Origin: an uncultured Anaerolineales bacterium
Lineage (GTDB): Bacteria > Chloroflexota > Anaerolineae > Epilineales > JAANWY01
Length of the DNA: 64,000 nucleotides
Direction of reading: 5' to 3'
NCBI GenBank assembly: GCA_964532665.1
Contig: CAZHMV010000007.1
Coordinates: 12,132-76,131 of the forward strand
Shown here: positions 1 through 64,000 of the stretch, in pieces
Layout of the letters: the number at the start of each line of letters is the position of its first letter
Position numbering within the stretch: position 1 is the first letter of the stretch
Notes under the pieces: generated by a model
What the model saw: the letters and a program-made list of their open reading frames with translations, nothing else
The model's database searches: none
What the model was told of the DNA's origin: nothing
Program-made: the position numbers and the translations under genes

Positions 1-893
1 TCGTAGCGGCTCACACCGCCGGTTGTGCCGAACCACAGGATGCCATCGTTGTCCACGGCGATGTCAGACACCCGGTTGTCAATCAGCCCGGAGTTGGCCC
101 TGGTGATGCTTTCCCAGTTGGTTCCGTCAAAGACGGTGGCACCGCCTGGCCTGGCAGCGGATTCCGGTAGCAGGCCAAACCACACCTTCCCTCCTGGAGC
201 CATCGCAATAGACGTAACAAAGTTGGTTCCCAGTCCATCGTCGGTGGTATACGCGGTCCAACTATCACCGTCCAGGACACTGACCCCTCGGAAGGTGGCG
301 AACCACACGCGTCCATCGCTGCCGATCGCGATGTCCCGTATCTCGTTGTCCGCCAGCCCTTCGTTCGTCGTAGCCGTGTTGTAGATTGTCCAGCCGCTTC
401 CGTCGAAGAAGCTGGCGCCGGCCCCACTGTGGCCGGCCCACACATGGTCGTCGGCATCGATGGCGATAGACCGGACAAAATTGTCTGCGAGGCCATCCGC
501 CGTGGTGTAGGTTACCCAGACATCGTCCGCCTTGTCGGCCGTGCCCATGTCGTCGAGGACGCTGAGCCCGGCCACCGTGCCGATCCAGGCTTTGCCGGAG
601 CCGTCGATGGCCACCGTTGCCACGTTGTCGGCAGCCAACCCGTCGGCCGTGGTGTAGGTGATCCACTGGCTGCCATTAAAGACGCTGACGCCTCCTCCGG
701 CGGTAGCGAACCAGATGCTATCGGCCTTGGTTGCCAGGGCAACAACGATGTCCGATGCCAGTCCGGAGTTTCTGCTGTTATAGGTGAGCCAACTGCCGGC
801 CTGGGCCTGGGCGACTGTCTGGGGACTCCCTGCCAGCCCTACCGCTGCCAGTACCAGAAGGAGGCTGAGAAGAGCAATGATCGCGTTGCGCAT
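1..893 (-). CDS. Secreted two-component-regulator-propeller (Reg_prop / Y_Y_Y-like) repeat protein, 3' truncated by window edge
   Basis: Manual translation of minus strand from ATG at 893: MRNAIIALLSLLLVLAAVGLAGS signal peptide, then repeated ~45-aa units with 'W(F/I)(A/G)T..G(V/L)SV(F/L)DG..W..YTT.DGL..N.V..IA.D' typical of Reg_prop beta-propeller repeats. AGGAAGGGG SD upstream. Not in ORF track because it runs off the window edge. Confidence 0.7.
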   Translation of the reverse strand, partial: MRNAIIALLSLLLVLAAVGLAGSPQTVAQAQAGSWLTYNSRNSGLASDIVVALATKADSIWFATAGGGVSVFNGSQWITYTTADGLAADNVATVAIDGSGKAWIGTVAGLSVLDDMGTADKADDVWVTYTTADGLADNFVRSIAIDADDHVWAGHSGAGASFFDGSGWTIYNTATTNEGLADNEIRDIAIGSDGRVWFATFRGVSVLDGDSWTAYTTDDGLGTNFVTSIAMAPGGKVWFGLLPESAARPGGATVFDGTNWESITRANSGLIDNRVSDIAVDNDGILWFGTTGGVSRY

Positions 894-1039
894 CGGAATT
901 CCCCTTCCTACTGTGTTCTTCCCAGAGCCCCAGGCCGCCGTTGAGAATGCAGGCGATACCGCTGAGCCCTCACCCTGTTGGTCCGGGGTGAAGGCGAGCT
1001 GGCCGCGGGGACATCTGGATAAAGACTTGGTATGGTATC

Positions 1040-1078
1040 TTGCCGCTCGCGGGGCTCTTCGGAGTGTCAAGCCCCGCG
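1040..1078 (-). terminator. GC-rich stem-loop downstream of the 1099..2178 gene (GCTCGCGGGGCT...AGCCCCGCGAGC)
   Basis: 12-bp perfect inverted repeat with 13-nt loop directly after the stop codon. No clear U-run. Confidence 0.35.
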
Positions 1079-1098
1079 AGCATCGGTTTCAGTAGGCG

Positions 1099-2178
1099 TT
1101 ATTTGAAGGGCCAGAAGACGCCGAAGATGTCCCAGCCCTCGGTGACCAGATTGCGGTTGTCGCCCCATACGGCCAGATGCCGGCCCAGCTCGGGGTCGTA
1201 GGCTATGCCGGAGGACGCCTGATCCCCGGTGGTGGCGACGAAGGCAAAATTCTCGACCGACGGGTTTCCTCCAGGATCCAGCAACCGCCCCACCAGATCA
1301 ATGAAGGTCTCAGGCCCACCGCGATCGTCGCACCACACGATCAGATATTCTCCGCGCTCTTGATCGAAAGATAGCGACGGAGCGAATTGGTTGCTCGTGT
1401 TGTCGACCATCGAGTTGATCTCGGCCCCGATTCGATTGGGGGGTGCCACCCGCTGTCCGAACATGTTCTTGCTCTCAGGGTCCCGGTTATCAGACCAGAA
1501 GACCAGATAGTCACTGGTTCGCGAACTATAGGCCACTGCCGGGTCCATCTGGTCCGCCGGCGCTGTGGAGACCGAGAAGGAACCCCCCTTGGGTAGCCCA
1601 TTCTCACGCAGCAACTGGCCGAAGATGTCCTGGCCTGTTGCAATGGCGTTCCGGCTGTCCGTCCAGACGAGCAGATATTCCATTCGATCGGAATTGAACG
1701 CCAGGCGAGGTTGCCTCTGGCTGGCCGGCAAGGTCATGACGGGAAATTCCGGTCCCACTGAGGCACCGCTGTGTTCGATCAAGCGACCGAACAGGTCATG
1801 GCCTGTGAACCGCGCGTTGCGGTCATCGTCCCAGACCACCAGATACCGATCCTGCTGCGGGTCGTAGGCCACAGCCGGCCAGTCCTGGCGTCCGCGGGCG
1901 TTGGTGATGGTGAGGATTGGCGGATTCGCCTGCCCTTCCTTGGTCAGTCGCTGGGCGAAGATGTCCCCCCCATTGCTCCATACCATCAGGTACTCGTCCT
2001 CGGTGGAGTTGTAAGCTACCTGAGGATGGAATTGATTTCCTGGTGCGGCAACCACGGGGAACCCTTCGGGGGTTCCGTCATTCTGGGCGAGTGGCGCTGC
2101 GAAGACCACGCTCAAACCGCCGGCCAGGAGTACCACCAACACCAGACTTGCCAAAATCAGTGCCTTCTTATGCATCAT
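1099..2178 (-). CDS. Secreted repeat protein (approx 50-aa repeats 'AVAYD...YLVVWxDxR......DIFGQ(R/L)'), probable beta-propeller; function unknown
   Basis: 359-aa ORF with N-terminal TM/signal (LILASLVLVVLLAGGLSVVFA) and 6-7 internal repeats. No recognised catalytic motif. Confidence 0.6.
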   Translation of the reverse strand: MMHKKALILASLVLVVLLAGGLSVVFAAPLAQNDGTPEGFPVVAAPGNQFHPQVAYNSTEDEYLMVWSNGGDIFAQRLTKEGQANPPILTITNARGRQDWPAVAYDPQQDRYLVVWDDDRNARFTGHDLFGRLIEHSGASVGPEFPVMTLPASQRQPRLAFNSDRMEYLLVWTDSRNAIATGQDIFGQLLRENGLPKGGSFSVSTAPADQMDPAVAYSSRTSDYLVFWSDNRDPESKNMFGQRVAPPNRIGAEINSMVDNTSNQFAPSLSFDQERGEYLIVWCDDRGGPETFIDLVGRLLDPGGNPSVENFAFVATTGDQASSGIAYDPELGRHLAVWGDNRNLVTEGWDIFGVFWPFK

Positions 2179-2301
2179 CTGTCTCCTTGTCCCATTTTGT
2201 CACTTGAGGAGAAATTTATTAACCCAGAACACAACCTCTTTCGCACCTCCGTATGCGGTTTCATAACTCTTGCATTTCACCACCCCCTCGAGGGATGCAG
2301 T

Positions 2302-3258
2302 CTATGGGACGCAGGCATCAAAGCTCACGTCGTCCACAAAGATGTCATTGGCCTGCTGGGTCTGAAAATCAAGGTAGAGCAAGATGGTCTGGCCAGCGAA
2401 GGCCGCCAGATCCACCTCATGGGTCTCTGAAAACCAGCGGTCCCTGGAGCCGCGCACACCGATGGTGGCGATGCTCTGCAGCACCTGTTGGTCGGCATCC
2501 CGGAGCTCGATGTCCAGTGTGGTGGGGCCATCGTAGAACCGGCGCACATAGGCCTGATAGGATAGTGTGGCTCCGGTCGCCCCATCGGGGATTGCGAGCG
2601 CTTGATAGAGGCGATCTTCACTCAAGGCTTCGCCCCCGAACCACGCGGCCCGTCTCCCTGCCGGCGGGCTGCCTATCGGCAGGGTGCCGCTTACAAGCTC
2701 CCCGGCGTGCCTCCCCTCCTGTATCCAGGGAGGCGCTTCCCCTTCCGCCCCCAGCTCGAAGCTCCCGTTTTCAATCTTGCACCTCTCCACGATGGGTGTT
2801 GGTGTGATCTCAGGTGTTGGCGTAGCGGTCGCTGTCGCGGTCGGCGACCCCGTAGCAGTGGGCGTCGCGCTGACGCTCAGGGTTGCGCTCGGGAAGATTG
2901 TGGGAGTCGCTGTGGCAACGGGCGTCGTTGTGAACGTCGGCGTTGAAGTGGCCGTTGGCTGTGGGGCCGGCATGCCGCTGTTGAGGACGAGAGGGAGATA
3001 GGCCAAATTACCGTCCTCGGCCTGATCCAACGCAGTGGCAGGGCCTCCATCCCGGTCGCCAACTACGCCAAAGCGGATGATCCCGCCTCCCCTTACGTCG
3101 TTACCAGACTGTTCCGTCCAGAAGGGGATCGGGACTGCCGCGGTGGTTCCTTTGAGGGCGGCGCCGGCCCCTGTGAGCAGCATCAACTCCAGGAGAAAGC
3201 CCAGTCCCATCCACACTGTGGCCAGTTGTCTCACTTGCTTCTTCTCAATACTGCACAA
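2302..3258 (-). CDS. Secreted protein with Pro/Thr-rich linker and C-terminal beta-rich domain; hypothetical
   Basis: 318-aa ORF; signal-like MGLGFLLELMLLTGAGAA; long PTATSTPTFTTTPVATATPT linker. Start (TTG 3258 / GTG 3234 / ATG 3210) uncertain. Confidence 0.5.
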   Translation of the reverse strand: MCSIEKKQVRQLATVWMGLGFLLELMLLTGAGAALKGTTAAVPIPFWTEQSGNDVRGGGIIRFGVVGDRDGGPATALDQAEDGNLAYLPLVLNSGMPAPQPTATSTPTFTTTPVATATPTIFPSATLSVSATPTATGSPTATATATPTPEITPTPIVERCKIENGSFELGAEGEAPPWIQEGRHAGELVSGTLPIGSPPAGRRAAWFGGEALSEDRLYQALAIPDGATGATLSYQAYVRRFYDGPTTLDIELRDADQQVLQSIATIGVRGSRDRWFSETHEVDLAAFAGQTILLYLDFQTQQANDIFVDDVSFDACVP

Positions 3259-3652
3259 TCTCTGGCAACTGCCCGGCCTGTGCGACCCATCTCCGCACCT
3301 TGGTCAAAGTCGGCGGGCGGCGCGTCACCTTGTTGGTGATGTTCACCCTCATGATGTCAGCATACAGGTTCTCGGGGTAACTGCCGGCCAGCTTCTGTAT
3401 CGAATCAACCCCCGCACGCTCCAGGAGATCAACGTACACATCGCCAATGCCCTCGATCCGAAGCAAATCGGCACGTTTGATCAGCCTAAAGACGACGCTG
3501 GATTTCACATTGGCTTGAGCCGCTAACAAGTCCCTGCCTTCTGGAGTACCGGCCACAGCCAGCAGTTGGGTTGTCGTCGTCAGTCCCCGTTCCCTAAACT
3601 TCGTGGCCAGCTCCGGGCTGACGCCTTTCAACTTCGAAAGCGGTGCGGGCAT
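3245..3652 (-). CDS. DUF4332 (helix-hairpin-helix) domain protein
   Basis: 135 aa; 'LxxIxGIGxxYxxLLxxAGVDSIQKLAG' HhH-type motifs characteristic of DUF4332. Confidence 0.6.
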   Translation of the reverse strand: MPAPLSKLKGVSPELATKFRERGLTTTTQLLAVAGTPEGRDLLAAQANVKSSVVFRLIKRADLLRIEGIGDVYVDLLERAGVDSIQKLAGSYPENLYADIMRVNITNKVTRRPPTLTKVRRWVAQAGQLPEIVQY

Positions 3653-3774
3653 GAATCCCTATCCTTTCCAATCTCCGCATAGTACTATACCATACCATGC
3701 TCGGAGTTTAGTTAGAGATCGGAAAGAACATGGTTAAGTTTGGTTAGCGTTTCTCTCAGGATTGGGGGAGGGGG

Positions 3775-4599
3775 TCAGGCCCCGTTGCTGGAGAACAGGT
3801 AGCCAACCCCCCGCACATTGAGGATGTACCTGGGATCGGTGGGGTCAGGCTCCAGCTTCTTGCGCAGGCAGTGAACATAGTACTTGATCAGATTTCTGGC
3901 TTCCCATTCGTCCGCTTCGTACCCCTGGACTTCGCTTACAAGCTTGCGATACCCCTGAACCTCGCCGGCATGATTGACAAGGTGGGCCAGCAAGGCGAAT
4001 TCGGTTGGTGTGAGTCCGATCCACTGTCCATTCCGGCGAACCCGACGCCGGTGCTGGTCGATGATGATATCTCGTGGCTGCACGCTGCCATGACTGTGGG
4101 TACCATTTGCCCCATTGTGGGGGAGGGGCTTGACGTGATGGGCTGTGCTCGCCGGCTCCTCGTAGTCCAGGAGGTGCACGAGGTCTTTGAGTCTTGTGAG
4201 CAAGAGCTTCTCTCGTCTGATGCGCTGCGTCTTGGCGATGCCCTGTTTCACACAGCGCTTCAGGTCCTCATTTCGGAGTGGCTTGATCAGATAGTCGTGC
4301 GCTCCGTAACGCAGCGCTATGACCGCAGAAGCTACAGTGGGGTGGGCTGTCACGATGACGACGGATGTCTCGGGGCAGATTCTTCGGGCTTGCTTCATCA
4401 GCTCAATCCGTGCCAGACCCTCTCCCCCCAAATCCAAAAGGATCAGGTCGCAGGGGGTTCGTTTCAGGGCGCTGGAGGCATCGGTGCAGGCGTGAACGTT
4501 ATCGACGTGGTAGCTCTCTCTGCTTAGTACCTCGTGCAGTGCGGTGGCGATTTCACCATCGCCATCTACGACCAGGATACGACCTTTGTCCGATAACAT
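3775..4599 (-). CDS. OmpR-family response regulator (REC + winged-helix trans_reg_C)
   Basis: Receiver motifs (ILVVDGD..., DLILLDL, KPL) and C-terminal 'LTPTEFALLAHL...RNLIKYYVHCLRKKLE...RGVGYLF'. Start set at ATG 4599 preceded by GGGAGAGAAGG; ORF track extends to 4704. Confidence 0.8.
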   Translation of the reverse strand: MLSDKGRILVVDGDGEIATALHEVLSRESYHVDNVHACTDASSALKRTPCDLILLDLGGEGLARIELMKQARRICPETSVVIVTAHPTVASAVIALRYGAHDYLIKPLRNEDLKRCVKQGIAKTQRIRREKLLLTRLKDLVHLLDYEEPASTAHHVKPLPHNGANGTHSHGSVQPRDIIIDQHRRRVRRNGQWIGLTPTEFALLAHLVNHAGEVQGYRKLVSEVQGYEADEWEARNLIKYYVHCLRKKLEPDPTDPRYILNVRGVGYLFSSNGA

Positions 4600-4725
4600 C
4601 CTTCTCTCCCGAACAGCCATCATCATTACCTGGTGGTTTGATTTCCAGTGGAGATGAAATCTTACGCTCCTCGGGTTAGACATCATTGGCCGGCTGTGGT
4701 ACACTACACGCTACCGCTGACGGCA

Positions 4726-4816
4726 GAGGATTGACGAAGGACGAATGACGAACGATCAGGGACCGGCATCAATCGTTGGACATCGGCTGTTCGTCGTTCG
4801 TCCCTTCGTGAACTTC
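4726..4816. repeat. Heptamer-built palindrome (GACGAAG GACGAAT GACGAAC ... GTTCGTC GTTCGTC CCTTCGT), approx 22-nt arms, 36-nt spacer
   Basis: Read directly: gacgaaggacgaatgacgaacga at 4728-4750 and its reverse complement cgttcgtcgttcgtcccttcgt at 4790-4812. Confidence 0.7.
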
Positions 4817-7486
4817 GTTCTTGCCGTGCTTGTCTTCCTGGTCTGGGCGGACCCCCTGGCAGCCGGCCACATAGCGCAGCTTCCTGCATCTCCCATCTAC
4901 CTGCCCCTGGTGGCGCGAAATGCGGATGCCCGGAAGCTGCCTCCGCCGCCGGATCTGGATCGGTATGGGGGCTACCGTCGGCTGCAAGGTGCCCAGACCG
5001 GCTACTTTCACACCGAACAGATGGGCGGCCGCTGGTGGTTGATCGATCCGTTGGGGCACGCTTTCTTCTCTCTGGGCGTCAACAACGTTGACTTCCAGCC
5101 CGATCCCCCCTTCTCGGCCTACCACGACAGCGCAGTGCGCAAGTATGGCGACGAGGCACACTGGGCAGAGGGAGTGGTGGCGCGCCTGCGAGGCTGGGGC
5201 TTCAACTCCATCGCTGCCTGGAGCAGCCCCTTGACCTATCACCAGGGAATGGCCTACACCATGAACCTGGAGATCACACCGGCCGCCATCGCTGGCGGCG
5301 TGCCGGCAGTTAGCCAGAATTTCGCCGACGTGTTCGATTCGCGATTCCCGGCCGTTGTGAGCGAGACAGTGGAGGCCGCAATTCCCGAAGGCACCGCCAA
5401 TGATCCCTGGCTCCTGGGCTATTTCCTCGATAACGAGCTGTACTGGTATCAGGGCGCAGATTTCAACTGGGACCCTGACGAGGTAGGGCCGACGGTCGTA
5501 GACGATTTCATCGCCCAGGGCTCCCATCAGGCCGGCAAGCACGCCTGGGTGGAGGGCTTCCTCGTGCCGCGCTATGCCTCTGTGGAGGCGCTCAACCTTG
5601 CGTGGGGGACCGCCTTCACCAGTTGGCTGGGCGATGAACCGTCCAGCGTCATCCATGCCACCGCCATTCCCAACGCCAACGACGTGATCCGGGCCGACAA
5701 GCAAGAGTTTCTGACCATTGTCGCTGACCGGTACTTTGCCGTTACCACCCAGGCCGTGCGCGCCCGCGATCCGCACCATCTGATCCTGGGGACGCGGTTC
5801 AACCGGGCCGTGCCGGCCGCCGTCGTGTCGTCTGCCGGCGAGTATTGTGATGTCCTGAGCTTTAATCTCTACCACGACGGACGACGCTACAAGAGTTCCG
5901 ACATCTGGGGCTTCGAGCATTTCGATAGCTACTACAATCTGGCAGAGAAGCCGCTTCTCATCAGCGAGTTCTCCTACCGGGCGCAGGATAGCGGGCTCCC
6001 CAATGCCCGGGGAGCCGTCGCCGGCGTTGCGACCCAGGAGGAGCGCGCTCAGGGGTACCGGTTCTACCTCCAGGCGATGGCGGAGAAGCGCTACGTCGTG
6101 GGAACGCACTGGTACAAGCACGCCGATGAGCCGGTGGCCGGCCGCTTCGATGGTGAGGATAGCAACTATGGCCTGGTGACGGTGCATGACGACCCGTACG
6201 GGCCGCTGGTGGAGGGGATCGCCCGTACCAATGGCAACATCTACGACCACCTTCTGGGTCAGCCGGCCAGGTTGCCGGAGCCCCCTCTTCCCCGCTGGCC
6301 GAAGCACGACGTGGTGTACGACACGCCGGCCGTCCCACCGACCTTTGTCTGGCAGCCGGTCGGCGGGGCGATAGGTTACACCCTTCAGGTCTCGCCCGAT
6401 CCGCTCTTCCCGCCTGAGGTGACGCTCACTTTCCCCCAAATCCCTGACCCGGTGCAGACTCTGCCCGACCCTCTGTCAGCAGGAAGATGGTACTGGCGGG
6501 TGGCAACGGCCGCAGCTTCCGGGACAATGAGTGACTTCTCCGCCCCCCGGCCGCTCTCCGTTCTACCCGTCTTTTCGACTCGCCTGATCAACGGTTTTGA
6601 GACGCCCATCGAGGCCGCCGTCGGGTCGGAGGAGAACGGCTGGCGCGGTCGCTGGGTCGCTTCACCGCCGGCCTCGGTGAGCATGGCGCGCTCCAGCCTG
6701 TACGCTACCGAGGGTTCCTTTTCTGGCCAGGCGCGCTACAACGGAGCTACAGCCGGCGCGTACCCATTCCAATTCGCCTCCCTCCTCCGCATTCCCGACG
6801 GGATCAACCTGGTCCCCCACGACTGGTCTTCCCACGAATACGTGGCCTTTGATGTTTACAACCCGCAGACCAGTCCGATCAACGGGGAACTGGGTGTCGC
6901 CAACGACGGCTACTCGCCCGTGAAGCTGTACCCATTCCGTGTGGATGGGGCCACGGAGGGGCATTTGATCTTCCGGCTTCGGGATGCAGCGGCCGCAGGG
7001 GTGGACCTGGCGGACGTCCAGCATGTTTGGATCGCCATCTTTCGCCCGGATGCCGGCCAGACGCTCTACTACGACAACTTTCACCTGATCGACCTCCCCG
7101 ACGACAACGATGTCCCGCCAGTCATTTCCTTGCTGGCAACGGATGCTCGGGTGGGGGGTACGATCAATCTGGACTGGACGGCCTACGACGCTGCCGGCCC
7201 GGGGGACGTGGGGGGCTATCGGGTCTACGTGTCCACGCTGCCATTCGTCAGCGTGGCGGAGATGGAGCCGGTTGCCACACTGGAAGCGGTGATCAAGCGG
7301 TATCCGGTCCAGATGTTGCGACCGCCCCAGGGCGAGGAGCGGGCGATCCCGCTGCAAGACGGCGTCCGCTACTACTTTGCTGTGACAGCGGTGGACGGAG
7401 CGGGGAATGAGAACCCTCTCGTGGTGGCCGTGCCGGCGGTGCCGACGGAAGAACACGGATTGCTCGGATGGGCGGATTGGGAGTGA
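4745..7486 (+). CDS. Secreted multidomain protein: putative TIM-barrel glycoside hydrolase-like N-terminal region plus two fibronectin type III-like domains
   Basis: 913 aa; hydrophobic leader VNFVLAVLVFLVWADPLAAG; C-terminal FN3-like segments (RWYWRVATAA...; GYRVYVSTLP...YYFAVTAVDGAGNE). Annotated ATG 4745 lies inside the palindromic repeat; true start may be GTG 4808. Confidence 0.55.
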   Translation: MTNDQGPASIVGHRLFVVRPFVNFVLAVLVFLVWADPLAAGHIAQLPASPIYLPLVARNADARKLPPPPDLDRYGGYRRLQGAQTGYFHTEQMGGRWWLIDPLGHAFFSLGVNNVDFQPDPPFSAYHDSAVRKYGDEAHWAEGVVARLRGWGFNSIAAWSSPLTYHQGMAYTMNLEITPAAIAGGVPAVSQNFADVFDSRFPAVVSETVEAAIPEGTANDPWLLGYFLDNELYWYQGADFNWDPDEVGPTVVDDFIAQGSHQAGKHAWVEGFLVPRYASVEALNLAWGTAFTSWLGDEPSSVIHATAIPNANDVIRADKQEFLTIVADRYFAVTTQAVRARDPHHLILGTRFNRAVPAAVVSSAGEYCDVLSFNLYHDGRRYKSSDIWGFEHFDSYYNLAEKPLLISEFSYRAQDSGLPNARGAVAGVATQEERAQGYRFYLQAMAEKRYVVGTHWYKHADEPVAGRFDGEDSNYGLVTVHDDPYGPLVEGIARTNGNIYDHLLGQPARLPEPPLPRWPKHDVVYDTPAVPPTFVWQPVGGAIGYTLQVSPDPLFPPEVTLTFPQIPDPVQTLPDPLSAGRWYWRVATAAASGTMSDFSAPRPLSVLPVFSTRLINGFETPIEAAVGSEENGWRGRWVASPPASVSMARSSLYATEGSFSGQARYNGATAGAYPFQFASLLRIPDGINLVPHDWSSHEYVAFDVYNPQTSPINGELGVANDGYSPVKLYPFRVDGATEGHLIFRLRDAAAAGVDLADVQHVWIAIFRPDAGQTLYYDNFHLIDLPDDNDVPPVISLLATDARVGGTINLDWTAYDAAGPGDVGGYRVYVSTLPFVSVAEMEPVATLEAVIKRYPVQMLRPPQGEERAIPLQDGVRYYFAVTAVDGAGNENPLVVAVPAVPTEEHGLLGWADWE

Positions 7487-7535
7487 CGGAATCCGCCCAT
7501 CCGACTCATCCGCCCATCCGAGCAATCCGCGTTCT

Positions 7536-9170
7536 TCATTCGCCTGGCCCGATCGACCTCATGACCGCCGGCAGGTAAAGCTGCACGCCGGGCGTTGTCG
7601 TCGCCGTGGGGGACGGCGAGACGGTGGCGGCAGGCGTGGCAGTCGGTGATTGGCCGGTAGCGGTTGGTGTGGGTGTCGCCGGCCCTGGCGGGGGACCTAA
7701 CTGGAGCCGGCCCCATCCATACTCATTGTCGGGGCCGGGTTGGCCCAGGTCAAGTGCGCGTGCTTTCAGAAAGGCCACGATCTCTTCGGGGGTGAAGGAC
7801 GGGAAGGCAGACTTGACCAGGGCGGCTGCGCCGGCCACGTGCGCTGCTGCTACGCCGGACCCGCAGGCACCCTTACCCCCCTCATCGCACGGCACACCGT
7901 CGCTCAGCCAATAGGTCACGGTACTGACACCATCGGGTGCTACCAGGTCTGGCCTGATACGCCCGTCATTCGTCGGTCCGCGAGAACTGAAAGCTTCCAA
8001 CTCGTCATCGCTCCAGTGGGTTGCCCCCACGACCAGCGCACCCTGGGCATCGGCGGGGGTCATGATGCTGCTGGTGATGACTTTGTGCTCCAGCTCAAAG
8101 CCAGGGTCCCAGCCCAGAAACAGCTCCACACGCGTCGATCGCGTCTCCTCCGGCGGCCGCGTGACGGCCACGTTGTACGTGCCGTCGTCCTGGACCGTCG
8201 CATCGATTTGCTCAACAGGATAATGGAAAGCCCCCGGAATCTGGCTGGAAATCCAATCCGGAGGCTCCTCCTCGAACGATAATGCCAGGTTGTAGTTAAT
8301 CTCGGCATTCTGGTCCCAACGATCATCCCATGTCAGCCCCACCGAGATGAGCTGATCTGCGATGACATTCGGGATGTCGTTCCAGTTGTCGCCAGGGGCA
8401 AAATCCAGGCAGCCGCCGCCGGACCCCGAGGGGTCCAATGCCGGCGGGCAGCCGTCCAGGTCCTGCCACTCGCCTTCCCAGTGACGTAGAGCTGCGTCGC
8501 CGGCGCCATTCACCCAGAGGATCCCGCTTCCCCTGGCCTGGTCGATCTTGGCTGTCAGGGGTCCCCGACCGTCTCCGCTGCTGCCCACCAACCAATTGCG
8601 GCCGTAGAGAATCACATCTACCTGCTGTTCCATCAGCCAATCCACCGCCCCTGTGAACTGATCCACTTCGCTGGGCAACGTGTTCACCAGGTAGAACTGA
8701 GCTTCCGGAGCCAGATCGAAGACAATTTCCGCCATGATGGTGCCATGATCGTCGCCGGCCCCGAACCCGCCCACCGTGCGGAACGTGTGCGTGATCACGC
8801 TGGCAGGGAGCTCCCCCTGTTGGATTCGCTCGTCGTAGCCCCGGAAACCCGCGTCCAGCACGGCGATTTTGACCCCCTGGCCACGCAGGCTGGCCTGCTG
8901 CCAGGCATCGGCCCCCATCTGCGAGACTCCCTCGCTGATGATCGCCAGCGGGGCGGCGGATGAGCGGCCCGCCGGCAACAGGAACCACATCGAGGAGAAT
9001 GCCCCCAGGGTGATGAGCAGGGCCAGGGCGGCCAGGGTGCGGGCGAACGCAGGCCAGCCCCGTACTGCGCGACGAACGATGATGGGCGAAGGAGGAAGGA
9101 CAAACCGTTGATCTCCGCCCTTCCTTTCTCGTTCTTCCTCCTGCCTCACGGGTCCGCGTTTGACAGTCAT
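7536..9170 (-). CDS. Subtilisin-like serine protease (peptidase S8) with N-terminal membrane anchor and C-terminal Pro/Thr-rich tail
   Basis: Asp (VKIAVLDAGF), His (DHGTIMAEIV) and Ser (GSGVAAAHVAGAAALV) catalytic blocks in subtilase order. Start chosen at ATG 9170 (MTVKRG..., GGGGGT upstream) so as not to overlap the DoxX gene; ORF track extends to 9446. Confidence 0.75.
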   Translation of the reverse strand: MTVKRGPVRQEEERERKGGDQRFVLPPSPIIVRRAVRGWPAFARTLAALALLITLGAFSSMWFLLPAGRSSAAPLAIISEGVSQMGADAWQQASLRGQGVKIAVLDAGFRGYDERIQQGELPASVITHTFRTVGGFGAGDDHGTIMAEIVFDLAPEAQFYLVNTLPSEVDQFTGAVDWLMEQQVDVILYGRNWLVGSSGDGRGPLTAKIDQARGSGILWVNGAGDAALRHWEGEWQDLDGCPPALDPSGSGGGCLDFAPGDNWNDIPNVIADQLISVGLTWDDRWDQNAEINYNLALSFEEEPPDWISSQIPGAFHYPVEQIDATVQDDGTYNVAVTRPPEETRSTRVELFLGWDPGFELEHKVITSSIMTPADAQGALVVGATHWSDDELEAFSSRGPTNDGRIRPDLVAPDGVSTVTYWLSDGVPCDEGGKGACGSGVAAAHVAGAAALVKSAFPSFTPEEIVAFLKARALDLGQPGPDNEYGWGRLQLGPPPGPATPTPTATGQSPTATPAATVSPSPTATTTPGVQLYLPAVMRSIGPGE

Positions 9171-9196
9171 TCTCAATACCCCCATTGCCTGATTCT

Positions 9197-9745
9197 TCAT
9201 GTCAGCCAGATCAGCAGGCCGGCTACGCGGCTGCCGTTGGCGGCTGTGCCGGCCAGCCGGCGCGCCAATCGGGTATCTAATCCCCAACACCGACCACTTC
9301 GCGTGATCCCAAGAAGCAGATGGAGGCCGATCAGCGCCGCGTAAAACCAGGCCTTCTCGCCAGGCACGTTCAGCACGCTCAGCGTGATGTTCACGGACAT
9401 ACCGGTCCCGATGGCGGTGCCCAGTCGCGTAAAGGCCCCCAGGCAAAGCGACAGGCCGATGATGAGCTCCGTAAACAGAACCAGGTAGCCGAATAACGTG
9501 AAGTTCGGGATGATCACCTTCTCAAGAAGGGCCTGATATCCCGCAAAGGTGGGGTGTTGAACACCCTGGCTGATCCAGTGCCACAAGCCGGTGTCGGTTG
9601 TCTGACCAAAGTCCGGCGGAACTTTCCACGAGGCAGCATACAGCCAGTACAGGCCATAGACCGCTCGCAACAGCCCGAGACCAAGGCAGCCTATTCCCTG
9701 GCCGATGATCCTATCCCGATACCCTGCCACGCGCTCCGAGATCAT
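9197..9745 (-). CDS. DoxX family membrane protein
   Basis: 182 aa, four predicted TM helices with DoxX-like pattern (…GLLRAVYGLYWLYAASWK…, …FGYLVLFTELIIGLSLCLG…). Confidence 0.65.
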   Translation of the reverse strand: MISERVAGYRDRIIGQGIGCLGLGLLRAVYGLYWLYAASWKVPPDFGQTTDTGLWHWISQGVQHPTFAGYQALLEKVIIPNFTLFGYLVLFTELIIGLSLCLGAFTRLGTAIGTGMSVNITLSVLNVPGEKAWFYAALIGLHLLLGITRSGRCWGLDTRLARRLAGTAANGSRVAGLLIWLT

Positions 9746-9751
9746 ATTCGC

Positions 9752-10717
9752 TTACCAGAGAGGAATCCTGGGCCTGGGGTACCGCTCGGCCAGCATTTGA
9801 TCCACGCCCAGGCAGCGGCCCGCCCCGCTGAAAACCAGGGCCAGGAGCACGCCCAGAATGACCAGGTAGGTCCACGGCCATTCCTTACCCAGGCTGGCCA
9901 GGAAAAGGTTGGCAATAAAAAAGGCGGCCACCAGGGCGCTGGCGCGGGTAAATATGCCGATCAAAAGGAAGAGCCCCATCACGATGGGCTCCACGATCAA
10001 CTGCACGGTGGCGAAGATTTGCCAGTGGGGGATGACGATGCTTTCCAGAAAAGCACGGTAGATGCCAACGGGATTGCCGGTTGCCCAGCCCTCCACAAAA
10101 GATTGGAAGCCCGGGCCGTAGAGTCCCTTGTGCAGGTTCTCAAAAGCTGTCGTGATAAACACCACCCCCAGCAACATCCGCAGCATAGCGAGATAGCCGG
10201 CTTCAGTATATGTGTGCCAGCTTTTCCTCAGAAACTCTTCAACAGAAGGCGTGGCAGACGATGTTGCCTTCGCATCCGTCACCTGGTCGGCTTCTGCCAG
10301 ACGCTGGCTGAGTGACTTGCTGATGTTGGCGTAGATCGGGGGATAGCTAACCAGCAGGTCATCGAAATCGGGCCTGTACAGCACCCAGGCGTCCACGTCC
10401 GTGTCGGCACGGGCCCAGGCATACTGCCGGCCATTGTCCAGGAGCGCCATCTCGCCAAAATGCTCACCCGGGCCCAGGACACCCAGGGTCGCGCGTTCCA
10501 GACCGATGTCGGAGCCAAGGTGAACCTGGCCGGCCTCAATCAGGTACATCACGTCTCCCAGGCTCCCCTCGGCGAAGATGAGGTCGCCTTCTGAGAAATG
10601 GCGAGGATACAGCTTCTCCGCTACGACTTCAAGGGCATCCTCAGAAAGGCTTTTCAGCATAGCCATCTTCCCGAGTTGATCCCGCGCGGGGTGTTGCCTC
10701 CTCGCTTGCTCTTCCAT
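9752..10717 (-). CDS. Cyclic-nucleotide-binding (CAP effector) domain fused to a C-terminal DoxX-like 4-TM domain
   Basis: N-terminal 'FAEGSLGDVMYLIEAGQVHL...GPGEHFGEMALLDNGRQYAWARA' (cNMP-binding fold), then TM domain resembling the neighbouring DoxX protein (…IVIPHWQIFATVQLIVEPIVMGLFLLIGIFTRASALVAAFFI…). Confidence 0.65.
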   Translation of the reverse strand: MEEQARRQHPARDQLGKMAMLKSLSEDALEVVAEKLYPRHFSEGDLIFAEGSLGDVMYLIEAGQVHLGSDIGLERATLGVLGPGEHFGEMALLDNGRQYAWARADTDVDAWVLYRPDFDDLLVSYPPIYANISKSLSQRLAEADQVTDAKATSSATPSVEEFLRKSWHTYTEAGYLAMLRMLLGVVFITTAFENLHKGLYGPGFQSFVEGWATGNPVGIYRAFLESIVIPHWQIFATVQLIVEPIVMGLFLLIGIFTRASALVAAFFIANLFLASLGKEWPWTYLVILGVLLALVFSGAGRCLGVDQMLAERYPRPRIPLW

Positions 10718-10937
10718 ACATCACCTCCTGGCCGATCGCTGTGCTCAATTCCTCTTCGAGAAGGGGCGCATTCAAGGGCGCCTGAGAAGATCCTGCCGGA
10801 AGACACTCAGGCGACACTCGCTACCTTCCTTGCCCAGTAGTGTAGTAGCGAAGCGTCGTTTGCGCTGTAAGAAAGGTTCCCCACGTCAGGCAAAGTATGG
10901 CAACTACGTTCTCAGCCGGCCCTGGTTCAACCAGGAA

Positions 10938-10966
10938 TTGACCCGCGTATGGAAGTCCGGTATAAT
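10938..10966 (+). promoter_or_regulatory. Consensus-like sigma70 promoter TTGACC-N17-TATAAT upstream of the GT2 gene (about 200-nt leader)
   Basis: ttgacc(10938-10943) cgcgtatggaagtccgg tataat(10961-10966) in an AT-richer intergenic region. Confidence 0.6.
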
Positions 10967-11169
10967 TGCCGATCAGCGCGCCCGGCCAGTAGCCGCGCGC
11001 TTTGTCGTGGTACTCGGATGCAGTCAGAGTGGCCTCACATGCGGGCATGCACGCCGGCAACAGTCGCCCCGACGACGATCAGCCGGCGTGCCGGACCGGT
11101 GTATCCTGGATTGGAAATCAGCGTATTGCATGAACGGATGATGACACACCCCTGGAGCCGTAGCCGAAT

Positions 11170-12660
11170 ATGATTGTCGTTGTTGCACTCTACGTCCTCT
11201 GTCTCGTTGGCCTTGCGGTTTATGGTCTTCACACCCTGTGGTTGGCCCTGGTTTACCTTCGATCAGCAGCCCTGCTGCCCGGTAATCTGCCGGAATCCGC
11301 CGCTGCGACGTCCTGGCCCCGCGTTACGGTGCAGTTGCCTATCTTCAACGAGCGCTACACTGTGGAGCGTCTGTTGGATGCTGTGGCGGCGTTGGATTAT
11401 CCGCGTGACCGCTTGCAGATCCAGGTGCTGGACGACTCCACCGATTCCACGACCGCGATAGCCAGCCGGCTCGTCGCCCGGTACCAGACTCAGGGGCTGG
11501 ATATTGACCTGCTCCACCGCACCAACCGCACCGGATTCAAGGCCGGGGCGCTGGCCGAGGGCCTCCAGACTGCCACGGGCGAGTTGATCGCCGTGTTCGA
11601 CGCTGACTTTGTGCCCTGTTCCGACTGGCTATATCGCACGGTTTCTGCGTTCCATGACCCCCGACTGGGTTGTCTCCAAACTCGCTGGGAGCATCTGAAT
11701 CGTGACTACAGCATCCTGACCCGGGCTCAGGCGTTGGGTGTCGATGGTCATTTCGTGGTCGAGCAAACGGCTCGCGCACGTACCGGCCTGTTCCTCAATT
11801 TCAATGGCACCGCCGGCCTGTGGCGCCGGGCGTGCATTGACGATGCCGGCGGCTGGCAGGGTGATACCCTGACGGAGGATCTCGATCTGAGCTATCGTGC
11901 CCAACTGCGCGGCTGGCGGGTGGGCTACCGGCCGGACGTGGTGGTGCCAGCGGAGTTGCCAGCCCAACTGGATGCGTTTAAGCGCCAGCAGTTTCGTTGG
12001 GCCAAGGGCAGTCTGCAGACCGCCCGCAAGCTGGCGTCCAGCGTCTGGCAGGCTGACACCCCATGGCGCACACGGCTGGCCGGGCTCATGCACCTCACTG
12101 GCTATGTTGTCCATCCCCTGATGTTGCTGACGCTGTTACTGTCTCTGCCCATTGGCTATTGGGCCGGGCCGATGTTGCGCATTTTCCCCTGGTTCACTCT
12201 GGCAGCCGTCGGCCCGCCCTTGTTGTATAGCCTGGCTCGCACATCTCATACGCCGCATCTGCGTGATCGGCTGCGTGTCTTGCCGTTGTTGACCTTGCTG
12301 GGCTTTGGTATTTCGCTCAACAACAGTGTGGCGGCCGTGGAGGCATTGACTGGACGCGGCAGCGCCTTCCGGCGCACCCCCAAGTTCAACTTGCGCGACC
12401 AGCAGGGTAGTTGGGCAGACAGCGTCTATGCTTTGCCACGCAATCCGGTCGTCTGGGGGGAGTTGGTGCTGGCCGGCTATGCTCTGTTCACCACCTCGGT
12501 GCTCTGGTCCCGACACGGCTGGGCCGTCGTGCCGTGGATGTCGATCTACGCGGCGGGCTATCTTTTCGTGGCCGGCCTGAGCTTTGCGCAGAGCTGGCAG
12601 CGCCGGCGTGCCCTGGCGTGCCTGTCCAGGCCGGCGGATATCTCGAAAGCGGCAGGGTAA
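11170..12660 (+). CDS. Processive family-2 glycosyltransferase (CESA/CslA-like, D,D,D,QxxRW)
   Basis: 496 aa; 'QVLDDSTDST', 'VFDADFVP', 'TEDLDLSYRAQLRGWR', 'QQFRWAKG' (QxxRW) and multiple C-terminal TM helices, the beta-glycan synthase architecture. Confidence 0.8.
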   Translation: MIVVVALYVLCLVGLAVYGLHTLWLALVYLRSAALLPGNLPESAAATSWPRVTVQLPIFNERYTVERLLDAVAALDYPRDRLQIQVLDDSTDSTTAIASRLVARYQTQGLDIDLLHRTNRTGFKAGALAEGLQTATGELIAVFDADFVPCSDWLYRTVSAFHDPRLGCLQTRWEHLNRDYSILTRAQALGVDGHFVVEQTARARTGLFLNFNGTAGLWRRACIDDAGGWQGDTLTEDLDLSYRAQLRGWRVGYRPDVVVPAELPAQLDAFKRQQFRWAKGSLQTARKLASSVWQADTPWRTRLAGLMHLTGYVVHPLMLLTLLLSLPIGYWAGPMLRIFPWFTLAAVGPPLLYSLARTSHTPHLRDRLRVLPLLTLLGFGISLNNSVAAVEALTGRGSAFRRTPKFNLRDQQGSWADSVYALPRNPVVWGELVLAGYALFTTSVLWSRHGWAVVPWMSIYAAGYLFVAGLSFAQSWQRRRALACLSRPADISKAAG

Positions 12661-12703
12661 CTACAAGTGCATCGCCGCAGAGAAGGCGGCTAGCAAAGCC
12701 GCC

Positions 12704-14047
12704 CTACTTGCTCCCCTGAGTTCCCCCGAGTCCCCCCTTGATTCCCGGTTCCCGCCCGTACAGCCCAACAGCGACAACCAGCGCCCCGAACAGCGGCAGG
12801 TACTCGGTGCGGCGAATCCATTCGTACTCGCGGGGGTTGGCGGGGTCCAGGTAGAACAGGTAGGAGAGGTTGACCGCGGCCGCAAAGTAGAGCCAGCCGG
12901 CAGCGAACGTTAGCGCAGCCCGGCTCTGCCGAAGCGGGAGCAGGGGCAGCAGCGCGATGAGCCAGGTCAGGTACCAGGGAAACATGGCCGGCGTCAGCAG
13001 TAGATAGACGCTGAGCAGCAGCACCGCCCGGCCGATAACTGCCTGCTCCCCCGCTTCCGACCGCAGGAGCATTGCCAGACCAAGCATGAGGAGGGTGAGC
13101 AGAACGACCACCTTGGCTGCCTGCAAGGGATCGTTCACACGGGCATCCAGCGCGCGCACAAGCCAGAAAAACAAGCCGTCGTTCGTTTTCCACTGTGTGG
13201 CGTAGACGCGCAACGCCCCGAAGATGCCTGTCCCCTGTGCTCCTCTGCCAAGCCCCAGGCCGGCCCTCAGAAACGGCACAAAAGCCAGGCCAACCAGCCC
13301 ACCATACAGCAGCGTGCGCTTTACGCCCCACCACCGCACGAAAACCGGCAGCAGCAGGGCCGGCACGAATTTCGTCAACGTCGCCAGAGCCAGAGCAACA
13401 GCGCTGCGCGTGCGGTGGCCGGCGATGAGCCAGTAGATGGCCAGCATTCCCCACAGGGTCATCAGCGAATCCACGTGGGCGCTGTGGGCGAACTCGACGA
13501 CGATGAGGGGGTTCCAGGCGTAGATGAGCACCCGTTCTTCGGGGATGCGCAGCCGGCGCAGGAGCCGCACGAGGACGACAGCCGTGGCCAGATCGAACAG
13601 GGTGAAGGCGATTTGCATGGCCGTGGGGTTTTCCGGTGCCAGGCGGTAGATAGTGGCGAAAGTCAGCTCAGCCGCCGGCGGGTAGGGAGTGGCCATCCAT
13701 GCATGATCGACCCGTGCTCGAAGCGGCGTCGCCAGGCTGTCCAGGGCCGGCGCATCCACCCGGTGCGCGTAGGGATTGACGGCGTGGTTGATGAGCCGGC
13801 CATCCCACAGGTAGCGCCAGATGTCGGTGGAGAGCGTCGGCGTGGTGAACCACAGGGGGATGCGGAACAGAACCGCGAAGACGGCGATGGTGATGAGCCG
13901 TGAGGCGCTCGGTGAGGCGGGCCGGCGCAGAATTAGGGCTGTCGCCGCCAGGTAGCAGGCGAAGGCAATGAAGAAGAGTGCCAGGAAAGTGTGGCCCTGG
14001 CGGGTGAAGTGGGTCAGGCGAGTCATGCCGGCGAAGCAGGCCAGCAT
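12704..14047 (-). CDS. Integral-membrane GT-C glycosyltransferase (DUF2029 / GT87-like mannosyltransferase family), start uncertain
   Basis: Multi-TM protein with periplasmic loop 'DIWRYLWDGRLINHAVNPY' and PMT/GT87-like topology. ORF track extends to 14179 through a pyrimidine tract (no stops possible); ATG 14047 (MLACFAGMTRL) preferred. Confidence 0.5.
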   Translation of the reverse strand: MLACFAGMTRLTHFTRQGHTFLALFFIAFACYLAATALILRRPASPSASRLITIAVFAVLFRIPLWFTTPTLSTDIWRYLWDGRLINHAVNPYAHRVDAPALDSLATPLRARVDHAWMATPYPPAAELTFATIYRLAPENPTAMQIAFTLFDLATAVVLVRLLRRLRIPEERVLIYAWNPLIVVEFAHSAHVDSLMTLWGMLAIYWLIAGHRTRSAVALALATLTKFVPALLLPVFVRWWGVKRTLLYGGLVGLAFVPFLRAGLGLGRGAQGTGIFGALRVYATQWKTNDGLFFWLVRALDARVNDPLQAAKVVVLLTLLMLGLAMLLRSEAGEQAVIGRAVLLLSVYLLLTPAMFPWYLTWLIALLPLLPLRQSRAALTFAAGWLYFAAAVNLSYLFYLDPANPREYEWIRRTEYLPLFGALVVAVGLYGREPGIKGGLGGTQGSK

Positions 14048-14050
14048 GGC

Positions 14051-14157
14051 GAGGCCGAGGAGGAGGAAGGGGGAGGATGGAGAATGGAAAATGGAGGATG
14101 GAAGGGGGAAGGAGGAAAGGGGAAAAAGGGAAAAAGGGAAATGGGAGGCGGAATTCG
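14051..14157 (+). repeat. Approx 105-nt polypurine (G/A-only) tract containing GGGGAAAAAGGGAAAAAGGGAAATGGGAGGCGG
   Basis: Read directly; almost no C/T for over 100 nt. Shares the GGGAAAAAGGG / GGGAAAnGAGGCGG motif with tracts at 37866-37908 and 63941-63992. Confidence 0.8.
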
Positions 14158-14361
14158 TTGTGCCTGTTCCCATTTGCATTCCTGTGCAGCGCCGAAGTGT
14201 CAGTTCTCGGGATTCGACGCAGCGCCCGGTGTCGTGTGTGGCCCACGGGCCGCCATCTCTCGCAACGCCTCCATCACCCGGGCGGGGCCGGCGATTTCAG
14301 CGAAAGTTGCCATCGAATGACTCCTTTCCTTTCCCCATGAATGAATTCATGGTCTGATACC

Positions 14362-14425
14362 CCAAACACGTTAAAACGTGTTTCAACACGTTTCCGAATA
14401 GCAGACACCGAATTCATTCGGTGGG
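14362..14425 (-). terminator. Putative metG 3' stem-loops (CCGAAT...ATTCGG and AAACGTGTT/AACACGTTT alternating repeats followed by T-run on the coding strand)
   Basis: Inverted repeats immediately downstream of the metG stop; contains three alternating copies of AAACACGTT. Confidence 0.35.
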
Positions 14426-14428
14426 CTA

Positions 14429-16213
14429 CTACGCCGGCTGCACCTGCTCTTGGAGTCTTGCCAGTTCCTCATCGGCGACGGAGGGTTCGAGTTTTTTGAA
14501 CAGCGGTTTGGGCTTGCGCAGCGCCTGGCCGGGTGCCAGCTCGCTGGGCTTCCAGTGGTTGGCCGGCCTCTCACCGGCACGATACACCAGCGCGTCGTGG
14601 GTGACGCCATCTTCGTCAAAGGTCTCGATGGCCAGCTCGCCCAGCAGATCGTCATCATAGCCCAGGTAGGTGTGTAGCGCCTGGCAGGTGAAGGGGAGGA
14701 ACGGGTATAGCAACGTCTTCAGGTTGTCGATCACCCTCAGGGCGACGAATACGGCGGTAGCAGCGGCCTCACGATCTTCCTTGATCAGCCGCCACGGGGC
14801 GCGCTCGTCCAGCCAGCGGTTGCCGGCATGAGCCAGCGCAAAGGCTTCGATCAATGCCGTCTTGAACTTGGCCTGGTCCAGCAGTTGCCCGACGGTGTCA
14901 AATGCAGCCTCCACCTGGCTGAGCATGTTCCGGTCAGCTTCGGCGAGGTCGCCCGGGGCCGGCACCCGCCCGTCAAATCGGCTGTGGGCGAAGTTGAGGA
15001 TGCGATTGGCCAGGTTGCCCCAGGTGGCCACCAACTCATCGTTGTTGCGCCGCACGAACTCCGACCACGAGAAGTCGGCGTCCTTGCCCTCGGGAGCGGC
15101 GATGGTCAGGTAGTAGCGCAGCGGGTCCGGGTCGTAGCGCTCCAGGTAGTCGGGCAGCCAGATGGCCCAGTTGCGGCTGGTGGACATGGGCTGGCCTTCC
15201 AGCGTCAGGTGCTCGTTGGCCGCCACGTCGTAAGGCAGGTTGAGTTGCTGCGACGCATCGTCGGTGTACAGTCGCTCGGTGCCCAGGAGCATGGCCGGCC
15301 AGATCACGGAGTGGAACGGGATGTTGTCCTTGCCCACAAAATACGAGCCTTTGGCCGATGGATCGTACCACCAGGCCTTCCACGCATCTGGCTCACCGCG
15401 ATTCCGCGACCATTCGACAGAAGCTGATAAGTAGCCGATAACGGCCTCGAACCAGACGTAGAGCACTTTGTGTTCCCAGCCTTCAACCGGGACCGGGATG
15501 CCCCAGGTCAGGTCGCGGGTGATGGGCCGGCCTTGCAGCCCTTCGCGGATCATGCCCAGCGCCCAGTTGCGGACGTTGGGCCGCCAGTGGTCCTGCTTCT
15601 CGATCCAGGCTTTCAGGCGTTCGCTGAAGGCCGGCAGGTCCAGGAAGTAGTGCTCGGTCTCGCGGACCACGGGTGTGCTGCCATCATTCTTGCTGCGGGG
15701 GTCGATGAGTTCCAGCGCGTCCAGGAGCCGGCCACAGTTGTCGCACTGATCCCCCCGCGCCTCCCCGTAGCCGCAGTGGGGGCAGGTACCCTCGACATCG
15801 CGGTCGGGCAGGAAGCGGTTCTCGATTTCCGAGTACAGTTGCTGCTGGGTTTCACGATACAGGTAGCCGTGTTCCAGCAGCGCCAGAAAAATGTCCTGGG
15901 ACACGCGGTGATGGTTGCGGGTGTCGGTGTGCGTGAACAGGTCGAAGCTGATGCCCAGGCGCTGGAAGTTGTCCAGGAAGGTCTGATGCCACTGCTCGAA
16001 GAACTGCCTGGGGGGTACACCGGCCCGCGTCGCGCCAACGGTGATGGGTGTGCCGTGGGAGTCGCTGCCGGACACCATCAGGACTTTGTTGCCCCGCATG
16101 CGATGGTAGCGCGCGTAGATGTCCGGCGGCAGGTATGCGCCGGCAATGTGACCCACGTGCAGCGGCCCGTTGGCGTACGGCCAGGCAACAAAAATCCCGA
16201 TGTGTTCAGTCAT
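14429..16213 (-). CDS. metG: Methionyl-tRNA synthetase
   Basis: 594 aa; 'AWPYANGPLHVGHIAG' HIGH motif, Zn knuckle 'CPHCGYGEARGDQCDNCG', class I KMSKS-region equivalent, anticodon-binding domain. Confidence 0.9.
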   Translation of the reverse strand: MTEHIGIFVAWPYANGPLHVGHIAGAYLPPDIYARYHRMRGNKVLMVSGSDSHGTPITVGATRAGVPPRQFFEQWHQTFLDNFQRLGISFDLFTHTDTRNHHRVSQDIFLALLEHGYLYRETQQQLYSEIENRFLPDRDVEGTCPHCGYGEARGDQCDNCGRLLDALELIDPRSKNDGSTPVVRETEHYFLDLPAFSERLKAWIEKQDHWRPNVRNWALGMIREGLQGRPITRDLTWGIPVPVEGWEHKVLYVWFEAVIGYLSASVEWSRNRGEPDAWKAWWYDPSAKGSYFVGKDNIPFHSVIWPAMLLGTERLYTDDASQQLNLPYDVAANEHLTLEGQPMSTSRNWAIWLPDYLERYDPDPLRYYLTIAAPEGKDADFSWSEFVRRNNDELVATWGNLANRILNFAHSRFDGRVPAPGDLAEADRNMLSQVEAAFDTVGQLLDQAKFKTALIEAFALAHAGNRWLDERAPWRLIKEDREAAATAVFVALRVIDNLKTLLYPFLPFTCQALHTYLGYDDDLLGELAIETFDEDGVTHDALVYRAGERPANHWKPSELAPGQALRKPKPLFKKLEPSVADEELARLQEQVQPA

Positions 16214-17021
16214 TATAAGCTCCCCTTAGTGCATTCCATCGAACGGTGAGGACATCACGAAAATTGCGCCACGAATCTCTCAGCGGGTTAACCTTGGTTT
16301 CGTTGGAGTAGCGCCATTCCACCGGCACCTCTCGAATCCGATAACCCAGCCGTTGGGCCAGGTAGAGAATCTCGACGTCGAAGGCCGTGACCATGGCGCC
16401 AGCCACGGGCTTGCCGTCGTTGGTGTACAATCTCATGCGGCTGAACAGGTCTCGTGCCACGTCGCGCCGGAAAGCCTTGAACCCACATTGGGTATCCTGA
16501 ATCCCCCGGACCGTCAGCATCTGCACCAGGGTGTTGAACACGCGTCCCATGAGGTGGCGGTAGAACGGCTCGTCGTAGCGCTGCGCGCCGGCCCCCTCGC
16601 GCGATCCGATCACGACGTCGTAGCCCCGGTCGAACCAGGGCAGCAGTCGGTCGATCTCCTCGATGGGGGTGGACAGGTCGGCATCGCTGAAAAGGACGAT
16701 GTCGCCGTCGGCAGCGAGCATGCCGCGCCGCACGGTTGCCCCCTTCCCCTGGTGGGGACCCTCAATGACCTCGACGCGTCGATGCTGCTCGTCGTAGGCT
16801 CGCGCTACGTCCACGGTCCCATCGGTACTGCCGTCGTCAACCACGATTACCCGTGCCGGGTAGTCCTGTTGGTCAAGGTAGTTGAGAATCCGCTCCAACG
16901 TGGCCGGCAGCCGGCGGGCTTCGTTGTAAGCCGGGATGACGATGGTCAGGAACGGGCGATCCTCCTTCGTGCCGGCGCCGGGTCTGGTCAACGCCCGATC
17001 CTCGGTTACCGCTGAATTCAT
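16206..17021 (-). CDS. Family-2 glycosyltransferase, polyprenol/dolichol-phosphate mannose (or glucose) synthase-like (Dpm1/Ppm1-like)
   Basis: 271 aa; 'LTIVIPAYNEARRL', 'VIVVDDGSTDGT', 'DADLSTPIEEIDRLL', the typical GT2 Dpm1-type motifs. Overlaps the metG start by 8 nt. Confidence 0.75.
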   Translation of the reverse strand: MNSAVTEDRALTRPGAGTKEDRPFLTIVIPAYNEARRLPATLERILNYLDQQDYPARVIVVDDGSTDGTVDVARAYDEQHRRVEVIEGPHQGKGATVRRGMLAADGDIVLFSDADLSTPIEEIDRLLPWFDRGYDVVIGSREGAGAQRYDEPFYRHLMGRVFNTLVQMLTVRGIQDTQCGFKAFRRDVARDLFSRMRLYTNDGKPVAGAMVTAFDVEILYLAQRLGYRIREVPVEWRYSNETKVNPLRDSWRNFRDVLTVRWNALRGAYND

Positions 17022-17048
17022 GGGCGTAATGTTACCTCGAACGGTCTG

Positions 17049-18794
17049 TCAGGTCAACTGCAAAGTCACCGTTCCCTTGCTCCCGTCCACCTCAATGAGT
17101 TGACCGTCAACGATGCAATCCAGTACACCGGCCACGCCGACCACCGCCGGCAGCCCATACTCCCGCGCCACCACTGCGCCGTGCGACAGTTGGCCGCCAC
17201 GCTCCATCACCAACCCACTGACCTGCAAGAACAGCGGTGTCCAGGCCGGATCGGTGCTGCTGGTCACCAGGATACTCCCTGACGAGACACGCCGCCACGC
17301 ATCGCTCAAAGCTGTTGGCCCGCCGACCACCACTGCCGGCCCACGCACCCGTCCCGGGCTGGCTGCCAGGCCCGAGAAATGCTGCCCGGCTCTGGCGGTC
17401 GCAGGGCCTGTCTCGTCGAGTGGCGTCTCGCCCCGAAGAAATGCCGGATACGCTGTACCATGCAGGGCCTCGAACTGAGATCGCCGGCCCAGGATGAGAT
17501 TCCGGAGTTCCGGCACTTTCAGCCAGCCTCGAACAACTCCCGTGACCTCGTCCAGCGTCAGGAAGAAGATGTCATCGTCCTGCGCAATCACGCCCTCGGC
17601 GGCCAATGCCTGACCGATGCGCAGGAATGCTTGCCGCTTGGCGTGCATACTTTTCTGCCAGTAAAATCGCTGATCCTCACGCAAGACGGCGTAGCGCTGG
17701 GTGAACCACAGCAGCAGGCGAAAGATCCACCAGCGGATGGAGAAGCTGCCCAACCGCTGGCAAACCCGATGGACAGCAGAGAGCCGGCGTTGCTCCTGGG
17801 TCTGCTCTCGTGCCAGTGGTCCTTCTCCGCCAATGTCCAGCAGGCGTGTGACCGGTGCAAGAACCCCGGTCGGATCATCCGTGTATGCCGCGTGCCAGAG
17901 ATCGAGGCTCGGGGAGCGGTGGCCGTAGTGCGCCAGAAAGTCACGCAGTGCCCGTTGGAACCGCTGGCCGGCCTCTGTCGAACCGAGACCATCGAGGAAT
18001 GCACCGAAGCGTTCGGCCCGCAGGTGATCCAGTGATTCTGCATCCAATCCGGCGGCCCGCTGCGCCAGTCGCCACAACGCGATATCGGTTTCGGTTGACT
18101 TGTTGGGCAGGCCACTGATGAGCGCGGCACTGATCTCGCTGGCATCGCCGGCATCGACCCAGACCGACAACAGGCGTTGCAGCAGCTCATACAGCACATC
18201 GGCGTATGTGAGGCTCCAGCGGTGAAGCCGCAACAAGTCCAGGCTTGCGTCCATCAAGCGGTCGATCTGTTGCAGCAGTGCCGCCGGCCTGTCATCCGCC
18301 TCGATCTCTCGGAGACAGTCAGTAACCTGTCGGTCGAATCGGTGGGTGAATCGATCCCAGACCGCGTAGTTGAACGGATGCCACCCCGGCTCCGACATAA
18401 GGGTGCGGAGGACAGAGTAGAGAAACAGCATCGGATTTGGCGGCGGCACGGTGTGACGGAGCGAGACATCAGCATCGGGGAAATAGCGGCCGGCATCCCG
18501 AGGCACCAACGTGCGGGGGAAGACGCGGTACAACCGTTGGAAGACGCCTACGTTTGTGTAGATGTGACCGCGAAACAGCTTTGTGAGTGGGTATTCCTGT
18601 GGCAGTCGGTAGCCGATGAAGCTTAAAGGTTGGCGGAAGGCCGTGCATTCGACCAGCCGGCGCACGACCGACCATCCCAGGGGTGACACAACGTCCGGGA
18701 AACGCTCGTTAAAGAAGCCGGCGGTCCACAGGTAGTCGTCAGACGGTATGTGGGTCGTAAAGTATTCACCCTGATCGCGTGCGGATAATCGCAT
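17049..18794 (-). CDS. PEP-utilizing-enzyme mobile-domain protein (PEP synthase / rifampicin-phosphotransferase-like C-terminal swivel domain), N-terminal region uncharacterised
   Basis: C-terminal 'GSILVTSSTDPAWTPLFLQVSGLVMERGGQLSHGAVVAREYGLPAVVGV' matches the PEP-utilising phosphohistidine swivel domain. No ATP-grasp N-domain recognised. Confidence 0.6.
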   Translation of the reverse strand: MRLSARDQGEYFTTHIPSDDYLWTAGFFNERFPDVVSPLGWSVVRRLVECTAFRQPLSFIGYRLPQEYPLTKLFRGHIYTNVGVFQRLYRVFPRTLVPRDAGRYFPDADVSLRHTVPPPNPMLFLYSVLRTLMSEPGWHPFNYAVWDRFTHRFDRQVTDCLREIEADDRPAALLQQIDRLMDASLDLLRLHRWSLTYADVLYELLQRLLSVWVDAGDASEISAALISGLPNKSTETDIALWRLAQRAAGLDAESLDHLRAERFGAFLDGLGSTEAGQRFQRALRDFLAHYGHRSPSLDLWHAAYTDDPTGVLAPVTRLLDIGGEGPLAREQTQEQRRLSAVHRVCQRLGSFSIRWWIFRLLLWFTQRYAVLREDQRFYWQKSMHAKRQAFLRIGQALAAEGVIAQDDDIFFLTLDEVTGVVRGWLKVPELRNLILGRRSQFEALHGTAYPAFLRGETPLDETGPATARAGQHFSGLAASPGRVRGPAVVVGGPTALSDAWRRVSSGSILVTSSTDPAWTPLFLQVSGLVMERGGQLSHGAVVAREYGLPAVVGVAGVLDCIVDGQLIEVDGSKGTVTLQLT

Positions 18795-18857
18795 ACTCTA
18801 ATTATCCTACACCTGGGTCCGGCGAGCAACCTGGGCCGCTTTTACCTCAATACGTTC

Positions 18858-21335
18858 TCATATCTCACGCCCATTGGAGAAATCCGGCTGGCCCAACTGG
18901 TCAAAGGCCAGCGGGAAGTAATCCGAATGATCCAGTTGTGCGGCGATATCTTTCATGCGTTGCAAGTTCAGGTCAGCTTGTTGCGTGTCCTGCAGTTCCT
19001 GGGTGCGATAGATACCCTCACGCCATGCCAGGACCCGGAAGCGCTCCTCCAACAACGCCTGCCGATCCGCCTCGCTGTCGGCACCGCGATCGAGCCGGTC
19101 CAGCACCTCAAGTGCCTGATCATAGTAGTGCAACGCGGTTTCGCCTGCCAACGATTCGCGAGCCCTATGACCAGCTTGCTGCAAATACGTGAGTGCCTTG
19201 TCCCATACTCGTGCCGCCACATAGTGGTATGCCAGAGCTTCAACCACCTGGCCGGTCCCCTGACGGTAGCGATTCTCGATTGCCTCAGCGACCTGTCGAT
19301 GAATGACCTGCCGGCGCTGCGGGCTCAAGTCCTGGTAAATCGCCTGGCGAATCTTGTCGTGGGCAAACTCGAAGGTTCTTGATCCTGAGGAGTCGGCCTG
19401 GTGTTCGGTTACCGACCGACGAACGCCGCGTATCCCCTGCCAGGGAACGAGCCTGACCAGCCGGCGCTCCACCCAGATGTCGCTGCTGGCGTCTACCACG
19501 GCTCTATGTTCGGCGGCGGCATCCTGCAGCAATTCGGCATCGAATTGGGGACCGATCACCGCCGCCAGGGTCAGCAGGCGTCGCGCTGACGTGGGGAGCT
19601 GACTCACGCGCCGCATGATCAAGTCATGCAGATTCTCAGATGTGGGTGTGGCGAGCGTGGGCAGCGGGCCGGCAAGGGTCCATCGGTCTGCGTCAGAGGC
19701 CACCAGAATCCCCCGGTCGTACAGGAAGTTGACAAGCTCGACGATGGTCAGCGGCAGGCCGGCGCTTTCAAGATCCAGGAATCGCGCCAGGTTGCCAGCC
19801 TGCTCGTCACTTACGACTGCCGCTGCAACCTGCTGGATGTCGAGTGAGCTGAGCCGGTCCAGGGCCACACAATCGACCCACTGATGACGACTGAGCTGGC
19901 AGCGCAAAGGCAGCAGAGGATGCTCCGGGGCCAGTTCCCCAGGCTGAAACGCGGCAACAATCCAGATGGGGATACTGTTCAGCCGGCGAACCAGGTATTG
20001 CAGCAGATCAAGGCTGAAACGACTGGCCCAGTGCAGATCGTCCAGAAACAGGATGACCGAATTGACGGACTCGTCTGCACAATATGCCTGAGCCAGTTTT
20101 CTCAGGAACTGGGCAACAGCCTCGAAGAGCAGGTGATGGGCTCTGTTGTCTGAAAAGGGGGCCAGTTTGGGCAGATCTGGGCACGACGCGCGCAACTCGG
20201 GGACAAGCCGTGCCAGTTCGGCGAGCTCCTGGGACGACATGCCGGCCAATGCCTCTTGCACAGGACATGCTCGTTCTGTAATGGCCGCCCGCAGCGCGTC
20301 GGAAATGGGCTGAAAGCCGACCCTCGGGACTCGTTCGTAGCAGCGGCCGGATAGCACAAGTGTCGGTGACTCGGCGGCAATCTGTCGGATGAAGAGCTCA
20401 ATCAGGGAGGTCTTTCCAACACCGGCTTCACCTTCCACCAGGGTCAGACGGCCCCCTCCGTGTCGGGTCGCTTCCCAACTGCGGCGCAGACGCGCAGATG
20501 CTGCCTCCCGGCCAATGAAGGGAAAACGTGGGCCAGGCAGTGTGCTTTCTCCCTCCACAAACCTCGATGGCCATTTATCAGCCACAATAGCATGGTACAA
20601 AGCTGTGGTTTCCTCCAGCGGTTCCACACCCAGCTCGGTGTAGAGCAAGGCCCGGCAGTCTTCATACTGAGCCAGGGCGCGACTGCGCCGGCCCGAGAGG
20701 GCATACAGGCGAATCAGGTTGCGGTGTGCCTCTTCGAAGAGCGGGTCGATTTCCAGCAGCCGGCGACCGTACCGGATACCCTGGCGGTAGGCCCCGCTGG
20801 CAAGATAGTAATCCACCAACCTTCGTAGTGCCTGAATCGCCATCTCGCGGAGCCGTTCCTGTTCGTAGAGCAGCCAATGTTCAAAGTCTGGACTTCCCGT
20901 GATGAAGAAGCCGGCCATGAAATCACCCCGATACAGATCGCTGGCCTCGGCCAGGTGTTGGGGGGCGATCCCACCCTCGGCCAGTGTGCTCCGGCGTATG
21001 GCATCTTCGAAAGCCTTGACGTCGAGCCAGTAGTCGGTCTCGGGATTGAACTGCACATTCTGGTGGGTAGTCAAGATAGCTGGCGACCCCGTGTTGCTGT
21101 GGGGGAGCGTGGTTCGCAGATTGTATACTGCCTGCCGCAGATTGCGCCGCGCGGTGTCGTCGTCTCTATCCGGCCACAGAAGGCCGGCCAGGCGGTCGCG
21201 ACTTTGGTGGCTGACCTGATGAAGCAAGAGATAGGCCAGCAGCGCTCGCACCTTCTGCGATTCAAAGCCGCGGACCATCTGGTCGCCATGCCAGACCTCA
21301 AATCCGCCTAAGAGACGAATTTCTAACCTGCTCAA
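18858..21335 (-). CDS. SARP/AfsR-family regulator: OmpR-type wHTH + BTAD, NB-ARC/AAA P-loop NTPase, TPR repeats (STAND architecture); TTG start
   Basis: 825 aa; N-terminal 'LEIRLLGGFEVWHGDQ...VRALLAYLLLH' (SARP wHTH/BTAD), 'LTLVEGEAGVGKTSLIELF' Walker A, C-terminal TPR-like helices. TTG at 21335 preceded by GGAGAGGAG. Confidence 0.75.
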   Translation of the reverse strand: MSRLEIRLLGGFEVWHGDQMVRGFESQKVRALLAYLLLHQVSHQSRDRLAGLLWPDRDDDTARRNLRQAVYNLRTTLPHSNTGSPAILTTHQNVQFNPETDYWLDVKAFEDAIRRSTLAEGGIAPQHLAEASDLYRGDFMAGFFITGSPDFEHWLLYEQERLREMAIQALRRLVDYYLASGAYRQGIRYGRRLLEIDPLFEEAHRNLIRLYALSGRRSRALAQYEDCRALLYTELGVEPLEETTALYHAIVADKWPSRFVEGESTLPGPRFPFIGREAASARLRRSWEATRHGGGRLTLVEGEAGVGKTSLIELFIRQIAAESPTLVLSGRCYERVPRVGFQPISDALRAAITERACPVQEALAGMSSQELAELARLVPELRASCPDLPKLAPFSDNRAHHLLFEAVAQFLRKLAQAYCADESVNSVILFLDDLHWASRFSLDLLQYLVRRLNSIPIWIVAAFQPGELAPEHPLLPLRCQLSRHQWVDCVALDRLSSLDIQQVAAAVVSDEQAGNLARFLDLESAGLPLTIVELVNFLYDRGILVASDADRWTLAGPLPTLATPTSENLHDLIMRRVSQLPTSARRLLTLAAVIGPQFDAELLQDAAAEHRAVVDASSDIWVERRLVRLVPWQGIRGVRRSVTEHQADSSGSRTFEFAHDKIRQAIYQDLSPQRRQVIHRQVAEAIENRYRQGTGQVVEALAYHYVAARVWDKALTYLQQAGHRARESLAGETALHYYDQALEVLDRLDRGADSEADRQALLEERFRVLAWREGIYRTQELQDTQQADLNLQRMKDIAAQLDHSDYFPLAFDQLGQPDFSNGREI

Positions 21336-21415
21336 GGTGTTCTCCTCTCCCGATACTACACCCGGCGCAGCTTGTGAGCCAGCATCATCTGCACGTATGT
21401 GCCCTTATGCTTGCC

Positions 21416-21433
21416 CTACTACAATAATAGTAG
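21416..21433. promoter_or_regulatory. Perfect 6-6-6 inverted repeat CTACTA-CAATAA-TAGTAG in the regulator's upstream region (candidate operator)
   Basis: Read directly; about 80-100 nt upstream of the TTG start of the SARP regulator gene in an AT-rich segment. Confidence 0.35.
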
Positions 21434-21829
21434 CACAAACTTACAAATTGTGTTACGTGAACGGTTGCGTTTCCCGCGACTCTGCGCACCGAACAACACA
21501 ACGCCTTAATTATACATGAATACCAGGCTTTGCCGGTCTCCCTATATGAATTTCCGATAAAAGTGCGCTGAAAGAATGCACAGTAGAGCGTCACGCCGTT
21601 TCATTCCTGCTCCGCTTCTGGCTGGAGCCCAGGGAGATTGAAGATGGTATAGCCCCGATGCGCGGGTACATCTGGCATCTGCAGACCAGTAACGTGAATT
21701 TTTTCATACGATCCGTTGATCAAAAATGTACGCGCCCGGGCGTCACTGCATGTTGTATTAACGGCCATCACAAAACACAACATCTAGGGGACTAAATATG
21801 GCTTATCGTGCACCACCTGCCCGGCCTTC

Positions 21830-21858
21830 TTGTGCTAGCTTGATTTCCGTGCTATAAT
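21830..21858 (+). promoter_or_regulatory. Consensus-like sigma70 promoter TTGTGC-N17-TATAAT driving an approx 330-nt leader before the wHTH gene
   Basis: ttgtgc(21830-35) tagcttgatttccgtgc tataat(21853-58). Confidence 0.55.
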
Positions 21859-22187
21859 AGGAGCCGGATTTGCCGGGCTGTGCTGACCCGCATTCACCTG
21901 CCTTGCCTCAGATTTGCTTCAAGAACCGAGCGAGACCGGACCCGCCACCTGGATGGTATAGCGGGACTATCGATTCATCTCCATAAGCAGACATCATCAC
22001 TCGTGAACAAGGTGCATGAGAACCACCGAGGCCCACACTAGATAGCGGCGGGCTGGGAACTGAGGCTCCATCCAGCTCACACCATGCTCTACCCGAGACG
22101 GTAGTCTGTGCCCGATCCTCTGCGAACCGACGTGTGAGTGGATTTCTAAAAACACCTTGAACACCGACTTTATAGCAAGGACCTTGG

Positions 22188-22562
22188 ATGGCCGACCGGA
22201 AAAACTCCGCCGACCGCAGTAAGACTGAGAATGAGAACCGCCTGGAGTGTGCTGACCTCGTACTCGACCTGTCTACTCGCCACTTGACGAAAGGTGATGG
22301 CCGACCTCAGCGCCTGACGCCGAAAGAGTGCCGCTTGCTTGCCACTTTCATCCGCAATCGCGGACAGGTTCTGAGCCGCGAGTTCCTGATGCAGGAGGTA
22401 TGGGAGACAGAGTACTATGGAGATATGCGCACCCTGGAAGTGCACGTGAGCTGGCTGCGTGCCAAGATCGAGGACGACCGGTCCAATCCTCGCTATCTAC
22501 ATACCGTGCGCGGGGTAGGATACTGGTTCGAACCCAACCAACGGAGTGTAGGTGAGTCCTAG
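22188..22562 (+). CDS. Stand-alone OmpR/PhoB-type winged-helix DNA-binding protein (trans_reg_C only, no receiver)
   Basis: 124 aa; 'LTPKECRLLATFIRNRGQVLSREFLMQEVWE...TLEVHVSWLRAKIEDD...YLHTVRGVGYWF'. Confidence 0.75.
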   Translation: MADRKNSADRSKTENENRLECADLVLDLSTRHLTKGDGRPQRLTPKECRLLATFIRNRGQVLSREFLMQEVWETEYYGDMRTLEVHVSWLRAKIEDDRSNPRYLHTVRGVGYWFEPNQRSVGES

Positions 22563-22623
22563 GCTCAATACTTTTCAGATCGGCTCCCAGGCCCGGTCGC
22601 TGCGCGCGGTCTCTCGCCGGCTG

Positions 22624-22881
22624 CTACCCGAGCACCAGCGACAGCAACACCCATCGTGCCACTTCCAGTAGAACGATGGCGACCAGCGGGCTGAAATCGA
22701 TCATGCCGGTTGATGGCAGGTAGCGACGAATCGGCGCCAGAATCGGCTCCGTAATCTGATAAAGAATCTGCATCGCCGGATGATAGGGATTCGGGTTCAC
22801 CCAGGATACCAGCACGCGGGCCAGAATTGCTAAGTACAAGATCCTGAAGATAATGCTGATCAAGTTGGCAATGATTATCAT
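22624..22881 (-). CDS. yggT: YggT family membrane protein
   Basis: 85 aa, two TM helices, 'ILARVLVSWV.P...P....I...TEPIL.PIRR' YggT signature; in the conserved pgeF-yggS-proC-yggT cluster. Confidence 0.8.
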   Translation of the reverse strand: MIIIANLISIIFRILYLAILARVLVSWVNPNPYHPAMQILYQITEPILAPIRRYLPSTGMIDFSPLVAIVLLEVARWVLLSLVLG

Positions 22882-23840
22882 CTCAGCTCCAGTTCATCGG
22901 GATGTTCCTCGGCGTAGTGGTTGTCTGCCTCTGCTTCGCTAAGGTCGCCCAGATACTTCGATTTCTGGTAGGCCGCCCAGATGGCACGGGATACAACCGT
23001 GCGCAGCCCACCCTTCTCCAACTGATACAGGGCTTCGGCCGATGTGCCGCCCGGCGACGTCACCATGTTGCGAAGTTGTGCCGGATGCAGGTTGGATCGG
23101 CGCGCAAAGTTTACGGCTCCGCGCATGGTTTGCAGTACCAGACGCTCAGATAAATAACGCGAAAAGCCCAGGTGTACGCCGGCATCGATCAGTGCCTCCA
23201 TGAACAGGAAGACGTAGGCCGGCCCTGTCCCGCTCAGCGCCGTTGCCATGTCCAGGTAGCCCTCATCCTCGACGTACACTTCTTCGCCCAGCGCGCTCAG
23301 CAATCCACGCGCCTGGGCGTGCTGCTTCTCGGTTACAGCGGCCGTGTCGGTCCATACCGTGATGCCTTCCCCGATCTGAGCCGGCGTGTTCGGCATGGAA
23401 CGCACAATCGCTTGGTGGTCCAGCCCTTGCGCAATGGTTCTGATACGTGCGCCGGCCACGATGGACAGAATCAAGTTGTCTGCATCGACGGCGTCGCGGA
23501 TCTCTTTCAGGACGACCGACAATACCTGTGGTTTCACCGAAAGCACGATGACTTCCGCCGTCTCCACGGCCTGAACGTTGTCGGTTGTGACATGGATACC
23601 GTAGCGTTTGGCCAACTCCTGCACCCGCTCCTGGCGCGGGTCGCTGGCAATGATGTACTCAGGCGTCACCAATTCACGATTCAGGACGCCCTTAATCATC
23701 GCTTCACCCATGTTGCCGCTGCCAATAAAGGCCAGCTTCGTCTGTTGTAACAAGGTTCTCCTACTCCCGTCTCTTTCCAAAGATCGCTCGACCAATGCGT
23801 ACGAGCGTTGCTCCTTCCTCGACGGCGACCTCAAAGTCAT
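22878..23840 (-). CDS. proC: Pyrroline-5-carboxylate reductase
   Basis: 'LAFIGSGNMGEAMIKG' Rossmann motif, 'LSVKPQ', C-terminal ProC dimerisation domain. Real start probably TTG 23782 (GGAGTAGGAGAAcc upstream), which shortens the overlap with yggS. Confidence 0.85.
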   Translation of the reverse strand: MTLRSPSRKEQRSYALVERSLERDGSRRTLLQQTKLAFIGSGNMGEAMIKGVLNRELVTPEYIIASDPRQERVQELAKRYGIHVTTDNVQAVETAEVIVLSVKPQVLSVVLKEIRDAVDADNLILSIVAGARIRTIAQGLDHQAIVRSMPNTPAQIGEGITVWTDTAAVTEKQHAQARGLLSALGEEVYVEDEGYLDMATALSGTGPAYVFLFMEALIDAGVHLGFSRYLSERLVLQTMRGAVNFARRSNLHPAQLRNMVTSPGGTSAEALYQLEKGGLRTVVSRAIWAAYQKSKYLGDLSEAEADNHYAEEHPDELELR

Positions 23841-24480
23841 CCGTCATGCCCATGGACAAATGGCGCCAGTCAAGATCGGGGAACTCGTCGGCCAGCCGAC
23901 CCCGCAATCTCCGCAGCCGGCGAAAACAGGGCCGCACGACCTCCGGGTCCTCGGCGATTGGCGCCACAGTCATCAGCCCCCGAATCTCCACGTGCGGCAG
24001 TGGGGCAATCTGCCGCACAGCCGCGCCAACCGCCTGCGGGGCGAAGCCGTACTTCGAAGCTTCACCGGCCACGTTAACCTCGAGCAGTATGGGCATTACC
24101 TTACCGGCCTGGCCGGCTCGCCGGTCGATCTCTTCTGCAAGTCGCACGCTGTCCACTGAATGCACCAGATTGAACAGCGGGATCACGTGCCTGACTTTGT
24201 TCCGCTGCAAATGGCCGATCATGTGCCAGCGGATTGCGGATTTCTCCTTTGGAATCACCAGCGGAATCTTCTCGATTGCCTCCTGAACCCGGTTTTCGCC
24301 GAAATCCGTCAGGCCCAGTTCCCAGGCCATGCGCACCCGCCGGGCCGGCACCGTCTTGGTGACGGCGACGAGCGTCACCTCAGCCGGGTCGCGGCCAACC
24401 CGCCCGGCCGCCTCGGCTATTCTCGTGCGAACCCGTTCGATGTTTTCTCGTAACTCCTGCTCAGCCGCCTCGATGCCCAT
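23761..24480 (-). CDS. yggS: YggS-family pyridoxal-phosphate homeostasis protein (alanine-racemase N-domain fold)
   Basis: 239 aa; 'VTLVAVTKTV', 'GENRVQEA', 'HMIGHLQRNK', 'EIRGLMTVAP' YggS motifs. Confidence 0.85.
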   Translation of the reverse strand: MGIEAAEQELRENIERVRTRIAEAAGRVGRDPAEVTLVAVTKTVPARRVRMAWELGLTDFGENRVQEAIEKIPLVIPKEKSAIRWHMIGHLQRNKVRHVIPLFNLVHSVDSVRLAEEIDRRAGQAGKVMPILLEVNVAGEASKYGFAPQAVGAAVRQIAPLPHVEIRGLMTVAPIAEDPEVVRPCFRRLRRLRGRLADEFPDLDWRHLSMGMTDDFEVAVEEGATLVRIGRAIFGKRRE

Positions 24481-24492
24481 AGCTGCTCAATG

Positions 24493-25287
24493 TTACAAAA
24501 GTGACTGGTCACCGAGCCCGATCGCCACCCCAAACCGGCCGGTTTTCCCTCCCTCGGCTCGATGAGAGAAGAACTCGTCAACGCGACATGCTGTGCAGAT
24601 GGGGGCTACCTCGATGTGCTCGACACCCAGACTGCGCAACTGGCGCACATTCCCGCCCGGTAGATCAAAATGCACCGCTCCGTTCACCTTTGGCAACAGC
24701 GCCTCGGGGGTCTCAAACGCCGCGCCCACTGCCTGGGTGACGTCGCTGCCGACTTCGTAGCAGCATGGCCCAATGCCCGGACCGATTCCGACCCACAAGT
24801 CCCGTGGCCGGCTGCCGAAAGCTGACTGCATCGCCCGCACTGTGGCCGGCGCGACGCCGGCCAGCGTCCCGCGCCAGCCGGCATGGGCGATTCCCACGGC
24901 TGCGTGCACGGGATCGTAGAACAGCACCGGCATACAGTCGGCAAACCGCTGGAAGAGCATCAGCCCGTGCTCTTGTGTGATCAGCCCATCCGTCTGGGAA
25001 ATCACCTGGCCGGCCTGCCGGCGACCTACCACGCGAACGGTGCGTCCGTGGACCAGCCAGGCGGTGACAACGTCGTGGTCCGTGACCCCCAACGCGTGAT
25101 AGGCGCGATGATGATTCTCCTCCACGGCCGCCGGGTCATCACCGACGGTGTGGCCCAGATTGAGCTCGGCGAAGGGCGACTCACTTACCCCGCCCAGCCG
25201 GGTGAAGACCGCATGACGGATACCCGGGTGATTTTCAAGGCCGGCGAACCGGTAGAACGTCACTCCATCTCGTTCGTAGCGATACAC
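24493..25287 (-). CDS. pgeF: Peptidoglycan editing factor PgeF / YfiH-family (DUF152) protein
   Basis: 'FTRLGGVSESPFAELNLG', 'QEHGLMLFQRFADCMPVLFYD', 'AHAGWRGT' conserved YfiH blocks. Start set at GTG 25287 (GGAGGATTC upstream); ORF track extends to 25425. Confidence 0.75.
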   Translation of the reverse strand: MYRYERDGVTFYRFAGLENHPGIRHAVFTRLGGVSESPFAELNLGHTVGDDPAAVEENHHRAYHALGVTDHDVVTAWLVHGRTVRVVGRRQAGQVISQTDGLITQEHGLMLFQRFADCMPVLFYDPVHAAVGIAHAGWRGTLAGVAPATVRAMQSAFGSRPRDLWVGIGPGIGPCCYEVGSDVTQAVGAAFETPEALLPKVNGAVHFDLPGGNVRQLRSLGVEHIEVAPICTACRVDEFFSHRAEGGKTGRFGVAIGLGDQSLL

Positions 25288-25604
25288 GAATCCTCCAATG
25301 TTCCGCCAGAAGTCTACCACAAATGGAAAACATACGCAACAATGCCACTCAGTGTTTGAGGGCTGCGTATTACTCAGCCCACTCGGCCTGGATTTGACAA
25401 TCCAGGCCAAAGATGACAGAATCAACCCGAAGCTGGTCTGTTTGGCTGCCGGGTCGTTCGACTGATCTCGCGACGAGGTCTGGAGATCCGGCGGGAGCGG
25501 CCGAGTAGTTACGACACACTTTGGACTTTCCCAAGACCTGAATTAGACCTTCGTCGGGTATGTTAGTGGGTAACGACCGATGAAGGAGCCCACACAGAGG
25601 AGGC

Positions 25605-26483
25605 ATGATCTGTATGGAAGATTTGACCGAGCATTTTGTTGAGCTTGTGCGTCGTGCCGCCACCGATCTGCGTCCAGATGTCGAGAACGCCATCCGCGAG
25701 GCCAAGGAGCACGAAGATCCGAATACGCCGGCGACAGCCGTCCTGGACACCATTCTGGAGAATGTGGAGTTGGCGCGAAGGCAGAGCACCCCGATTTGCC
25801 AGGATACCGGCACGCCCATCTTCTACGTGCACTACCCGGCCGGCTGGTCTACCATCGCGTTGCGAGAGCAAATCCGCGATGCTGTTGCTACTGCGACGGC
25901 GAAGGCGTACCTGCGACCCAATGCGGTGGATAGCCTGACGGGACAGAACAGTGGCAACAACCTGGGCAACGATTTCCCGTCCATCCACTTTCAGGAGTGG
26001 GAAGAGGATTATCTGAAGGTCAATCTGCTGTTGAAGGGCGGGGGCTGCGAAAACGTCGGCGCCCAGTACAAGTTGCCCGATGCGAAGTTCAGTGCCGGCC
26101 GCGATCTGGAAGGTGTGCGCAAGGTCGTGTTGGATGCCGTCCAGAATGCTCAGGGCAAGGGATGTGCACCTGGCGTCCTGGGTATTGCTGTTGGCGGCGA
26201 TCGTGGTTCGGGATACGTTCGGAGCAAAGAGCAATTGTTCAGGCCGCTGGGTCAGCGTAATGAGAAGCCGGAGCTGGCAGAGCTGGAGAAGCGCATTTAC
26301 GAAGAGGCCAATCAGTTGGGCATTGGCCCCATGGGGCTCGGTGGCAAGACGACTGTTCTGGATGTTCAGTTGGACGTTCTGCATCGCTTGCCGGCCTGCT
26401 ACTACGTATCCGTTTCCTACATGTGCTGGGCCGACCGGCGCCGCACATTGACCTACCGCGACGGGGAGGTGCAAATTGATTGA
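25605..26483 (+). CDS. fumA: Fe-S hydro-lyase, class I fumarate hydratase / tartrate dehydratase alpha subunit
   Basis: 292 aa; 'ICQDTGTPIFYV' Cys-ligand block and overall FumA/TtdA N-domain similarity. Confidence 0.8.
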   Translation: MICMEDLTEHFVELVRRAATDLRPDVENAIREAKEHEDPNTPATAVLDTILENVELARRQSTPICQDTGTPIFYVHYPAGWSTIALREQIRDAVATATAKAYLRPNAVDSLTGQNSGNNLGNDFPSIHFQEWEEDYLKVNLLLKGGGCENVGAQYKLPDAKFSAGRDLEGVRKVVLDAVQNAQGKGCAPGVLGIAVGGDRGSGYVRSKEQLFRPLGQRNEKPELAELEKRIYEEANQLGIGPMGLGGKTTVLDVQLDVLHRLPACYYVSVSYMCWADRRRTLTYRDGEVQID

Positions 26484-27090
26484 CCTGACCATTCCCATCT
26501 CCGAAGAGGAAATCCGTTCACTGCACGTGGGGGACACGGTGAGCGTGTCTGGCATCATGCTCACTGCGCGGGACGCGGCTCACAAGTACATGATCGAAAA
26601 CTTCATCCGAACCGATCAGGTGCCGGCCTCGGAGCAGGAAATGTACGAAAAACTGAAGGCCGATTTGGATGGGGGAGTGATCTATCATTGCGGACCAATT
26701 GTCGCGAAGGACAATGGGGTCTGGCGCTTTGTGGCCGCCGGCCCGACCACCAGCATCCGCGAGGAAGTGTATCAGCCCGAGGTGATTGAGCACTTCAATC
26801 TGAGGGCCGTCATCGGTAAGGGGGGCATGGGACCGAATACTTTGAAGGCTTGCCAGGACTTTGGCGCAGTCTACCTGCAGGCAGTGGGCGGTGCCGCCTC
26901 ACTGATTGCCAATGCCGTCGTAGAAGTCCTTGACGTTTACAAGATGGAATTCGGTGTACCCGAGGCATTCTGGAGGATTCGCGTTGAGAACTTCCCGGCC
27001 GTCGTCACCATGGACAGCCACGGCCGGAGCCTGCACGATGACGTCCTGGCGAAATCGCGTGAGGTGTTTGAGCGACTGATTGCCGCGTAG
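26476..27090 (+). CDS. fumB: Fe-S hydro-lyase, class I fumarate hydratase / tartrate dehydratase beta subunit
   Basis: 204 aa, swivel beta-barrel domain (…GDTVSVSGIMLTARDAAHK…); overlaps the alpha subunit by 8 nt. Confidence 0.8.
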   Translation: MIDLTIPISEEEIRSLHVGDTVSVSGIMLTARDAAHKYMIENFIRTDQVPASEQEMYEKLKADLDGGVIYHCGPIVAKDNGVWRFVAAGPTTSIREEVYQPEVIEHFNLRAVIGKGGMGPNTLKACQDFGAVYLQAVGGAASLIANAVVEVLDVYKMEFGVPEAFWRIRVENFPAVVTMDSHGRSLHDDVLAKSREVFERLIAA

Positions 27091-27098
27091 CAGCCCGG

Positions 27099-27180
27099 GA
27101 CGTGAAACGTGAAACGTAAAACGTGAGAATTCCTACATGCATGGACTGGCCATCACGTTTTATGTTTCACGTTTCACGAG
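27099..27180. repeat. Family A heptamer palindrome: (AACGTGA)x4 - approx 28-nt spacer - (TCACGTT)x4
   Basis: gacgtgaaacgtgaaacgtaaaacgtgag ... catcacgttttatgtttcacgtttcacgag read directly. Same architecture at 40013-40076, 44030-44120, 53394-53470. Confidence 0.85.
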
Positions 27181-27216
27181 ATGGGTAGAGGTTGACCGGG
27201 AATCACGTTCACCGTG

Positions 27217-27882
27217 TCACGCTGGCTGAATGCATCTGGGCGAGTCGTTAGAGGGGGAGTTGACGTAACGCGATACAGCGTAGGCCTCCATCTCTGTTTC
27301 AGGATACGGCTTCAGCAGCGACAGAAGCTGATCTTGCTTCGAACCGTCAAGGGCCAGCCAGTCATCGATCACGTCGTGCGGCAGGATTACGGGCATCCGA
27401 TCGTGAATCGGTCTCAGTAACTGGTTGGGCGTTGTTGTGATGATGGTGCAACTCTTGAGCGGTTCGCCCCCGTCGGCCGGCTCCCACACATCCCACAGGC
27501 CGGCCAGGCCAAATGGCCGCCCCGATTTCAGTCGAACATACATTGGCACCTTCCTGTCGCCGATTTTCTGCCACTCGTAGAAGCCATCCGCCAGCACGAG
27601 ACAGCGGCGTTTCGCAAACGGGACCCGATAGCTGGGCTTCTCGGCGATCGTCTCGGCTCGTGCGTTGATCATGCTGTAGCGCGTGTCAGGCCCCTTAGCC
27701 CAGTGAGGCACCAGGCCCCATCGAAACTGCTCCAGCCGGCGTCCCCCGTTCTTGACCAGAGCCAGAACTTGTTGTGTGGGAGCGATGTTGTAGCGCGGCT
27801 CGTGTTCGACGGAGACGTCGGCTACACCGAATTCGGCAGCGATGTCTTCGATTGTTGCTGCGAGTGTAAACCGTCCGCACAT
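27217..27882 (-). CDS. SOS-response-associated peptidase (SRAP / YedK / HMCES family) abasic-site processing protein
   Basis: 221 aa starting 'MCGRF' (Cys2 nucleophile), 'YNIAPTQ', 'ETIAEKPSYR', 'GFYEW', 'PMPVIL'-type blocks. Confidence 0.85.
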   Translation of the reverse strand: MCGRFTLAATIEDIAAEFGVADVSVEHEPRYNIAPTQQVLALVKNGGRRLEQFRWGLVPHWAKGPDTRYSMINARAETIAEKPSYRVPFAKRRCLVLADGFYEWQKIGDRKVPMYVRLKSGRPFGLAGLWDVWEPADGGEPLKSCTIITTTPNQLLRPIHDRMPVILPHDVIDDWLALDGSKQDQLLSLLKPYPETEMEAYAVSRYVNSPSNDSPRCIQPA

Positions 27883-27904
27883 AGTGATCTCCTGACCTTT
27901 CTTG

Positions 27905-27976
27905 GTAGGGACGAGGCAGGCGGGGTGACGATTTCGTCTGGAATGGGGAGTTCCAACCCGCTTGCCTCGCCCCTAC
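27905..27976. promoter_or_regulatory. 20-bp imperfect inverted repeat (GTAGGGACGAGGCAGGCGGG ... CCCGCTTGCCTCGCCCCTAC) in the SRAP / fumC divergent intergenic region
   Basis: 18/20 complementary positions, 32-nt spacer. Followed by a weak promoter-like TTGCGC-N17-TAGGAT before fumC. Confidence 0.4.
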
Positions 27977-28068
27977 GGCCCGTTTGCGCGTGTCATCAGT
28001 ATATGCTAGGATGGTAGCGGTGTCAAGAACACAATCGACAAATCGTAGCCATGAAAGGAATGTAGGCG

Positions 28069-29472
28069 ATGGAAACACGAACTGAAAGAGACTCCCTGGG
28101 AGAGGTCGGCGTGCCGGCCCATGCCCTGTACGGCGCGCAGACACAGCGCGCGGTGGAGAATTTTCCCATCAGCGGCATTACCTTCCCGCGCGTGTTTATC
28201 CGCGCCCTGGGTTTGATCAAGTACGCGGCTGCTCGGGCCAATGAGGATCTGGGGCTGTTGGACGCGGAGGTGGCCGGCGCCATCCGGCAGGCTGCTCAGG
28301 AGGTCATCGACGGGCAGTTGGATGATCAGTTCCCTATCGACGTGTACCAGACCGGGTCGGGCACATCGACGAACATGAATGCCAACGAGGTGATCTCTAA
28401 CCGGGCAATCCAGATCCTGGGCGGAGAGGTGGGATCCAAGAAGCCAGTTCACCCCAACGACCACGTCAACAAGGGGCAGTCGTCCAACGACGTGATTCCC
28501 ACTGCCATCCACGTGTCTGCGTATCTGGGGGTGACGGAGGATCTGTTGCCGGCCCTGCGCCACCTGCGCGACATCTTGCTCCGACGGGCAGCAGAGTTCG
28601 ATGATGTGGTCAAGACGGGGCGGACCCACCTTATGGATGCCATGCCCATCCGACTCGGTCAGCAACTGTCGGGTCATGCGAGTCAGGTTGACCATGGTGT
28701 CCGCCGGATTGAGGCAACGCTGCCGCGCTTGGCGGAACTGGCCATTGGCGGCACGGCCGTTGGCACAGGCATTAACGCGCATCCGGAGTTCGGCGCTCGC
28801 GTGGCTGCCGCGTTGGTCGAGCTGACTGGATTGCCCTTCCGCGAGGCAGGCAACCACTTCGAGGCCCAGGCCGGCCAGGATGCTGCTGTCGAACTGAGCG
28901 GCCAACTCAAAACCGTCGCCGCCTCACTGATGAAGATTGCCAACGACTTCCGCTGGATGAACTCGGGTCCGCAGGCCGGCCTGGCCGAGATCACCTTGCC
29001 GGCCACTCAGCCAGGCTCGTCCATCATGCCGGGCAAGATCAACCCGGTCATCGCAGAGGCCGTGACGCTGGTCTGCGCCCAGGTCATCGGCAATGATGTG
29101 GCGATCACCATCGGCGGGCAGTCGGGTAATTTTGAACTCAACCTGATGCTGCCGCTCATCGCGCACAATCTGTTGCAGTCCATCACCGTCCTGGCCAACG
29201 CCAGCCGCGTGCTGGCCGACAAGGCGGTGGCCGGTTTCACGGTCAATCGTGAGCACATGGAGAACCTCGTCGAGAAGAATCCAATTCTGGTTACTGCTCT
29301 GGCTCCGCACATCGGCTACGATCTGGCAGCCCGGATCGCAAAGCAGGCCATGGCCGAGGGCCGGCGCGTCCGCGAAGTCGCGCGCAAGATGACCGACCTG
29401 ACGCCCGAGCAACTGGACGAGTACCTGGATGTTTATGCTATGACCCGGGGCGGCATTCCGGGTGAAGGTTAA
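28069..29472 (+). CDS. fumC: Class II fumarate hydratase (aspartase/fumarase superfamily)
   Basis: 467 aa; 'GSSIMPGKINPV' signature, 'SSNDVIPTAIH' closer to the fumarase than the aspartase consensus. Confidence 0.85.
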   Translation: METRTERDSLGEVGVPAHALYGAQTQRAVENFPISGITFPRVFIRALGLIKYAAARANEDLGLLDAEVAGAIRQAAQEVIDGQLDDQFPIDVYQTGSGTSTNMNANEVISNRAIQILGGEVGSKKPVHPNDHVNKGQSSNDVIPTAIHVSAYLGVTEDLLPALRHLRDILLRRAAEFDDVVKTGRTHLMDAMPIRLGQQLSGHASQVDHGVRRIEATLPRLAELAIGGTAVGTGINAHPEFGARVAAALVELTGLPFREAGNHFEAQAGQDAAVELSGQLKTVAASLMKIANDFRWMNSGPQAGLAEITLPATQPGSSIMPGKINPVIAEAVTLVCAQVIGNDVAITIGGQSGNFELNLMLPLIAHNLLQSITVLANASRVLADKAVAGFTVNREHMENLVEKNPILVTALAPHIGYDLAARIAKQAMAEGRRVREVARKMTDLTPEQLDEYLDVYAMTRGGIPGEG

Positions 29473-29476
29473 CTGC

Positions 29477-29578
29477 TCACCCTCCCGCAGGTTGCAACGA
29501 GCAGCGGTTTTGCCCCTCAAACAGGAACCGAGAGCAGCGATGCTTGGCCAGAGAGGGGCTAAACCTGCGGGAGGGTGA
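29477..29578. repeat. Family B element: 17-nt terminal inverted repeats TCACCCTCCCGCAGGTT / AACCTGCGGGAGGGTGA flanking a 68-nt unique core
   Basis: Read directly, 6 nt after the fumC stop. Related copies at 35490-35575 and 40120-40232 with unrelated cores. Confidence 0.8.
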
Positions 29579-29615
29579 ATGATTGCCTTTGTCATTAACA
29601 TAGTTGCTTATCTAA

Positions 29616-29644
29616 TTGACACTACCGGAACTTCTGTGTATAAT
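29616..29644 (+). promoter_or_regulatory. Consensus-matching sigma70 promoter TTGACA-N17-TATAAT for osmC-sodA
   Basis: ttgaca(29616-21) ctaccggaacttctgtg tataat(29639-44); AAAGGAG SD before osmC. Confidence 0.65.
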
Positions 29645-29700
29645 TGAGTTCGCTTTAGTGGTATTGGCGCCTCTGTTCATTAGAAAGGAGTTCCGTTGTA

Positions 29701-30141
29701 ATGGTGGAGATCAAGCGTAGTGGAGAAGGGAGATGGAATGGCGGTCTGCGTGGCGGGACCGGCCAGATCAGCAGCGCCAGTGGTGTTCTCAGCGACACGC
29801 CCTACAGCTTTGGCACGCGGTTTGAGGAGACTGCCGGCACGAACCCCGAAGAACTGATTGCGGCAGCCCACGCTGCTTGCTACAGCATGGCATTTGCAGC
29901 CACACTTGAGAGCAAAGGTTATCAGCCCCAGCAAATCCACACACGAGCCACCTGCTCGCTGACTCGTCAGGAAACGGGCGGCTTCAGGATCACGAAGATG
30001 CGCCTCGAAACGCGCGGGCGGTTAGAGGGCATTGACGAAACCACATTCAAACAGATCGCAGAAGAGGCCGAGGCCGGCTGTCCCGTATCGAACGCGCTGC
30101 GCGGCGGCCTGGAGATCGAGCTCGACGCCGCTCTGGCATAG
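29701..30141 (+). CDS. osmC: OsmC/Ohr family peroxiredoxin
   Basis: 146 aa; paired Cys blocks 'AAAHAACYSMAF' and 'EAGCPVSNAL' of OsmC. Confidence 0.85.
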   Translation: MVEIKRSGEGRWNGGLRGGTGQISSASGVLSDTPYSFGTRFEETAGTNPEELIAAAHAACYSMAFAATLESKGYQPQQIHTRATCSLTRQETGGFRITKMRLETRGRLEGIDETTFKQIAEEAEAGCPVSNALRGGLEIELDAALA

Positions 30142-30173
30142 CAGAGTGGACATAAGTGAAAGGAGATCACACA

Positions 30174-30785
30174 ATGGCTTATCAACTTCCCGACTTGCCG
30201 TATGCTTTTGATGCACTGGAACCGCATATTGACGCCCGGACGATGGAGATTCACCACGACCGGCACCATGCCGGCTATGTCGGAAAAGTGAACGCTGCGC
30301 TGGAGGGGCACCCAGCTCTGGCGGCTAAGAGTATCGAGAATGTTCTACGCGACATTAACAGTGTGCCAGAGAGTATTCGCACGGCGGTGCGGAACAACGG
30401 CGGTGGACATGCGAACCACTCATTGTTCTGGCAGGTCATGAGCCCCAGCGGTGGCGGACAGCCCAAGGGTGCCCTGGCGAATGCGATCAGTTCAGCCTTC
30501 GGCAGCTTCGACGCTTTTCGGGATGAGTTCACGAAGGCGGCGCTCGGACGCTTTGGCTCGGGTTGGGCCTGGCTCGTCGTCGGTGGTACCAATCTTTCTG
30601 TTATTTCCACGCCGAACCAGGATAGCCCTCTCATGGATGGGCAGACACCGATTCTCGGCATTGATGTGTGGGAGCACGCCTATTACCTGAAGTATCAGAA
30701 CAAGCGCGGCGAGTACGTCAACGCCTGGTGGAACGTCGTCAACTGGCCCGAAGTCGCCCGGCGCTTTGAAGCGGCGCGCGGCTAG
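30174..30785 (+). CDS. sodA: Fe/Mn superoxide dismutase
   Basis: '[32 protein letters not shown]', '[11 protein letters not shown]', 'DVWEHAYYL' metal ligands. ATG 30174 with AAAGGAG 7 nt upstream (track GTG 30156). Confidence 0.9.
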
Positions 30786-30813
30786 CCTGTCATTCGTGAC
30801 TGATACGCCGACG

Positions 30814-30852
30814 GAGCGGGAGGAGTCCCAGAGGGGCCCTCCCGCTTTCTCG
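30814..30852 (+). terminator. Rho-independent terminator after sodA (GCGGGAGG..CCTCCCGC TTTCT)
   Basis: 8-bp GC stem, 14-nt loop, T-rich tail. Confidence 0.55.
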
Positions 30853-30857
30853 TGGTG

Positions 30858-30886
30858 CCCCTTCTGATTGACACCCTTGTAGGCGC
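30858..30886 (+). promoter_or_regulatory. Consensus-matching sigma70 promoter TTGACA-N17-TATAAT upstream of the GAF-GGDEF gene
   Basis: ttgaca(30858-63) cccttgtaggcgcatga tataat(30881-86). Confidence 0.65.
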
Positions 30887-30935
30887 ATGATATAATCTGT
30901 TTGCCTAGATTATCGTCCCCGGACCTGCCCCGGCC

Positions 30936-33497
30936 TTGAGCTTTACCGAGTCAGACGTCATGCCTGATTCAGCATCACCTGTTGACAACCATTTGGAAAA
31001 GCGGACTCGCGAACTCGAAGCCCTCAACGCTGTCGCAATGGCTGTGGGCCATTCTTTGGAACTGGACACGGTTATTCGCGAGGCCGTCGATCAGGTGTTG
31101 GCTGTAACTGGCGCTGACGGCTGTGCGGTGTATCTGCGGGAACCCCGATCAGGCGACCTGGTTCTTGCGACCGTAAAAGGCGTCTCCGACGACTTCGCTC
31201 AACATCCGGACATCAACCGCATTCCAGCCGGTGTCGGCTGGTGGGGCCAGATGGCCCGTCACGGCCGGCTGATCATTCTGGAAGACATCGGCGCGCTACG
31301 TCGTCCATCCCGTGAGGCGGTGATCGAAGAAGGGCTGCAATCCGCTGCCTACGTACCGCTGAAATCCAGAGAGCGGTTGAGTGGTGCGATCGTGATCGCC
31401 AGCCGGCGCCCCCGTAAGTTCTGTACCGTGGATCTGGAATTCCTGGCGGCCATTGGCGAACAGATTGGCGTGGCCGTGGAGAACGCACGTCTATACACTG
31501 CGGAACGAATGCGCGTGCGCCAGTTGGCACTCATCAACGAGGTAGCCCGGCGCATTGCAGACACGCTGGACGTGGATGCTGTTCTGGAGCGCGTTGTCAC
31601 GTCTCTTCAGGCGGACTTCGGCTACCAGGACGTGGCGACGTTGTTGCTGGATGTAACCGGCGAGGTGTTGGAACTGAAGGCCGTTGCCGGCGTATTCTGT
31701 AACATGAGCCCTGGGGAATACCGCCAGCCGGTCTCTGAAGGCATCATCGGGCGCTGTGCGCGCACTGGCCAGGTCGCCCTGTCTAATGATGTCACTCAGG
31801 ACCCTGACTACTTTCACGCGGTGAGCGGAGAGCCCCGTGGTTCGGAGTTATCTGCGCCGATCAAGGCGGCCGGCCGCGTGATGGGTGTGCTCGACGTCCA
31901 GAGTGATCGTACCAATGCCTTTGATGAGAACGATGTGGTTGTGATCCAGACACTGGCTGACCAACTGGGGGTTGCTCTGCAGAATGCGCATCTCTTCCGC
32001 CAGCAGGAACAGCAACTGACAAAGCTCCATACGTTGGACGAGATCGCCCGGACCGTCAGCAGCAGCCTCGATCTGGATGAGGCCCTTGATCGGATCCTGG
32101 TCGAGTTGAAACGCGTGGTTACGTACGATAGCGCTGCGGTGTGGCTGGTGGATGGGGATCGTCTCCAGGCACTCGCGGCGCGCAAGCACGGCACCCCTGC
32201 ACCCGACATGGAAGTCACCCTGCCCGTCAACGACCCGTTGTTTCAGGAGGGGCAGCGAACTGGCCAACCTGTGGTTCTGGTGGACGCCAGGGCAGACCCA
32301 CGATTCAAGGGCGTTGGGGGTACCGGTGATGTGGGCGGCTGGGTGCTTGCTCCCCTGATTGTTCGGGATCGGGTCATCGGATGCCTGACAGTGGACAGCC
32401 GCGAGGTCGGAGCCTACGACGCAGAGGATGCTCAGACCATCATGACCTTTGCGCAACATGCTGCCATCGTCCTGGAAAACGCACAGTTGTATGCGCGGAC
32501 GAAGCACCAGTTGGAAGCTCTGGCAGCGATCCACGAAATCTCCATAGATTTGCTGGGTCGGCGCAGGATTGAGGATGTGTTGGAAGACATCGTTCGCCGG
32601 GCGTCTGATCTAATTGGTGCTTCTGGTGCCGGAATCTACCTGTACGATCCGGTGACAAAGCAGCTTACCCTCACCGTCGCAGTGGGGCTGGCTGAAGGTT
32701 TCGTGGGCCCAGTCCACCTGGCGCTAGGTGAGGGACTCGCCGGCCGCGTCGTCCAGACGGGCGAACCGATTTGGGTTGATGACTACGCCGCGTGGGAAGG
32801 CCGATCTGCTCAGTACGCTGACGTACCCTTTCGGGCCTCCATCTCAGTGCCCCTGAAGTATGAGGGGCGGGTTCTGGGGGCGCTGTCCATGTCTGAAGGC
32901 AAGTCGGGGCGTACATTTAGTGAAGCGGATGCATGGCTCCTGACTTTGCTTGCCGGGCAGGCGGCCGTGGCGCTGGAGAATGCGCGGCTGTACGAGGAGC
33001 TTGAGAGATTGGCGACCCATGATGGTCTAACCGGCTTGTACAATCATCGCCACTTTCATGAGTTGTTGGAACGGGAGGTTGAGCGTGCTCAGCGCTATGG
33101 CCATCGATTGGCGCTGCTGATCATCGATGTGGATGGTTTCAAGGGCTACAATGATCGACATGGGCATGTAGCCGGTGATGAGGCCTTGCAAGGTATTGCA
33201 CAGCTTCTGAGACAGGGATGTCGGCGAGGGGACCTCATCGCGCGTTATGGCGGTGAGGAGTTTGCGATTATTTTGCCGGAGACACCTACTGAGGAGGCGG
33301 CGCGAGTTGCCGAGCGCATCCGTCGGATTGTGGAAAACCGCACGCGGAACGTGCCCTTTCTCTCGCCGTTGACCGTGAGTATCGGTGTAGCAGGCTACCT
33401 GGATCGTACCAGCAGTGCAGCGGAACTCCTGATTGCCGCCGACGGTATGATGTATCGGGCCAAGGCTCGGGGCAAGAACCAGGTGGTGAGAACCTAA
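30936..33497 (+). CDS. Multi-GAF-domain diguanylate cyclase (GGDEF)
   Basis: 853 aa; four GAF-like segments, then 'GLYNHRHF...RYGGEEFAIIL' GGDEF active site with RxxD-like I-site context. Confidence 0.85.
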   Translation: MSFTESDVMPDSASPVDNHLEKRTRELEALNAVAMAVGHSLELDTVIREAVDQVLAVTGADGCAVYLREPRSGDLVLATVKGVSDDFAQHPDINRIPAGVGWWGQMARHGRLIILEDIGALRRPSREAVIEEGLQSAAYVPLKSRERLSGAIVIASRRPRKFCTVDLEFLAAIGEQIGVAVENARLYTAERMRVRQLALINEVARRIADTLDVDAVLERVVTSLQADFGYQDVATLLLDVTGEVLELKAVAGVFCNMSPGEYRQPVSEGIIGRCARTGQVALSNDVTQDPDYFHAVSGEPRGSELSAPIKAAGRVMGVLDVQSDRTNAFDENDVVVIQTLADQLGVALQNAHLFRQQEQQLTKLHTLDEIARTVSSSLDLDEALDRILVELKRVVTYDSAAVWLVDGDRLQALAARKHGTPAPDMEVTLPVNDPLFQEGQRTGQPVVLVDARADPRFKGVGGTGDVGGWVLAPLIVRDRVIGCLTVDSREVGAYDAEDAQTIMTFAQHAAIVLENAQLYARTKHQLEALAAIHEISIDLLGRRRIEDVLEDIVRRASDLIGASGAGIYLYDPVTKQLTLTVAVGLAEGFVGPVHLALGEGLAGRVVQTGEPIWVDDYAAWEGRSAQYADVPFRASISVPLKYEGRVLGALSMSEGKSGRTFSEADAWLLTLLAGQAAVALENARLYEELERLATHDGLTGLYNHRHFHELLEREVERAQRYGHRLALLIIDVDGFKGYNDRHGHVAGDEALQGIAQLLRQGCRRGDLIARYGGEEFAIILPETPTEEAARVAERIRRIVENRTRNVPFLSPLTVSIGVAGYLDRTSSAAELLIAADGMMYRAKARGKNQVVRT

Positions 33498-33524
33498 AGG
33501 TTTCTGAAACCTTTAGGTTCTACG

Positions 33525-35378
33525 CTAGCGGTACGGCGCTAGCTCCCACCACACACGGATACTGGCTTCGCCGGTGGCCTCGAAGTAGTCCACACGTACC
33601 TCGTGGGAGCCGGCCGTGAGTTCCACGTCTCCCCGGTGAGTCACCGGGCCGGTCTCGTACCACTCGTCAATGACCAGCCGGCCATCCACCCAGACCCGCG
33701 CCCCATCGTCGTGCTCGGCGAAGAAACGATACGTGGCTGTCTCAAAGCCACGGCGGTCCGTCCAGCGGACAGAGAAGTTGTCGGGTCCGATGTCATCGGG
33801 GCTGCCCTTCTCCCAGTCGAAGTCGATGTCCGCATCATCGCGCACGAAGGCCGGCGCACCTGACAGCGACCGGTTGTCGTAATAGGCGCCACGCCAGCCG
33901 GCGTATGCGTCCAGGTTCTCCCACCATACGCGCACTTCGGCCTTGCCGCCGGCCTCGTAGTATTCAATGCGAATCTCTCGACCCCCGCTGGAAAGATAGA
34001 TGTCCGCTGTGTAGTCCGTTTCGCCGGTCGAGGTATGCCACTCATCAATGATCAATTGGCCGCCTATCCACACCCGCACGCCATCGTCGGCCCGCGCGTG
34101 GAATCGGTACGTGCCGGCATCGAACGATGCAGTTCGAGTCCAGCGCGCTGAGAAGTTGTCCGGAGGAATCTGAGGGGCCGGGCTACTATCGGCCCAGGCG
34201 AAGTTGACATCGAGGTCATTTCGAACGACTGCGGGCGCACCCGAGAGGGACCGGTTGGCATAATATGCGCCCCGCCAGTTCGGGTATCGGCCCAGGTAGT
34301 GCCATTGAAACCGGATCGTTGCGTTCCCGCCGGCATCGAAATACTCCACGCGAATCTCCGTCGGCCCGTCGAGAACCCGCTGGAAGCCATAGGACGTCGT
34401 TGAGGTGACTTTCCACTCATCCAGCACCAATTGACCATCGATGAATACCCGAACGCCATCATCGACTTCGATATCGAATTGATACCCGCCGGACGGGAAG
34501 TCGAACTGGCGGGTCCAACGCACGGAGAAGGCGTCGGCCGGCACATCCGCCGCCGGTGTGCCCTGTCCCCAGTCGAAATCGATCACGCTATCGTCACGAA
34601 CCTGTACCGGGTCTCCTTCAACGTTGGGATTGTCATAATACTCACCGCGCCAGCCCTGGAACGCGGGTGTGGGCGTCGCGGTCGGTGGTGACGTTGGGGT
34701 AGGGCTGGGAGGCAGTGGCGAGGCGGTCTCCGTTGGGTTTACCAGATACAGTCGGGTAACTGCACGACGCCGGCCATCGGCACTCTGGGCAATGATGACG
34801 GCATCCATGCTGGTCAGGTTGGACGGCACCGTCAGCGTTGCCGCGAAGGTGCCGTCCCCGCCTGCCGTCCCCGCCCTGCTTGTGATCTCGGCCTGCTGGA
34901 TTGTCGAACCGATTCCGAGGTCAATCTCTTCTGCCGGCTGCCAGCCGGTTCCGTGAACCTCGACGGATGCCCCGGGCTCGGCCACCTCCTGTACGACGCG
35001 GATGGACGGGCCGGTGCTGAGCGTTGTCGGTGAGGGGGTCGTGGCAGGCTGCGAGGTGGCGCTTGGGAGCGGTGTGGCCGGCCGGGGGCCAACGCTGGCC
35101 GGCGTGCGTGTACGTCGGTAGGCTTCCACCATGGCGGTCAGCGTGGCCCCCGGCGGCGGTGTCGGGAGGATCACCGTCGCGGTGGCTCCTGTGATTGTCG
35201 GTGCTGGCGGGACGGTCGGCGTCTGCTGTGTTCTGACTATCTGGCAACCCGCACTCATCAGCACGAGCAGGACCAGGGTCAGGGCGCGTAGAATAGGGGC
35301 CAAGGGATGGAAGCGGCAGAACGGAGAATGGAGAAAAGTGGCGTGCATGATGCGGGCCTCCTCTGCGGCGCAAGACAC
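33525..35378 (-). CDS. Secreted protein with four tandem PA14 domains and PT-rich linker
   Basis: 617 aa; signal/TM, then four repeats of 'GWRG(E/A)YY(D/A)N..L.G.P...R.D..IDF.W..GSP......FSVRWT...F..G.Y.F....DDG.RV.IDG.L(V/I)(L/I)DEW'. Confidence 0.75.
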   Translation of the reverse strand: MSCAAEEARIMHATFLHSPFCRFHPLAPILRALTLVLLVLMSAGCQIVRTQQTPTVPPAPTITGATATVILPTPPPGATLTAMVEAYRRTRTPASVGPRPATPLPSATSQPATTPSPTTLSTGPSIRVVQEVAEPGASVEVHGTGWQPAEEIDLGIGSTIQQAEITSRAGTAGGDGTFAATLTVPSNLTSMDAVIIAQSADGRRRAVTRLYLVNPTETASPLPPSPTPTSPPTATPTPAFQGWRGEYYDNPNVEGDPVQVRDDSVIDFDWGQGTPAADVPADAFSVRWTRQFDFPSGGYQFDIEVDDGVRVFIDGQLVLDEWKVTSTTSYGFQRVLDGPTEIRVEYFDAGGNATIRFQWHYLGRYPNWRGAYYANRSLSGAPAVVRNDLDVNFAWADSSPAPQIPPDNFSARWTRTASFDAGTYRFHARADDGVRVWIGGQLIIDEWHTSTGETDYTADIYLSSGGREIRIEYYEAGGKAEVRVWWENLDAYAGWRGAYYDNRSLSGAPAFVRDDADIDFDWEKGSPDDIGPDNFSVRWTDRRGFETATYRFFAEHDDGARVWVDGRLVIDEWYETGPVTHRGDVELTAGSHEVRVDYFEATGEASIRVWWELAPYR

Positions 35379-35489
35379 TGCAATTCCTTTCTCCTCTTTC
35401 CAGCCTTTTTTCGCCGAGGGTGCAGCGCTTCCCAGCGTGTTCGGCGACTTCGACGGTTTCTGTTATCAGTACTTGGGAGAACTCAACGC

Positions 35490-35575
35490 TAACCCTCCCG
35501 TAGGTTATCGATTAGACGTCAAGATCGGCTTGGAGCGTATGTTGCATAACATAATCAAAACCTGCGGGAGGGTGG
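35490..35575. repeat. Family B element (TAACCCTCCCGTAGGTT ... AACCTGCGGGAGGGTGG) with 53-nt unique core
   Basis: Read directly in the AT-richer gap upstream of the PA14 gene. Confidence 0.7.
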
Positions 35576-35707
35576 TCAAAAGAAATTCCCAAGTATTGAT
35601 TATACCATATCATCTTGATGCCAACAAAGAAGCCGGCCATTCAGCCGGCTCATACTCCATGTCTTGCCCACGACGGGGGCAGGTTATGACGCTCTCAGCG
35701 GCGGCAA

Positions 35708-36037
35708 CTATTCTTTTATCATGGTGTACAGGATCTGGTTGCCGGCAAAGAACTCAACATCGGCCACGCCGTAGCCTTCATTGAGAAGATCTGCCAGCGC
35801 TTGAGCGCAGTCGGTTCTCAAGCTGACCGAAGATGCTCCGGTGCTGCTACTGATACGTTCAACAGAAAGGCCATCCTGAAGGCGTCCCAACGGGATACAC
35901 GTGAAGATCACCGCTTTTGTGCTTCCCGGGTCCTCCGTCGATTGAGCGTAGATGTTATTCCCATGTCCTGTGCTGCTCACGAGCAAAACCAACACCACAA
36001 GGAGAACGGCCAGAAAAAGCCCACCAATCCTCTTCAC
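35708..36037 (-). CDS. Small secreted hypothetical protein
   Basis: 109 aa, N-terminal signal peptide LFLAVLLVVLVLLVSS. No recognisable domain. Confidence 0.4.
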   Translation of the reverse strand: MKRIGGLFLAVLLVVLVLLVSSTGHGNNIYAQSTEDPGSTKAVIFTCIPLGRLQDGLSVERISSSTGASSVSLRTDCAQALADLLNEGYGVADVEFFAGNQILYTMIKE

Positions 36038-36108
36038 TTCGCAACTCCTTCCCCGATTCGTAACGTAGCCCGGTCCTCGCCAACTAGGATGTCGCCAGGA
36101 TCACGATC

Positions 36109-37290
36109 TTACGTGGCAGGAGGGGGAGTGGCTGCGAGCGCATGTTCGCCACGATTCAGGTGCCAGGTCAGGTATCGGCTGATGATGCGGTCGCCGAGGA
36201 TCCAGCACAGGTGCAGGATTCGCCGGTGGTGGAAGGGGCCGTACGCCAGCCTGGCGAGGCGGGTTTTTAACGTGAGGTCGCGGCCGAGGTGGCTCTTCAG
36301 AATGCGCTGCCGGTAGCCGGCAAAGCTGAAGTCGCCGTGGGTGAAGGCGTGCGCTATCTCCTGAGCAGCCAGGCCGCCGTACATCAGGGCGTGGGAGATT
36401 CCCTCGCCGAAGAGGGGGTCCACGCCGGCCGCGTCGCCAACCAGCAGCACGCCTGGCACGGCGAAGGTTGTCTTCCGATCGAACCAGCGTTCGGGGTGTC
36501 CCTTCAGTTCGTAATCTGCCAGGTCGCGCTGGCGCATCTGGAGAGCCTGGTGGAGGGCTCGTCGCAGATTGCCGCGCAGGTTCGGGTGGACTCGAGAGTC
36601 GAAGATGCCGCGATTCATATACGCCTGGCCGTCGATAAGGCTGGGAAAGTCCCACACATATCCCTGGACTCCCTCGGGCACACAGTCGAAGTCGAGAATG
36701 GCCGTGTGCTCGACGAACGCCGGCGTGGTCTGCGGATCTTCTGGCGTCAGGATTTCCATCAGGCGCGAGATGCGGTTGGGCGGCTGATTCAGACCCATTT
36801 TCTGTCGAACCGTGCTGTTAGCGCCGTCAGCCGCGACGACCGCGCGGGCGCTGAGCGTTCCCTGGCCGGTTTCGACCTCCACGGCCCCGTTGTGCCGGCG
36901 CACGTCGATCACCCGCACGCCGTCGCACACCTGGAGTCCCCGCTGCCGGGCCACTTCAGCCAGCGCTGCATCAAACTCATCGCGCCGCACCACGCGAAAC
37001 AGGTTAGGTGATCGAATCGTGAAGGCGCGGCCGGCGTACTGGAAGCGCGCCGCGTGGATGGGCACCGATGGCACATCGATGTACACGTCCAGGCTTGCCA
37101 GGTAGGCATCTGCCGGCCGGGTAATGCCGCCGCCACACAGCTTCTCCCTGGGGTACGTCTCGCGTTCCAGGATCAGCGTGCGCTCAGCTAGCCGGCGGTC
37201 GAGTCGCTCCAGGCTCAGGCCGGTGGACAGGCCGGCCGGCCCGCCACCGACGATGATGATGTCGTAGTCGTTCGGCAGGTGTCTTTTCAC
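36109..37290 (-). CDS. FAD-dependent geranylgeranyl reductase family oxidoreductase
   Basis: 'YDIIIVGGGPAGLSTG' dinucleotide-binding motif, 'EKLCGGGI', 'LVGDAAGVDPLFGEGI' typical of GGR / digeranylgeranylglycerophospholipid reductase-like enzymes. Confidence 0.75.
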   Translation of the reverse strand: MKRHLPNDYDIIIVGGGPAGLSTGLSLERLDRRLAERTLILERETYPREKLCGGGITRPADAYLASLDVYIDVPSVPIHAARFQYAGRAFTIRSPNLFRVVRRDEFDAALAEVARQRGLQVCDGVRVIDVRRHNGAVEVETGQGTLSARAVVAADGANSTVRQKMGLNQPPNRISRLMEILTPEDPQTTPAFVEHTAILDFDCVPEGVQGYVWDFPSLIDGQAYMNRGIFDSRVHPNLRGNLRRALHQALQMRQRDLADYELKGHPERWFDRKTTFAVPGVLLVGDAAGVDPLFGEGISHALMYGGLAAQEIAHAFTHGDFSFAGYRQRILKSHLGRDLTLKTRLARLAYGPFHHRRILHLCWILGDRIISRYLTWHLNRGEHALAATPPPAT

Positions 37291-37300
37291 TGTCCATTTC

Positions 37301-38653
37301 CTACAGGTTGGGAATGATGAACCACATCAGGCTGATGAGATCCAGCGCAACCAGGCCAGCAATGAGCAGGCCCAGCGCCGCCGGCTGGAGGACCCGAGGC
37401 ACCAGATTTCGGAACCCCAGCGCGGCAAACAGCGCCATGGGTACCAACGCCGGGAACAGGTAGCGTCCCTGGTGCTGTACAAAGGTGAGATTGTACCACA
37501 CGTAGGTGCCGAATGTCAGGATGATGCTCAAGGCTAGCAACCCCAGTGATGCCCATTGCCGGCTGCTGAGGCGGTCTGGATGCCGGATTGCTCGGGCCAG
37601 AAATAGCACGAAGCCGGCCACGCTCAGGGCAGTCAGAATTAGCAGGCCCGTGTATATGCGTTGGTCCATGAACACGCCCATCCAGCCGAAGACGCCCCAG
37701 AAGCTCTTGAATGTGAAATTCCAGGCCCGGTTCCAGTAGGCTGCCCAGCCCAGGCTCGCGATCCAATCCGCGGTGCGGGGCTGTCCGACCACCACTATGT
37801 CGTGACGTTGCCGTCCGAAGATGTCCAGGCCGCCGTACACCACCGCGTTGCGGACAAACCACCACGCAGACAGGGCGAGGGAAATGGAAAAAAGGAAAAA
37901 CAGGGAAACGAGGCGGGGTTTCGATTGGTCACCCCCCTCCAGCCACCAGTGCCCGACTTCGGCTGCCAGCAGGATCGCAGCCGATGGATAGACGGTGCCT
38001 TTGGTGAGCAGTCCTAGGCCGTACAGGATGCCGCCGCTGATCACAAATCTTCGGCGTGGAATACGGCCCTGCAGCCGCAGCAGGCTCACCAGCAGAATGC
38101 CGGCGATGATCAGTTCGGCCAGCGTGTCGTTGTTGATGCCGGCGCTGATGGCGATGTGCATCGGGATGAAGGCCACCAGAGTTGTCGTCGCCAGGGCCAG
38201 CAGTTCGTCGTTGCCAAAGATCACCTTCACCAACTGGTATGTGGTGTACAGCAGCACGGCGCCAGCGGCGACAGAGATCAGGCGCAGCGCGATGACCTGG
38301 GTGGCCGTGGGCAGGCCGGCGGTTGCCAGGAAGAGCGGCGTGGCCAACAGGTAGTACAGGGGCGGCTGCCAGGCCTCGTAGGCGATGCTGTCGATGGACA
38401 TCGACGGCGGGAACCTCGCGTGCTTGATTTCCTCCAGGTACCCGGCGGGGTAGTCGCCGGGTTCCAGGACGGGTAGCCGGCCCGTGTGGGCCAGATCGGC
38501 GATGTAGTTGTAGTGGGCCGGCTCATCGGGCACCTGCCATGCCGGCGTGTCAACCGCGTACGCGATTCCCAGGGCGATGTAGATGGCGATGATGAGTGTC
38601 AGCAGCGGGTGAGCAGTGCGTCTCATAGGTGGGGTGTCCTCACAGCACCTCAA
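37301..38653 (-). CDS. Family-39 glycosyltransferase (PMT/ArnT-like, polyprenol-phosphate-sugar dependent GT-C)
   Basis: 450 aa, approx 12 TM; first periplasmic loop 'WQVPDEPAHYNY' (DE..H motif of PMT/ArnT family). Confidence 0.7.
   Translation of the reverse strand: MRCCEDTPPMRRTAHPLLTLIIAIYIALGIAYAVDTPAWQVPDEPAHYNYIADLAHTGRLPVLEPGDYPAGYLEEIKHARFPPSMSIDSIAYEAWQPPLYYLLATPLFLATAGLPTATQVIALRLISVAAGAVLLYTTYQLVKVIFGNDELLALATTTLVAFIPMHIAISAGINNDTLAELIIAGILLVSLLRLQGRIPRRRFVISGGILYGLGLLTKGTVYPSAAILLAAEVGHWWLEGGDQSKPRLVSLFFLFSISLALSAWWFVRNAVVYGGLDIFGRQRHDIVVVGQPRTADWIASLGWAAYWNRAWNFTFKSFWGVFGWMGVFMDQRIYTGLLILTALSVAGFVLFLARAIRHPDRLSSRQWASLGLLALSIILTFGTYVWYNLTFVQHQGRYLFPALVPMALFAALGFRNLVPRVLQPAALGLLIAGLVALDLISLMWFIIPNL
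37866..37908 (+). repeat. Purine-rich tract GAGGGAAATGGAAAAAAGGAAAAACAGGGAAACGAGGCGG inside the GT39 gene (encodes SLFFLFSISLA on minus strand)
   Basis: Shares the GGGAAA..AAAAAGG..GGGAAAnGAGGCGG skeleton with 14120-14157. Confidence 0.55.
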
Positions 38654-39962
38654 ACCGCTCGCGAATAATCTCTTCCAGCGTCGGCCGGCCTATCACCTGT
38701 AGCTCGTAGCGCACGCGATGTGCCGGCTTGTCGATCTGGATGAGCCGGCCCAGATCGATGGGGGTGGCGATGAGCACCTGGTCGGCCGGCGCGGCGTGGA
38801 TGGTCTCTTCCAACTCTCGGATCTGCTGGTCGCTGTATCCCATGGCCGGTAGCACCGGCCCCGTTTCGGGGTATGTCTCGAATGTCTCTGCAATCGAGCC
38901 GACAGCGTACGGCCGCGGATTGACGATTTCGGCGGCTCCGTATCGCCGGGCAGCCACCACGCCGGCACCGTACTTCATCCCGCCGTGGGTCAGTGTCGGA
39001 CCATCTTCGACCACCAGCACCCGGGCTCCCCGAATCGACGCCGGGTCGTCAACTGAGATGGGAGATACGGCTTCGACCACGATAGCGCCCGGATTCACCT
39101 CCTGAATGTTGTGGCGGACGGTGTTGATGCCCTCGGGGGGGGCGGTGTCCATCTTGTTGATTACCACCACGTCGGCCAGGCGCAGCGTGGTCTCGCCGGG
39201 GTAGTATTGCACCTCGTGGCCGGCCCGGTGCGGATCGACCAGGGTGATGAGCAGATCGGGCTGGAAGAAGGGGAAGTCGTTGTTCCCGCCGTCCCACAAG
39301 ATGATGTCGGCCTCATCTTCGGCCTGGCGCAAGATTTTTTCGTAGTCCACGCCGGCATAGACTACTGTGCCATGGGCCAGATGAGGTTCGTATTCCTCAC
39401 GTTCCTCGATGGTGATGTCGTAGCGTGCCAGGTCGTCGTAGGTCTCGAAGCGTTGCACGGCCATGGCCGAGAGGTCGCCGTACGGCATGGGGTGGCGCAC
39501 CACCACGACGCGGTGGCCGAGATCGCGCAGGACGCCGGCCACGTGCCGGCTGGTCTGGCTCTTGCCGGCGCCGGTGCGGACAGCACACACGGCCACCACA
39601 GGTCGGCGGCTCTGCAGCATGGTGTGGTGTGGGCCGAGCAGTCGAAAATCGGCGCCGGCGGCCAGGACCCGGCTGGCTTCATGCATCACGTACAGGTGCG
39701 AGACGTCGCTGTAGGAAAAGACGACCTGGTCGATGCGTTCCCGCTGAATCAGGTCGGTCAGCTCAGACTCCGGCAGGATGGGGATGCCGTCCGGGTAGAG
39801 GTCGCCGGCCAGATCGGGGGGGTACTGCCGGCCGGCGATGTTCGGTATCTGAGTCGCCGTGAATGCGACGACCTGGTAATCCGGGTTGTCGCGGAAGTAG
39901 ACATTGAAGTTGTGGAAATCGCGCCCCGCTGCGCCCATGATGACGACTTTGTCACGTGCCAT
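38640..39962 (-). CDS. P-loop protein resembling cyclic 2,3-diphosphoglycerate synthetase (cPGS-like)
   Basis: 440-aa; 'AVRTGAGKSQTS' P-loop, overall length/organisation similar to archaeal CpgS. Identity by recollection only. ATG 39962 preceded by AAGGAA; overlaps the GT39 start by 14 nt. Confidence 0.45.
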   Translation of the reverse strand: MARDKVVIMGAAGRDFHNFNVYFRDNPDYQVVAFTATQIPNIAGRQYPPDLAGDLYPDGIPILPESELTDLIQRERIDQVVFSYSDVSHLYVMHEASRVLAAGADFRLLGPHHTMLQSRRPVVAVCAVRTGAGKSQTSRHVAGVLRDLGHRVVVVRHPMPYGDLSAMAVQRFETYDDLARYDITIEEREEYEPHLAHGTVVYAGVDYEKILRQAEDEADIILWDGGNNDFPFFQPDLLITLVDPHRAGHEVQYYPGETTLRLADVVVINKMDTAPPEGINTVRHNIQEVNPGAIVVEAVSPISVDDPASIRGARVLVVEDGPTLTHGGMKYGAGVVAARRYGAAEIVNPRPYAVGSIAETFETYPETGPVLPAMGYSDQQIRELEETIHAAPADQVLIATPIDLGRLIQIDKPAHRVRYELQVIGRPTLEEIIRERFEVL

Positions 39963-40012
39963 GAGTTCCTTGAACCCCTTTCGTCTCAACTAGCTCGTTC
40001 TTGACATCAGAC

Positions 40013-40076
40013 CGCGTAAAATGTGAAACGTGAAACGTGAGGATTCGACATCAAGTACAGTCATCACGTTTCACGC
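40013..40076. repeat. Family A heptamer palindrome (AATGTGA AACGTGA AACGTGA - spacer - TCACGTT TCACGCT)
   Basis: Read directly; lies next to a Family B element in the same 290-nt gap. Confidence 0.8.
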
Positions 40077-40119
40077 TCTGGCTGCTCCACTGAGTGGATT
40101 CAGCCAAGTGCCGTCGCTG

Positions 40120-40232
40120 CTACTCACCCTCCCGCAGGTTTGGAGCCTTTCTGGCTGAGGATCATTGCTTCAAGACCGTTTTTCGGATGCAAAGCCATTG
40201 TGCATGGTAACCTGCGGGAGGGTGCCTGAGTA
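40120..40232. repeat. Family B element with extended 22-25-nt TIRs (CTACTCACCCTCCCGCAGGTT ... AACCTGCGGGAGGGTGCCTGAGTAG) and 68-nt unique core
   Basis: Read directly. Confidence 0.8.
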
Positions 40233-40275
40233 GTAACGTACCATCTTCAGCTCTTGAGGGCTGTCTCTTGCAGTG

Positions 40276-41238
40276 CTAGGCGAATCGTGCCAGCAGGATG
40301 CCGAACTCGTATAGCAGAATCATAGGTCCCATGACCAGCAGCATGGTGAAAGGATCGGTGGTCGGTGTGAGGACGGCGGCCACGGCAGCGGCTACGACAA
40401 CGGCGTAGCGCCGGCTGCGGGCCAGGCGCTGAGGGCTGACGACACCCACCTTGGACAGGAAGAAGATGACCAGTGGCGTCTCGAAAATCAGGCCGGTGAT
40501 GATGAGAAAGCGGACCACAAAGGATACGTAGTAGTCGAGGCGCCACTGCTGGACGACAAGGTCCGACAGGAACCCCTGGAGGATTGGCAGGCCGAAGGGC
40601 AGGATCACGAAGTAGGCAAAGAGCAGGCCCAGTACGAACAGCACGCCCGCCAGCGGAGCCACGAAGTACAGCCAGCGCCGCTCCTTGCGTGTCAGGCCTG
40701 GTGTTACAAAAGCGACGAACTGATACACGATGATCGGCATGGCGAAGGCCAGGCCGCACATCAGAGCTACCTTGAAGTAGACGATGTACGTCTCGGTGGG
40801 GGTGAATGCCTGGAGTGGCGCGTCGCCTGGCAGCAGGGATCTGAATGCTTCGAGGACCTGCTTGGCGAAGACCAGGCTGAAGGCAGTGGTGACGGTCAGC
40901 GCAATGACGGATTTGATCAGGCGCTGGCGAAGTTCCTCCAGATGCTCGATGAGCGTCATCCGGACTTCGTCGTCCGGCTGCGGCTCGGGCTCCGGTTCGT
41001 GAGTCGGCGGCGGGGGAGGCGATGCTGGCGGTGCCGGGGGCTCCACGGCAGTGACAGATGTCACCAGGCCAGCATCGTCTATGATCGCCTGGACTTGCCG
41101 GCCCACGTCGATGTTGGGCTCCACGTTGGCCGCCGAAGCGAGGCGGTATGTGTCACCGTCGATGGTGACTGACTCACCCGGGGTGAGGTCTTCGACGGTG
41201 CCTGTCAGGATGGTACTGTCTGCGACTGAATCATGCAC
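40276..41238 (-). CDS. tatC: Sec-independent protein translocase TatC with approx 95-aa N-terminal extension (Pro-rich linker)
   Basis: Core 'MTLIEHLEELRQRLIKSVIALTV...' and 6 TM helices typical of TatC. GTG 41238 (GAGGAGAAG upstream) overlaps the tatA stop by 8 nt; alternative ATG 40959 lacks an SD. Confidence 0.8.
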   Translation of the reverse strand: MHDSVADSTILTGTVEDLTPGESVTIDGDTYRLASAANVEPNIDVGRQVQAIIDDAGLVTSVTAVEPPAPPASPPPPPTHEPEPEPQPDDEVRMTLIEHLEELRQRLIKSVIALTVTTAFSLVFAKQVLEAFRSLLPGDAPLQAFTPTETYIVYFKVALMCGLAFAMPIIVYQFVAFVTPGLTRKERRWLYFVAPLAGVLFVLGLLFAYFVILPFGLPILQGFLSDLVVQQWRLDYYVSFVVRFLIITGLIFETPLVIFFLSKVGVVSPQRLARSRRYAVVVAAAVAAVLTPTTDPFTMLLVMGPMILLYEFGILLARFA

Positions 41239-41467
41239 CGTCGTCAGCCGGCTTCTCCTCCTTTGCGGGTTGTGTCTCGCCGCGAGCGGCGCGTTCCGTT
41301 GCTTCTATCTCGCGCGAAAGCTCTTGCGTGATCTCGCTTGAGGCATCGCGGAACTCACGAATTGATTTGCCCAATGCCTGCCCGATCTCGGGCAGGCGGC
41401 CTGGCCCAAACACAATCAGAGCGATGATGAGGACCAGGATAACCTCCGCAGGACCCAGACCAAACAT
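41231..41467 (-). CDS. tatA: Twin-arginine translocase subunit TatA/E
   Basis: 78 aa; 'MFGLGPAEVILVLIIALIVFGPGRLPEIGQALGKSIREFR'. Confidence 0.9.
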   Translation of the reverse strand: MFGLGPAEVILVLIIALIVFGPGRLPEIGQALGKSIREFRDASSEITQELSREIEATERAARGETQPAKEEKPADDGA

Positions 41468-41489
41468 CCCCTACCCCTTTCCTTTTCGT

Positions 41490-41900
41490 CTACAACTCAT
41501 TGTGCCGGGATACGTAAGCTCCCAAGGCGCCGTTGACGAACCGGCGTGAACTATCACTTCCGAACGTCTTGGCCAGTTCAACGGCCTCGTTAATCACAAC
41601 CTTGATCGGAGCATCGCCTTCCCGCAACTCGAACAACGCCATTCTCAAAATGTTGCGGTCGATGGCCGCCATCTGTTCGACCGGCCATTCCGTAGCAATC
41701 TTCTCTATAATCTTGTCCAGCTCTGACTGAGTCTCGAGGGCACCTCGCACAATCCCGTGAGCGAAGGTGATACCATCTTCAGGTAACGCTGAGTAGTCTG
41801 CGAGTCGTTGCTCGAAGACGTTGGCCGGATTATGTTTTGCAACATCGACTTCGTACAGCACCTGGAGAGCCAGTTGCCGTGCAAGCCGTCGAACCTTCAT
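41490..41900 (-). CDS. nusB: Transcription antitermination factor NusB
   Basis: 136 aa; 'ARQLALQVLYEVD', 'DRNILRMALFEL', 'VVINEAVELAKTFG.......FVNGALG'. Confidence 0.9.
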   Translation of the reverse strand: MKVRRLARQLALQVLYEVDVAKHNPANVFEQRLADYSALPEDGITFAHGIVRGALETQSELDKIIEKIATEWPVEQMAAIDRNILRMALFELREGDAPIKVVINEAVELAKTFGSDSSRRFVNGALGAYVSRHNEL

Positions 41901-42256
41901 TCCGTTACCTCTCTGTCACCCGGTAGCATTACATCCTGGATGTAGACGTTGACCTCAGTGACAGACATCCCTACCATTTCGCTGATGGCCCGGCTGATTG
42001 CCGTCTGGACTTGCTGGCCAAGGGCGAGCATATTGGCATCGTGTTCGGCAATCACGTGCAACTCGACAGACACGGAATCGCCGTTGACCTCAATCTTCAC
42101 GCCTCCGTTGGTCGCACCTCTCTTGAACACGCGGTTGACACCGTCCATGATATGCGTGTCCAGGCGACCAACCCCCGGTGTCTTCAGTGCCGTGAGGCGG
42201 GCGATAGTGACCAATACCTCGGGTGCGATTGTTACCTTGCCCAACTGCTTGTCCAT
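41897..42256 (-). CDS. Asp23/Gls24 family envelope stress protein
   Basis: 119 aa; 'GKVTIAPEVLVTIARLTALKTPGV...VGMSVTEVNVYIQDV'. Confidence 0.8.
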   Translation of the reverse strand: MDKQLGKVTIAPEVLVTIARLTALKTPGVGRLDTHIMDGVNRVFKRGATNGGVKIEVNGDSVSVELHVIAEHDANMLALGQQVQTAISRAISEMVGMSVTEVNVYIQDVMLPGDREVTE

Positions 42257-42273
42257 GGGTCCCTCTCGATGTC

Positions 42274-43023
42274 TCAGATGACCATACCGCCGTCCACGCG
42301 TAGAACCTGGCCCGTGATAAAGCCTGCCTCATCGGAAGCCAGGAATGCCACAGCGTTGGCCACATCTTCAACGGTGCCCAGCCGGCCCAATGGCGTGAGT
42401 TGCACGGCCTGTTGAATCAGGTCCTCTGGCAGGTCAGCCGTCAGGTCGGTCGGGACGTAACCCGGCGCGATGGCGTTGGCGGTGATGTTCCGAGCACCCA
42501 TCTCCTTGGCCACACTCTTGGTAAAGCCGATGAGACCGGCCTTGGCAGCCGAGTAGTTGGCCTGCCCCGGGTTCCCGGCAACGCCGGCCACCGATGTGAT
42601 GTTGATAATCCGGCCGCTACGTTGTTTCATCATCGGGCGAATGGCCGCCTTGGTAACATTATATGCGCCTTTGAGGTTTGTGTCCAGTACCAGGTCCCAG
42701 TCGGCCTCTTTCATCAGGGCCAGCAAATTGTCCCGGGTTGTGCCCGCGTTGTTGACCAGGATGTCCAGTCGGCCAAACTCGTTCAGGGTGGCCTTGACCA
42801 GGCGTTTGGCATCGCCCGCGTCCCGCACGTCGCCCTGCATAGCGATGGCTTGCCCGCCGTTCGCTTTGATCCCTTCGACGACTTCATCAGCCGCTTCTCT
42901 GTTGGTGTTGTAGTTCACAACGACGCTGGCACCCTGGCCGGCCAGTTTCTCGGCAATGGCCCGCCCGATGCCGCGCGATGCACCTGTCACCAACGCTACT
43001 TTGCCCGTGAGGTCAATCATCAT
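42274..43023 (-). CDS. fabG: 3-oxoacyl-[acyl-carrier-protein] reductase
   Basis: 'GKVALVTGASRGIGRAIA', 'NNAG', 'S...Y...K' SDR triad, C-terminal 'GQVLRVDGGMVI'. Confidence 0.9.
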   Translation of the reverse strand: MMIDLTGKVALVTGASRGIGRAIAEKLAGQGASVVVNYNTNREAADEVVEGIKANGGQAIAMQGDVRDAGDAKRLVKATLNEFGRLDILVNNAGTTRDNLLALMKEADWDLVLDTNLKGAYNVTKAAIRPMMKQRSGRIINITSVAGVAGNPGQANYSAAKAGLIGFTKSVAKEMGARNITANAIAPGYVPTDLTADLPEDLIQQAVQLTPLGRLGTVEDVANAVAFLASDEAGFITGQVLRVDGGMVI

Positions 43024-43958
43024 CGTTCTCCTGCGAGTGACTTAAAATCGGCAACGCCGCTCGGATCGCTTACGTTGAGCCGCTTGACGCTTCGATCGAC
43101 GCGGCGGATGAGGCCGGCCAGCACATTACCCGAACCAATCTCCACAAAAGTGTCCGCGCCCTGTTCTATCATGTAACGCACTGAGTCAACCCAGCGCACC
43201 GGCCGCGTGAGTTGCTGGACCAGTTCTTCCTGGATGGCCGGCACGTCGTCGAGCGGTCGGGCACTGATATTGCTGACTACCGGGATTTTCGGTGTCTGGA
43301 TGGTCGTTGCTTTTACCGCCTCTGCGAACTCATTGACGATGGAAGTCATCAGCACGGAGTGCGCGGCGATGGAGACGGCCAGACGGATCACCCGTTTGGC
43401 GCCGGCCTTGCGGGCCAGGTCCATGGCCCGGTCAATGCCATCGAACGTCCCGGAGATCACAATCTGGCCGGGCGCGTTGTCGTTGGCTACCTGGACATCG
43501 CCGGCCTGCTGACAAATATCGGCGACCGTGTGTTCGTCGAGGCCCAGGATCGCTGCCATGCCGCCTGGACTGCGCTGGCCGGCCAGCTTCATGAGCCGCC
43601 CACGTTCCCGAACCAGCCGCAGGCCCTCGGCAAAGCGGAGAGCGCCGGCGGCAACCAGAGCGCTGTACTCGCCCATGCTGTGCCCGGCGACAAAGGCCGG
43701 CGTGGGCAGTTCCGTATGATGTTGCAGAGTGCGCAGCGCGGCGATGCTGGTGGTCAACAGGGCCGGCTGGGCATTCACGGTATCGTCCAGCGTTTCCTTT
43801 GGCCCGCGAAAACACAGGCGGGCAAGATCAATGCCGAGAATATCGTTCGCTTCCTGGAAGACGCTCCGGGCTTCAGGAAAGGCATCATACAGGTCTTGTC
43901 CCATGCCGACCTGCTGCGATCCCTGTCCTGGAAAGACAAACGCAAGTCTTGTGGTCAT
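43020..43958 (-). CDS. fabD: Malonyl CoA-acyl carrier protein transacylase
   Basis: 'FVFPGQGSQQVGMG', 'GHSMGEYSALVAAG'; start taken at MTTRLAFVFPGQ (track ORF extends to 44024 through the upstream repeat). Confidence 0.9.
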   Translation of the reverse strand: MTTRLAFVFPGQGSQQVGMGQDLYDAFPEARSVFQEANDILGIDLARLCFRGPKETLDDTVNAQPALLTTSIAALRTLQHHTELPTPAFVAGHSMGEYSALVAAGALRFAEGLRLVRERGRLMKLAGQRSPGGMAAILGLDEHTVADICQQAGDVQVANDNAPGQIVISGTFDGIDRAMDLARKAGAKRVIRLAVSIAAHSVLMTSIVNEFAEAVKATTIQTPKIPVVSNISARPLDDVPAIQEELVQQLTRPVRWVDSVRYMIEQGADTFVEIGSGNVLAGLIRRVDRSVKRLNVSDPSGVADFKSLAGER

Positions 43959-44029
43959 GGTGTGTTTGTCGGGCATCAAATGAAGAGTGGCCGCGTGACA
44001 GCCGCGGGCACGGAAACAGCGCAACTCTC

Positions 44030-44120
44030 ACGACGTACGACGTGAAACGTGAAACGTGAAACGTGGATACGACTCCAGGTGTTCATAGGCTATCACGTTT
44101 CACGCTTCACGTTTTACGCC
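44030..44120. repeat. Family A heptamer palindrome (ACGTGAA x3-4 - 30-nt spacer - TCACGTT x3-4)
   Basis: cgacgtgaaacgtgaaacgtgaaacgtgg ... tatcacgtttcacgcttcacgttttacgcc read directly between rpmF and fabD. Confidence 0.85.
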
Positions 44121-44191
44121 CTGGCTCGCGCTCAGGGGAAATGCCGGAATGATAGCGGCGGTGCTGTTGCGTCTGGGGATGGGTAGGCCGC

Positions 44192-44389
44192 CTACTCGCT
44201 TCCAGATTCCTCCTCAACTGCGACGACCTCAACGCCACGGTAGAAGCCACAATGCGGACAGACGTGATGTGGCAGCCGTGAGTTATGGCATTGTGGACAC
44301 TCTACGAGGTGAAGCCTCGAAAGTCTGTCATGTGTGCGGCGCTTGTTCCGCCTCGTACGGGACACACGCCGCTTGGGTAGGGGTGCCAT
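44192..44389 (-). CDS. rpmF: 50S ribosomal protein L32 (Zn-ribbon type with acidic C-terminal tail)
   Basis: 'MAPLPKRRVSRTRRNKRRTH...CPQCHNSRLPHHVCPHCGFY'. Confidence 0.85.
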   Translation of the reverse strand: MAPLPKRRVSRTRRNKRRTHDRLSRLHLVECPQCHNSRLPHHVCPHCGFYRGVEVVAVEEESGSE

Positions 44390-44434
44390 TTATTGGTTCG
44401 CCTCCTGATTTGATGTTCTTCGCTGGCAACTCGC

Positions 44435-44977
44435 TCATGTTTCAGTTAGCAGCAACTGCAATTTTGACCAGCGTGGGTCTATGGTATCGATCTCGCAGTC
44501 GCATTGGCCTTCGTTCAGGTTCTGGCCACACTGCGGGCACAGGCCGGCGCAGTCTGGCCGGCAAATGGGATGCATGGGTACGCCCAGCAGGGTGTCTTGC
44601 CGAATGACCTCGGAAAGATCCAGGATGTGCTGCCCGTTGATGAGGGTTGCAAGCTCCTCCCCGGCAATCCGAGGTAGTGCCGCCCCCGACTTAATGTCGA
44701 TACTGGGGCGGAAGTTTTCCTCCAACTCGATCTTCACGGGTGCTTCAAAAGCTTCAAGACAACGGTCACAAACGAGCTCCAGGGTGGTCTCCAGCGTGCC
44801 GGTCACCAGGATGCTGTCGGTGGTATGCATCAGGGTCACGGTGCCGTGGAGCGGGCTTCGTACCTTGACCTCATCACCATCCAGCAGGGTCTGTAGTTCA
44901 CTGGCCGGCTCATCGATATCGTAGCGTCTTGAACTACCCGTTGGTGCCCGAAGTAGTTGCGCGACGTTGAATTGCAT
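44435..44977 (-). CDS. yceD: YceD/DUF177 family protein (large-subunit rRNA accumulation)
   Basis: 180 aa; twin Cys pairs 'CDRCLE' ... 'CPQCGQNLNEGQCDC', conserved synteny with rpmF. Confidence 0.8.
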   Translation of the reverse strand: MQFNVAQLLRAPTGSSRRYDIDEPASELQTLLDGDEVKVRSPLHGTVTLMHTTDSILVTGTLETTLELVCDRCLEAFEAPVKIELEENFRPSIDIKSGAALPRIAGEELATLINGQHILDLSEVIRQDTLLGVPMHPICRPDCAGLCPQCGQNLNEGQCDCEIDTIDPRWSKLQLLLTET

Positions 44978-45103
44978 CGGTTGTTAAGCCTCTTTCGGAG
45001 CTGAGAGTCTCATCGAACTGTACCTCTCGACGGTGGGGTTATTGAGCCTCTGCTCCAGGAGGCCCAACCCGGCACATGATTATAGGCGAGATGGGTTGGG
45101 CTG

Positions 45104-45631
45104 TCAAGAAACCGATGTCTCGGCCGGGACCTCTGGCGTGTCTTCCCCCCCCTCGTCATCAGCGGACGCACTGTCCACCTGGCGTTGCTGCAGGAGTTCG
45201 ATGCCGTTGCGGACCGTCCCCTGAAAGCTTGTCAGTTGCTCTTCCAGTTCCTCCAGGACACGGAGTGCATAGGCGTCGGCTTCAGCGCGAATGCCGTCTG
45301 CCTCCTGGAAGGCATGTGCCAGGAGAGCCTGTTCGCGTTCTTCGGCCCGCTGCGCGATGCGATGCTCTGCCAGCAATTCCTCTGCCTGCTGCTCGGCCAG
45401 GGCTACGATGTTCTGTGCCCGTTCCTGAGCCTGGGCGATGACCCGGTCCCTGTCCTGTCGGATTTGCCTGGCCTCCTGAACCTCTTGCGGAACGGAGATA
45501 CGCAACTGGTTAATGAGTCGCAGAAACTGTTCCTCATCAACCAGCACCATCTTTGTGAAGGGGACCTGGATTCCGCGGTCGCGTAGGGATTCCAATTGGT
45601 CAATCAGGTAGTCGATGTCCATGATAATCAC
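45104..45631 (-). CDS. Coiled-coil protein (ATP-synthase-b-like / DivIVA-like heptads), function unknown
   Basis: 175 aa, long Ala/Glu/Gln/Arg-rich helix, acidic C-terminus. Confidence 0.45.
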   Translation of the reverse strand: MIIMDIDYLIDQLESLRDRGIQVPFTKMVLVDEEQFLRLINQLRISVPQEVQEARQIRQDRDRVIAQAQERAQNIVALAEQQAEELLAEHRIAQRAEEREQALLAHAFQEADGIRAEADAYALRVLEELEEQLTSFQGTVRNGIELLQQRQVDSASADDEGGEDTPEVPAETSVS

Positions 45632-45649
45632 CCCTTTCGGATCGCCGAT

Positions 45650-46171
45650 CTAGCCTTGAACTCGGGCGGTCTCTGCTGCCAGCGCTTGCGCTTTTGCCTG
45701 CAGGGCGATGGCAACGGCCGGCGGTACCAGTGGCGAGACGTCCCCGCCGAGTAGAGCGACCTCTTTCACAAGGCTTGAGCTAAGGAATGCGTGCTCCGGG
45801 CTTGCCATCAGGCAGACAGTTTCAATGTCAGGCGTCAATTGTCGATTCATGTGGGCCATCTTGAACTCGTTCTCGAAATCTGATACGACGCGTAGCCCAC
45901 GGATGAGAACTCTTGCGCCTTGCAAACGTGCGTATGTGACCGTCAAACCACTATATGCATCTACGCGCACGTTGTTGAGATGTGAGACGGCGGCCGCTAC
46001 CATGTTCATGCGTTCTGCGGTTGAAAATAGTGGATTCTTGATGGGATGATCATGATCAAAAACGGCCATGATGACTTCGTCGAAAAGAGCGGCGGCCCGT
46101 TCGGCAATGTCTATGTGGCCGTTGGTGATCGGGTCGAAGGTTGCCGGAAAGACTGCGGTTATCATCTTCAT
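45650..46171 (-). CDS. coaD: Phosphopantetheine adenylyltransferase
   Basis: 'AVFPATFDPITNGHIDIAERAA', 'GLRVVSDFENEFKMAHMN' (PPAT motifs). Confidence 0.9.
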   Translation of the reverse strand: MKMITAVFPATFDPITNGHIDIAERAAALFDEVIMAVFDHDHPIKNPLFSTAERMNMVAAAVSHLNNVRVDAYSGLTVTYARLQGARVLIRGLRVVSDFENEFKMAHMNRQLTPDIETVCLMASPEHAFLSSSLVKEVALLGGDVSPLVPPAVAIALQAKAQALAAETARVQG

Positions 46172-46186
46172 TCGCTTGTTTCAGTT

Positions 46187-48838
46187 TCAGCTTAAGTCGC
46201 CTTCACCATGCCAGAACTCGTTAACGCGTTCGACCAGTAAGGCGTTTTCCGATGCAGACAGGTCGGGGTCGCGCCGAAAGATCTCCATGGCCTCTGCCCG
46301 GGCCGTCTCCAGGATGTGGACATCGCTGAGTTTGGCTGCTTTCAAATCCGGCAGGCCACTCTGGCGTGTGCCGAAGAACTCGCCAGGGCCGCGCAGTTTG
46401 AGGTCTTCTTCGGCCAGGCGGAAACCGTCCTGGGTGCTCTCCACAACGTCGAGCCGGGCCTGGGCACTCCGCGAGGGTGAGTCGGCCAGCAGCAGGCAGT
46501 AGGATTGGTGCTCACCCCGGCCGACGCGGCCCCGGAACTGGTGAAGTTGGGCCAGCCCAAACCGGTCCGCTCCCTCAATGACCATCACCGTGGCATTGGG
46601 GACGTCGATGCCGACCTCGACGACGGATGTGGATACCAGGATGTCCAGCTCGCCGGCCCGGAACTGTGCCATGACCGCTTCTTTTTCCGCATTTTTCAGC
46701 CGGCCGTGCATCAGGCCCAGCCTCAGGTTCGGGAAGACTTCTTTTTGCAGTCGCTCGTATTCCTCGGTGGCGGCCTTGGCCGCGATCTTGTCCGATGCCT
46801 CGATGAGTGGGCAGATGATGAAAGCTTGCCGGCCCTTTTCGATTTGTGACCGGACGAACTGGTACGCTCGCTCGCGCTCCCGGGGGAGCACCTTGCGTGT
46901 GCGGATGGTTTGCCGGCCTGGTGGCAGCTCGTCAATCACCGAGATGTCCAGGTCGCCGTACACCGTCAGCGCCAGCGTGCGGGGGATTGGCGTGGCGGTC
47001 ATGACCAGCACGTGCGGGGCATAACCCCTCGATACGCCGGCGCCTGCTCGGGACAGGCCCTTCTGCCGCAACGCAGCCCGCTGGCCAACTCCGAATCGAT
47101 GCTGCTCGTCGATGACGACGAAGGCCAGGTCCTTGAATTCCACACCCTCCTGGATCAGAGCGTGGGTCCCGATGACAATGTCAACCTCGCCGGACGCAAT
47201 TTCGTCATAGATGGCGTCCTTTTCCGATTTCGTCAGGCTACCTGTCAGTAGCCGGACTGTGAATCGGGAGTTGCGAATTGCGAATTGCGAAGGGCGTTTG
47301 TCAGTCGTCGTTTGTTGTTCGTCGGCGAGGGAAGCGAGCAGGTTCGTCACATTGCGATAGTGCTGCTCGGCCAGAATCTCCGTGGGTGCCATCATCGCTG
47401 CCTGAGCGCGGTTGGCTACGGTCATGAGCATGGCGACGACGGCCACGACCGTTTTGCCGGATCCGACGTCACCTTGCAGGAGCCGGCTCATGGGGCGCTT
47501 GCGTGTCAGGTCCCGCAGGATGTCGTTCAACACGCGGCCCTGGGCTCGGGTCAGCTTGAACGGAAGCGTCTCCAGAATGGATTGCAGCATGTCGCGCGGG
47601 ATGTCCATCGGCCGGCCGGTTTCTTGCTGCCAGATACGCCGCTGCCGGAGCACGCCAAGCTGGATGAGCAAGAATTCGTCGAAGCTGAGCCGGCGTCGTG
47701 CCTCCTTTAAGGTGTCCCAGTTGTCAGGGAAGTGGATCTGGTACATCGCTTCGTCGATGGGAAGCAGGTTTTCTCGCTGTCGGACGTGCTCGGGGAGGTA
47801 CTCCTGGAGGGCGCCGGCCCATCCATCGACAACGCGGCTCATGAGGCGGCGCATCCAGCGCGCGCTGATGCCTTTGGTCAACGGGTATACGGGCACCAGC
47901 CGGGCGGTGTGTACCAGCTTCTGTTCCAGCGGCTCCCATTCGGGTGCCTGGAAGGTCAGCCGGCCCAGGTACTTCTCGACTCGCCCGCTCAGGACGATCT
48001 TGCGGCCGGGCCGCAGTTGCCGGACAAGGTACGGTTGATTGAACCAGGTGGCCTCGATGGTCCCGGTTGCGTCGGAGAAAATCGCGGTGGTGATGCTCTG
48101 TCCGCTCCGCGTGCGGCGGTTGTTGCATTCCCAGACGGTGCCGACAATCGTCACTTCCTCGCCATATTCGAGTTGGTTTATGGTCTTGAGTGCGCTGAAG
48201 TCGTCGTAGCGCCGGGGGAAGAGGTATAACAGGTCTTCCACGGTTCGCACGCCCAGCCGGCCCAGTCGCCGACGATAGGTGTCGCTGATTCCTTGCAGGT
48301 TTTCCACAGGCGTGTTGAGGTCCAGATCGGCTCGCGGTTGCCGGCGCCGCCCGCGCGGGGTGCTCCGTGCTCTGTCCTGAGCTTGTTGCAGAGCTTGCTG
48401 AGGATCAGTCTGATCGACCTGCTCTTGAACCTGCGCGGGCGGAGGAGGTGTCGGCTGCTGCGGTTGGGCGCGTGGTGGCCCCGTCCTCCTCGCCTGACGA
48501 TCTCTGGCTTTTGCATCTGTCTGGCGCGGAGCGCCGTCTGAAGAGTCCGAACTCTCCTCAGCAATCTGCAACTGCAGTACGCTGAGGTTGTGCAGTTGTT
48601 TCAAAGCTTCTCGCACGGTCGATTCGCGGCTCTCAATGTCCTTGTGCTCGTAGCCGCGCAGCAGCTCGCTGATGATGCGCACCTGACGTTGGGCGCGATC
48701 GTCGTCGATAGTCTCCAGGGCTTCCTGTTCCCAGCGGGCCACGAAGCGCCTGAGCCCACCGATCACGGCTCGATCTCGAAACCCCGTGTCTCGCTCCAGG
48801 TCCAGGACCTTGTTGAGTTTTTCTAATGCCGGCAACAT
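46187..48838 (-). CDS. recG: ATP-dependent DNA helicase RecG (long N-terminal extension)
   Basis: 883 aa; wedge domain, 'LLQGDVGSGKTVVA' Walker A, 'VIDEQHRFGV' DEQH box, 'TATPIPRTL', C-terminal TRG motif region. Contains an in-frame heptamer-repeat insertion (see repeat 47263-47330). Confidence 0.9.
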   Translation of the reverse strand: MLPALEKLNKVLDLERDTGFRDRAVIGGLRRFVARWEQEALETIDDDRAQRQVRIISELLRGYEHKDIESRESTVREALKQLHNLSVLQLQIAEESSDSSDGAPRQTDAKARDRQARRTGPPRAQPQQPTPPPPAQVQEQVDQTDPQQALQQAQDRARSTPRGRRRQPRADLDLNTPVENLQGISDTYRRRLGRLGVRTVEDLLYLFPRRYDDFSALKTINQLEYGEEVTIVGTVWECNNRRTRSGQSITTAIFSDATGTIEATWFNQPYLVRQLRPGRKIVLSGRVEKYLGRLTFQAPEWEPLEQKLVHTARLVPVYPLTKGISARWMRRLMSRVVDGWAGALQEYLPEHVRQRENLLPIDEAMYQIHFPDNWDTLKEARRRLSFDEFLLIQLGVLRQRRIWQQETGRPMDIPRDMLQSILETLPFKLTRAQGRVLNDILRDLTRKRPMSRLLQGDVGSGKTVVAVVAMLMTVANRAQAAMMAPTEILAEQHYRNVTNLLASLADEQQTTTDKRPSQFAIRNSRFTVRLLTGSLTKSEKDAIYDEIASGEVDIVIGTHALIQEGVEFKDLAFVVIDEQHRFGVGQRAALRQKGLSRAGAGVSRGYAPHVLVMTATPIPRTLALTVYGDLDISVIDELPPGRQTIRTRKVLPRERERAYQFVRSQIEKGRQAFIICPLIEASDKIAAKAATEEYERLQKEVFPNLRLGLMHGRLKNAEKEAVMAQFRAGELDILVSTSVVEVGIDVPNATVMVIEGADRFGLAQLHQFRGRVGRGEHQSYCLLLADSPSRSAQARLDVVESTQDGFRLAEEDLKLRGPGEFFGTRQSGLPDLKAAKLSDVHILETARAEAMEIFRRDPDLSASENALLVERVNEFWHGEGDLS
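47263..47330. repeat. Tandem heptamers TTGCGAA x3 followed by TCGTCGTTTGTTGTTCGTCG, lying in frame inside recG
   Basis: gttgcgaattgcgaattgcgaagggcgtttgtcagtcgtcgtttgttgttcgtcgg read directly; encodes ...DEQQTTTDKRPSQFAIRNSRF... between helicase motifs I and II, where E. coli RecG has a shorter loop (from memory). Confidence 0.5.
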
Positions 48839-48863
48839 GCCGATCCCCTCATGGTGTTACACG

Positions 48864-49709
48864 TTATTGGTCTGTGCCCACAACGCACGCAATTCCAACG
48901 GCGCCCGGGCCGGCGTGGGTGCCGACTACCGGGCCGGCTTCCGTGATGAGAATGCGTTCGATGGGATGTAGTGCTCCCAGCCGCTCCCGGACCTGAGCGG
49001 CCAACTCAGGTGCGGCGGCGTGAATGACGGCCACTTCTTCCAGCGGTAGCCGGTCGCCGGCGATCTGGATCAGTCGGTCTACCGCCCGGCGCATGGTACG
49101 GGCATTTTCCAGCGGCACAAGCTCGCTGTTCTGGAAGGCGACCAGCGGTTTCACGCGCAATAGGGCCCCCATCATGGCGGCCGCCCGCCCGATGCGCCCG
49201 CCCCGGCGCGCGTATTCCAGGGTATCGAGCACGGCCCACAGCCGCAATCTTGGTATCGTCCGCTCGATGAGGTCAAGGATCTCTTCCAAAGCGCGGCCGG
49301 CCCGGGCTGCTCTCGCGGCCAGAATGGTCAACCACCCCTCCGCCATGGCAATCTGCGTCGAGTCTACCACAGTGATCTCGGCGTTGTCGATCACGGCAGC
49401 AGCCGCGCGTGCCGCGTCCAGGGTTCCGCTGACGGTGTCCGGGATGTGGATCGAGATGATCTGATCAGTCTCCCGGGCCAGTCGCCGGTAGACCATCTCA
49501 AAATCGCCCACGGGCGGCTGCGACGTGGTGGGAAGTTCGTCGCTTCCCACCAGTCGGCGATAGAACTCGGCGTCGGACACGTCAACCTTGTCCCGATATG
49601 TCTTCCCGCCGATGACGACAACCGCCGGCACCACCTCGATCTCCAGCTCTCGGCAGATGTCGGGCGGAATGTCGGATATGCTGTCTGTGACGATGCGAAC
49701 CTGGCTCAT
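48864..49709 (-). CDS. DegV family fatty-acid-binding protein
   Basis: 'VRIVTDSISDIP', 'GTHAGPGAVGIA' DegV hallmarks. Confidence 0.85.
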   Translation of the reverse strand: MSQVRIVTDSISDIPPDICRELEIEVVPAVVVIGGKTYRDKVDVSDAEFYRRLVGSDELPTTSQPPVGDFEMVYRRLARETDQIISIHIPDTVSGTLDAARAAAAVIDNAEITVVDSTQIAMAEGWLTILAARAARAGRALEEILDLIERTIPRLRLWAVLDTLEYARRGGRIGRAAAMMGALLRVKPLVAFQNSELVPLENARTMRRAVDRLIQIAGDRLPLEEVAVIHAAAPELAAQVRERLGALHPIERILITEAGPVVGTHAGPGAVGIACVVGTDQ

Positions 49710-49715
49710 GGTCGG

Positions 49716-49792
49716 TGAACAGTGATCAGTGATCAGTGACCAGTGATCAGTAACCAGTAATCAGGATCTGGTCACTGATCACTGGTCACTCG
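49716..49792. repeat. Family C heptamer palindrome: (CAGTGAT/CAGTGAC/CAGTAAC)x6 then (TCACTGA/TCACTGG/TCACTCG)x3, filling the whole yloV-degV gap
   Basis: gaacagtgatcagtgatcagtgaccagtgatcagtaaccagtaatcaggatctggtcactgatcactggtcactcgg read directly. Confidence 0.85.
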
Positions 49793-51501
49793 GCTGATAG
49801 AATGTAATGGTAGTACGGCTGGCCGCCGGAGACAACTTCCACCTCCTGCGCGGGATAGGCCGCTTGAACTCGCTCGCCCAACGTTTCGGCTTGCTCGCGG
49901 GCGATGTCTTCGCCGTAGAAGATGGTAATGATTTCGTACTGGTCGGCGTCCATCTGCTCCAGCATTTCCATGACCATGTCGTCCACATTGTTGTTGGCTG
50001 TCACCAGTTGACCGTTGAGCAGGCCGATGACTTCGCCCTCTTGAACTTCCAACCCACCGATTTGTACCGAACGAACAGCGCGCGTGATTTCGCCGGTCTG
50101 TATGTCGCGTATGGCGCGGGTCATGGCTTCGGTGTTCTCGTCCAGGCCGGCCTGGTAGTTGAGGGCCAGCAGCGCCGCAATTCCCTGGGGTACTGTGTGG
50201 GTGGGAACAACGCGCACCTGACGATCGGCGAGTTCAACTGCCTGTTCAGCCACCATGAGCACGTTCTTGTTGTTGGGCAGCAGGATGACCTGGTCGCTGT
50301 CTACCGAGCTGATGGCTTCCAGCAGTTCCTGGGTGCTCGGATTCATGGTCTGGCCGCCACGGATGATCGCGCTGGCGCCCATACTCTTGAAGACATCTTC
50401 TAAACCGGGGCCAGGTACAACTGCGATGACCGCGATGCCACTCAGTTCTTCGACGGCGACGGTTTCGGGTGCCGGTCTTGCTTGTGGGCCTTCCTCGGCT
50501 TCCTCTGCCAGATCGAGCCCGATGAAGTGTTCGTGTTGCTCCTGCATGTTGTCGATCTTGATCTTGTGAAGCGTTCCGTGCTCGGTGGCGTAGTCCAGTA
50601 CCTGGCCGGGGCGGAAGGTGTGGATGTGAACGCGAATCAGATACTCGTCGCCGACGATGAGGGCGGAGTCGCCCATTTGCAGCAGGTTTTGCTTAATTTG
50701 GTCGTAGTCAAGCTGCTGTCCCTGGAGCACGAATTCGGTGCAGTAGCCGTACTCCATCTCGGTAGCGCCGGCCCGAGGAAGGGCGGCTGTCGGAACGGGT
50801 TCGGTGGGCATAGTGATCTCCAATGGTTCCCCGCGCATGTACCGCAGGGCGCCCTCGAGGATGATCTGGAGCCCCAGGCCACCCGCATCGACGACGCCGG
50901 CTTCGTGCAGTATCTTCAACAAGCTGGGGGTTTTCTCGACGGCCTTATCGGCCGCTTCAACGACATGTTCTAGCATGAGCAGGAGATCATCCGTTTTGCG
51001 GACGGTGGCTTCCGCTTCATCTGCCACTTCCCGGATGACGGTGAGGATGGTGCCCTCGACGGCGTTGGTGACAGCTTTATAGGCTGTGTTGCTGCCTTCT
51101 CGGAGCGCCCTGGTGAATCCGTCAACGTTGAAGGCCTCCGTGTCTGCCAGCGCCCGGCCAAAGCCACGCAGAATCTGAGACAGGATCACCCCCGAATTGC
51201 CACGCGCGCCCATGAGCGCGCCCTGGGAGATACCGCGTGCAATCTCGCCGGCGTGGTGCGACGGGTTCGCGGCAATCTCGGCCATGGCTGCCTCCATGGT
51301 CAGGAGCATGTTGGTTCCGGTGTCCCCATCGGGCACCGGGAAGACGTTGAGGGCATTGACGCGGGCAGCGTTCTTCTCCAGCCATGCGGTGCCGGCAGCG
51401 ATCAGTCGTTTCAGTTCTTGACCGTCACATGTGTGCCGGCTGATGCCTGGTCTGGTCGATGTCTGCCTGTCGGCCGTCCGCCGGTCAACTGCCTCCGCCA
51501 T
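49786..51501 (-). CDS. yloV: DAK2-domain fusion protein YloV (dihydroxyacetone-kinase-like)
   Basis: 571 aa; 'DGDTGTNMLLTM', DAK2 helical bundle then DegV-like C-terminal domain. Confidence 0.85.
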   Translation of the reverse strand: MAEAVDRRTADRQTSTRPGISRHTCDGQELKRLIAAGTAWLEKNAARVNALNVFPVPDGDTGTNMLLTMEAAMAEIAANPSHHAGEIARGISQGALMGARGNSGVILSQILRGFGRALADTEAFNVDGFTRALREGSNTAYKAVTNAVEGTILTVIREVADEAEATVRKTDDLLLMLEHVVEAADKAVEKTPSLLKILHEAGVVDAGGLGLQIILEGALRYMRGEPLEITMPTEPVPTAALPRAGATEMEYGYCTEFVLQGQQLDYDQIKQNLLQMGDSALIVGDEYLIRVHIHTFRPGQVLDYATEHGTLHKIKIDNMQEQHEHFIGLDLAEEAEEGPQARPAPETVAVEELSGIAVIAVVPGPGLEDVFKSMGASAIIRGGQTMNPSTQELLEAISSVDSDQVILLPNNKNVLMVAEQAVELADRQVRVVPTHTVPQGIAALLALNYQAGLDENTEAMTRAIRDIQTGEITRAVRSVQIGGLEVQEGEVIGLLNGQLVTANNNVDDMVMEMLEQMDADQYEIITIFYGEDIAREQAETLGERVQAAYPAQEVEVVSGGQPYYHYILSAE

Positions 51502-51542
51502 GCTGCGCTCCGTTCATTGTTTAACATCTCTTTCAGCTCGCA

Positions 51543-51893
51543 CTAACTCACCCGCAATCCCTGAACATGGACATTGACGCTCGCGACGGGGATGCCCAGG
51601 GCATGTTCGACAGCGTATTTTACATTGTGCATGATGTTTTGGGCAACTTCGGAAATGCGGGTGCCGTATTCCAGAACGACATACAGGTCGATAACAATCT
51701 CGTCATTGACCAGCCGGGCCTGGACACCGCGCCGGTAGTTCTCGCGCCCCAGGATTTCGGCCAGGCCATGGCGCAGGCTCGGCGACGACATGCCGACGAC
51801 GCCATAACAGGTCAGCACGGCCTGGCTGGCCAGGGCCGCGACGGCCGCCGGCGAGATTTCGATTTTACCCAGTTGGGTGTGTTCACCTGGCAT
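51543..51893 (-). CDS. yloU: Asp23/Gls24 family protein (YloU-like)
   Basis: 116 aa; 'GKIEISPAAVAALASQAVLTCYGVVGM...IDLYVVLEYGTRISEVAQNI'. Confidence 0.8.
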   Translation of the reverse strand: MPGEHTQLGKIEISPAAVAALASQAVLTCYGVVGMSSPSLRHGLAEILGRENYRRGVQARLVNDEIVIDLYVVLEYGTRISEVAQNIMHNVKYAVEHALGIPVASVNVHVQGLRVS

Positions 51894-51972
51894 GTTTTTC
51901 CCTCTCGCGCAGGTTTGTCAAAACGACGCGCCTGTGGTAATATTATCCCCCGTGTAAAGGGGGTGAAATTGT

Positions 51973-52176
51973 ATGGCTAAATGCGAAGTTTGTGGTAAGG
52001 GCCCACAGTTTGGGCACAACGTCAGCCACTCCATGCGGCACACCAAGCGGCAGTTCAAGCCGAACATTCAAAAGAAGACCGTCTATGTTGAAGGTCAGAA
52101 GCGCCGCATTCATATCTGCATGAAGTGTTTGAAGAATCTGGACTATCGGATTGCAACGGGTGATGTGCGGCTCTGA
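51973..52176 (+). CDS. rpmB: 50S ribosomal protein L28 (Zn-ribbon variant)
   Basis: 67 aa 'MAKCEVCGKGPQFGHNVSHSMRHTKRQFKPNIQK...CMKCLKN'; divergent from yloU-yloV as in Bacillus-type rpmB synteny. Confidence 0.75.
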   Translation: MAKCEVCGKGPQFGHNVSHSMRHTKRQFKPNIQKKTVYVEGQKRRIHICMKCLKNLDYRIATGDVRL

Positions 52177-52196
52177 GAGCAGCACATCTCCGTTTT

Positions 52197-53339
52197 CTAC
52201 TCCTTCCCAATCGTCTGTCCTACAAGCCCCTCGTCCACCCGGGTACGCAACTGCCCACAGCCGGCCTGCACATCAATTCCGCGTCGAACGCGCAGCGTGG
52301 TCGGGATGCCGTGCTGTTCCAGAATGTCCTGAAACGCCACACAGCGGTCGTAGGATGACGGACGCATGTCGGAGCCGGGCGTCGGGTTGAGCGGGATCAG
52401 GTTGACGTGACATAACATGCCCTGGATCAGGCCGGCCAGCGCAGCGGCGTGCTCTGGAAAGTCATTCACGCCGTCGATCATTACGTACTCGAAGGTGATG
52501 CGCCGACCGGTGTGTGCCAGATACTCGCGGCAGGCATCCAGCACCTCGCCCAGCGGGTGTTGCACGTTGATAGGCACCAGTTGGTTGCGCAGTTCGTCGT
52601 TGGGGGCGTGCAGCGAGACTGCCAGTCGCACCTGGAGGCCAGCCCGCGCCAGCTTGCGGATACCCGGCACCAGACCGACGGTTGAGATTGTCATCCGCCG
52701 CGCTCCCAGGTTGAACCCATCGGCGTCGTTCAGCGTTTGGACGGCTTGCCAGGTGGCTGGCCAGTTCGCCAGGGGTTCGCCCATCCCCATGAACACCAGG
52801 TTGGTAAGCCGCTTACCCTGCCCGCGCAACTCCCGTGCCAGGTAGACCGCCTGCTCAATGATTTCGCCGGCTGTCATCTGGCGCATCAGACCCATCTGCC
52901 CAGTTGCGCAGAAGATACAGCCCATAGCACAGCCGACCTGGGTGGAAATGCAGGCGGTGTGGCGTCCCCGGTTGCGACCATTGGTCTCATCCAGCGGCTC
53001 GCCGGCGGTTTCACTGCGGTAGTCGGGGTCGCCGGGTTGGTAGTGCATCAGGACAGCCTCGACGCGCTCGCCGTCCGCCAGTTGGAACAGGGTCTTGCGG
53101 GCCGGCGTCGTCTGCGAATGCATCTCGGCGACCGGCGCGACGGTGTGGATGGCCGCAACCTCCTCCAGTCGCTCCCGCAGTCCTGTGGGCAGGTTTGTCA
53201 TCTCGTCGAAGCCGGCCGCCAGGTGGTGGTACAGCCAGTCCCAAATCTGGTCAGCCCGGTAGCGTGGCTCACCGAGTTCTCGAACGAAATCTTCAAGCTC
53301 TGCATGGGTGAGATCGAAGAGATGGGCTTTGGTAGGCAT
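52197..53339 (-). CDS. rlmN: 23S rRNA (adenine2503-C2)-methyltransferase, radical SAM
   Basis: 'CISTQVGCAMGCIFCATG' CxxxCxxC, 'GEPLAN', C-terminal Cys. Start set at MPTKAHLFDL...; the track's 5' extension to 53453 is encoded by the Family A repeat. Confidence 0.9.
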   Translation of the reverse strand: MPTKAHLFDLTHAELEDFVRELGEPRYRADQIWDWLYHHLAAGFDEMTNLPTGLRERLEEVAAIHTVAPVAEMHSQTTPARKTLFQLADGERVEAVLMHYQPGDPDYRSETAGEPLDETNGRNRGRHTACISTQVGCAMGCIFCATGQMGLMRQMTAGEIIEQAVYLARELRGQGKRLTNLVFMGMGEPLANWPATWQAVQTLNDADGFNLGARRMTISTVGLVPGIRKLARAGLQVRLAVSLHAPNDELRNQLVPINVQHPLGEVLDACREYLAHTGRRITFEYVMIDGVNDFPEHAAALAGLIQGMLCHVNLIPLNPTPGSDMRPSSYDRCVAFQDILEQHGIPTTLRVRRGIDVQAGCGQLRTRVDEGLVGQTIGKE

Positions 53340-53393
53340 CGATTCTGTCGGGTCGGGAGTTGATCTTCGCCGGACGCGAAGCGACTTCGGCAG

Positions 53394-53470
53394 GCGTGAA
53401 ACGTAAAACGTGAAACGTGAGGATGGGTCAATGAAGAAACTATCACGTTTCACGCTTCACGTTTCACGCC
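53394..53470. repeat. Family A heptamer palindrome (GCGTGAA ACGTAAA ACGTGAA ACGTGAG - spacer - TCACGTT TCACGCT TCACGTT TCACGCC)
   Basis: Read directly between the Zn-peptidase gene and rlmN. Confidence 0.85.
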
Positions 53471-53499
53471 GTTGGGCCGGCGCATCCAACGTTGCCGGC

Positions 53500-54192
53500 C
53501 TAGCTTCGCCGGCGCCCGCCGGAAAGCAGCAGTACCAGATACAGCAGTTGCATGACGGCCTGAGCCAGTGCAGCCACGTAGGTCAGCGCTGCGGCCCGGA
53601 GAACGCTTTTCGCTCCTTTCAGATCGTGCTGACTCAACAGGTTGGTTTGCCTGAGCATGGTCAGAGCCCGGCTGCTGGCGTTGAGCTCCACCGGAAGTGT
53701 CACCAGCGTGAATAGCACGGCTGCCGAGAATAGGGCAACGCCCAGCCAGGCCAGACCGCTCAGCCTGAAAACCAGGCCGCCGAAGGCCAGCCAGATACCC
53801 AGGGTCGAGCCCAGGTTCGCAGCCGGCACCAGGGTCGAGCGGAATCGCATCATGGCATATCCTTGCTTATCCTGAACCGCGTGACCCACCTCGTGGGCCA
53901 CGATGGCCATGGACGCGATTGAACGCCCATTCGCTACGTCCGGGCTCAGCCGCAGAACCTTGCCCTTGGGGTCATAGTGATCTGACAGATTCCCCGGCAC
54001 CCCTTCGATGTCAATGCCGTACAGGCCATTCGCGTTGAGAAGTTCCTGGGCTGCCTGGTAGCCGCTGATCCCGCGTTCATTCGGGACCCGTGAGTACTTC
54101 TGATATGCAGTACGGACCTGCCACTGGGCATATATGGCCAACAGAAGGGCCGGCATGGTTAATATGAGATATAGTGGGTCAAACCAAAACAT
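53500..54192 (-). CDS. Membrane-associated zinc metallopeptidase (YugP / Zn_peptidase_2 family)
   Basis: 230 aa; 'IVAHEVGHAVQD' HExxH, flanking TM helices. Confidence 0.75.
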   Translation of the reverse strand: MFWFDPLYLILTMPALLLAIYAQWQVRTAYQKYSRVPNERGISGYQAAQELLNANGLYGIDIEGVPGNLSDHYDPKGKVLRLSPDVANGRSIASMAIVAHEVGHAVQDKQGYAMMRFRSTLVPAANLGSTLGIWLAFGGLVFRLSGLAWLGVALFSAAVLFTLVTLPVELNASSRALTMLRQTNLLSQHDLKGAKSVLRAAALTYVAALAQAVMQLLYLVLLLSGGRRRS

Positions 54193-54284
54193 GTCATTCC
54201 TCCACTTTCTTCCTTACGCAATCGGATACAATCTTACCATAGATGCAGGCTAACAGCAAGTGTTTTGTCAATTGGTGTGTCTTC

Positions 54285-55076
54285 CTATCGCCAGGCTGCC
54301 AGGAGTTGCTCCAGATTGTCGAAGACCACGTCTGGTTGGACTTCGGCGTGGGGCAGGTCGTCCCGAGACGTCGCGCCTGTGAGGATCAGGATGGTCCGCA
54401 GGCCGGTCCTGGCCCCGCCCACAATGTCTGTCTCCAGCCGGTCGCCCAGCATCGCGGTCTCACCTGCAGCGGTGTTCAGCTTCTCCAGGGCCATGGCGAA
54501 GACACCTGACTGTGGCTTACCGATGATCTGAGGTGCTGTGTCCGTTGCCGCCTCGATAGCGGCCAGAATGGAGCCGGTACCGGGTTCCAGACCTCGTTCG
54601 GTGGGCAACGTGCGATCAGGATTGGTGCCGATGAAGGTAGCGCCGGCCCGGATGGCCTGCGTGGCGGTACTGAGCTTCTGGTACGTGATGTCTGTATCCA
54701 GGCCGGTCACCACGTACTCGGGAGATGTGTCGGTCAGCACGAAACCCTGTTCGCGCAGCGCCTCCGCCAGTCCCCCCATGCCGATCATGTATACCGGCGT
54801 TCCCGGCTCGGACTCACCGGCCAGGTACAACGCCGTGGCTACCGCCGACGTCATGATCCGCTCAGGTGGCACCTCAATGCCCATGCGGGCGAGTTTCTCG
54901 GCGTACTGCGCCACTGTCAGCGTTGAGTTGTTTGTAAGTAATACGTATGGCACATTGTCGCGTTGCAAAGCCTGCAAGAAAGCCCGCGCCCCCGGCAGAC
55001 GCGCCTCCCCTCGATACAGCACCCCGTCCATGTCGATGATGAATGCCTTGACTTTCTCTCTCAGGTCAGCGTTCAT
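54285..55076 (-). CDS. HAD-IIA family sugar-phosphatase (NagD-like)
   Basis: 'FIIDMDGVLY' motif I, 'LLTNNS' motif II, 'MLGDRLETDIVGG' motif IV. Confidence 0.8.
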   Translation of the reverse strand: MNADLREKVKAFIIDMDGVLYRGEARLPGARAFLQALQRDNVPYVLLTNNSTLTVAQYAEKLARMGIEVPPERIMTSAVATALYLAGESEPGTPVYMIGMGGLAEALREQGFVLTDTSPEYVVTGLDTDITYQKLSTATQAIRAGATFIGTNPDRTLPTERGLEPGTGSILAAIEAATDTAPQIIGKPQSGVFAMALEKLNTAAGETAMLGDRLETDIVGGARTGLRTILILTGATSRDDLPHAEVQPDVVFDNLEQLLAAWR

Positions 55077-56898
55077 GTAGTCGTCCTCGCCTGGCCGGTC
55101 GCATATCCTTCACGTCCAGCCGCAGCCACTCCTGGTCGTTCCACACTTCGATCTTTGGCGTATAGACCATGTCGATGCGCTCCGGCATGTTGTTGGCCCA
55201 GTGGGCCTGGCGAAATGCCATGGCATCCCAGATGATACGGTCCTGTTGCAGCTTGAGCCGCAGATGGTTCTCTTCTTCGCCCACAGTTGAATAGCCGCGC
55301 AGGGCGACGTCCCGAGCCAGGAACAGGGGGGCCGGATTCCCCACGCCGAATGGCTCCAGGTGGGTGAGGGTGCGGAAGGTCTTGGGGGTGAGTTTCGCAA
55401 GCGGCCACTCGGCATCGACGGTCAGAGCCGGCACCAGTTCCACGCCGGCCAGTTCCCGCGCCGCGATTTCGCGTAGTCGGGCGCGCAGCACCTCCAGCTT
55501 TTCGGTGGCCACGGTCAGGCCGGCTGCGGCTGCGTGCCCCCCATACTTCGTGAGCAGGTCTGCCACTTCGTCCAGCGCCTTGACAATGTTGAACTCGGGG
55601 ATGCTGCGCGCTGAGCCGTGGCTCGTCTCTTCGCCAATTTCAAGAACAAGCGACGGTCGATAAAACTGCTCGGTCAGCCGGCTGGCTACCAGGCCGACGA
55701 CACCGGGTGCGAAATCCTCGCCGCCGACCATCAGGAAAAACGCATCCTCCTGGCCTTCGATTTGCGCCAGGGCCTGTTCCAGGACGGCTTCGGTCAGCGC
55801 CTGGCGCTCGCGGTTTCGGGCGTCCAGTTTTTCCGCCAGTTGCCGGGCCTCGTCGGGGTCCTGGGTAACCAGCAACCGGTAGGCCAGCATTGCGTGGTCC
55901 AGCCGGCCGGCCGCGTTGATGCGCGGTCCCAGCACAAAACCGATGGTCTCAGAGCCGACCTGGCCGGGCTTCACGCCGGCCACTTCCATCAGCGCTCGTA
56001 CCCCGATCCGTTCTGCGCGGTTGAGGACCGCCAGACCGCGACGGACCAATGCCCGGTTTTCGCCGAGCAGCGGGGCCAGGTCTGCCACGACGCCGAGCGC
56101 AACGAGGTCCAGCAACTGTTCTTCGGTAATATCCGAAGGTGTGCTCCCCTGCTCCCCCACCCCTTTGATGGGTACGCGCCTTTCCACACGCAACAGAGCC
56201 TGAGCCAGCTTGAAGGCCAGACCGACGCCGGGCAGGTCTTTGAAGGGATAGCGGCACCCCGGTTGTTTCGGATTGATGAGGGCCAGAGCCGGCGGCAGAT
56301 CCTGTGGGGGCTCATGGTGGTCGGTGATGATCAGGTCCAGCCCCAACTGCCGGCCATGGAGCACCTCCTCGACCGCTCGGACACCACAGTCAACGGTGAT
56401 CACCACGCGGATGCCCCGGCCGGCCAGCTCATCCAACGCGCCCGTGTTCAGGCCGTAGCCCTCGCGGATCCGATGGGGAATGTACGGCTCTGCGTCGGCA
56501 CCTAACGCCCGCAGAACCTGAATCAGCAAGGCCGTGGAGGTCACGCCGTCCACGTCAAAGTCTCCGTAGACCGCAATGCGTTCGCCGTGGCGGATGGCCT
56601 GCCGAATCCGCGTTACGGCGGTGTTCATGCCCTGCAATTGGAAGGGATTATCACTATCGGGGGAGCCTTCGAGAAAGGCCTGGATGTCGGGTGGCTCGAC
56701 AAGTCCTCGGTTGAAGAGAAGTTGCACCACCAGCGGGTCCAGGCGGGGTCCTGAGGCCCCTCCTGAGGCCTGATCCGGCCCAGGCCTCGACGAAGGACCT
56801 GTCGAAGAGTCCGCAAACCGTTCCACGTGGTCCGCTGGTGCCGGCGGCGCGACTTCCCAGCGATAGCGACTTGTTTCTGTGCGTGTCTCGTGACTCAT
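55066..56898 (-). CDS. recJ: Single-stranded-DNA-specific exonuclease RecJ
   Basis: 610 aa; 'IAVYGDFDVDGVTSTALL', 'ITDHHEP' DHH motifs, DHHA1 'GGHAAAAG'. Confidence 0.9.
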   Translation of the reverse strand: MSHETRTETSRYRWEVAPPAPADHVERFADSSTGPSSRPGPDQASGGASGPRLDPLVVQLLFNRGLVEPPDIQAFLEGSPDSDNPFQLQGMNTAVTRIRQAIRHGERIAVYGDFDVDGVTSTALLIQVLRALGADAEPYIPHRIREGYGLNTGALDELAGRGIRVVITVDCGVRAVEEVLHGRQLGLDLIITDHHEPPQDLPPALALINPKQPGCRYPFKDLPGVGLAFKLAQALLRVERRVPIKGVGEQGSTPSDITEEQLLDLVALGVVADLAPLLGENRALVRRGLAVLNRAERIGVRALMEVAGVKPGQVGSETIGFVLGPRINAAGRLDHAMLAYRLLVTQDPDEARQLAEKLDARNRERQALTEAVLEQALAQIEGQEDAFFLMVGGEDFAPGVVGLVASRLTEQFYRPSLVLEIGEETSHGSARSIPEFNIVKALDEVADLLTKYGGHAAAAGLTVATEKLEVLRARLREIAARELAGVELVPALTVDAEWPLAKLTPKTFRTLTHLEPFGVGNPAPLFLARDVALRGYSTVGEEENHLRLKLQQDRIIWDAMAFRQAHWANNMPERIDMVYTPKIEVWNDQEWLRLDVKDMRPARRGRLHER

Positions 56899-56981
56899 GC
56901 CGGATATTATAGGTCAAGCTGGCCGGTCTGGCAATTTCGGCCTCCTTGCAAGGCTACATAATATGTGCTACAATACTGGCT

Positions 56982-57926
56982 ATGGGGATTCGGGTTGTTT
57001 TCATGGGGACGCCGGCCTTCTCGGTTCCGTCGCTGATGCGGCTTATCGAGGACGAGGCGTTCGACGTGGTAGCGGTTTTCACGCAGCCGGATCGGCCGGC
57101 CGGTCGTGGGCGTGCGCCAACACTGTCACCGGTGAAGCAGGTGGCGCTGGGACATGACATAACTATGTTTCAGCCCCAGCGTCTGCGCGACAACCAGGAG
57201 ATGCTCCATGTGTTGCGTGATCTTGCACCGGAGGTCATCGTGGTGGCTGCCTATGGCCTGATTCTGCCGGCTGCCGTGCTGGAGGTTCCGCCTCACGGTT
57301 GCATCAACGTTCACGCGTCGCTGCTGCCCAAATACCGGGGTGCGGCGCCGGTCGCGGCGGCGATTCTCAATGGGGATGAGGAGACCGGGGTCACCATCAT
57401 GCTGATGGACGAAAAGATGGACCATGGGCCGATCCTGGCCTGGCGATCCACGCCCATTGAGCCTGATGATACCCGGGGGATGCTCACCGAGCGCCTGGCT
57501 GATCTGGGCGCTGACCTCCTGGGTGAGACGCTGCCGCAGTGGGTGGCCGGCGACATCGAAGCCCGGCCCCAGGATCACGCCGCTGCCACCTACACGCATA
57601 TCCTGAAGAAAGAAGACGGCGCGATCGACTGGACCCAGCCGGCGATTCGCATTGCTCGCATGACCCGGGCCTACGACCCGTGGCCCGGCGCATACACCTA
57701 TCTCAATCGCCGGGTGTTTAAGTTGCTGAAGGCCCAGGCCATCGATCTTGTGGCGGTCGATGTTCGGCCGGGCCAGGTGGTCGAGACCGACCAGGGCCTG
57801 GCAGTGGCTGCCGGTGATGGTGCTGTACTTCTGGAGAGAGTCCAGTTGGCCGGCAAGCGAGCAATGGACATCGAGTCCTTTGCCCGTGGCCGGCGCGACT
57901 TTATCGGTTCCGTACTCGGGACCTGA
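56982..57926 (+). CDS. fmt: Methionyl-tRNA formyltransferase
   Basis: 'MGIRVVFMGTPAFSVP', 'INVHASLLPKYRGAAPV' (formyltransferase SLLP motif), C-terminal Fmt domain. Confidence 0.9.
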   Translation: MGIRVVFMGTPAFSVPSLMRLIEDEAFDVVAVFTQPDRPAGRGRAPTLSPVKQVALGHDITMFQPQRLRDNQEMLHVLRDLAPEVIVVAAYGLILPAAVLEVPPHGCINVHASLLPKYRGAAPVAAAILNGDEETGVTIMLMDEKMDHGPILAWRSTPIEPDDTRGMLTERLADLGADLLGETLPQWVAGDIEARPQDHAAATYTHILKKEDGAIDWTQPAIRIARMTRAYDPWPGAYTYLNRRVFKLLKAQAIDLVAVDVRPGQVVETDQGLAVAAGDGAVLLERVQLAGKRAMDIESFARGRRDFIGSVLGT

Positions 57927-58117
57927 TTTCAAACTTAGATGGCGCTTCACGCTTCCAGGCATCGAAACAGATGCCAGCGCCGCCCGTTTGAACAAGGGGT
58001 ACGAGGGTGCGGGAGAACGGGAGAGAGACCTGACAAACGAGAATCTTTTCTCCCCTGCTCCCATGCACGTTCGCACTCCTGCTCAGACGGAGCCCTGCCC
58101 CGGCGAAAGGGAAGACG

Positions 58118-59194
58118 ATGGACAACATATCGGAGCCGCCCCAGCGCTCAGGCGGTATTGACTTCGATCAAAGTGACGTCCGTGCTGAGGACCTCGTCGG
58201 ACGTGACAAGTTCGAATTCAACCTGCCCGAGATACCGCGTAAGGGTTGCTATGCCCAGTTATCCAAGAACATTAAGTTCGTTGTTTCTCTTGGCGTGCTG
58301 CTGCTCTTGATCTACGCTGTTTTCCAGCAGTTGAACCGGCCGAGTGTGTCGGAGCAGACGCCGACGCCGACGGCTGTGGAAACGGCGACGCCAACTGGAA
58401 CGCCAGAACCTTTAACAACGCCAACAGTAGAGGCCCAGGGGCCGTTGCCGGGGACACAGACACCGGAGCCCCCGTTCGGGCGAGCTACGTCGGTGGTCCG
58501 GCCAGAGACTCGGACGCCCGTGGTGGTTACGGCTACCTTGACGCCTGTCGTAGCCGCCTCGCCCACGACGCGACGTGTTGTCGCCACGGTCACGCCTGGA
58601 ACCATTGGGCCGTCTACGCCGGTCGTGCGGCCGCCGACGCCAACGCCACGACGGACCCCGACACCGGTGCCCACCACAGCGGTTCCGAGCCCGCGTCCGC
58701 TGCCGACGGTGACGCCGCGGCCACCAACGCCGACGCCGAATCCGTGCCTGTCGGCGGCTGTCCGTCTTGGGCCTGTTGCCAGGCTTGTGACGGAAGGGGA
58801 TACATTCACCGCCAGCGTGCTCATCTCTTGTGCGGTGAACCTGGCTGGCTACCAGATTGAATTGCGCTTTGATCCGGCTGTCGTGGTCGTCCGGGGTGTG
58901 GATAACGGCGGGTTCCTGGGCAGTGCCGGCGGGTCGGTGTTCGCCCCGGATCCAGCGATGGATAACAGTGCTGGCATAGCAACCATCAGTGCGATTGTGC
59001 TGCGGCCTGGACCGTATCCGAGTGGCTCGGGCACTCTGGCTTCCTTCAGTTTGAAGGCTGTTGGTCCGGGATCTACAGATCTGGACGTGGGTGTGAGCCT
59101 GTCGGACGTAAACGGAGAGTCGATACCGGTCAGTGTCACCGATGGCGCTGTCGTCGTCCAGCCGCAGGCCACGGCTGTGCCGAGTGAGCCGTAG
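58118..59194 (+). CDS. Membrane-anchored protein with long Pro/Thr-rich linker and C-terminal cohesin-like domain
   Basis: 358 aa; TM 'FVVSLGVLLLLIYAVF'; TPTPT linker; 'GDTFTASVLISCAVNLAGYQIELRFDPAVVVV' cohesin-type beta sandwich. Confidence 0.6.
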   Translation: MDNISEPPQRSGGIDFDQSDVRAEDLVGRDKFEFNLPEIPRKGCYAQLSKNIKFVVSLGVLLLLIYAVFQQLNRPSVSEQTPTPTAVETATPTGTPEPLTTPTVEAQGPLPGTQTPEPPFGRATSVVRPETRTPVVVTATLTPVVAASPTTRRVVATVTPGTIGPSTPVVRPPTPTPRRTPTPVPTTAVPSPRPLPTVTPRPPTPTPNPCLSAAVRLGPVARLVTEGDTFTASVLISCAVNLAGYQIELRFDPAVVVVRGVDNGGFLGSAGGSVFAPDPAMDNSAGIATISAIVLRPGPYPSGSGTLASFSLKAVGPGSTDLDVGVSLSDVNGESIPVSVTDGAVVVQPQATAVPSEP

Positions 59195-59239
59195 TCGATC
59201 TGACTGTAGATTGCCCATGGCCGACTGCGAGTCTCAGAT

Positions 59240-59262
59240 GGGGATCTGACGATCCCTTTTGA
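59240..59262 (+). terminator. Rho-independent terminator GGGGATC-tgac-GATCCC-TTTT
   Basis: Read directly after the cohesin-like gene. Confidence 0.5.
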
Positions 59263-59315
59263 ACGAGTTTTGGGGTCTACTGAGTTTGCCGGCGGTCGGC
59301 GATTGGGTGTTGGAG

Positions 59316-60005
59316 ATGTGTATGTACTTGTTGAATCTTGGATTGGTACCGTACGACGAAGGTTTGAAGCTGCAACATCGACTGGTTGCGGCACGGAAAG
59401 CCGGCCAACTGGATGACATCCTGATCCTGCTGGAACACCCACCGGTCATCACGCTGGGCCGGCAGGCGGATGAGACAAACATCATCGCCGCTCCCGAGTT
59501 CCTCGACCAACTGGGCGTTCAGGTTCGGCGGGTCGAGCGGGGCGGCGATGTCACCTACCACGGCCCTGGACAACTCATGGGCTACCCGATCCTGAACCTG
59601 CGCAATCATCGCAAAGATGTTGGTTGGTACATTCGCTCGTTGCAGAAAGCCCTGGTCGGTGCGCTGGCGGACTTCGGGATCGAGGCGGAAGCGCGCACTG
59701 GTCGCGACACCGGCGTGTGGGTGGGCAATGACAAAATTGTTGCCATCGGCGCTCGCATCGAGGAGTGGGTATCTTTCCACGGCTTCGCATTGTACGTCGA
59801 TCCCATCATGTCCCACTTCGACCTCATCGTGCCGTGTGGGCTGCGTGACCGGGGCGTCATCGGAATGCGGCAGGTCGTTGGCGAATCCGTCGATATGGAG
59901 GCTGTCCGACGGGCTGTTGCGAAGCATTTCGCGATTGTGTTCGATGTTGACCTGGACGATGTGACTCTAGCCGGACTTGAGTTCCCAGAACCTGCGTCAG
60001 CCTGA
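59316..60005 (+). CDS. lipB: Lipoyl(octanoyl) transferase
   Basis: 'LLEHPPVITLGR', 'RGGDVTYHGPGQL', 'KIVAIGARI' LipB blocks. Confidence 0.9.
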   Translation: MCMYLLNLGLVPYDEGLKLQHRLVAARKAGQLDDILILLEHPPVITLGRQADETNIIAAPEFLDQLGVQVRRVERGGDVTYHGPGQLMGYPILNLRNHRKDVGWYIRSLQKALVGALADFGIEAEARTGRDTGVWVGNDKIVAIGARIEEWVSFHGFALYVDPIMSHFDLIVPCGLRDRGVIGMRQVVGESVDMEAVRRAVAKHFAIVFDVDLDDVTLAGLEFPEPASA

Positions 60006-60023
60006 CGCCTGGCGACTGCATCT

Positions 60024-60674
60024 GTGGCTAACATCATGTCAAACGAAACTCCATTCGTTTTTCGTAAGGTCGTTGTCGGTCCCTGGCCGATGAATACCTT
60101 CGTTTTGATTGACCCATCCGGGGGGAGCAGTATCGTCGTCGATCCCGGCGCCGATGCCAACGCCATCCTGGCGGCCACGTCTGGCCTGCCTGTCTACAAG
60201 ATTCTGTTGACCCATGCCCATCCCGATCACATTGGCGCATTGTCAGCCGTGGCGGGAGCGACGGGAGCGCCTGTGGCGGCCCATGCGGACAGCGCCGGCC
60301 TGCTCGCGGTCCCGCCGGATGATGAACTCCACGACGGCGATGTGGTGCGCCTGGGCGTACGCGAGATTCGCGTGATCGAAACCCCGGGCCACGCGCCTGG
60401 TCACCTGAGTTTCCTGATCGGAAGCGACCTGATTGGTGGCGATGTGCTGTTCCCTGGCGGCCCAGGCCACACCGACACGCCCCAGGACTTCCAGCAGATT
60501 CTCGAGACGATCACGCAGAAGTTGTTTGCCTTGCCGGGTGAGACAGTTGTCCATCCAGGTCACGGCGAGTCTGTGACGATCGGTCAGGCGAAGGCGGAGT
60601 ACGAGAAGTTCGCGGAGCGGCAGATGCCGGCGGATCTCTGCGGCGACGTGACGTGGGAACCCAGTGAACAGTGA
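60024..60674 (+). CDS. MBL-fold metallo-hydrolase (glyoxalase-II-like)
   Basis: 'LTHAHPDHIGA' HxHxDH, 'ETPGHAPGH'. Confidence 0.85.
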   Translation: MANIMSNETPFVFRKVVVGPWPMNTFVLIDPSGGSSIVVDPGADANAILAATSGLPVYKILLTHAHPDHIGALSAVAGATGAPVAAHADSAGLLAVPPDDELHDGDVVRLGVREIRVIETPGHAPGHLSFLIGSDLIGGDVLFPGGPGHTDTPQDFQQILETITQKLFALPGETVVHPGHGESVTIGQAKAEYEKFAERQMPADLCGDVTWEPSEQ

Positions 60675-60748
60675 ACAGTGAACAGTGATCAGTAAACAGT
60701 GAACAGTTGACTGATGACTGATCACTGTTCACTGATCACTTTGGTATC
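60661..60748. repeat. Family C heptamer palindrome (CAGTGAA x3, CAGTGAT, CAGTAAA, CAGTGAA, CAGTTGA | CTGATGA CTGATCA CTGTTCA CTGATCA), near-loopless cruciform; first units encode the C-terminal ...SEQ* of the MBL gene
   Basis: Read directly; ends 9 nt before the DUF123 gene start. Confidence 0.85.
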
Positions 60749-60756
60749 TGGATTGC

Positions 60757-61218
60757 ATGGACATTACCCTGTCGGATATTGAGCGTGGAGCGCCGGGCAC
60801 TTATGTCCTTGTGATGTTCCTGGACTCGCCGACGCGCATTGTCGTTGGTGCGCTTGGCCCGCTTGAATTCGACGCCGGCTATTATCTGTACGTCGGGAGT
60901 GCGCTGAACGGCCTGGCGGGCCGGCTGCGTCGCCATTGTCGGGTTGACAGCAAGAAACTCCGCTGGCACATCGACTACCTGCGTGCGCGCGCCACGCTGG
61001 TTGAGGTCTGGTGGACAGTTTCTGCCGAACGCCTGGAGTGTGAGTGGGCTGTGGCCGTGCGTGGGTTGCCCGGTGTGACTGAGCCGGTGGCCGGCTTCGG
61101 GGCCTCGGACTGCCGCTGCTCCAGCCACCTGTTTCACCTCGTAGCCAAACCCTCTTTCGATGACTTCGCCGCTCTCCAGGCCAACCGTGACATCGCTTCC
61201 ACAAGTCGCGGTTCCTGA
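60757..61218 (+). CDS. GIY-YIG nuclease superfamily protein (DUF123)
   Basis: 153 aa; 'GTYVLVMFL', 'GYYLYVGSALNGLAGRLRRH', 'RWHIDYL' of DUF123/Uri-superfamily endonucleases. Confidence 0.7.
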   Translation: MDITLSDIERGAPGTYVLVMFLDSPTRIVVGALGPLEFDAGYYLYVGSALNGLAGRLRRHCRVDSKKLRWHIDYLRARATLVEVWWTVSAERLECEWAVAVRGLPGVTEPVAGFGASDCRCSSHLFHLVAKPSFDDFAALQANRDIASTSRGS

Positions 61219-61372
61219 GAACTCATACTCCCACCAACGCTTCATTCCAATCCTGCCTCCTCCGCCCTTTGGCCTTTAATATTCAACACTTTTGTGCTAG
61301 AATAGTCCCCATGACTATACAAGCTCAGCTTCAGACGTTGCTTGACAGGTTCATCTGGATGGGACGCTAGCC

Positions 61373-61636
61373 ATGGAGCACAGGTCTGCACCTTCCAACC
61401 GTCGGCAGCGTTTTCTGCGCAGATTCGCTGTTGGGCTCACAATCTATGCGGTGCTAATCGCCGGCTACATTTTCGTACTGCGGCTATTTAGAGAGCCGTT
61501 GCTGGGGCTGTACAACACCCGCATAGTCGTGTACGCATTGGTTGCCCTGGTTCTCATTGTAGCACAGGCGCTTGTACTTGAATCTATCACCATGTTCCTC
61601 GCCGAGCATCTGGGTATCGTGACGCACGAGGAATGA
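61373..61636 (+). CDS. Small two-TM membrane protein, hypothetical
   Basis: 87 aa; coupled (ATGA overlap) to the TauE gene. Confidence 0.45.
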   Translation: MEHRSAPSNRRQRFLRRFAVGLTIYAVLIAGYIFVLRLFREPLLGLYNTRIVVYALVALVLIVAQALVLESITMFLAEHLGIVTHEE

Positions 61637-62532
61637 TGGGCATGGGCTTTCCCATCTCAGGTATTACAGTTAACCCCGTGTATCTGGTCGGCGTTGGCTT
61701 TTTAGTCGGCATCCTGGCCGGGTTTTTCGGCGTAGGTGGCGGCTTTCTGACCGGGCCGATGCTGCTGATTCTCGGTATGCCAGGCCACATGGTCCCGGGC
61801 ACAGACCTGGCGTACATGACGGGCAAATCGATGGTTGCGGCCCGACGACACCGCGCGCTGGGTCACGTTGACGTAAAATTGGGTGCTATCATGGTGACCG
61901 GTACTGTCATCGGCGTCGAGTTGGGGGCCCAGCTTATCGAGGCTCTGAAGCGTGTTGGCAGCGTAGAGGTAACACTTGGTTTAACATACATCATCACGTT
62001 GCTAAGCGTCTCGGGCTTCGTGGCATGGGAAAGTTTCCGAGCGATGCAGATGACAGGCACCGAGGCCATTGATGTGGCAGATGCCGTTAGCTTTCGAGGT
62101 TTCACAAAGCGCGTACAGAGCATTAATCTTCCACCGATGATCTCGCTGCCAGGCTCCGGCGTCGAATCGATCTCCTTTTGGGCGGTTTTCGGTGTGGGCA
62201 TAGTGACCGGGTTCCTGGCCGGCTTCCTGGGCGTGGGCGGCGGTTTCATTCGTATGCCGGCATTGGTGTACATCGTCGGCGTGCCGACCCACATCGCTGT
62301 TGGGACGGACCTCTTCGAGATTATCATCTCGTCCGCTTATGGGGCGTTGAGCCACGGGGTGAAGGGGAATGTAGATATCCTGGTAGCGTTGGTGATGCAC
62401 ACAGGCGCAGTGGTCGGTGCGCAGATCGGCGCAGTCTCTACGCAGTACGTCGGTGGTCCCAGGATTCGGCTGGCCTTCTCGGTGTTACCGCTAATCGGCG
62501 TGGCGTTGGTCATCATGAGACTCTTCGCGTGA
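61633..62532 (+). CDS. TauE/SafE family sulfite/anion exporter (DUF81)
   Basis: 299 aa; duplicated 4-TM halves each with 'GFFGVGGGF' motif. Confidence 0.8.
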   Translation: MMGMGFPISGITVNPVYLVGVGFLVGILAGFFGVGGGFLTGPMLLILGMPGHMVPGTDLAYMTGKSMVAARRHRALGHVDVKLGAIMVTGTVIGVELGAQLIEALKRVGSVEVTLGLTYIITLLSVSGFVAWESFRAMQMTGTEAIDVADAVSFRGFTKRVQSINLPPMISLPGSGVESISFWAVFGVGIVTGFLAGFLGVGGGFIRMPALVYIVGVPTHIAVGTDLFEIIISSAYGALSHGVKGNVDILVALVMHTGAVVGAQIGAVSTQYVGGPRIRLAFSVLPLIGVALVIMRLFA

Positions 62533-62551
62533 GTTCAATGATCGTCGTAAG

Positions 62552-63397
62552 GTGATTCAGATGCACATACTTGTGGCTACTGACGGCCTGGAACATGCTC
62601 GAGCGGCTGTGCGATTTGCCAGCCAGCTCGCGGCTCAGGCCGGTGCCAGGGTAACTGTACTCGGTGTGGCCGAGCAGGTGGACCGAGATGGTGTGGCCCG
62701 TCGGGCTATCGCGGATGCAGGCCGGCTGCTAGGCGAGCGCGGGATTCAATACACAACCAAACTGCGTCATGGCTACCCGGCCGAGCAGGTTTTGCAGGAA
62801 ACCGAACAGGGTGAATATGACCTGATCGTCATTGGTGCCCGAGGGCGCTCTCGCCTGACGCGCTTTTTGCTGGGTTCGGTGTCATTCCGCATCCTTCAGC
62901 ATGCAGTCATCCCCGTTCTGATTGTGCGTCAGACACGACCACGTATCAGGAAGATCCTGGTTGCCACGGGTGGACACCCGGAGAGCGAAGGAACGATGCG
63001 CTATGGTGCACAACTGGCCGGCGCGCTGGGTGCTATGGAAACACTGTTGCACGTCACGAATCCGGTCCCCCGGATGTACACCGGATTGGAGGAGATGGAC
63101 GAAACACTGCGCGAGTTGATGCAGTCGGATACTCGGGAAGGCCGGTCGTTGCGTGACGGAGCCCGGATCATGGAGGACGAGGAGGTAGAGGGCCGCATCG
63201 AATTGCGCCACGGAGTGGTGGAAGAGGAGATCATCCACGAAGCGGCTCAAGGTGACTACGATCTCATCGTCCTGGGCTCGTCCCTGTCGGCTCGTGCGAT
63301 CGACTGGCTGGCATTGGGAAACATTACCCGTCGCATCATCGACCGAACGCCGCGCCCCATTCTGGTCGTGCCTGGCCGGAAGCAGCAGAAGGGGTAG
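62552..63397 (+). CDS. Tandem universal stress protein (UspA x2)
   Basis: 281 aa; two 'ILVATDG...G.S...G.V.......PVLVV' Usp modules. Confidence 0.8.
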   Translation: MIQMHILVATDGLEHARAAVRFASQLAAQAGARVTVLGVAEQVDRDGVARRAIADAGRLLGERGIQYTTKLRHGYPAEQVLQETEQGEYDLIVIGARGRSRLTRFLLGSVSFRILQHAVIPVLIVRQTRPRIRKILVATGGHPESEGTMRYGAQLAGALGAMETLLHVTNPVPRMYTGLEEMDETLRELMQSDTREGRSLRDGARIMEDEEVEGRIELRHGVVEEEIIHEAAQGDYDLIVLGSSLSARAIDWLALGNITRRIIDRTPRPILVVPGRKQQKG

Positions 63398-63405
63398 TGT
63401 AATCA

Positions 63406-64000
63406 TGCTCATTATACACGGTACAGTTGTCACCTTTGGGAGTGACTGGCGGATCATCGAAGACGGCGCTCTCCACATCGACGCGGATCGCATCACCGAC
63501 GTCGGCACGACAACCGAGTTGACGGTTCGATATCCCGATGCCGAGATGCTCGACGCTGCCGGCAAGCTGGTGATGCCCGGCAATATCTGCGCCCACACGC
63601 ACTTCTACGGCACGTTCGCCCGCGGTCTGACCATTCCAGGTCCCCCGATGAAAAATTTCCCCGAGATTTTGGCCCGGCTGTGGTGGCCCCTGGACCGCAG
63701 CCTGGACGAAGAGGCGATTCGCTACAGCGCCCTGGTCCCTCTGGCCGACGCGATCCGCCATGGCACCACGACACTGATTGACCACCACGCCAGCAACTGC
63801 GCCATCGACGGCTCCCTGGACATCATCGCCGAAGCGGTGGGGCAGGCCGGCCTGCGAGCGTGCCTGTGCTACGAGGTGACAGACCGGGATGGGCCGGAGG
63901 TGGCGGAGGCGGGGATACGGGAGAATGAGCGGTTTATTCGGAGGGAAAAAGGGAAAAAGGGGAGAAGGGGAGAAGGGAAAAAGGAACTTCTGGCCGGCAC
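63406..64000 (+). CDS. Amidohydrolase-family (SsnA/chlorohydrolase-like) protein, 3' truncated by window edge, with Lys/Gly-rich insertion encoded by a polypurine tract
   Basis: 'MLIIHGTVVTFG', 'GKLVMPGNICAHTHFY' metal-binding HxH. Not in ORF track because it runs off the window. Confidence 0.65.
63941..63992 (+). repeat. Polypurine tract GGAGGGAAAAAGGGAAAAAGGGGAGAAGGGGAGAAGGGAAAAAGGAAC lying in frame in the amidohydrolase gene (encodes EKGKKGRRGEGKKE)
   Basis: Read directly; shares GGGAAAAAGGGAAAAAGGG with 14120-14145. Confidence 0.7.

Follow-up and report, generated by a model that had tools for sequence, protein, structure and literature searches.

The DoxX and DoxD proteins are widespread in bacteria and present in animals (TMEM35A/NACHO), and their biochemistry is largely undefined. 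DoxD is a component of the thiosulfate:quinone oxidoreductase (TQO) of Acidianus, and NACHO/TMEM35A represents a type of membrane chaperone for pentameric receptors. In mycobacteria, DoxX forms a complex with SseA and SodA, of which gene clustering is, to our knowledge, not a defining feature. According to PMC7907618, which cites Nambi et al. 2015, DoxX associates there with a rhodanese sulfurtransferase and with a superoxide dismutase, and the DoxX of Mycobacterium tuberculosis belongs to a membrane thiol oxidoreductase complex. Another family member, MexG of Pseudomonas, binds the quinolone PQS (PMC5477026). Cyclic-nucleotide-binding (CNB) domains carry a phosphate-binding cassette, canonically FGE[LIV]AL..x[PV]R[ST]A, which includes the phosphate-binding Arg and a Ser/Thr; CNB families with non-canonical cassettes typically have other ligands or none, and include sensors of heme, aromatic acids and other ligands as well as ligand-free forms (PMC2246266).

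In the stretch of DNA analysed here (the window, 64,000 nucleotides from an uncultured Anaerolineales bacterium), the two kinds of domain are found in one polypeptide. The gene in question, at 9752..10717 on the minus strand, is a continuous ORF of 321 aa plus stop that encodes a CNB-DoxX fusion (DoxX-A). It is followed on the same strand by a gene for a stand-alone DoxX paralogue of 182 aa (DoxX-B, 9197..9745), and by a gene for an S8-family pseudoprotease of 554 aa (7536..9200), the latter assigned from Pfam, alignments and a motif census. The three minus-strand genes are tightly packed in an operon-like arrangement: the start of DoxX-B is 6 nucleotides past the fusion stop codon and in the same reading frame, and the ATG of the S8-like gene overlaps the DoxX-B stop codon as ATGA. 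The first-pass annotation had placed a DoxX paralogue and an S8-family gene next to the fusion, and this layout bears it out. For the S8-like gene, the mechanical ORF extends over 7536-9446 on the minus strand, and the real start is the ATG at 9200.

A Shine-Dalgarno sequence, AGGAGG (10724..10729, minus strand), is positioned 6 nucleotides before the ATG of the fusion gene at 10717. Because of this sequence, and because nine of the 13 related clusters described below are 320-321 aa long with N-termini that align, the 321-aa start is favoured over a 302-aa JGI gene call. Further upstream, at 10839..10880 on the minus strand, is a conserved promoter-like element with the arrangement GGAACC-n-T-n-CTTACAG, about 21 nucleotides, TAnnnT, into which the invariant columns of an upstream alignment of seven orthologous loci fall; the element may function as a promoter. 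A simple sigma-70 scan returned no minus-strand site at 10839..10880, a simple promoter and terminator scan gave no convincing minus-strand sites, and an Rfam scan of the whole window found no riboswitch or other RNA. Divergent from the operon is a gene, assigned by Pfam, for a membrane GT2 glycosyltransferase of 496 aa (11170..12660, plus strand). It is conserved as a neighbour of the DoxX pair by synteny in loci L001-L004, L006-L012, L014-L015 and L018-L022, and is considered here as context, with no implied membership of the module.

Relatives of the fusion form 13 further clusters of 304-339 aa that cover the protein at 64-80% identity, and originate from NCBI MAGs, ENA, JGI and Logan assemblies. 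One (P0006) is N-terminally short, with 95% coverage, and two (P0010 and P0012) have a longer N-terminus than the fusion. Extra copies with the same architecture are present in loci L001 and L021, and at least 14 orthologues in all derive from independent assemblies. The first reading of the locus had raised the possibility of a frameshift at the CNB/DoxX junction, but the family alignments show the linker in frame in every related cluster, indicating that the fusion is genuine. The alternative of an artefact, produced by misassembly or by a frameshift that joined a CRP-like gene to a DoxX gene, was rejected, as the ORF is continuous and preceded by a Shine-Dalgarno sequence, and orthologues from different samples and assemblers share the architecture at nearly the same length. 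Nothing was found that would favour such an artefact, the shorter JGI start touching the N-terminus only, and its probability is practically negligible.

The phylogenetic distribution of the fusion, which the first reading had marked for follow-up, proved to be narrow. In a profile search of 1.84 billion representatives, the full-length CNB-DoxX fusion was recovered as a single 50%-identity cluster; the best 150 matches were dominated by multi-CNB proteins, and the search covers independent fusions down to about 130 bits. Among the best 120 matches to the DoxD profile, PF00027 was found only in the CNB-DoxX fusion family, and in GTDB the fusion is present in the genomes of five Anaerolineae species. 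A full-text literature search found no published description of a CNB-DoxX fusion, no paper linking DoxX to a CNB domain, and none linking DoxX to NACHO, and public annotations of the fusion relatives consist of generic names only, in keeping with the earlier impression that the arrangement had not been described. The domain combination is real and undescribed, a new arrangement of known parts that is narrow in distribution and optional.

The N-terminal half of the fusion matches cNMP_binding (PF00027) over residues 39-124 (10346..10603, minus strand; E=3.9e-18, 65.6 bits against a cut-off of 27.5), and with its flanking helices the domain extends over approximately residues 12-145. A PDB profile search matched the CNB domains of PKG, PKA, CRP and SthK to residues 3-154, with the SthK match at an E-value of about 1e-13. 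In a full-length AF2 model, strands are placed at residues 37-114 and helices at 115-145, with pLDDT of 66-84 for most of the barrel, and the low-confidence loops include the phosphate-binding cassette (pLDDT <50 for loop 92-97). This model, based on an MSA of 13 sequences, has a pLDDT of 60, too low for fold searching, and a separate model of the C-domain was used instead. A CRP/FNR transcription factor was rejected as an identity for the protein because the C-terminal half is DoxD/DoxX. The fusion has no HTH_Crp_2 or Crp Pfam match that would denote a CRP/FNR-type C-terminal helix-turn-helix, and NCBIfam CRP models reach at most 29 bits against cut-offs of at least 266, in the CNB part only. 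A CNG/HCN/MloK1/SthK channel was rejected as well, as the CNB part alone aligns to SthK/HCN and the membrane part is a C-terminal DoxD/DoxX domain.

The phosphate-binding cassette (residues 87-104, FGEMALLDNGRQYAWARA; 10406..10459, minus strand) has diverged, as is evident from the family alignments and from the HMMER alignment to PfPKG (FGEAALIHNTQRSATIMA). The consensus in the family is FGE-x-AL-x-x-x-R-[Q/H]-Y-A-W. The FGE motif with E89 is kept, and both the Arg and the Ser/Thr that define a canonical cassette are replaced: Q98 is found at the canonical Arg position (PKA R209, CAP R82), where three of 13 aligned members have His, and Y99 at the Ser/Thr position. R97, Y99, A100, W101 and R103 do not vary within the family, and R97 is one position earlier than the canonical Arg. 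The closest CNB relatives, by comparison, retain a canonical PRSAT cassette (FGEMALLTGNPRSATAQA).

The label 'cyclic-nucleotide-gated' in the first-pass annotation is doubtful, because the cassette is non-canonical while the closest CNB relatives keep PRSAT. A full version of that reading would be a genuine cAMP/cGMP-gated DoxX redox module, in which cyclic-nucleotide binding by the CNB domain switches a quinone/thiol oxidoreductase made up with the paralogue, accompanied by an active secreted protease. It draws on the strength of the cNMP_binding match, on best PDB matches that are true cyclic-nucleotide binders, on the conserved FGE glutamate, on a DoxD/DoxX membership that holds, and on the invariant Arg adjoining the canonical position, which could itself bind the cyclic phosphate. 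However, the Arg to Gln/His and Ser/Thr to Tyr replacements are found in all members, such cassettes mark CNB families with other ligands (PMC2246266), and the 39 window proteins scanned include no adenylate or guanylate cyclase. Set against this reading, too, are the TQO scores, the missing protease nucleophile and the dispensability of the head discussed below, and we regard it as rather unlikely. The wider idea of the annotation, a membrane module that responds to a signal and serves in redox or anchoring, is conceivable.

The CNB C-helix is joined to the pre-TM1 helix by a variable and probably flexible linker (residues 146-158; 10244..10282, minus strand). The linker columns are poorly conserved in alignments A1-A3, residues 146-174 have a pLDDT <50 in the full-length model, and in the confident C-domain model a helix begins at residue 159. 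The closest relatives of the CNB head are Chloroflexi multi-CNB membrane proteins (about 100 bits per domain), which have in common with it the post-barrel helix motif LWVLYKxDFDDLLxxYPxIxxxLSKxLSQRLAE. Because they are the closest relatives and share this motif, these multi-CNB proteins are the likely donors from which the CNB head was derived.

The membrane domain of the fusion (residues 159-321; 9755..10243, minus strand) was delimited from Pfam, AF2, a 108-sequence alignment and hydropathy. It matches DoxD (PF04173) over residues 175-312 (E=2.2e-9, 37.9 bits against a cut-off of 22.7) and DoxX (PF07681; E=1.6e-6, 29.0 bits against 23.6), so that the profiles for both halves of the protein are above their curated cut-offs. 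Membership of the C-terminal domain in a different family was rejected on this basis, HTTM being a weak match of the same clan. The AF2 model of residues 150-321, built from 108 sequences (pLDDT 92.5, pTM 0.83), has a pre-TM helix plus TM1 (residues 159-196, with TM1 at 174-196), two extracytoplasmic loop helices (202-212 and 218-228), TM2 (232-253), TM3 (257-275), TM4 (282-296) and a C-terminal helix (305-312), and the hydropathy peaks agree with the four TM helices of the model. The assignment made at first reading, of an N-terminal CNB fold and a C-terminal four-TM DoxD/DoxX domain, is thus supported, by Pfam for both halves and by hydropathy and AF2 for the four helices. R180 in TM1 and E243 in TM2, both inside the membrane, are invariant in the 108-sequence alignment, as are G248 and G254, and the fusion has the GR..G.D tail that belongs with the Arg of TM1 and the Glu of TM2 to the residue set of the subfamily. 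Identity among family members is higher in the TM domain (73-87%) than in the CNB domain (57-77%).

Comparison of the C-domain model with the PDB by Foldseek gave no significant match (E >0.8 throughout), and its neighbours serve as weak support. The only low-rmsd neighbours, with rmsd <5 Å and TM-scores of 0.47-0.57, are vitamin-K-dependent carboxylase and NACHO, the latter with TM-scores of 0.47 (query) and 0.57 (target) and an rmsd of 4.7. A profile search of PDB sequences found no sequence-level match to the DoxD-like domain, and a TMEM35A sequence had a sub-threshold match to DoxX_2. The broader DoxD-like family, with the same invariant Arg and Glu, consists mostly of single genes that have no S8 neighbour. 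For instance, a Bathyarchaeota DoxX relative (L016) stands alone, lacking both a partner and an S8 gene, and is uninformative on the module.

That DoxX proteins commonly serve as thiol/quinone oxidoreductase subunits, as the first reading had it, is a generalisation from very few characterised members. The NCBIfam equivalog TQO_large_DoxD scores 30.1 and 28.2 bits for the DoxX pair against a cut-off of 300, no match to DoxA was found among the neighbouring genes scanned, and a scan of 39 window proteins turned up neither a rhodanese nor an SOD.

The 182-aa neighbour was correctly called a DoxX paralogue. DoxX-B matches DoxD (27.2 bits against 22.7) and DoxX (27.0 against 23.6) in Pfam, aligns to the fusion by BLASTP with 35% identity over 95 aa (E=7e-12), and can be aligned end to end with DoxX-A, with the family-invariant residues common to both. 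Wherever the locus is long enough to tell, DoxX-B adjoins DoxX-A, and in one case (L001) the pair has been duplicated together as A-B-A-B. The conserved core of the locus is the DoxX pair, and DoxX-A and DoxX-B most likely form a heteromer.

The third gene product matches Peptidase_S8 (E=1.1e-24, 87.7 bits against 21.8) and aligns to subtilisin BPN' over both halves. Asp116 and His152 are kept, Asp235 replaces the oxyanion Asn, and Gly449 replaces the nucleophile, its codon (7854..7856, minus strand) being at the position of subtilisin Ser221. The surrounding motif is G-S-G-V-A-A-A-H-V-A-G, versus G-T-S-M-A-x-P-H-V-A-G. In a motif census of 120 homologues, the nucleophile region reads ACG[ST]G in 8/8 orthologue clusters, whereas among the next 111 relatives it is GTS in all 101 that have a readable motif. 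Most orthologues retain D116 and H152, His152 being Ser in L003, and Cys 251, 264, 438 and 446 are conserved. A TM anchor at approximately residues 51-74 directly precedes the mature-domain start AAPLAIISEGV with no propeptide between them, whereas in relatives at 38-45% identity the corresponding SEGV is preceded by about 120 additional N-terminal residues; the C-terminus consists of a Pro/Thr-rich linker followed by the tail LYLPAVMRS. The protein is accordingly a membrane-anchored pseudoprotease. The first-pass description as an 'S8 protease' is right as to family, but should read 'S8-family pseudoprotease' because the homologue lacks the catalytic serine, in every orthologue, and has no propeptide.

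Variation among the loci bears on which parts are essential. DoxX-A orthologues that lack the CNB domain are found in sister lineages, in the same operon and synteny (L018/L022 and L019), and are 82-84% identical in the TM domain; in two clusters (P0014 and P0015) a remnant of the C-helix survives. In a neighbour-joining tree, drawn without bootstrap support, the CNB-less forms fall inside the CNB clade. In locus L006, an ADP-ribosylglycohydrolase domain (ADP_ribosyl_GH, E=2e-35) is found on DoxX-B. The CNB head is thus optional and swappable, so that of the proposed module of fusion and paralogue the pair stands, and the CNB head as an integral part does not. Neither partner is strictly required, because DoxX-B is reduced to its C-terminal 94 aa in L003/L004 and the S8-like gene is absent from L005 and L006. 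In most loci, CNB-less ones included, the S8-like gene follows the DoxX pair. Every locus comes from the same narrow clade, in which the wider gene order (MetRS, MptA_B, GT2) is conserved too, and the adjacency may partly reflect common descent rather than function.

The recurrence of the S8-like gene behind the pair has also to be weighed as evidence that the DoxX pair is a chemistry-free chaperone or docking platform comparable to NACHO, which would insert, retain or position the anchored pseudo-subtilase on the cell surface, with the CNB-like or ADP-ribosylhydrolase heads as cytoplasmic adaptors for its tuning or localisation. The apparent translational coupling of DoxX-B to the S8-like gene, the highly conserved extracytoplasmic loops of DoxX-A, the lack of conserved Cys in the TM domains, and the presence of NACHO as one of two low-rmsd neighbours are all consistent with such a role. 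The two loci in which the pair is present without the S8-like gene, the mostly solitary members of the broader family (such as L016) and the non-significant Foldseek E-values argue against it, leaving this reading rather unlikely. Signalling in the opposite direction, from outside to inside, can likewise be envisaged. The subtilase pseudoprotease CspC of Clostridioides difficile is a germinant receptor, and by analogy the pseudo-subtilase here could be an extracytoplasmic receptor of a peptide or another ligand, whose signal the DoxX pair transmits to a CNB-like domain acting as cytoplasmic output or interaction domain rather than sensor. The conservation of a dead S8 fold with D116 and H152 of the substrate cleft in most orthologues, a degenerate cassette that fits a ligand-free interaction domain, and a response regulator gene near several of the loci agree with this scheme. 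However, we know of no four-helix DoxX protein that is a signal transducer, the flexible linker speaks against rigid coupling, the head is missing in lineages that keep the S8-like gene, and the response regulator gene lies apart from the operon and is not consistently next to it, making outside-in signalling very improbable.

Taken as a whole, the locus is best read, tentatively and at a little less than an even chance, as encoding a heteromeric DoxX core with swappable cytoplasmic heads and a coupled extracytoplasmic pseudo-subtilase. According to this preferred reading, the three genes would be a co-transcribed and translationally coupled envelope operon restricted to a small clade of uncultured Anaerolineae. 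The four-helix proteins DoxX-A and DoxX-B would form a heteromer, each with an intramembrane Arg in TM1, a Glu in TM2 and strongly conserved extracytoplasmic loops. DoxX-A would have gained an N-terminal cytoplasmic CNB-fold domain from the Chloroflexi multi-CNB proteins, and the cassette would afterwards have been remodelled under purifying selection. As an accessory regulator, the head may have as its ligand either a small molecule different from canonically bound cAMP/cGMP or a cyclic nucleotide bound in an atypical way, and may act on the DoxX core through the C-helix, the flexible linker of approximately 13 residues and the pre-TM1 helix. The S8-like protein would be a non-enzymatic binding or structural partner of the DoxX pair, or its client. 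The sequences themselves establish the architecture, the paralogy, the packing of the operon, the narrow distribution, the diverged cassette, the dead protease and the optional head; the heteromer, regulation by the head and the core's biochemical activity are what we infer. For the activity we lean slightly towards quinone-type lipid binding or a redox role over pure anchoring, and the PQS binding of MexG, the M. tuberculosis complex and the carboxylase and NACHO neighbours fit a ligand theme for the fold.

A more ambitious form of this idea, which we consider a long shot, is a modular envelope device in which an eight-helix DoxX heteromer links a dead subtilase receptor or client to interchangeable heads (CNB-like, ADP-ribosylglycohydrolase, or none); the CNB-like pocket would then have been re-engineered for a ligand other than a cyclic nucleotide. 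If true, the enigmatic DoxX fold would be a regulated transmembrane coupling or assembly unit. The fact that one and the same DoxX pair may have a CNB-like or an ADP-ribosylhydrolase head, or be headless, provides a natural comparison, one that points to A's cytoplasmic N-terminus and B's C-terminus as the regulated faces, and the headed and headless members offer a tractable entry to the ligand and partners of DoxX. The remodelled yet strictly conserved cassette represents a clean case of a CNB domain retargeted soon after acquisition. With the family confined to a few uncultured Anaerolineae, its practical reach is small.

Among described systems, the DoxD/DoxX proteins (DoxD of TQO, M. tuberculosis DoxX, MexG and the DoxX of bufferin clusters) have in common with the present pair the four-helix domain and the invariant Arg and Glu; those already characterised have quinone or quinolone ligands or are found in redox complexes of the membrane. 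Here, however, there is an A/B paralogue pair with a cytoplasmic CNB-like head, and DoxA, rhodanese and SOD partners are not seen. In the case of the Acidianus TQO DoxDA, the equivalog score is far below the cut-off and DoxA was not found nearby. The DoxX/HTTM-type folds of NACHO/TMEM35A and of the vitamin-K-dependent gamma-carboxylase membrane domain (9h9e_B, 9l20_A) superpose on the C-domain model, but with Foldseek E-values >3, and these are eukaryotic proteins with other partners and functions.

CspC and the S8-like protein are both S8 folds that lack the catalytic Ser, which is replaced here by Gly in what is presumably a binding or regulatory protein. Specific sequence kinship is absent (14.9 bits for CspC_non_triad against a cut-off of 675). 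The S8-like protein differs from CspC in being N-terminally anchored and propeptide-free, in its large Cys-containing insertion and Pro/Thr-rich tail, and in its membership of a Chloroflexi S8 subfamily that is otherwise GTS-active.

For the CNB head, with its probable beta-barrel, replacement of the phosphate-binding Arg is a feature shared with CooA, CprK, FNR/FixK, PDZ-GEF and the CNBHD of KCNH channels. In contrast to these, the head is nearest to the canonical Chloroflexi multi-CNB proteins, has FGE with a shifted Arg, and is fused to DoxX and not to an HTH, GEF or channel. The multi-CNB proteins themselves (for example P0121 and P0123) combine four CNB domains with one TM segment, a linker rich in Pro/Thr and a further domain at the C-terminus; their cassette is the canonical PRSAT, their ectodomains are different and they have no DoxX domain. 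The union of a cytoplasmic CNB domain and a membrane domain in one polypeptide is found likewise in the K+ channels MloK1 and SthK and in CNB-MscS and CNB-MFS proteins, examples of which (P0017 and P0069) are among the weaker matches to the fusion. Compared with these, the order is reversed in the fusion, with the CNB domain N-terminal; the membrane part is a DoxX four-helix domain that lacks the signature of a pore or transporter, the cassette is non-canonical, and a flexible linker takes the place of the rigid C-linker.

The first-pass annotation had read DoxX-A, a 321-aa protein encoded at 9752-10717 (-), as a cyclic-nucleotide-binding (CNB) fold followed by a C-terminal DoxX-type membrane domain, and Pfam bears this out, with matches to cNMP_binding at residues 39-124 (E=3.9e-18) and to DoxD (E=2.2e-9) and DoxX (E=1.6e-6) at residues 175-312, all above the curated cut-offs. 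The stand-alone DoxX-B (182 aa, 9197-9745 (-)) passes the DoxD and DoxX cut-offs and is, as was proposed, a paralogue of the membrane domain of the fusion; the two are 35% identical across 95 residues in BLASTP (E=7e-12), and their membrane domains align end-to-end with the same invariant residues in both. A frameshift merge of two neighbouring genes, the alternative to a true fusion, is contradicted by 13 further clusters that cover the fusion at 64-80% identity in a word-indexed search (304-339 aa, nine at 320-321 aa), since the CNB-DoxX linker is variable in sequence and in frame in 13/13 of them.

The fusion is real but narrow in distribution. All 13 clusters derive from Anaerolineae/Chloroflexi MAGs or metagenomes, and in GTDB, scanned at one genome per species, the fusion occurs in five Anaerolineae/Anaerolineales MAGs, with a possible second copy in one, while a single relative with DoxX only comes from a Bathyarchaeota MAG. 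When 1.84 billion 50%-identity representatives were searched exhaustively with an HMMER profile, one full-length fusion cluster stood among the matches listed, which are saturated by multi-CNB proteins and could miss more distant, independent fusions. Among the best 120 DoxD-like clusters, PF00027 is confined to the CNB-DoxX fusion family.

Three head-to-tail ORFs lie on the minus strand. The DoxX-A ATG is preceded by a Shine-Dalgarno sequence (AGGAGG) 6 nt upstream, and the TAA stop of DoxX-A is separated by just 6 nt, in frame, from the DoxX-B ATG. The third ORF, encoding an S8-family protein (S8-like), spans 7536-9446 (-) when called mechanically; with the ATG at 9200 as start, the product is a 554-aa protein (7536-9200) that does not run over the neighbouring gene, and the DoxX-B TGA stop overlaps this start codon as ATGA. 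Such spacing is typical of operon packing with translational coupling. A JGI gene call (P0001, 302 aa) begins DoxX-A at Met20 (window 10660-10717 (-)); Met1, and hence 321 aa, is supported as the start by the Shine-Dalgarno sequence and by the orthologues, whose N-termini align. Upstream, alignment of orthologous loci identifies a conserved promoter-like element, GGAACCnTnCTTACAG ... TAnnnT, at 10839-10880 (-), which is found in part also in L018, a locus lacking the CNB domain, and the 5' leader between the element and the start codon differs in length by ~66 nt between loci. No Rfam family matched anywhere in the window, which has a G+C content of ~60% throughout and carries chromosomal housekeeping genes including those for MetRS, RecG, RecJ, TatC and Fmt.

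The ligand pocket of the CNB head departs from that of true cyclic-nucleotide binders. In the canonical cassette motif defined by Kannan et al., Arg209 binds the phosphate (PMC2246266). The DoxX-A cassette reads F87-G-E-M-A-L-L-D-N-G-R97-Q98-Y99-A100-W101-A-R-A, and when it is aligned by HMMER to true binders, PfPKG (FGEAALIHNTQRSATIMA) among them, Q98 takes the place of the phosphate-binding Arg and Y99 that of the Ser/Thr, with R97 one position earlier; P0016 aligns in this register too. R97, Y99, A100, W101 and R103 are invariant across the fusion family, and Q98 is replaced by His in 3/13 aligned members. The closest CNB relatives among the matches listed are four-CNB membrane proteins (~100 bits per domain) that share the helix motif following the cassette and retain the canonical FGEMALLTGNPRSATAQA, indicating that the change in DoxX-A is derived and fixed. 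Canonical binding of cAMP or cGMP is therefore unlikely, and the description of the protein as cyclic-nucleotide-gated is doubtful; the conserved residues nonetheless point to a pocket maintained by selection. Non-canonical cassettes are also present in CooA, CprK, FNR/FixK and PDZ-GEF, families whose ligands are different or absent (PMC2246266). The window genes scanned, none of which encodes a recognisable class III nucleotide cyclase, include an 853-aa signalling protein with four GAF domains and one GGDEF domain (30936-33497 (+)) and an 825-aa regulator with Trans_reg_C, BTAD and AAA domains (18858-21335 (-)). The closest relatives of the CNB head, large Chloroflexi-type proteins from outside the window (P0121, P0123 and P0165), combine two to four tandem CNB domains, the first likewise with a degenerate cassette, with a single TM segment, a linker rich in Pro and Thr, and a C-terminal domain that is extracytoplasmic and uncharacterised.

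The third gene, previously taken to encode an S8 protease, is predicted to specify a lineage-specific pseudoprotease. Alignment to subtilisins places Gly449 at the position of the nucleophile (G-S-G-V-A-A-A-H-V-A-G versus G-T-S-M-A-x-P-H-V-A-G) and Asp235 at that of the oxyanion Asn. ACG[ST]G is found in 8/8 orthologue clusters and in 7/7 full-length locus copies, whereas GTS is present in 101/101 readable motifs among the next 111 relatives (35-45% identity). Orthologues lie at L001 4255-5856, L002 8544-10097, L003 4595-6217 and L018 2770-4308. The Asn-to-Asp change occurs in five GTS-bearing relatives as well, and is thus not diagnostic alone. The orthologues also lack the ~120-residue N-terminal propeptide region of these relatives, beginning instead with a TM anchor directly followed by the mature domain. 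Four Cys residues are invariant among them, and they share a tail rich in Pro and Thr as well as a terminal [LVH][YF]LPxxx[RKT] motif. A short motif, [ILV]YLP[LA][IV]x[RKN], possibly a signal for sorting or anchoring in this lineage, recurs at the extreme C-terminus of S8-like past the Pro/Thr-rich linker (7557-7580 (-)), right after the N-terminal TM segment of a neighbouring 913-aa protein (4895-4918 (+)), and at the C-termini of the related Chloroflexi subtilases P0385, P0388 and P0397.

We interpret the DoxX-A/DoxX-B pair as the unit on which selection acts, and the CNB-like domain as a cytoplasmic head that was acquired recently, is specific to the lineage and can be dispensed with. The recurrent order at 22 loci, compiled from tblastn and gene tables, is MetRS, an MptA_B-type GT-C and a divergent GT2 glycosyltransferase, followed by DoxX-A, DoxX-B, S8-like and the convergent 913-aa protein. 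In L001 (889-5856), flanked instead by type III CRISPR-Cas genes (Cas6, RAMP), the pair is duplicated as a unit, A-B-A-B, before one S8-like gene, and in L005 it is present without S8-like. DoxX-B is cut to its C-terminal 94 aa in L003 (4264-4548) and L004 (2224-2508), two independent assemblies of one lineage, so a full-length partner is not always kept. In L018/L022 and L019/L020, DoxX-A lacks the CNB domain (164-169 aa, TM domain 82-84% identical) and lies 146 bp from the GT2 start, with DoxX-B next and, in L018/L022, S8-like following. The DoxX-A proteins of L006/L007, loci of a sister lineage without S8-like, have lost the CNB barrel and have a ~60-aa N-terminal extension in which part of the C-helix survives (SQDLAKMDRDV versus SQRLAEADQV). 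The DoxX-B protein there, 541 aa long (L006 4705-6330, L007 5403-7028), is fused to a C-terminal ADP-ribosylglycohydrolase domain (E=2e-35). Orthologues are 73-87% identical in the TM domain as against 57-77% in the CNB domain. In a neighbour-joining tree of the TM domain the CNB-less L018/L019 forms nest inside the CNB clade, which would fit a single gain of the head followed by one or more losses, tentatively, as the tree carries no support values.

Of the neighbours, the 913-aa protein (4745-7486 (+)) carries a TM segment at its N-terminus and matches no Pfam family; it is conserved at ~74% identity in L002, L013, L017 and L021, where its gene is convergent to that for S8-like. The GT2 (11170-12660 (+), 496 aa, membrane, Glyco_tranf_2_3/Glyco_transf_21-like), transcribed divergently from the pair, and a 491-aa protein (12704-14179 (-)) with orthologues annotated as MptA_B-family GT-C are its invariable neighbours, and may tie the pair to the synthesis of envelope glycans or glycolipids.

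DoxX-A and DoxX-B would form a heteromeric core with accessory cytoplasmic regulation. A flexible linker would join the CNB-like head to the pre-TM1 helix, and a cyclic nucleotide bound in the canonical way is an unlikely ligand for it. The ADP-ribosylhydrolase of the L006/L007 lineage would represent an analogous head, and the pseudo-subtilase a frequent, non-obligatory extracytoplasmic companion. The component families are all known; for the CNB-DoxX combination, the remodelled cassette and the pseudo-subtilase linkage the literature searched held no description, in agreement with the earlier remark, and public annotations of the fusion proteins are generic. The family is very small, has no cultured member and has no bearing on any long-standing question.

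AF2 modelled full-length DoxX-A poorly (pLDDT 60) and residues 150-321 confidently from a 108-sequence alignment (pLDDT 92.5, pTM 0.83), with a pre-TM amphipathic segment and TM1 as one long helix (159-196), two short loop helices (202-212 and 218-228), TM2, TM3 and TM4 (232-253, 257-275 and 282-296) and a C-terminal helix (305-312). No signal peptide precedes the N-terminal CNB domain, and Arg is concentrated in the TM2-TM3 loop and C-terminal tail, implying an N-in/C-in topology that would place the highly conserved loops 197-231 and 276-281 outside the cell. The membrane domain matched no chain in PDB sequence searches, and Foldseek against the PDB with the C-domain model returned nothing significant; the sole low-rmsd superpositions, non-significant by Foldseek (TM-score 0.47-0.57), were with a vitamin-K-dependent carboxylase (9l20_A) and the assembly factor NACHO/TMEM35A (9h9e_B), both of which we take to be DoxX/HTTM-type folds. 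A putative TMEM35A sequence gave a sub-threshold DoxX_2 match, and the link from DoxX to TMEM35A is weak. NACHO as a structural neighbour, translational coupling to a membrane-anchored client and TM domains without conserved Cys make a thin case for an assembly or anchoring role of the core. A case, also thin, for a lipid-quinone-type ligand or a redox role draws on R180 (TM1) and E243 (TM2), an intramembrane pair invariant in 108 DoxD-like sequences and kept in DoxX-B, and on the carboxylase as structural neighbour. The same role is favoured by comparison with MexG, which binds quinolone (PMC5477026), and with a mycobacterial DoxX that belongs, according to work cited in PMC7907618, to a thiol-oxidoreductase complex.

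Follow-up and report, generated by a model that had tools for sequence, protein, structure and literature searches.

Among the dispersed heptamer repeats of bacteria are the STRRs of Cyanobacteria. Heptameric simple sequence repeats (SSRs) are further represented by GGGAATC in Xanthomonas and GGGGA(C/T)T in Nostoc (PMC4692102), and by TAACTGA in Beggiatoaceae, Cyanobacteria and Bacteroidetes (PMC4679880). In the literature searched, no specific report of heptanucleotide or STRR-type repeats in Chloroflexi or Anaerolineae was found.

Here, a window of 64 kb (the whole stretch of Anaerolineales DNA analysed) is compared with these systems. Its arrays share with the published heptameric SSRs (PMC4692102; PMC4679880) the 7-nt units, the many dispersed copies by gene ends with some intragenic ones, a strong variation in length and sequence among close relatives, G-runs capable of forming G-quadruplexes (G4) and contigs that break within arrays. 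They differ in their units, in phylum (Chloroflexota, Anaerolineae) and in the additional presence of an 8-nt purine unit. The units found (GGGAAAAA, GGAGAAT, ACGTGAA, GTGATCA, CAGTGAA and TTGCGAA) match none of STRR1–3, GGGAATC, GGGGAYT and TAACTGA, and their resemblance to the published families is one of kind only. The phenomenon is thus of a known sort. Two of the three tracts considered below, T1 and T3, are real arrays, and the third, T2, is ordinary coding sequence.

Composition and periodicity of the tracts

Three purine-rich stretches had been reported in the initial annotation, and verification of coordinates and composition located them all, with purine fractions of 0.90 (14051–14157), 0.88 (37866–37908) and 0.90 (63941–63992). 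Two were said to lie inside open reading frames (ORFs); in fact all three do. T1 (14048–14154, purine on the plus strand, gene on the minus strand) is a degenerate 7-/8-nt tandem array, T2 (37868–37918, minus strand) encodes a conserved transmembrane helix and stands outside the repeat family, and T3 (63936–63989, plus strand) is a degenerate octamer array in frame in ssnA. Their longest uninterrupted purine runs are 42, 15 and 47 nt, respectively. Because their genes are on the minus strand, T1 and T2 are read as pyrimidine tracts (F/L/S/P codons).

When a tract is defined by ≥87% purine or pyrimidine over a 30-nt window, five occur in the 64 kb, against an expectation of 0.045 in 200 simulations under a second-order Markov model. 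Within coding sequences (CDS), three are observed versus 0.135 expected after permutation of codons within genes, the CDS set used being a crude prediction. T1 and T3 have an exact 19-mer in common, and this core, at up to three mismatches, gives six matches versus 0.01 expected. The core GGGAAAAAGGGAAAAAGGG attributed to all three tracts is indeed present in T1 and T3, and T2 lacks a match even at three mismatches. The GGGAAA(T/C)G(G)GAGGCGG end, likewise thought to be shared, did not survive blastn comparison, which gave nothing past a short resemblance of T1 and T2. T1 and T3 are periodic (7 and 8), a property going beyond the mere compositional bias claimed earlier.

These figures bear on the simplest alternative, namely that ordinary coding sequence happens by accident to be rich in purines or pyrimidines. 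As an account of the tracts it is scarcely credible, and for T1 and T3 it is already refuted: tract counts far exceed both the Markov and the codon-permutation nulls, the 19-mer core is in large excess and the periodicity detected by TRF is clear. It does fit T2, where the F/L/S codons of a conserved transmembrane helix are inherently pyrimidine-rich.

T2, a membrane-helix coding stretch

T2 encodes, on the minus strand, the transmembrane helix PRLVSLFFLFSISLALS of a GT-C (DUF2142/PMT_2-like) membrane protein. The length of this helix is conserved across about 70 homologues, and T2 is therefore not an insertion; nor does blastn find similarity to the other tracts, so that T2 can no longer be counted as a related tract. 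TRF yields merely 2.4 copies at minimum score, which places it outside the tandem-repeat class. A hidden element, considered in view of 43 nt identical in an orthologue of 82% overall identity, was rejected because a longer identical run of 51 nt occurs elsewhere in the same gene, as ordinary coding sequence would have it. Synonymous codons in T2 are more pyrimidine-rich than the codon usage of the window predicts (P about 1.5e-4, uncorrected and for a hand-picked region), an observation that counts against this reading. For annotation, the lesson is that tracts of this type are ordinary membrane-helix coding. Neither this protein nor the glycosyltransferase of T1 has a match in Pfam, and the family of both rests on a weak NCBIfam match together with the precomputed Pfam domains of homologues.

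T3, an octamer array in the SsnA loop

The window contains the 5′ part (63405..64000, plus strand) of the gene for the putative aminohydrolase SsnA; on the parent contig (L119, 7773–9140) the gene is complete and encodes 455 aa. T3 is a degenerate GGGAAAAA/GGGGAGAA octamer array, in frame, with the peptide EKGKKGRRGEGKKE; the translation REKGKKGRRGEGKKE given previously for the SsnA frame is correct. TRF assigns it period 8, with 5.4 copies of AGGGAAAA and 88% matches. Among 120 homologues, absence of an insert at this loop is the commonest state. Relatives at 80–91% identity bear K/G/R/E inserts of differing lengths, and 86%-identical relatives have none. AlphaFold2 models SsnA with a mean pLDDT of 92.6, the lowest stretch being residues 181–195, which correspond to the tract (block pLDDT 65) and include the only values <50 (residues 189–191). 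The loop lies between helix 164–187 and strand 196–198, and as modelled would be a permissive, disordered site. Alignment of the 120 homologues, orthologue DNA and the AlphaFold2 model all bear out the proposal that T3 interrupts a conserved fold as a lineage-specific insertion.

In its DNA sequence, the insert-free orthologue of L121 (86% identical) has a purine seed, AAAAGGGAAGAAGGGGA, at the site. The L041 orthologue has a perfect (GGGAAAAA)x4, and in L120, L122 and the ssnA of the window the arrays are degenerate and of different lengths; L121 and L041 differ by 18 nt. Array-bearing SsnA sequences are not monophyletic in a crude NJ tree, which would suggest repeated gain or loss of the array. 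A discrete inserted ‘element’, as first envisaged, is made unlikely by the seed in the insert-free orthologue and by the differences in length and GGGAAAAA-type unit content between orthologous arrays.

T1, a repeat array at the start of a glycosyltransferase gene

T1 belongs to an MptA/B-family (GT87-like, GT-C) glycosyltransferase gene (12704..14173, minus strand). By TRF, blastn, comparison with relatives and AlphaFold2, the array proper covers 14069..14157. On the plus strand it consists of GGAGAAT/GGAAAAT/GGAGGAT heptamers (14072–14103), GGAAGGG-type units and then AAAAGGGA octamers (14116–14141), for which TRF reports period 7 (GGAGAAT) and period 8 (AAAAGGGA). Read on the minus strand, its pyrimidine codons give ..SHFPFSLFPLSSFPLPSSIFHSPSSP, the N-terminal tail of the glycosyltransferase. 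The left end of the tract as originally drawn (14048..14068, minus strand) is outside the array; it encodes FLLLGLA, with which transmembrane helix 1 begins and which relatives retain as L-I-L-L-G-F-A or a close variant.

Translation probably begins at the ATG at 14173, which is preceded by AGGA at a distance of 6 nt; a second candidate ATG is found at 14179, and these two are the only in-frame canonical starts upstream. Gene calls differ in the length of the protein, at 447 aa in one assembly but 489 aa in each of two further ones. AlphaFold2 predicts a helix at residues 34–50 (pLDDT 90–98), which begins 9 residues before the internal Met (14047), with residues 1–30 at about 50–56. The model makes it most likely that the glycosyltransferase starts upstream of the tract and that T1 is translated into a disordered tail N-terminal to the first membrane helix. 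Two observations speak against translation: the tail contains neither Lys nor Arg, an unusual composition for a GT-C protein at its cytoplasmic N-terminus, and the start was placed at 14047, after the tract, by one gene caller.

In the homologue alignment T1 is a variable N-terminal extension. Five relatives have a heptamer array directly upstream of the conserved MLACFAGMTRL, with differing units and orientations, and the heptamer part of T1 aligns to the orthologous site in L125 and L126. From these sequences, the site appears to be a repeat hot spot.

The 5′ end of a surface-structure gene is the classical position for phase-variation switches. T1, which places non-triplet units (7 and 8 nt) in the same position in the gene of a surface glycosyltransferase, shares this feature of contingency loci, and SSRs are known to be enriched near N-termini (PMC4692102). 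Slips of a single unit could accordingly switch the glycosyltransferase, with its cell-surface function, or SsnA on and off, and array length and composition do differ between related species. The arrays are, however, degenerate, unlike those of contingency loci, with at most two to three identical consecutive units. Moreover, four assemblies made independently from different samples agree on every base of T1, so the consensus sequences are without phase variation, and three contigs encode one and the same SsnA protein. The search for length heterogeneity proposed in the initial annotation thus returned none at the consensus level, which minority variants may escape. Phase variation is accordingly an improbable explanation.

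Slightly less improbable, though still unlikely, is that the tracts are kept for a structure or signal, as H-DNA/triplex or G-quadruplex in DNA or mRNA or, for T1, as a CCUCC-rich pyrimidine leader that pairs with Shine–Dalgarno-like purine runs and tunes translation. The suspected H-DNA potential may hold, as a rough prediction from sequence: the best mirror arms are 12–14 nt with at most one mismatch and spacers of 1–5 nt, within tracts having pure runs of 42 and 47 nt. Overlooked earlier, T1 and T3 also both fit the canonical G-quadruplex motif, with G3+N1–7 x4 at 14119–14145 and 63943–63970 (plus strand), among six such motifs in the window. G-rich heptamer arrays of Xanthomonas and Nostoc form G4 in vitro (PMC4692102), and in the L125 orthologue a purine arm bearing the start codon pairs with a pyrimidine arm in a predicted hairpin (z = −4.07). 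In the window, by contrast, the T1 region folds no better than shuffled sequences (z = +0.73), and variation in sequence and length among orthologues argues against a constrained structure. Pairing of T1 with the upstream purine-rich Shine–Dalgarno region was dropped as a demonstrated structure because of this mRNA fold score.

Related arrays in the window and in other genomes

A further array and a further tract occur within genes of the window. In recG (minus strand), a (TTGCGAA)x3 heptamer array (47271..47291) is in frame and stop-free on both strands; its peptide, QFAIRNS, is within an insertion of roughly 20 aa relative to Thermotoga maritima RecG (1GM5). This is the same phenomenon as in T1 and T3, with another unit. 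The RecG insertion site is the loop between motifs Ia and Ib. A pyrimidine tract on the plus strand (9111..9149) belongs to a minus-strand subtilase-family gene, whose sense strand is purine; it encodes RQEEERERKGGDQR in an N-terminal tail that precedes the membrane anchor. Both the window and related genomes contain many other arrays of 7-nt units, mostly intergenic hairpins. The intergenic heptamers ACGTGAA, GTGATCA and CAGTGAA of the window carry TGA; units inside genes are stop-free on both strands, which agrees with the earlier claim, since the tract units are free of stop codons whichever frame is read. A search of the whole window at Rfam gathering thresholds gave no matches.

The further copies that had been called for exist. 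In related Anaerolineae metagenome-assembled genomes (MAGs), (GGGAAAAA)n is present at non-orthologous, mostly intergenic loci, often as inverted pairs of a purine arm and a pyrimidine arm, and in another Chloroflexota genome one such array is in frame in an interdomain linker of a LanM-like gene. In a genome collection the 19-mer has at least 114 loci in many phyla, and the matches listed for the GGGAAAAA unit come from many unrelated phyla with GC contents of 0.28 to 0.72. (GGARAAT)3 has at least 120 loci in metagenomes (GC 0.28–0.70 among the matches listed), two of the listed matches having a nearby complementary arm.

Such recurrence could also reflect insertion into genes of a small MITE- or REP-like element, mobile or dispersed, with GGGAAAAAGGG as its core. 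An identical core of 19–25 nt at non-orthologous loci of the window and of related MAGs would be expected from it, some copies are inverted pairs, and 44 nt of T1 are 89% identical to a non-orthologous locus of L082. Conserved ends, terminal inverted repeats and target-site duplications are nevertheless missing, likeness by blastn being confined to the periodic core; the SsnA site has its purine seed exactly in place in an insert-free orthologue, with other orthologues differing as described, and the unit spans unrelated phyla of very different GC content. An element of this kind is a shade less probable even than phase variation.

Origin and persistence of the arrays

T1 and T3 are probably degenerate tandem arrays of 8-nt (GGGAAAAA) and 7-nt (GGAGAAT and variants) units, short repeats of the slippage type that have been filtered into permissive positions of proteins. 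Such arrays are scattered through this Anaerolineae lineage and many other bacteria. The tandem-array reading builds on what was observed, namely periodicity, insertion status, variation among orthologues (array length and unit content vary among five orthologues at the SsnA loop and among five relatives in the glycosyltransferase 5′ region), placement in low-confidence parts of the models and copies elsewhere. We infer that replication slippage or unequal exchange, acting at purine-rich seeds, makes the arrays expand, contract and decay in situ, and that they have no specific function. To persist inside a gene, an array would need a unit that is stop-free on the sense strand, a reading frame kept by net length and a low-complexity peptide where the protein tolerates one. 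Reading of the purine strand would yield Lys/Gly/Arg/Glu segments, as in the SsnA loop and the LanM-like interdomain linker, and reading of the pyrimidine strand Phe/Pro/Ser/Leu segments, as in the glycosyltransferase tail by transmembrane helix 1.

Because each slip of a 7- or 8-nt unit shifts the frame, simple slippage alone does not explain arrays that are in frame. Extra indels or selection are needed, since length differences between orthologues, such as the 18 nt above, are not whole units. The recurrence of GGGAAAAA at unrelated coding and intergenic loci in several phyla is an observation that runs against purely local seeding.

Collectively, non-triplet short repeats can become fixed inside conserved bacterial genes, as seen here within one small region, and the strand that is read decides between a charged loop and a hydrophobic, proline-rich tail. 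The Anaerolineae lineage is rich in heptamer and octamer arrays, which break assemblies and confuse the calling of start codons.

Comparison with known systems

Prokaryotic low-complexity regions arising from short-repeat dynamics (PMC6821194; bioRxiv 10.1101/2022.09.23.509281) are likewise lineage-specific biased segments in loops, linkers and termini, whose length differs between close relatives while the rest of the protein is conserved. The units described here depart from them in being of 7–8 nt, not a multiple of the codon, and in occurring also between genes as hairpins. Borg tandem repeats (PMC9879509) offer a second parallel: stop-free nucleotide repeats inside ORFs create disordered segments, with independent origins at the same place in homologues and often in membrane or extracellular proteins. 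The present arrays differ by their degenerate 7–8-nt units, their location on a bacterial chromosome and a frame kept by net length only.

It is tempting, if rather speculative, to propose that an active process in Anaerolineae seeds and spreads 7–8-nt units (GGGAAAAA, GGAGAAT, CCAATCT and others) chromosome-wide, stop-free units repeatedly invading permissive sites. If so, the SsnA loop, the N-terminus of the MptA/B-type transferase and the RecG Ia/Ib loop would be such invaded sites, and the process would be a steady source of disordered segments, N-terminal tails and possibly translation-controlling hairpins. A seeding process of this type would be comparable to that behind the unexplained cyanobacterial STRRs and the other heptamer systems.

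Two related tandem arrays and one coding stretch

The window (G+C content 60.7%) comes from a metagenome contig of 116,930 bp (JGI 3300038380 Ga0434945_000106; record position = 104803 minus window position), and its nearest protein relatives belong, by annotation, to Anaerolineae (Chloroflexota) MAGs. Scanning with 30-nt windows of at least 87% purine or pyrimidine returns five tracts, versus 0.045 expected from second-order Markov simulations. Three are purine-rich and lie where the initial annotation had placed them (T1, 14048–14154; T2, 37868–37918; T3, 63936–63989), with purine fractions of 0.90, 0.88 and 0.90 and longest pure purine runs of 42, 15 and 47 nt; the other two are pyrimidine tracts (9111–9149 and 35383–35415). 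Three tracts fall within a crude set of predicted CDSs, versus 0.135 when codons are permuted within genes.

The three purine-rich tracts had been taken for a single family, an observation that is partly confirmed and an interpretation that is partly supported: it stands for T1 and T3, but not for T2. The core GGGAAAAAGGGAAAAAGGG has an exact copy in both T1 and T3; with up to three mismatches it gives six overlapping matches, all in these two tracts, versus 0.01 expected, and none in T2. TRF detects periodicity in T1, made up of GGAGAAT-type heptamers (14072–14103), GGAAGGG units and AAAAGGGA octamers (14116–14141), and in T3, made up of 5.4 copies of AGGGAAAA with 88% matches. In blastn searches, T2 is similar to nothing except itself. 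Thus, T1 and T3 are related tandem arrays and T2 is something else. Together with the data below, this marks T1 and T3 as decayed arrays of short tandem repeats, of a kind that is common in the lineage.

T2 lies in a gene for a GT-C membrane protein, with DUF2142 and PMT_2 domains in homologues, and encodes PRLVSLFFLFSISLALS, a transmembrane helix found, with no change in length, in about 70 aligned homologues; T2 is not an insertion. Its codons exceed synonymous resampling with the codon usage of the window in pyrimidine content (P about 1.5e-4, uncorrected for region choice). TTT, CTT, ATT and TCC codons are far commoner in the helix (37869–37911) than window usage predicts, and the T5 and T6 runs of its DNA are conserved in an orthologue. 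Over 43 nt, T2 is identical in an orthologue with 82% overall identity; an identical run of 51 nt in another part of the gene makes this unexceptional. T2 is therefore treated as ordinary coding sequence with a mild, unexplained codon bias.

A repeat insertion in a permissive loop of SsnA

T3 is located in ssnA, which starts at 63405 and extends past the window end; the full product, taken from the parent contig, has 455 aa. NCBIfam SsnA models match it as far as residue 187, where the tract starts. When 120 homologues are aligned with MAFFT, the commonest state of the loop between RFI(K/R)R and L(A/L)A(G/T)TFGLHA is insert-free, and a minority of lineages have inserts of their own. Close relatives differ: the loop reads VKGKKGKREKGKKD, VKGEKGKKGKRGKGVG and QKREKGKKGKRREEAEAGGS in relatives at 91, 85 and 80% identity, and just VKREEGDS or VKREKGGG in two relatives at 86%. 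The suspicion that T3 encodes a lineage-specific insertion is thus borne out. In the AlphaFold2 model (56 homologues; mean pLDDT 92.6, pTM 0.93), the clearest weak spot is residues 181–195, placed between helix 164–187 and strand 196–198, with pLDDT <50 at 189–191. Unrelated long inserts occupy the same loop in other Chloroflexota lineages (homologues P0040, P0074, P0079, P0113 and P0119). Examples such as ..ISNLQSPISFPSPSPS.. and ..SSLNPISNLQSPISFPSPSPS.. look like translated simple repeats, the latter like translated CCAATCT-type heptamer arrays.

At the DNA level, an orthologue without insert (L121) has the purine seed GTGAAAAGGGAAGAAGGGGATAGC at the site, another (L041) a perfect (GGGAAAAA)x4 array, and L120, L122 and the window degenerate arrays of unequal lengths. 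On a crude NJ tree built with the loop left out, array-bearing sequences form at least two separate groups with insert-free ones nested between them, which indicates repeated gain or loss. That T1 and T3 are copies of a mobile element is unlikely, since the copies have no shared boundaries and the seed is already present at the orthologous SsnA site without insert. Thus, T3 is a lineage-specific, in-frame and rapidly changing repeat insertion, and the SsnA loop is a site at which repeats recurrently land.

The 5′ end of the glycosyltransferase gene

T1 is at the 5′ end of an MptA/B-type (GT87-like) glycosyltransferase gene on the minus strand, and is therefore read as pyrimidine. Gene callers disagree on the start: one takes an internal Met at 14047 (447 aa) and two others take 14173 (489 aa), from which the product would begin MGTGTTNSASHFPFSLFPLSSFPLPSSIFHSPSSPFLLLGLAMLACFAGMTRL. 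As a pyrimidine tract cannot contain ATG, GTG or TTG, canonical in-frame starts further upstream are limited to two ATGs, at 14173 and 14179; AGGA stands six bases upstream of the former. Homologues with annotated N-termini have 10–35 residues ahead of the conserved (G/A)ML(A)CF, including hydrophobic ones corresponding to FLLLGLA. In the AlphaFold2 model (51 homologues; mean pLDDT 91.4), helix 34–50 (pLDDT 90–98) begins nine residues upstream of the internal Met, and residues 1–30 have pLDDT of about 50–56. From these predictions we infer that T1 is probably translated as a disordered N-terminal tail. At the left end of the tract, 21 nt (14048–14068) are normal coding DNA that specifies the beginning of transmembrane helix 1.

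Heptamer arrays, each different, occur in the orthologous 5′ regions of all four relatives (L123–L126). On the sense strand, L123 has GGAGATT x4, which would encode MKGRLEIRDWRL, and L126 reads CTAATCTCCAATCTCC...; the L124 contig starts within a (CCAATAT)n array, and in L125 a purine arm forms a hairpin with a pyrimidine arm (z = -4.07). RNA folding of the T1 region of the window is no better than that of shuffles (z = +0.73). The heptamer part of T1 aligns in blastn with the corresponding L125 and L126 parts at 90–91%; as the arrays of the relatives nevertheless differ, the site is an old hot spot with turnover. Next to it, a 37-aa minus-strand ORF at 14200–14313 (MATFAEIAGPARVMEALREMAA..) matches a Uma2-family (PF05685) gene at its C-terminal end. 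This gene is intact in L123 and L126, and the window keeps only the remnant, between metG and the glycosyltransferase gene.

Phase variation, suggested initially, would fit the non-triplet units and the position of T1 at the 5′ end of a surface glycosyltransferase gene. It is not supported, as the arrays are degenerate and the expected length heterogeneity is absent at consensus level: T1 is base-for-base identical in four independent assemblies, and the SsnA protein shows no differences among three contigs of different sources. A structural role as candidate H-DNA or G4 would fit the mirror arms of 12–14 nt, roughly those expected of H-DNA, and the G4 motifs at 14119–14145 and 63943–63970; poor conservation between orthologues speaks against a constrained structure.

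Further arrays within and between genes

As the initial annotation had proposed for the tracts, the genic units (GGGAAAAA, GGGGAGAA, GGAGAAT, GGAAAAT, GGAGGAT and TTGCGAA) are free of stop codons in all frames of both strands. In recG (46187–48838), an in-frame (TTGCGAA)x3 array (47271–47291, minus strand) encodes QFAIRNS within an insertion of roughly 20 residues relative to Thermotoga maritima RecG (1GM5), between helicase motifs Ia and Ib. RecG also has a Q/P/R-rich N-terminal extension of about 170 residues. The pyrimidine tract at 9111–9149 is read as purine in a subtilase-family gene and encodes RQEEERERKGGDQR in the N-terminal tail. In an Ardenticatenaceae MAG (JAOSJS010000001.1; L095 1213–1300), a 124-nt purine tract is in frame on the sense strand of a LanM-like lanthipeptide synthetase gene and encodes ..GEGGKGKREKGEKDKGDEGRQGTGEKGEGKEAERE.. 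in the linker joining DUF4135 and the LanC-like domain. Two stretches that are pyrimidine on the plus strand (35383–35415 and 14321–14336) serve genes on the minus strand as long, purine-rich Shine-Dalgarno regions (GGAAAGAGGAGAAAGGAAT and GGGGAAAGGAAAGGAG).

Heptamer arrays are numerous in the window, and its intergenic heptamer units have TGA on one or both strands. Four hairpins with stems of (ACGTGAA)x3–4 followed by (TCACGTT)x3–4 and loops of 23–27 nt (27100–27178, 40015–40085, 44040–44119 and 53395–53469) are all placed between genes by a crude gene map, and in one case the flanking gene ends converge. They have no match in an Rfam search and may be terminators or mRNA-stabilising hairpins. 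Further inverted-pair arrays with 7–10-nt units (49715–49790, 60662–60740, 7447–7530 and 14365–14394), likewise intergenic, are built from GTGATCA x7.9 with CTGGTCA, CAGTGAA x6.6 with ACTGATC, GGATGGGC-type units and AACACGTTTC. The 14365–14394 array is where contig L004 ends; such arrays thus break assemblies.

In a collection of species-representative genomes, the exact 19-mer core shared by T1 and T3 occurs in at least 114 stretches. Among the matches listed, two related Anaerolineae MAGs account for several, many come from Pyrinomonadaceae, Saprospiraceae, Deinococcales and further groups, and about 18% have a tract of the opposite type ≤80 nt away. Most arrays of the related Anaerolineae MAGs lie between genes, beside other heptamer arrays, and they often consist of a purine arm followed by a pyrimidine arm.

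Origin of the arrays and relation to known systems

Slippage-type processes acting on purine-rich seeds probably create and alter arrays of the T1/T3 type. Within a gene, an array would survive only if it has no stop codon on the sense strand, if its net length is neutral for the frame and if it lies in a permissive part of the protein. Two facts weaken this view: length differences between orthologues are not whole-unit multiples, and the same unit occurs at unrelated loci, which local seeding leaves unaccounted for. Read as purine, the arrays give K/G/R/E segments (SsnA loop, LanM linker, subtilase tail and L123 N-terminus); read as pyrimidine, they give F/P/S/L segments, seen only adjoining a membrane helix. 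The strand read might thus set the type of peptide, a rule that is hypothetical given the few cases.

A literature search found no account of such repeats in Chloroflexi. The closest known systems are low-complexity regions that short-repeat dynamics generate in prokaryotic proteins (PMC6821194; 10.1101/2022.09.23.509281), Borg tandem repeats and dispersed heptameric SSRs. Borg repeats create disordered regions, and their in-ORF units are all divisible by three (PMC9879509); the main difference is that the T1/T3 units are not. Dispersed heptameric SSRs, described in Xanthomonas and Nostoc (PMC4692102) and in Beggiatoaceae and Cyanobacteria (PMC4679880), likewise differ among close relatives, adjoin gene ends, are at times intragenic and break assemblies.

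Follow-up and report, generated by a model that had tools for sequence, protein, structure and literature searches.

Promoters regulated by the OmpR family can carry phased arrays of upstream operator boxes, as in the OmpR sites at ompF and ompC or the pho boxes with their 11-bp periodicity. SARP/AfsR-like STAND regulators combine a Trans_reg_C domain with BTAD and an NTPase. For the DUF164 coiled-coil zinc-ribbon proteins (CT398/HP0958), FlgZ is described as stabilising RpoN and binding flaA mRNA (PMC3372290), in a paper in which no link between DUF164/CT398 and an OmpR-type winged helix (wHTH) was found. Searches of the literature on DUF164 in combination with a winged helix, and on OmpR effector domains that stand alone, returned nothing directly relevant.

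Here we describe an 852-nt gap (21336-22187) in a 64-kb window, the whole stretch of DNA that was analysed, between the TTG start codon (21335) of a SARP-type STAND regulator gene and the ATG (22188) of an orphan wHTH gene. We propose that the gap probably consists of two unrelated upstream regulatory regions fused at a rearrangement breakpoint near 21690. The region is of an ordinary kind, made up of promoter DNA, UTR and a pseudogene remnant.

Composition and flanking genes

The original prediction had described the gap as an 850-bp AT-rich non-coding island and as the largest non-coding stretch of the window, with a GC content below that of its flanks. Its size, flanks and low GC (0.518 against 0.607 window-wide) hold, and a crude ORF/GC3 map agrees that it is the longest stretch without a convincing ORF, the sole larger apparent gap (58077-59258) being filled by a 358-aa Pro/Thr-rich ORF; a wholly non-coding origin does not hold, given the gene remnant described below. 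The 400 nt from 21401 to 21800 (GC 0.477) form the minimum of the 64 kb, about 3.6 sd under the mean, and we attribute the low GC to promoter/operator DNA and decaying gene sequence. The gap contains six ORFs (45-69 aa), none with a Pfam match even at E ≤ 10, but this search overlooks the remnant because the small-protein family to which it belongs has no Pfam model. An Rfam scan of the window at the gathering threshold gave 0 matches, and a scan for tRNA and tmRNA found none. Five same-species contigs from five different samples are 100% identical over the region, so that population variation is uninformative.

The left-flank gene (18858-21335, minus strand) encodes an 825-aa protein with BTAD, AAA_16, AAA_22 and weak Trans_reg_C domains in Pfam, and thus the OmpR-type wHTH plus BTAD of a SARP, here with an AAA_16 NTPase. 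Its TTG start at 21335 is supported by a strong Shine-Dalgarno (SD) sequence, GGAGAGGAG (21342-21350, minus strand, 6 nt before the TTG), and by a canonical N-terminus, MSRLEIRLLGGFEV. The gene had been predicted as a TTG-initiated SARP-NB-ARC-TPR regulator; the start is upheld, whereas no TPR domain was detected (Pfam, E ≤ 0.001). Orthologues in Chloroflexota show 59-64% identity and homologues number thousands. Conservation links the SARP gene to a PEP-utiliser gene and a protein of 72-91 aa, not to the wHTH gene: the orthologue at locus L128 (62% identity) keeps its PEP-utiliser neighbour, and no wHTH gene lies within 5 kb of it.

On the right, the orphan OmpR/PhoB-type gene (22188-22562, plus strand) encodes a 124-aa protein in which, as predicted, Trans_reg_C (Pfam, 9.7e-29) is the sole domain, and its nearest solved relatives are the DNA-binding domains of WalR/VicR/RegX3/PhoP. 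The protein has the features of an OmpR/PhoB C-terminal winged-helix effector domain and lacks an N-terminal receiver with a phospho-acceptor Asp; no receiver remnant was found upstream of the ORF in six-frame translation. The best 120 of 299 homologues are nearly all 95-141 aa long (three are 160-163 aa) and carry Trans_reg_C only. Because the receiver domain is absent, control by phosphorylation is impossible, which leaves expression level or a partner protein. A terminator-like hairpin with a T-rich tail (22553-22577, plus strand; consensus scan only) overlaps the stop codon.

The left part of the gap and the proposed breakpoint

The lineage-specific region directly upstream of the SARP gene (21351-21549, minus strand) presumably holds its promoter and 5'UTR, as far as can be read from the sequence. 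It has no homology to the wHTH-orthologous loci or to the upstream region of the L128 SARP orthologue, and nucleotide similarity to relatives is absent from the left part of the gap. A candidate promoter on the minus strand comprises GTAACA (21456-21451), an 18-nt spacer and TGcTACTAT (-10 at 21432-21427), with TATAAT at 21514-21509 on the same strand as an alternative candidate -10. The inverted repeat CTACTA-N6-TAGTAG (21416-21433), which overlaps the first of these candidate -10 elements, had been reported as a perfect 6-6-6 palindrome. Its 6-bp arms are present and complementary, but its centre is non-palindromic and its occurrence is at chance level: shuffles of the gap contain a mean of 2.4 inverted repeats (arm 6, spacer 0-10), at least one in 85% of cases, and one with a spacer of exactly 6 in 17%. 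No counterpart exists upstream of the L128 SARP orthologue. We therefore rejected 21416-21433 as a protein-bound palindromic operator on the grounds of chance-level occurrence and absent conservation.

BLASTP and a family alignment identified the remnant of a small SARP-associated protein gene at 21586-21693 (plus strand). The family comprises five members of 72-91 aa in Chloroflexota, and in at least three other genomes the small gene adjoins a SARP homologue, as their consecutive accessions and locus tags indicate. The remnant shares 64% identity over 36 aa (E 1e-15) with an 83-aa gene divergent from the L128 SARP orthologue, contains the family core ERHVVSFLIRFWLEPRE...RGYIRHLQT, retains 18/18 family-invariant columns and shows coding-like substitutions by codon position (11/6/19); it has no Pfam match itself. 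The start, the SD and the C-terminal helix of an intact gene are all missing. Within the surrounding open frame (21550-21795, 81 codons), no in-frame ATG, GTG or TTG occurs before 21658, the only nearby ATG (21576-21578) lies out of the remnant's frame, no SD is present where the L128 copy has GAGGGAG, and the C-terminal third is replaced after HLQTSN, with loss of the conserved helix Y.S..EM..EYV.RQL. With its start out of frame, its SD absent and its C-terminus replaced, the small gene is likely disabled here; the remnant may have been inactivated recently, or may still be translated from a non-canonical start.

The rearrangement (synteny) breakpoint lies at about 21688-21693, where the small-gene homology stops and homology to the regions upstream of wHTH orthologues begins, the alignment with relatives starting at box A (21689-21691; described below). 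The contigs of 12 relatives extend upstream of the wHTH gene; in each of them a rhomboid gene and a CT398/DUF164 zinc-ribbon gene precede it, and a SARP gene does so in 0/12. Neither the rhomboid nor the CT398 gene, nor a remnant of either, was found by tblastn in the gap or the 64-kb window, and the genes on the left side of the window have no orthologues among the neighbours seen in the relatives. In distant Chloroflexota, CT398 and the wHTH gene directly adjoin and form a tight operon; wherever a start could be placed, the two lie -4 to +13 nt apart. Judged by these sequence comparisons, only this lineage pairs the SARP gene with the wHTH gene. The original prediction had itself named a degraded gene remnant as an outcome that would speak against it; this is the case for the left third of the island.

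Conserved boxes and promoter upstream of the wHTH gene

The right part of the gap is conserved across 13 orthologous Anaerolineae loci, and three conserved boxes precede the predicted transcription start on the plus strand. Box A (AACGTGAATTTTTTCATACGAT, 21691-21712) is centred about 165 nt upstream of that start and is kept in 10 of the 13 loci, with one copy per locus and constant strand. Box A' (cACATnnTGtg, 21746-21757) is centred at about -112 and box B (CACAACATCTAGGGG, consensus CACAACATGTAGGGG, 21776-21790) at about -82. The spacing from A' to B is 28-30 nt in 13/13 loci, and that from B to the -35 element is 49-52 nt in ten loci and 39-40 nt in three, the two classes differing by one helical turn. 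Since box A is intact despite the loss of CT398, the boxes belong with the wHTH gene. A coding origin of the box A-B interval was rejected for either strand, as reading frames are not kept and the peptide similarity reflects conserved DNA, and a consensus RNA fold across the interval has zero pairs. Further occurrences of box A, of box B or of the GCCTCGC repeat described below, which would be a sign of a regulon, do not exceed chance in the window; neither there nor in the loci retrieved was any box found twice.

Downstream of the boxes lies a sigma-70-type promoter (21829-21858, plus strand) consisting of CTTGTGC, a 17-nt spacer and TGcTATAAT, with the -35 TTGTGC at 21830-21835 and the extended -10 at 21850-21858; it conforms to TTGnnn-17-TGnTATAAT. 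CTTG, TG and TATAAT are invariant in 13/13 aligned orthologues (pattern CTTG-N16-GTGnTATAAT), and L069 shares this -35 and this extended -10. Across 14 orthologous loci, the promoter sits 166-389 nt upstream of the ATG with a nearly invariant sequence. A consensus promoter had been predicted 330 nt upstream of the wHTH gene; the promoter is real, conserved and located about 320 nt before the gene, but its -35 matches the consensus at only 3/6 positions, which is why a consensus scanner missed it. Transcription is predicted to start near 21865.

The leader of the wHTH gene

A long leader of 150-390 nt is present in 14/14 orthologues. Its 5' module (21865-21986, plus strand) is detected by nhmmer in orthologues with E values of 1e-12 to 1e-29 and in none of the paralogue loci. 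The module contains the aligned motifs GCCT/GCCTCA (21900-21910), TGCTTCA (21915-21921) and CTATCGATTCATCTCC (21967-21982), as well as a possible hairpin CCCGC/GCGGG (21941-21945 with 21961-21965) whose covariation is not significant. Relatives repeat GCCTCGC at 11-12 nt (11 nt in 4 of 5 measured), whose first copy the window has lost by deletion. A variable middle follows (21987-22140, plus strand); three orthologues lack a middle part of about 170 nt, roughly half of the leader. By alignment reading, the motif ATGAGAACCACCGAGGCCC in this middle forms a 9-10 codon uORF in 4/10 long leaders; a conserved uORF (M-R-N-A-K/E-A-x-T...) was rejected, as frame or start is lost in L060 and L010 and there is no third-position bias. 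The SD region of the wHTH gene, GCAAGGA (22175-22181), shows 86% column conservation. Lack of conservation had been named in advance as an outcome that would speak against a functional leader; the long leader and its motifs proved to be conserved in the orthologues.

Tests for RNA structure did not support the riboswitch-like attenuator that, as an alternative to an sRNA, the leader had been suggested to encode. The Rfam covariance-model scan of the leader, proposed with that prediction, returned zero matches, as did the 13 orthologous loci at the gathering threshold; in the window at E ≤ 10, the best sub-threshold hit was msiK with 13.8 bits against 33 required, on the wrong strand. RNAalifold consensus energies were -4.86 and -1.13 kcal/mol, with no favourable covariation term. 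Covariation of the named helices was 0.200 compared with 0.182 in shuffles, a value reached by 124/500 shuffles, and the 5'-module hairpins P1' and P2 were rejected as not significant against shuffles. With about 9-14 sequences, the power of these covariation and consensus tests is low, and they may have missed a small structured element; power remained limited because a metagenome scan added only one orthologue (L069). Minimum free energy z-scores of the 14 leaders averaged about -0.5 (range -3.4 to +1.35), with 11/14 between -1.6 and +1.35. The window leader has z = +0.51, and the leader of L065 folds well beyond shuffles (z = -3.4). In these tests the leader showed neither an Rfam family nor a covariation-supported fold nor stability beyond its composition. 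A hairpin CCUUG/CAAGG sequestering the SD was also rejected, its pairing probability in the 14 leaders being not above shuffled controls. Apparent compensatory variants of CCUUG/CAAGG were noted by eye in L065 and L067.

Discussion

We propose the following probable organisation of the locus, in which (i) the DNA left of the breakpoint would have travelled with the SARP gene and would include its upstream region and the 5' two-thirds of the small divergent gene; (ii) the DNA right of the breakpoint would be cis-regulatory sequence native to the orphan wHTH gene, where boxes A, A' and B, as putative protein-binding sites on one DNA face, precede a strong extended -10 promoter with its predicted start near 21865; (iii) the predicted transcript, monocistronic and about 0.7 kb long, would have a 5'UTR of about 320 nt and end at the terminator-like hairpin; and (iv) control of the wHTH gene would be mainly transcriptional, exerted via the boxes and possibly via the GCCTCGC repeats downstream of the start, with both as possible autoregulatory sites for the wHTH protein. 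According to this scenario, the leader is probably a conserved UTR with little structure and not an RNA that senses a ligand, and the riboswitch or attenuator reading is unsupported.

The original prediction had joined the SARP and the orphan wHTH protein in a self-contained regulatory module, which would have the palindrome as its shared operator. The two genes are indeed adjacent and divergent in this lineage, identically so in the five contigs from five samples, but the adjacency is lacking in 12/12 wHTH relatives with upstream sequence on their contig and at L128, each gene has its own conserved partners (CT398 for the wHTH gene, the small protein and PEP-utiliser for the SARP) and the palindrome is at chance level. 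Synteny largely refutes such a module, which we regard as exceedingly improbable. It is also rather improbable that the small gene is alive and encodes, from a non-canonical start, a chimeric protein whose N-terminal core continues into a new tail through boxes A-B; the 81-codon open frame, the invariant residues and the substitution pattern would fit such a protein, yet the in-frame start codon before 21658 and the SD seen in the L128 copy are lacking, the C-terminal helix is gone and the new tail is a mere translation of conserved non-coding boxes.

For the transcribed part, a new riboswitch- or attenuator-type cis-RNA of about 320 nt that controls wHTH translation or elongation is unlikely, although the retention of long leaders in every orthologue, the conserved primary sequence of the 5' module, the few two-sided changes in the hairpin CCCGCCAC/GTGGCGGG and the L065 leader would be consistent with it. 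It is opposed by the empty Rfam searches, in the window even at E ≤ 10, consensus energies (-4.9 and -1.1 kcal/mol) that gain nothing from covariation, a covariation score that a quarter of the shuffles equalled (124/500), the mean z near -0.5, the absence of preferential SD sequestration and the three orthologues that dispense with half of the leader. The same 5' module, as the best-conserved transcribed block, could in principle be a separate sRNA of about 120 nt driven by the conserved promoter, with the wHTH gene read from elsewhere, and in three orthologues the SD region follows almost directly after the module. We consider this very unlikely, as the consensus scan finds no terminator-like site between module and gene, no conserved second promoter lies nearer the ATG and the module occurs only upstream of the wHTH gene. 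A further, doubtful possibility is that a spacer of 350-780 nt interrupted the clade's ancestral tight CT398(DUF164)-wHTH operon and gained its own promoter and a conserved leader, and that the 5' module (GCCUCGC repeats, hairpin, CUAUCGAUUCAUCUCC) is a new protein-bound RNA element, with the CT398-type protein as candidate binder because its Helicobacter relative binds an mRNA. If true, this would represent post-transcriptional control of a receiver-less OmpR-type regulator, and in the present genome the loss of the adjacent CT398 gene would have uncoupled the CT398-wHTH circuit naturally.

Our preferred reading, two upstream regions fused at a breakpoint, corrects the annotation in that the apparent SARP plus wHTH module with a riboswitch-like leader would be an accident of rearrangement. 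It points to two sets of conserved partners as leads in uncultured Chloroflexota, namely the wHTH protein with CT398/DUF164 and the SARP with the 72-91 aa protein and the PEP-utiliser, and it delimits a clade-specific arrangement of promoter, upstream boxes and leader at the gene of a receiver-less OmpR-type regulator.

Compared with known systems, the left-flank gene has the same architecture as SARP/AfsR-like STAND regulators, but neighbours the wHTH gene solely through rearrangement. The DUF164 protein of the CT398/HP0958 (FlgZ) type, the upstream partner of the wHTH gene in relatives, is missing from the window. The leader resembles Rfam cis-regulatory leaders in being long, conserved and placed before a regulator gene, and differs from them in having no family match, consensus fold or significant covariation. 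Residues 17-117 of the wHTH protein align with OmpR/PhoB effector domains (WalR/VicR/YycF, RegX3, PhoP; E about 1e-19); in contrast to OmpR/PhoB regulators, the protein is receiver-less and belongs to a stand-alone family in Anaerolineae and other Chloroflexota. Relative to OmpR-family operator arrays, the boxes described here lie farther upstream (about -82, -112 and -165), and the predicted start precedes the GCCTCGC repeats, one copy of which is deleted in the window. The locus nevertheless shares with those arrays fixed distances between several short conserved boxes ahead of a sigma-70 promoter, tolerance of one-helical-turn indels between boxes and promoter and, in relatives, a 7-nt direct repeat, GCCTCGC, recurring at 11-12 nt.

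A composite intergenic region

There is nothing out of the ordinary about the gap between the SARP and wHTH genes (21336-22187), which combines promoter and operator DNA and a long UTR with a pseudogene remnant where synteny breaks. On its left, the SARP gene begins with a TTG at 21335 that follows GGAGAGGAG-N6; the encoded protein carries the N-terminus MSRLEIRLLGGFEV and, according to Pfam, BTAD, AAA_16 and weak Trans_reg_C domains; on its right, the wHTH ORF (ATG at 22188) encodes 124 aa with a Pfam match to Trans_reg_C only. As originally predicted, the GC content of the gap (0.518) is below that of the window (0.607), and no 400 nt of the window are lower in GC than 21401-21800. By a crude ORF/GC3 map, the gap is also the largest ORF-free stretch; the one gap that seems larger is filled by a 358-aa ORF (58118-59194, + strand), whose long linker is rich in Pro/Thr and which the GC3 filter scored as non-coding. 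Further ORF-poor and/or low-GC stretches occur at 45632-46186, 35379-35707 and 385-1098, with GC values of 0.505-0.515 around 45801-46250 and 35351-35900.

The 6-6-6 palindrome proposed as an operator finds nothing in its support: complementarity is confined to the 6-bp arms, and shuffled gap sequences contain on average 2.4 such palindromes per gap, with at least one in 85% of shuffles. Sequence reading gives two candidate SARP promoters on the - strand, one overlapping the palindrome (GTAACA, 18 nt, TGcTACTAT) and one with TATAAT at 21514-21509. No counterpart of 21351-21549 was found in any fetched locus.

A gene remnant and a breakpoint

The claim that the island is non-coding fails for its left part, which holds the remnant of a SARP-associated small gene; the degraded gene considered in the original prediction is found there. 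The L128 locus, which encodes a SARP orthologue (5001-7454, + strand; 62% identity), carries a divergent 83-aa gene (4274-4525, - strand). The + frame 21550-21795 of the window, reading ...TVERHAVSFLLRFWLEPREIEDGIAPMRGYIWHLQTSN followed by VNFFIRS..., matches this gene with 64% identity across 36 aa (E 1e-15). The small-protein family (72-91 aa, Chloroflexota, five database members, no Pfam model) has the core ERHVVSFLIRFWLEPRE..RGYIRHLQTGEE.Y.S..EM..EYV.RQL; at least three genomes of Chloroflexota (including L128; family members P0241-P0245) carry it beside SARP-type STAND regulators, as read from consecutive accessions or locus tags (MBI3943430, 31, 32; MSP14257, 58, EXR62_15035, 15040). In one of these genomes, the small gene is a tandem pair (HY326_10500, 10505). 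The conserved downstream SARP neighbour is a PEP-utiliser/Rph-like gene (window 17049-18794, - strand; L128 7595-8929, + strand; 67% identity), which suggests that SARP, PEP-utiliser and small protein may form one unit.

The window remnant retains 18/18 invariant family columns, and its substitutions relative to L128 (11/6/19 at codon positions 1/2/3; 12 codons differ by synonymous changes only) indicate that the block evolved as coding sequence. Its frame contains no ATG, GTG or TTG before 21658, the ATG close by (21576-78) lies in another frame, the SD of the L128 gene has no counterpart, and the conserved C-terminal helix is lost. Beyond HLQTSN, at about 21690, the small-gene homology stops, and at that very point box A and the similarity to wHTH relatives start, which places a rearrangement breakpoint at about 21688-21693. 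An assembly error is unlikely, since five contigs, each from a different sample, agree exactly over this stretch. The breakpoint also explains the unusual length of the "non-coding" stretch.

Conserved regulatory region of the wHTH gene

Comparison with 13 orthologous wHTH loci (protein identity 69-88%) shows that the right-hand 500 bp of the gap is regulatory DNA conserved upstream of this gene. The predicted promoter (21830-21858, + strand; TTGTGC, 17 nt, TGcTATAAT) escaped the consensus scanner because its -35 matches only 3/6, and is nevertheless real judging by the alignment, in which CTTG of the -35 region, TG and TATAAT are invariant; TGnTATAAT lies 166-389 nt upstream of the ATG in 13/13 loci. 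Upstream of it lie three conserved motifs, each in one copy per locus: box A (21691-21712, AACGTGAATTTTTYCATACGAT), box A' (about 21746-21757, cACATnnTGtg) and box B (21776-21790, CACAACATGTAGGGG). Their spacing is nearly constant despite divergence of the DNA between them: 28-30 nt from A' to B in 13/13 loci, and 49-52 nt from B to the -35 in ten loci, with 39-40 nt, one helical turn shorter, in three. The boxes are not coding, as reading frames are not maintained among the loci, and no consensus RNA fold was found over them. Presumably they bind proteins and are held in phase on one DNA face upstream of the promoter.

The promoter would open a leader of ~322 nt, from a predicted start at about 21865 to the ATG, in line with the long leader originally proposed. 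Primary sequence is kept in its 5' module (21865-21986, + strand): nhmmer matches the orthologues at E 1e-12 to 1e-29, but none of 100+ paralogue loci and no other part of the window. The module contains TGCTTCAAGA, a possible hairpin, CTATCGATTCATCTCC and, in most relatives, a GCCTCGC direct repeat at 11-12 nt, whose first copy is deleted in the window. About 170 nt from the leader middle are missing in three orthologues.

For the riboswitch suggested earlier, nothing was found in support. The Rfam covariance-model scan returned no family in the window and 13 orthologous loci, RNAalifold energies were -4.9 kcal/mol (5' module) and -1.1 kcal/mol (whole leader), to which covariation contributed nothing favourable, and the two best helices were not above column shuffles. 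The MFE z-score is +0.5 for the window (-3.4 to +1.35 for 14 leaders, mean about -0.5), and pairing of the wHTH SD does not exceed shuffled controls. Given that covariation tests on 9-14 sequences have low power, a small structured element could be present. On these failed tests, the leader is best described as a putative long, conserved, weakly structured UTR. We regard it as improbable that its conserved module acts as an RNA element to which a protein, perhaps CT398, binds.

Mid-leader, 4/10 long leaders (window 22016-22045, and orthologous loci L016, L017 and L006) contain a uORF of 9-10 codons (M-R-x-A/T-E/K-A-x-T...) with AAGGTG ahead of it; in L060 and L010 the uORF has been lost or its frame has shifted. 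In MFE and consensus folds, the predicted leader's 5' end (21864-21878, CCGGAUUUGCCGGGC) can base-pair with the start of the coding sequence (22188-22199, AUGGCCGACCGG), a pairing beyond covariation testing because both sides are invariant.

Genomic context and relation to known regulators

The proposed self-contained SARP/wHTH module is refuted by synteny: no SARP occurs at fetched wHTH loci outside this species, and no wHTH gene lies within 5 kb of the L128 SARP orthologue. Upstream of the wHTH gene, the 12 relatives with upstream sequence on the contig carry rhomboid and CT398_CC/Zn_ribbon_9 (DUF164) genes (in L067, the rhomboid lies beyond the contig end), neither of which occurs anywhere in the 64 kb window, and the genes to the left in the window have no orthologues among the neighbours in the relatives. 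The downstream set yggT-proC-yggS-ylmD, complete or partial in most relatives, is present in the window. The SARP adjacency is thus new in the window's species.

Among the more distant Chloroflexota, in about 25 loci from Anaerolineae, Ardenticatenales and Caldilineae MAGs (L021, L024, L025, L028, L031, L032, L035, L037, L043, L046-L048, L052, L054, L071, L073, L075-L077, L079, L081, L083, L104, L105, L109; wHTH match start at 4001 or 1501 in most), a CT398 gene (CT398_CC and Zn_ribbon_9, DUF164; identified by Pfam in four) immediately precedes the wHTH gene, at -4 to +13 nt where the start is placeable and in one case overlapping as TAATG. This points to an ancestral tight CT398-wHTH operon, relative to which the long spacer with its own promoter is new in the window's clade. 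Public minus-strand gene calls within the spacer (L060 1136-1672, L061 1686-1892, L001 9414-9596) lack Pfam matches and conserved peptides and are probably spurious.

In Helicobacter, CT398/HP0958-family proteins stabilise sigma-54 and bind flaA mRNA (PMC3372290). Neither that paper nor the other literature searched links CT398 to OmpR-type wHTH proteins or mentions a conserved two-gene unit of CT398 and a stand-alone OmpR-type wHTH.

The window belongs to an uncultured lineage of Anaerolineae (Chloroflexota). Six metagenome contigs encode the identical 124-aa wHTH protein; the five separate places shown represent five samples. The relatives come from MAGs named Anaerolineae or Chloroflexi. 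A second stand-alone paralogue (about 55-63% identity) is present at another genomic place in L023, L026 and L027, the same MAGs as L019, L016 and L018, where the conserved boxes, promoter and leader are missing. The stand-alone wHTH constitutes a conserved family, nearly all of the 120 listed of 299 matches being 95-141 aa with Trans_reg_C only. The protein is an OmpR/PhoB effector domain, with WalR, VicR, RegX3 and PhoP as its best solved relatives; in contrast to OmpR/PhoB regulators, it lacks their defining receiver domain.
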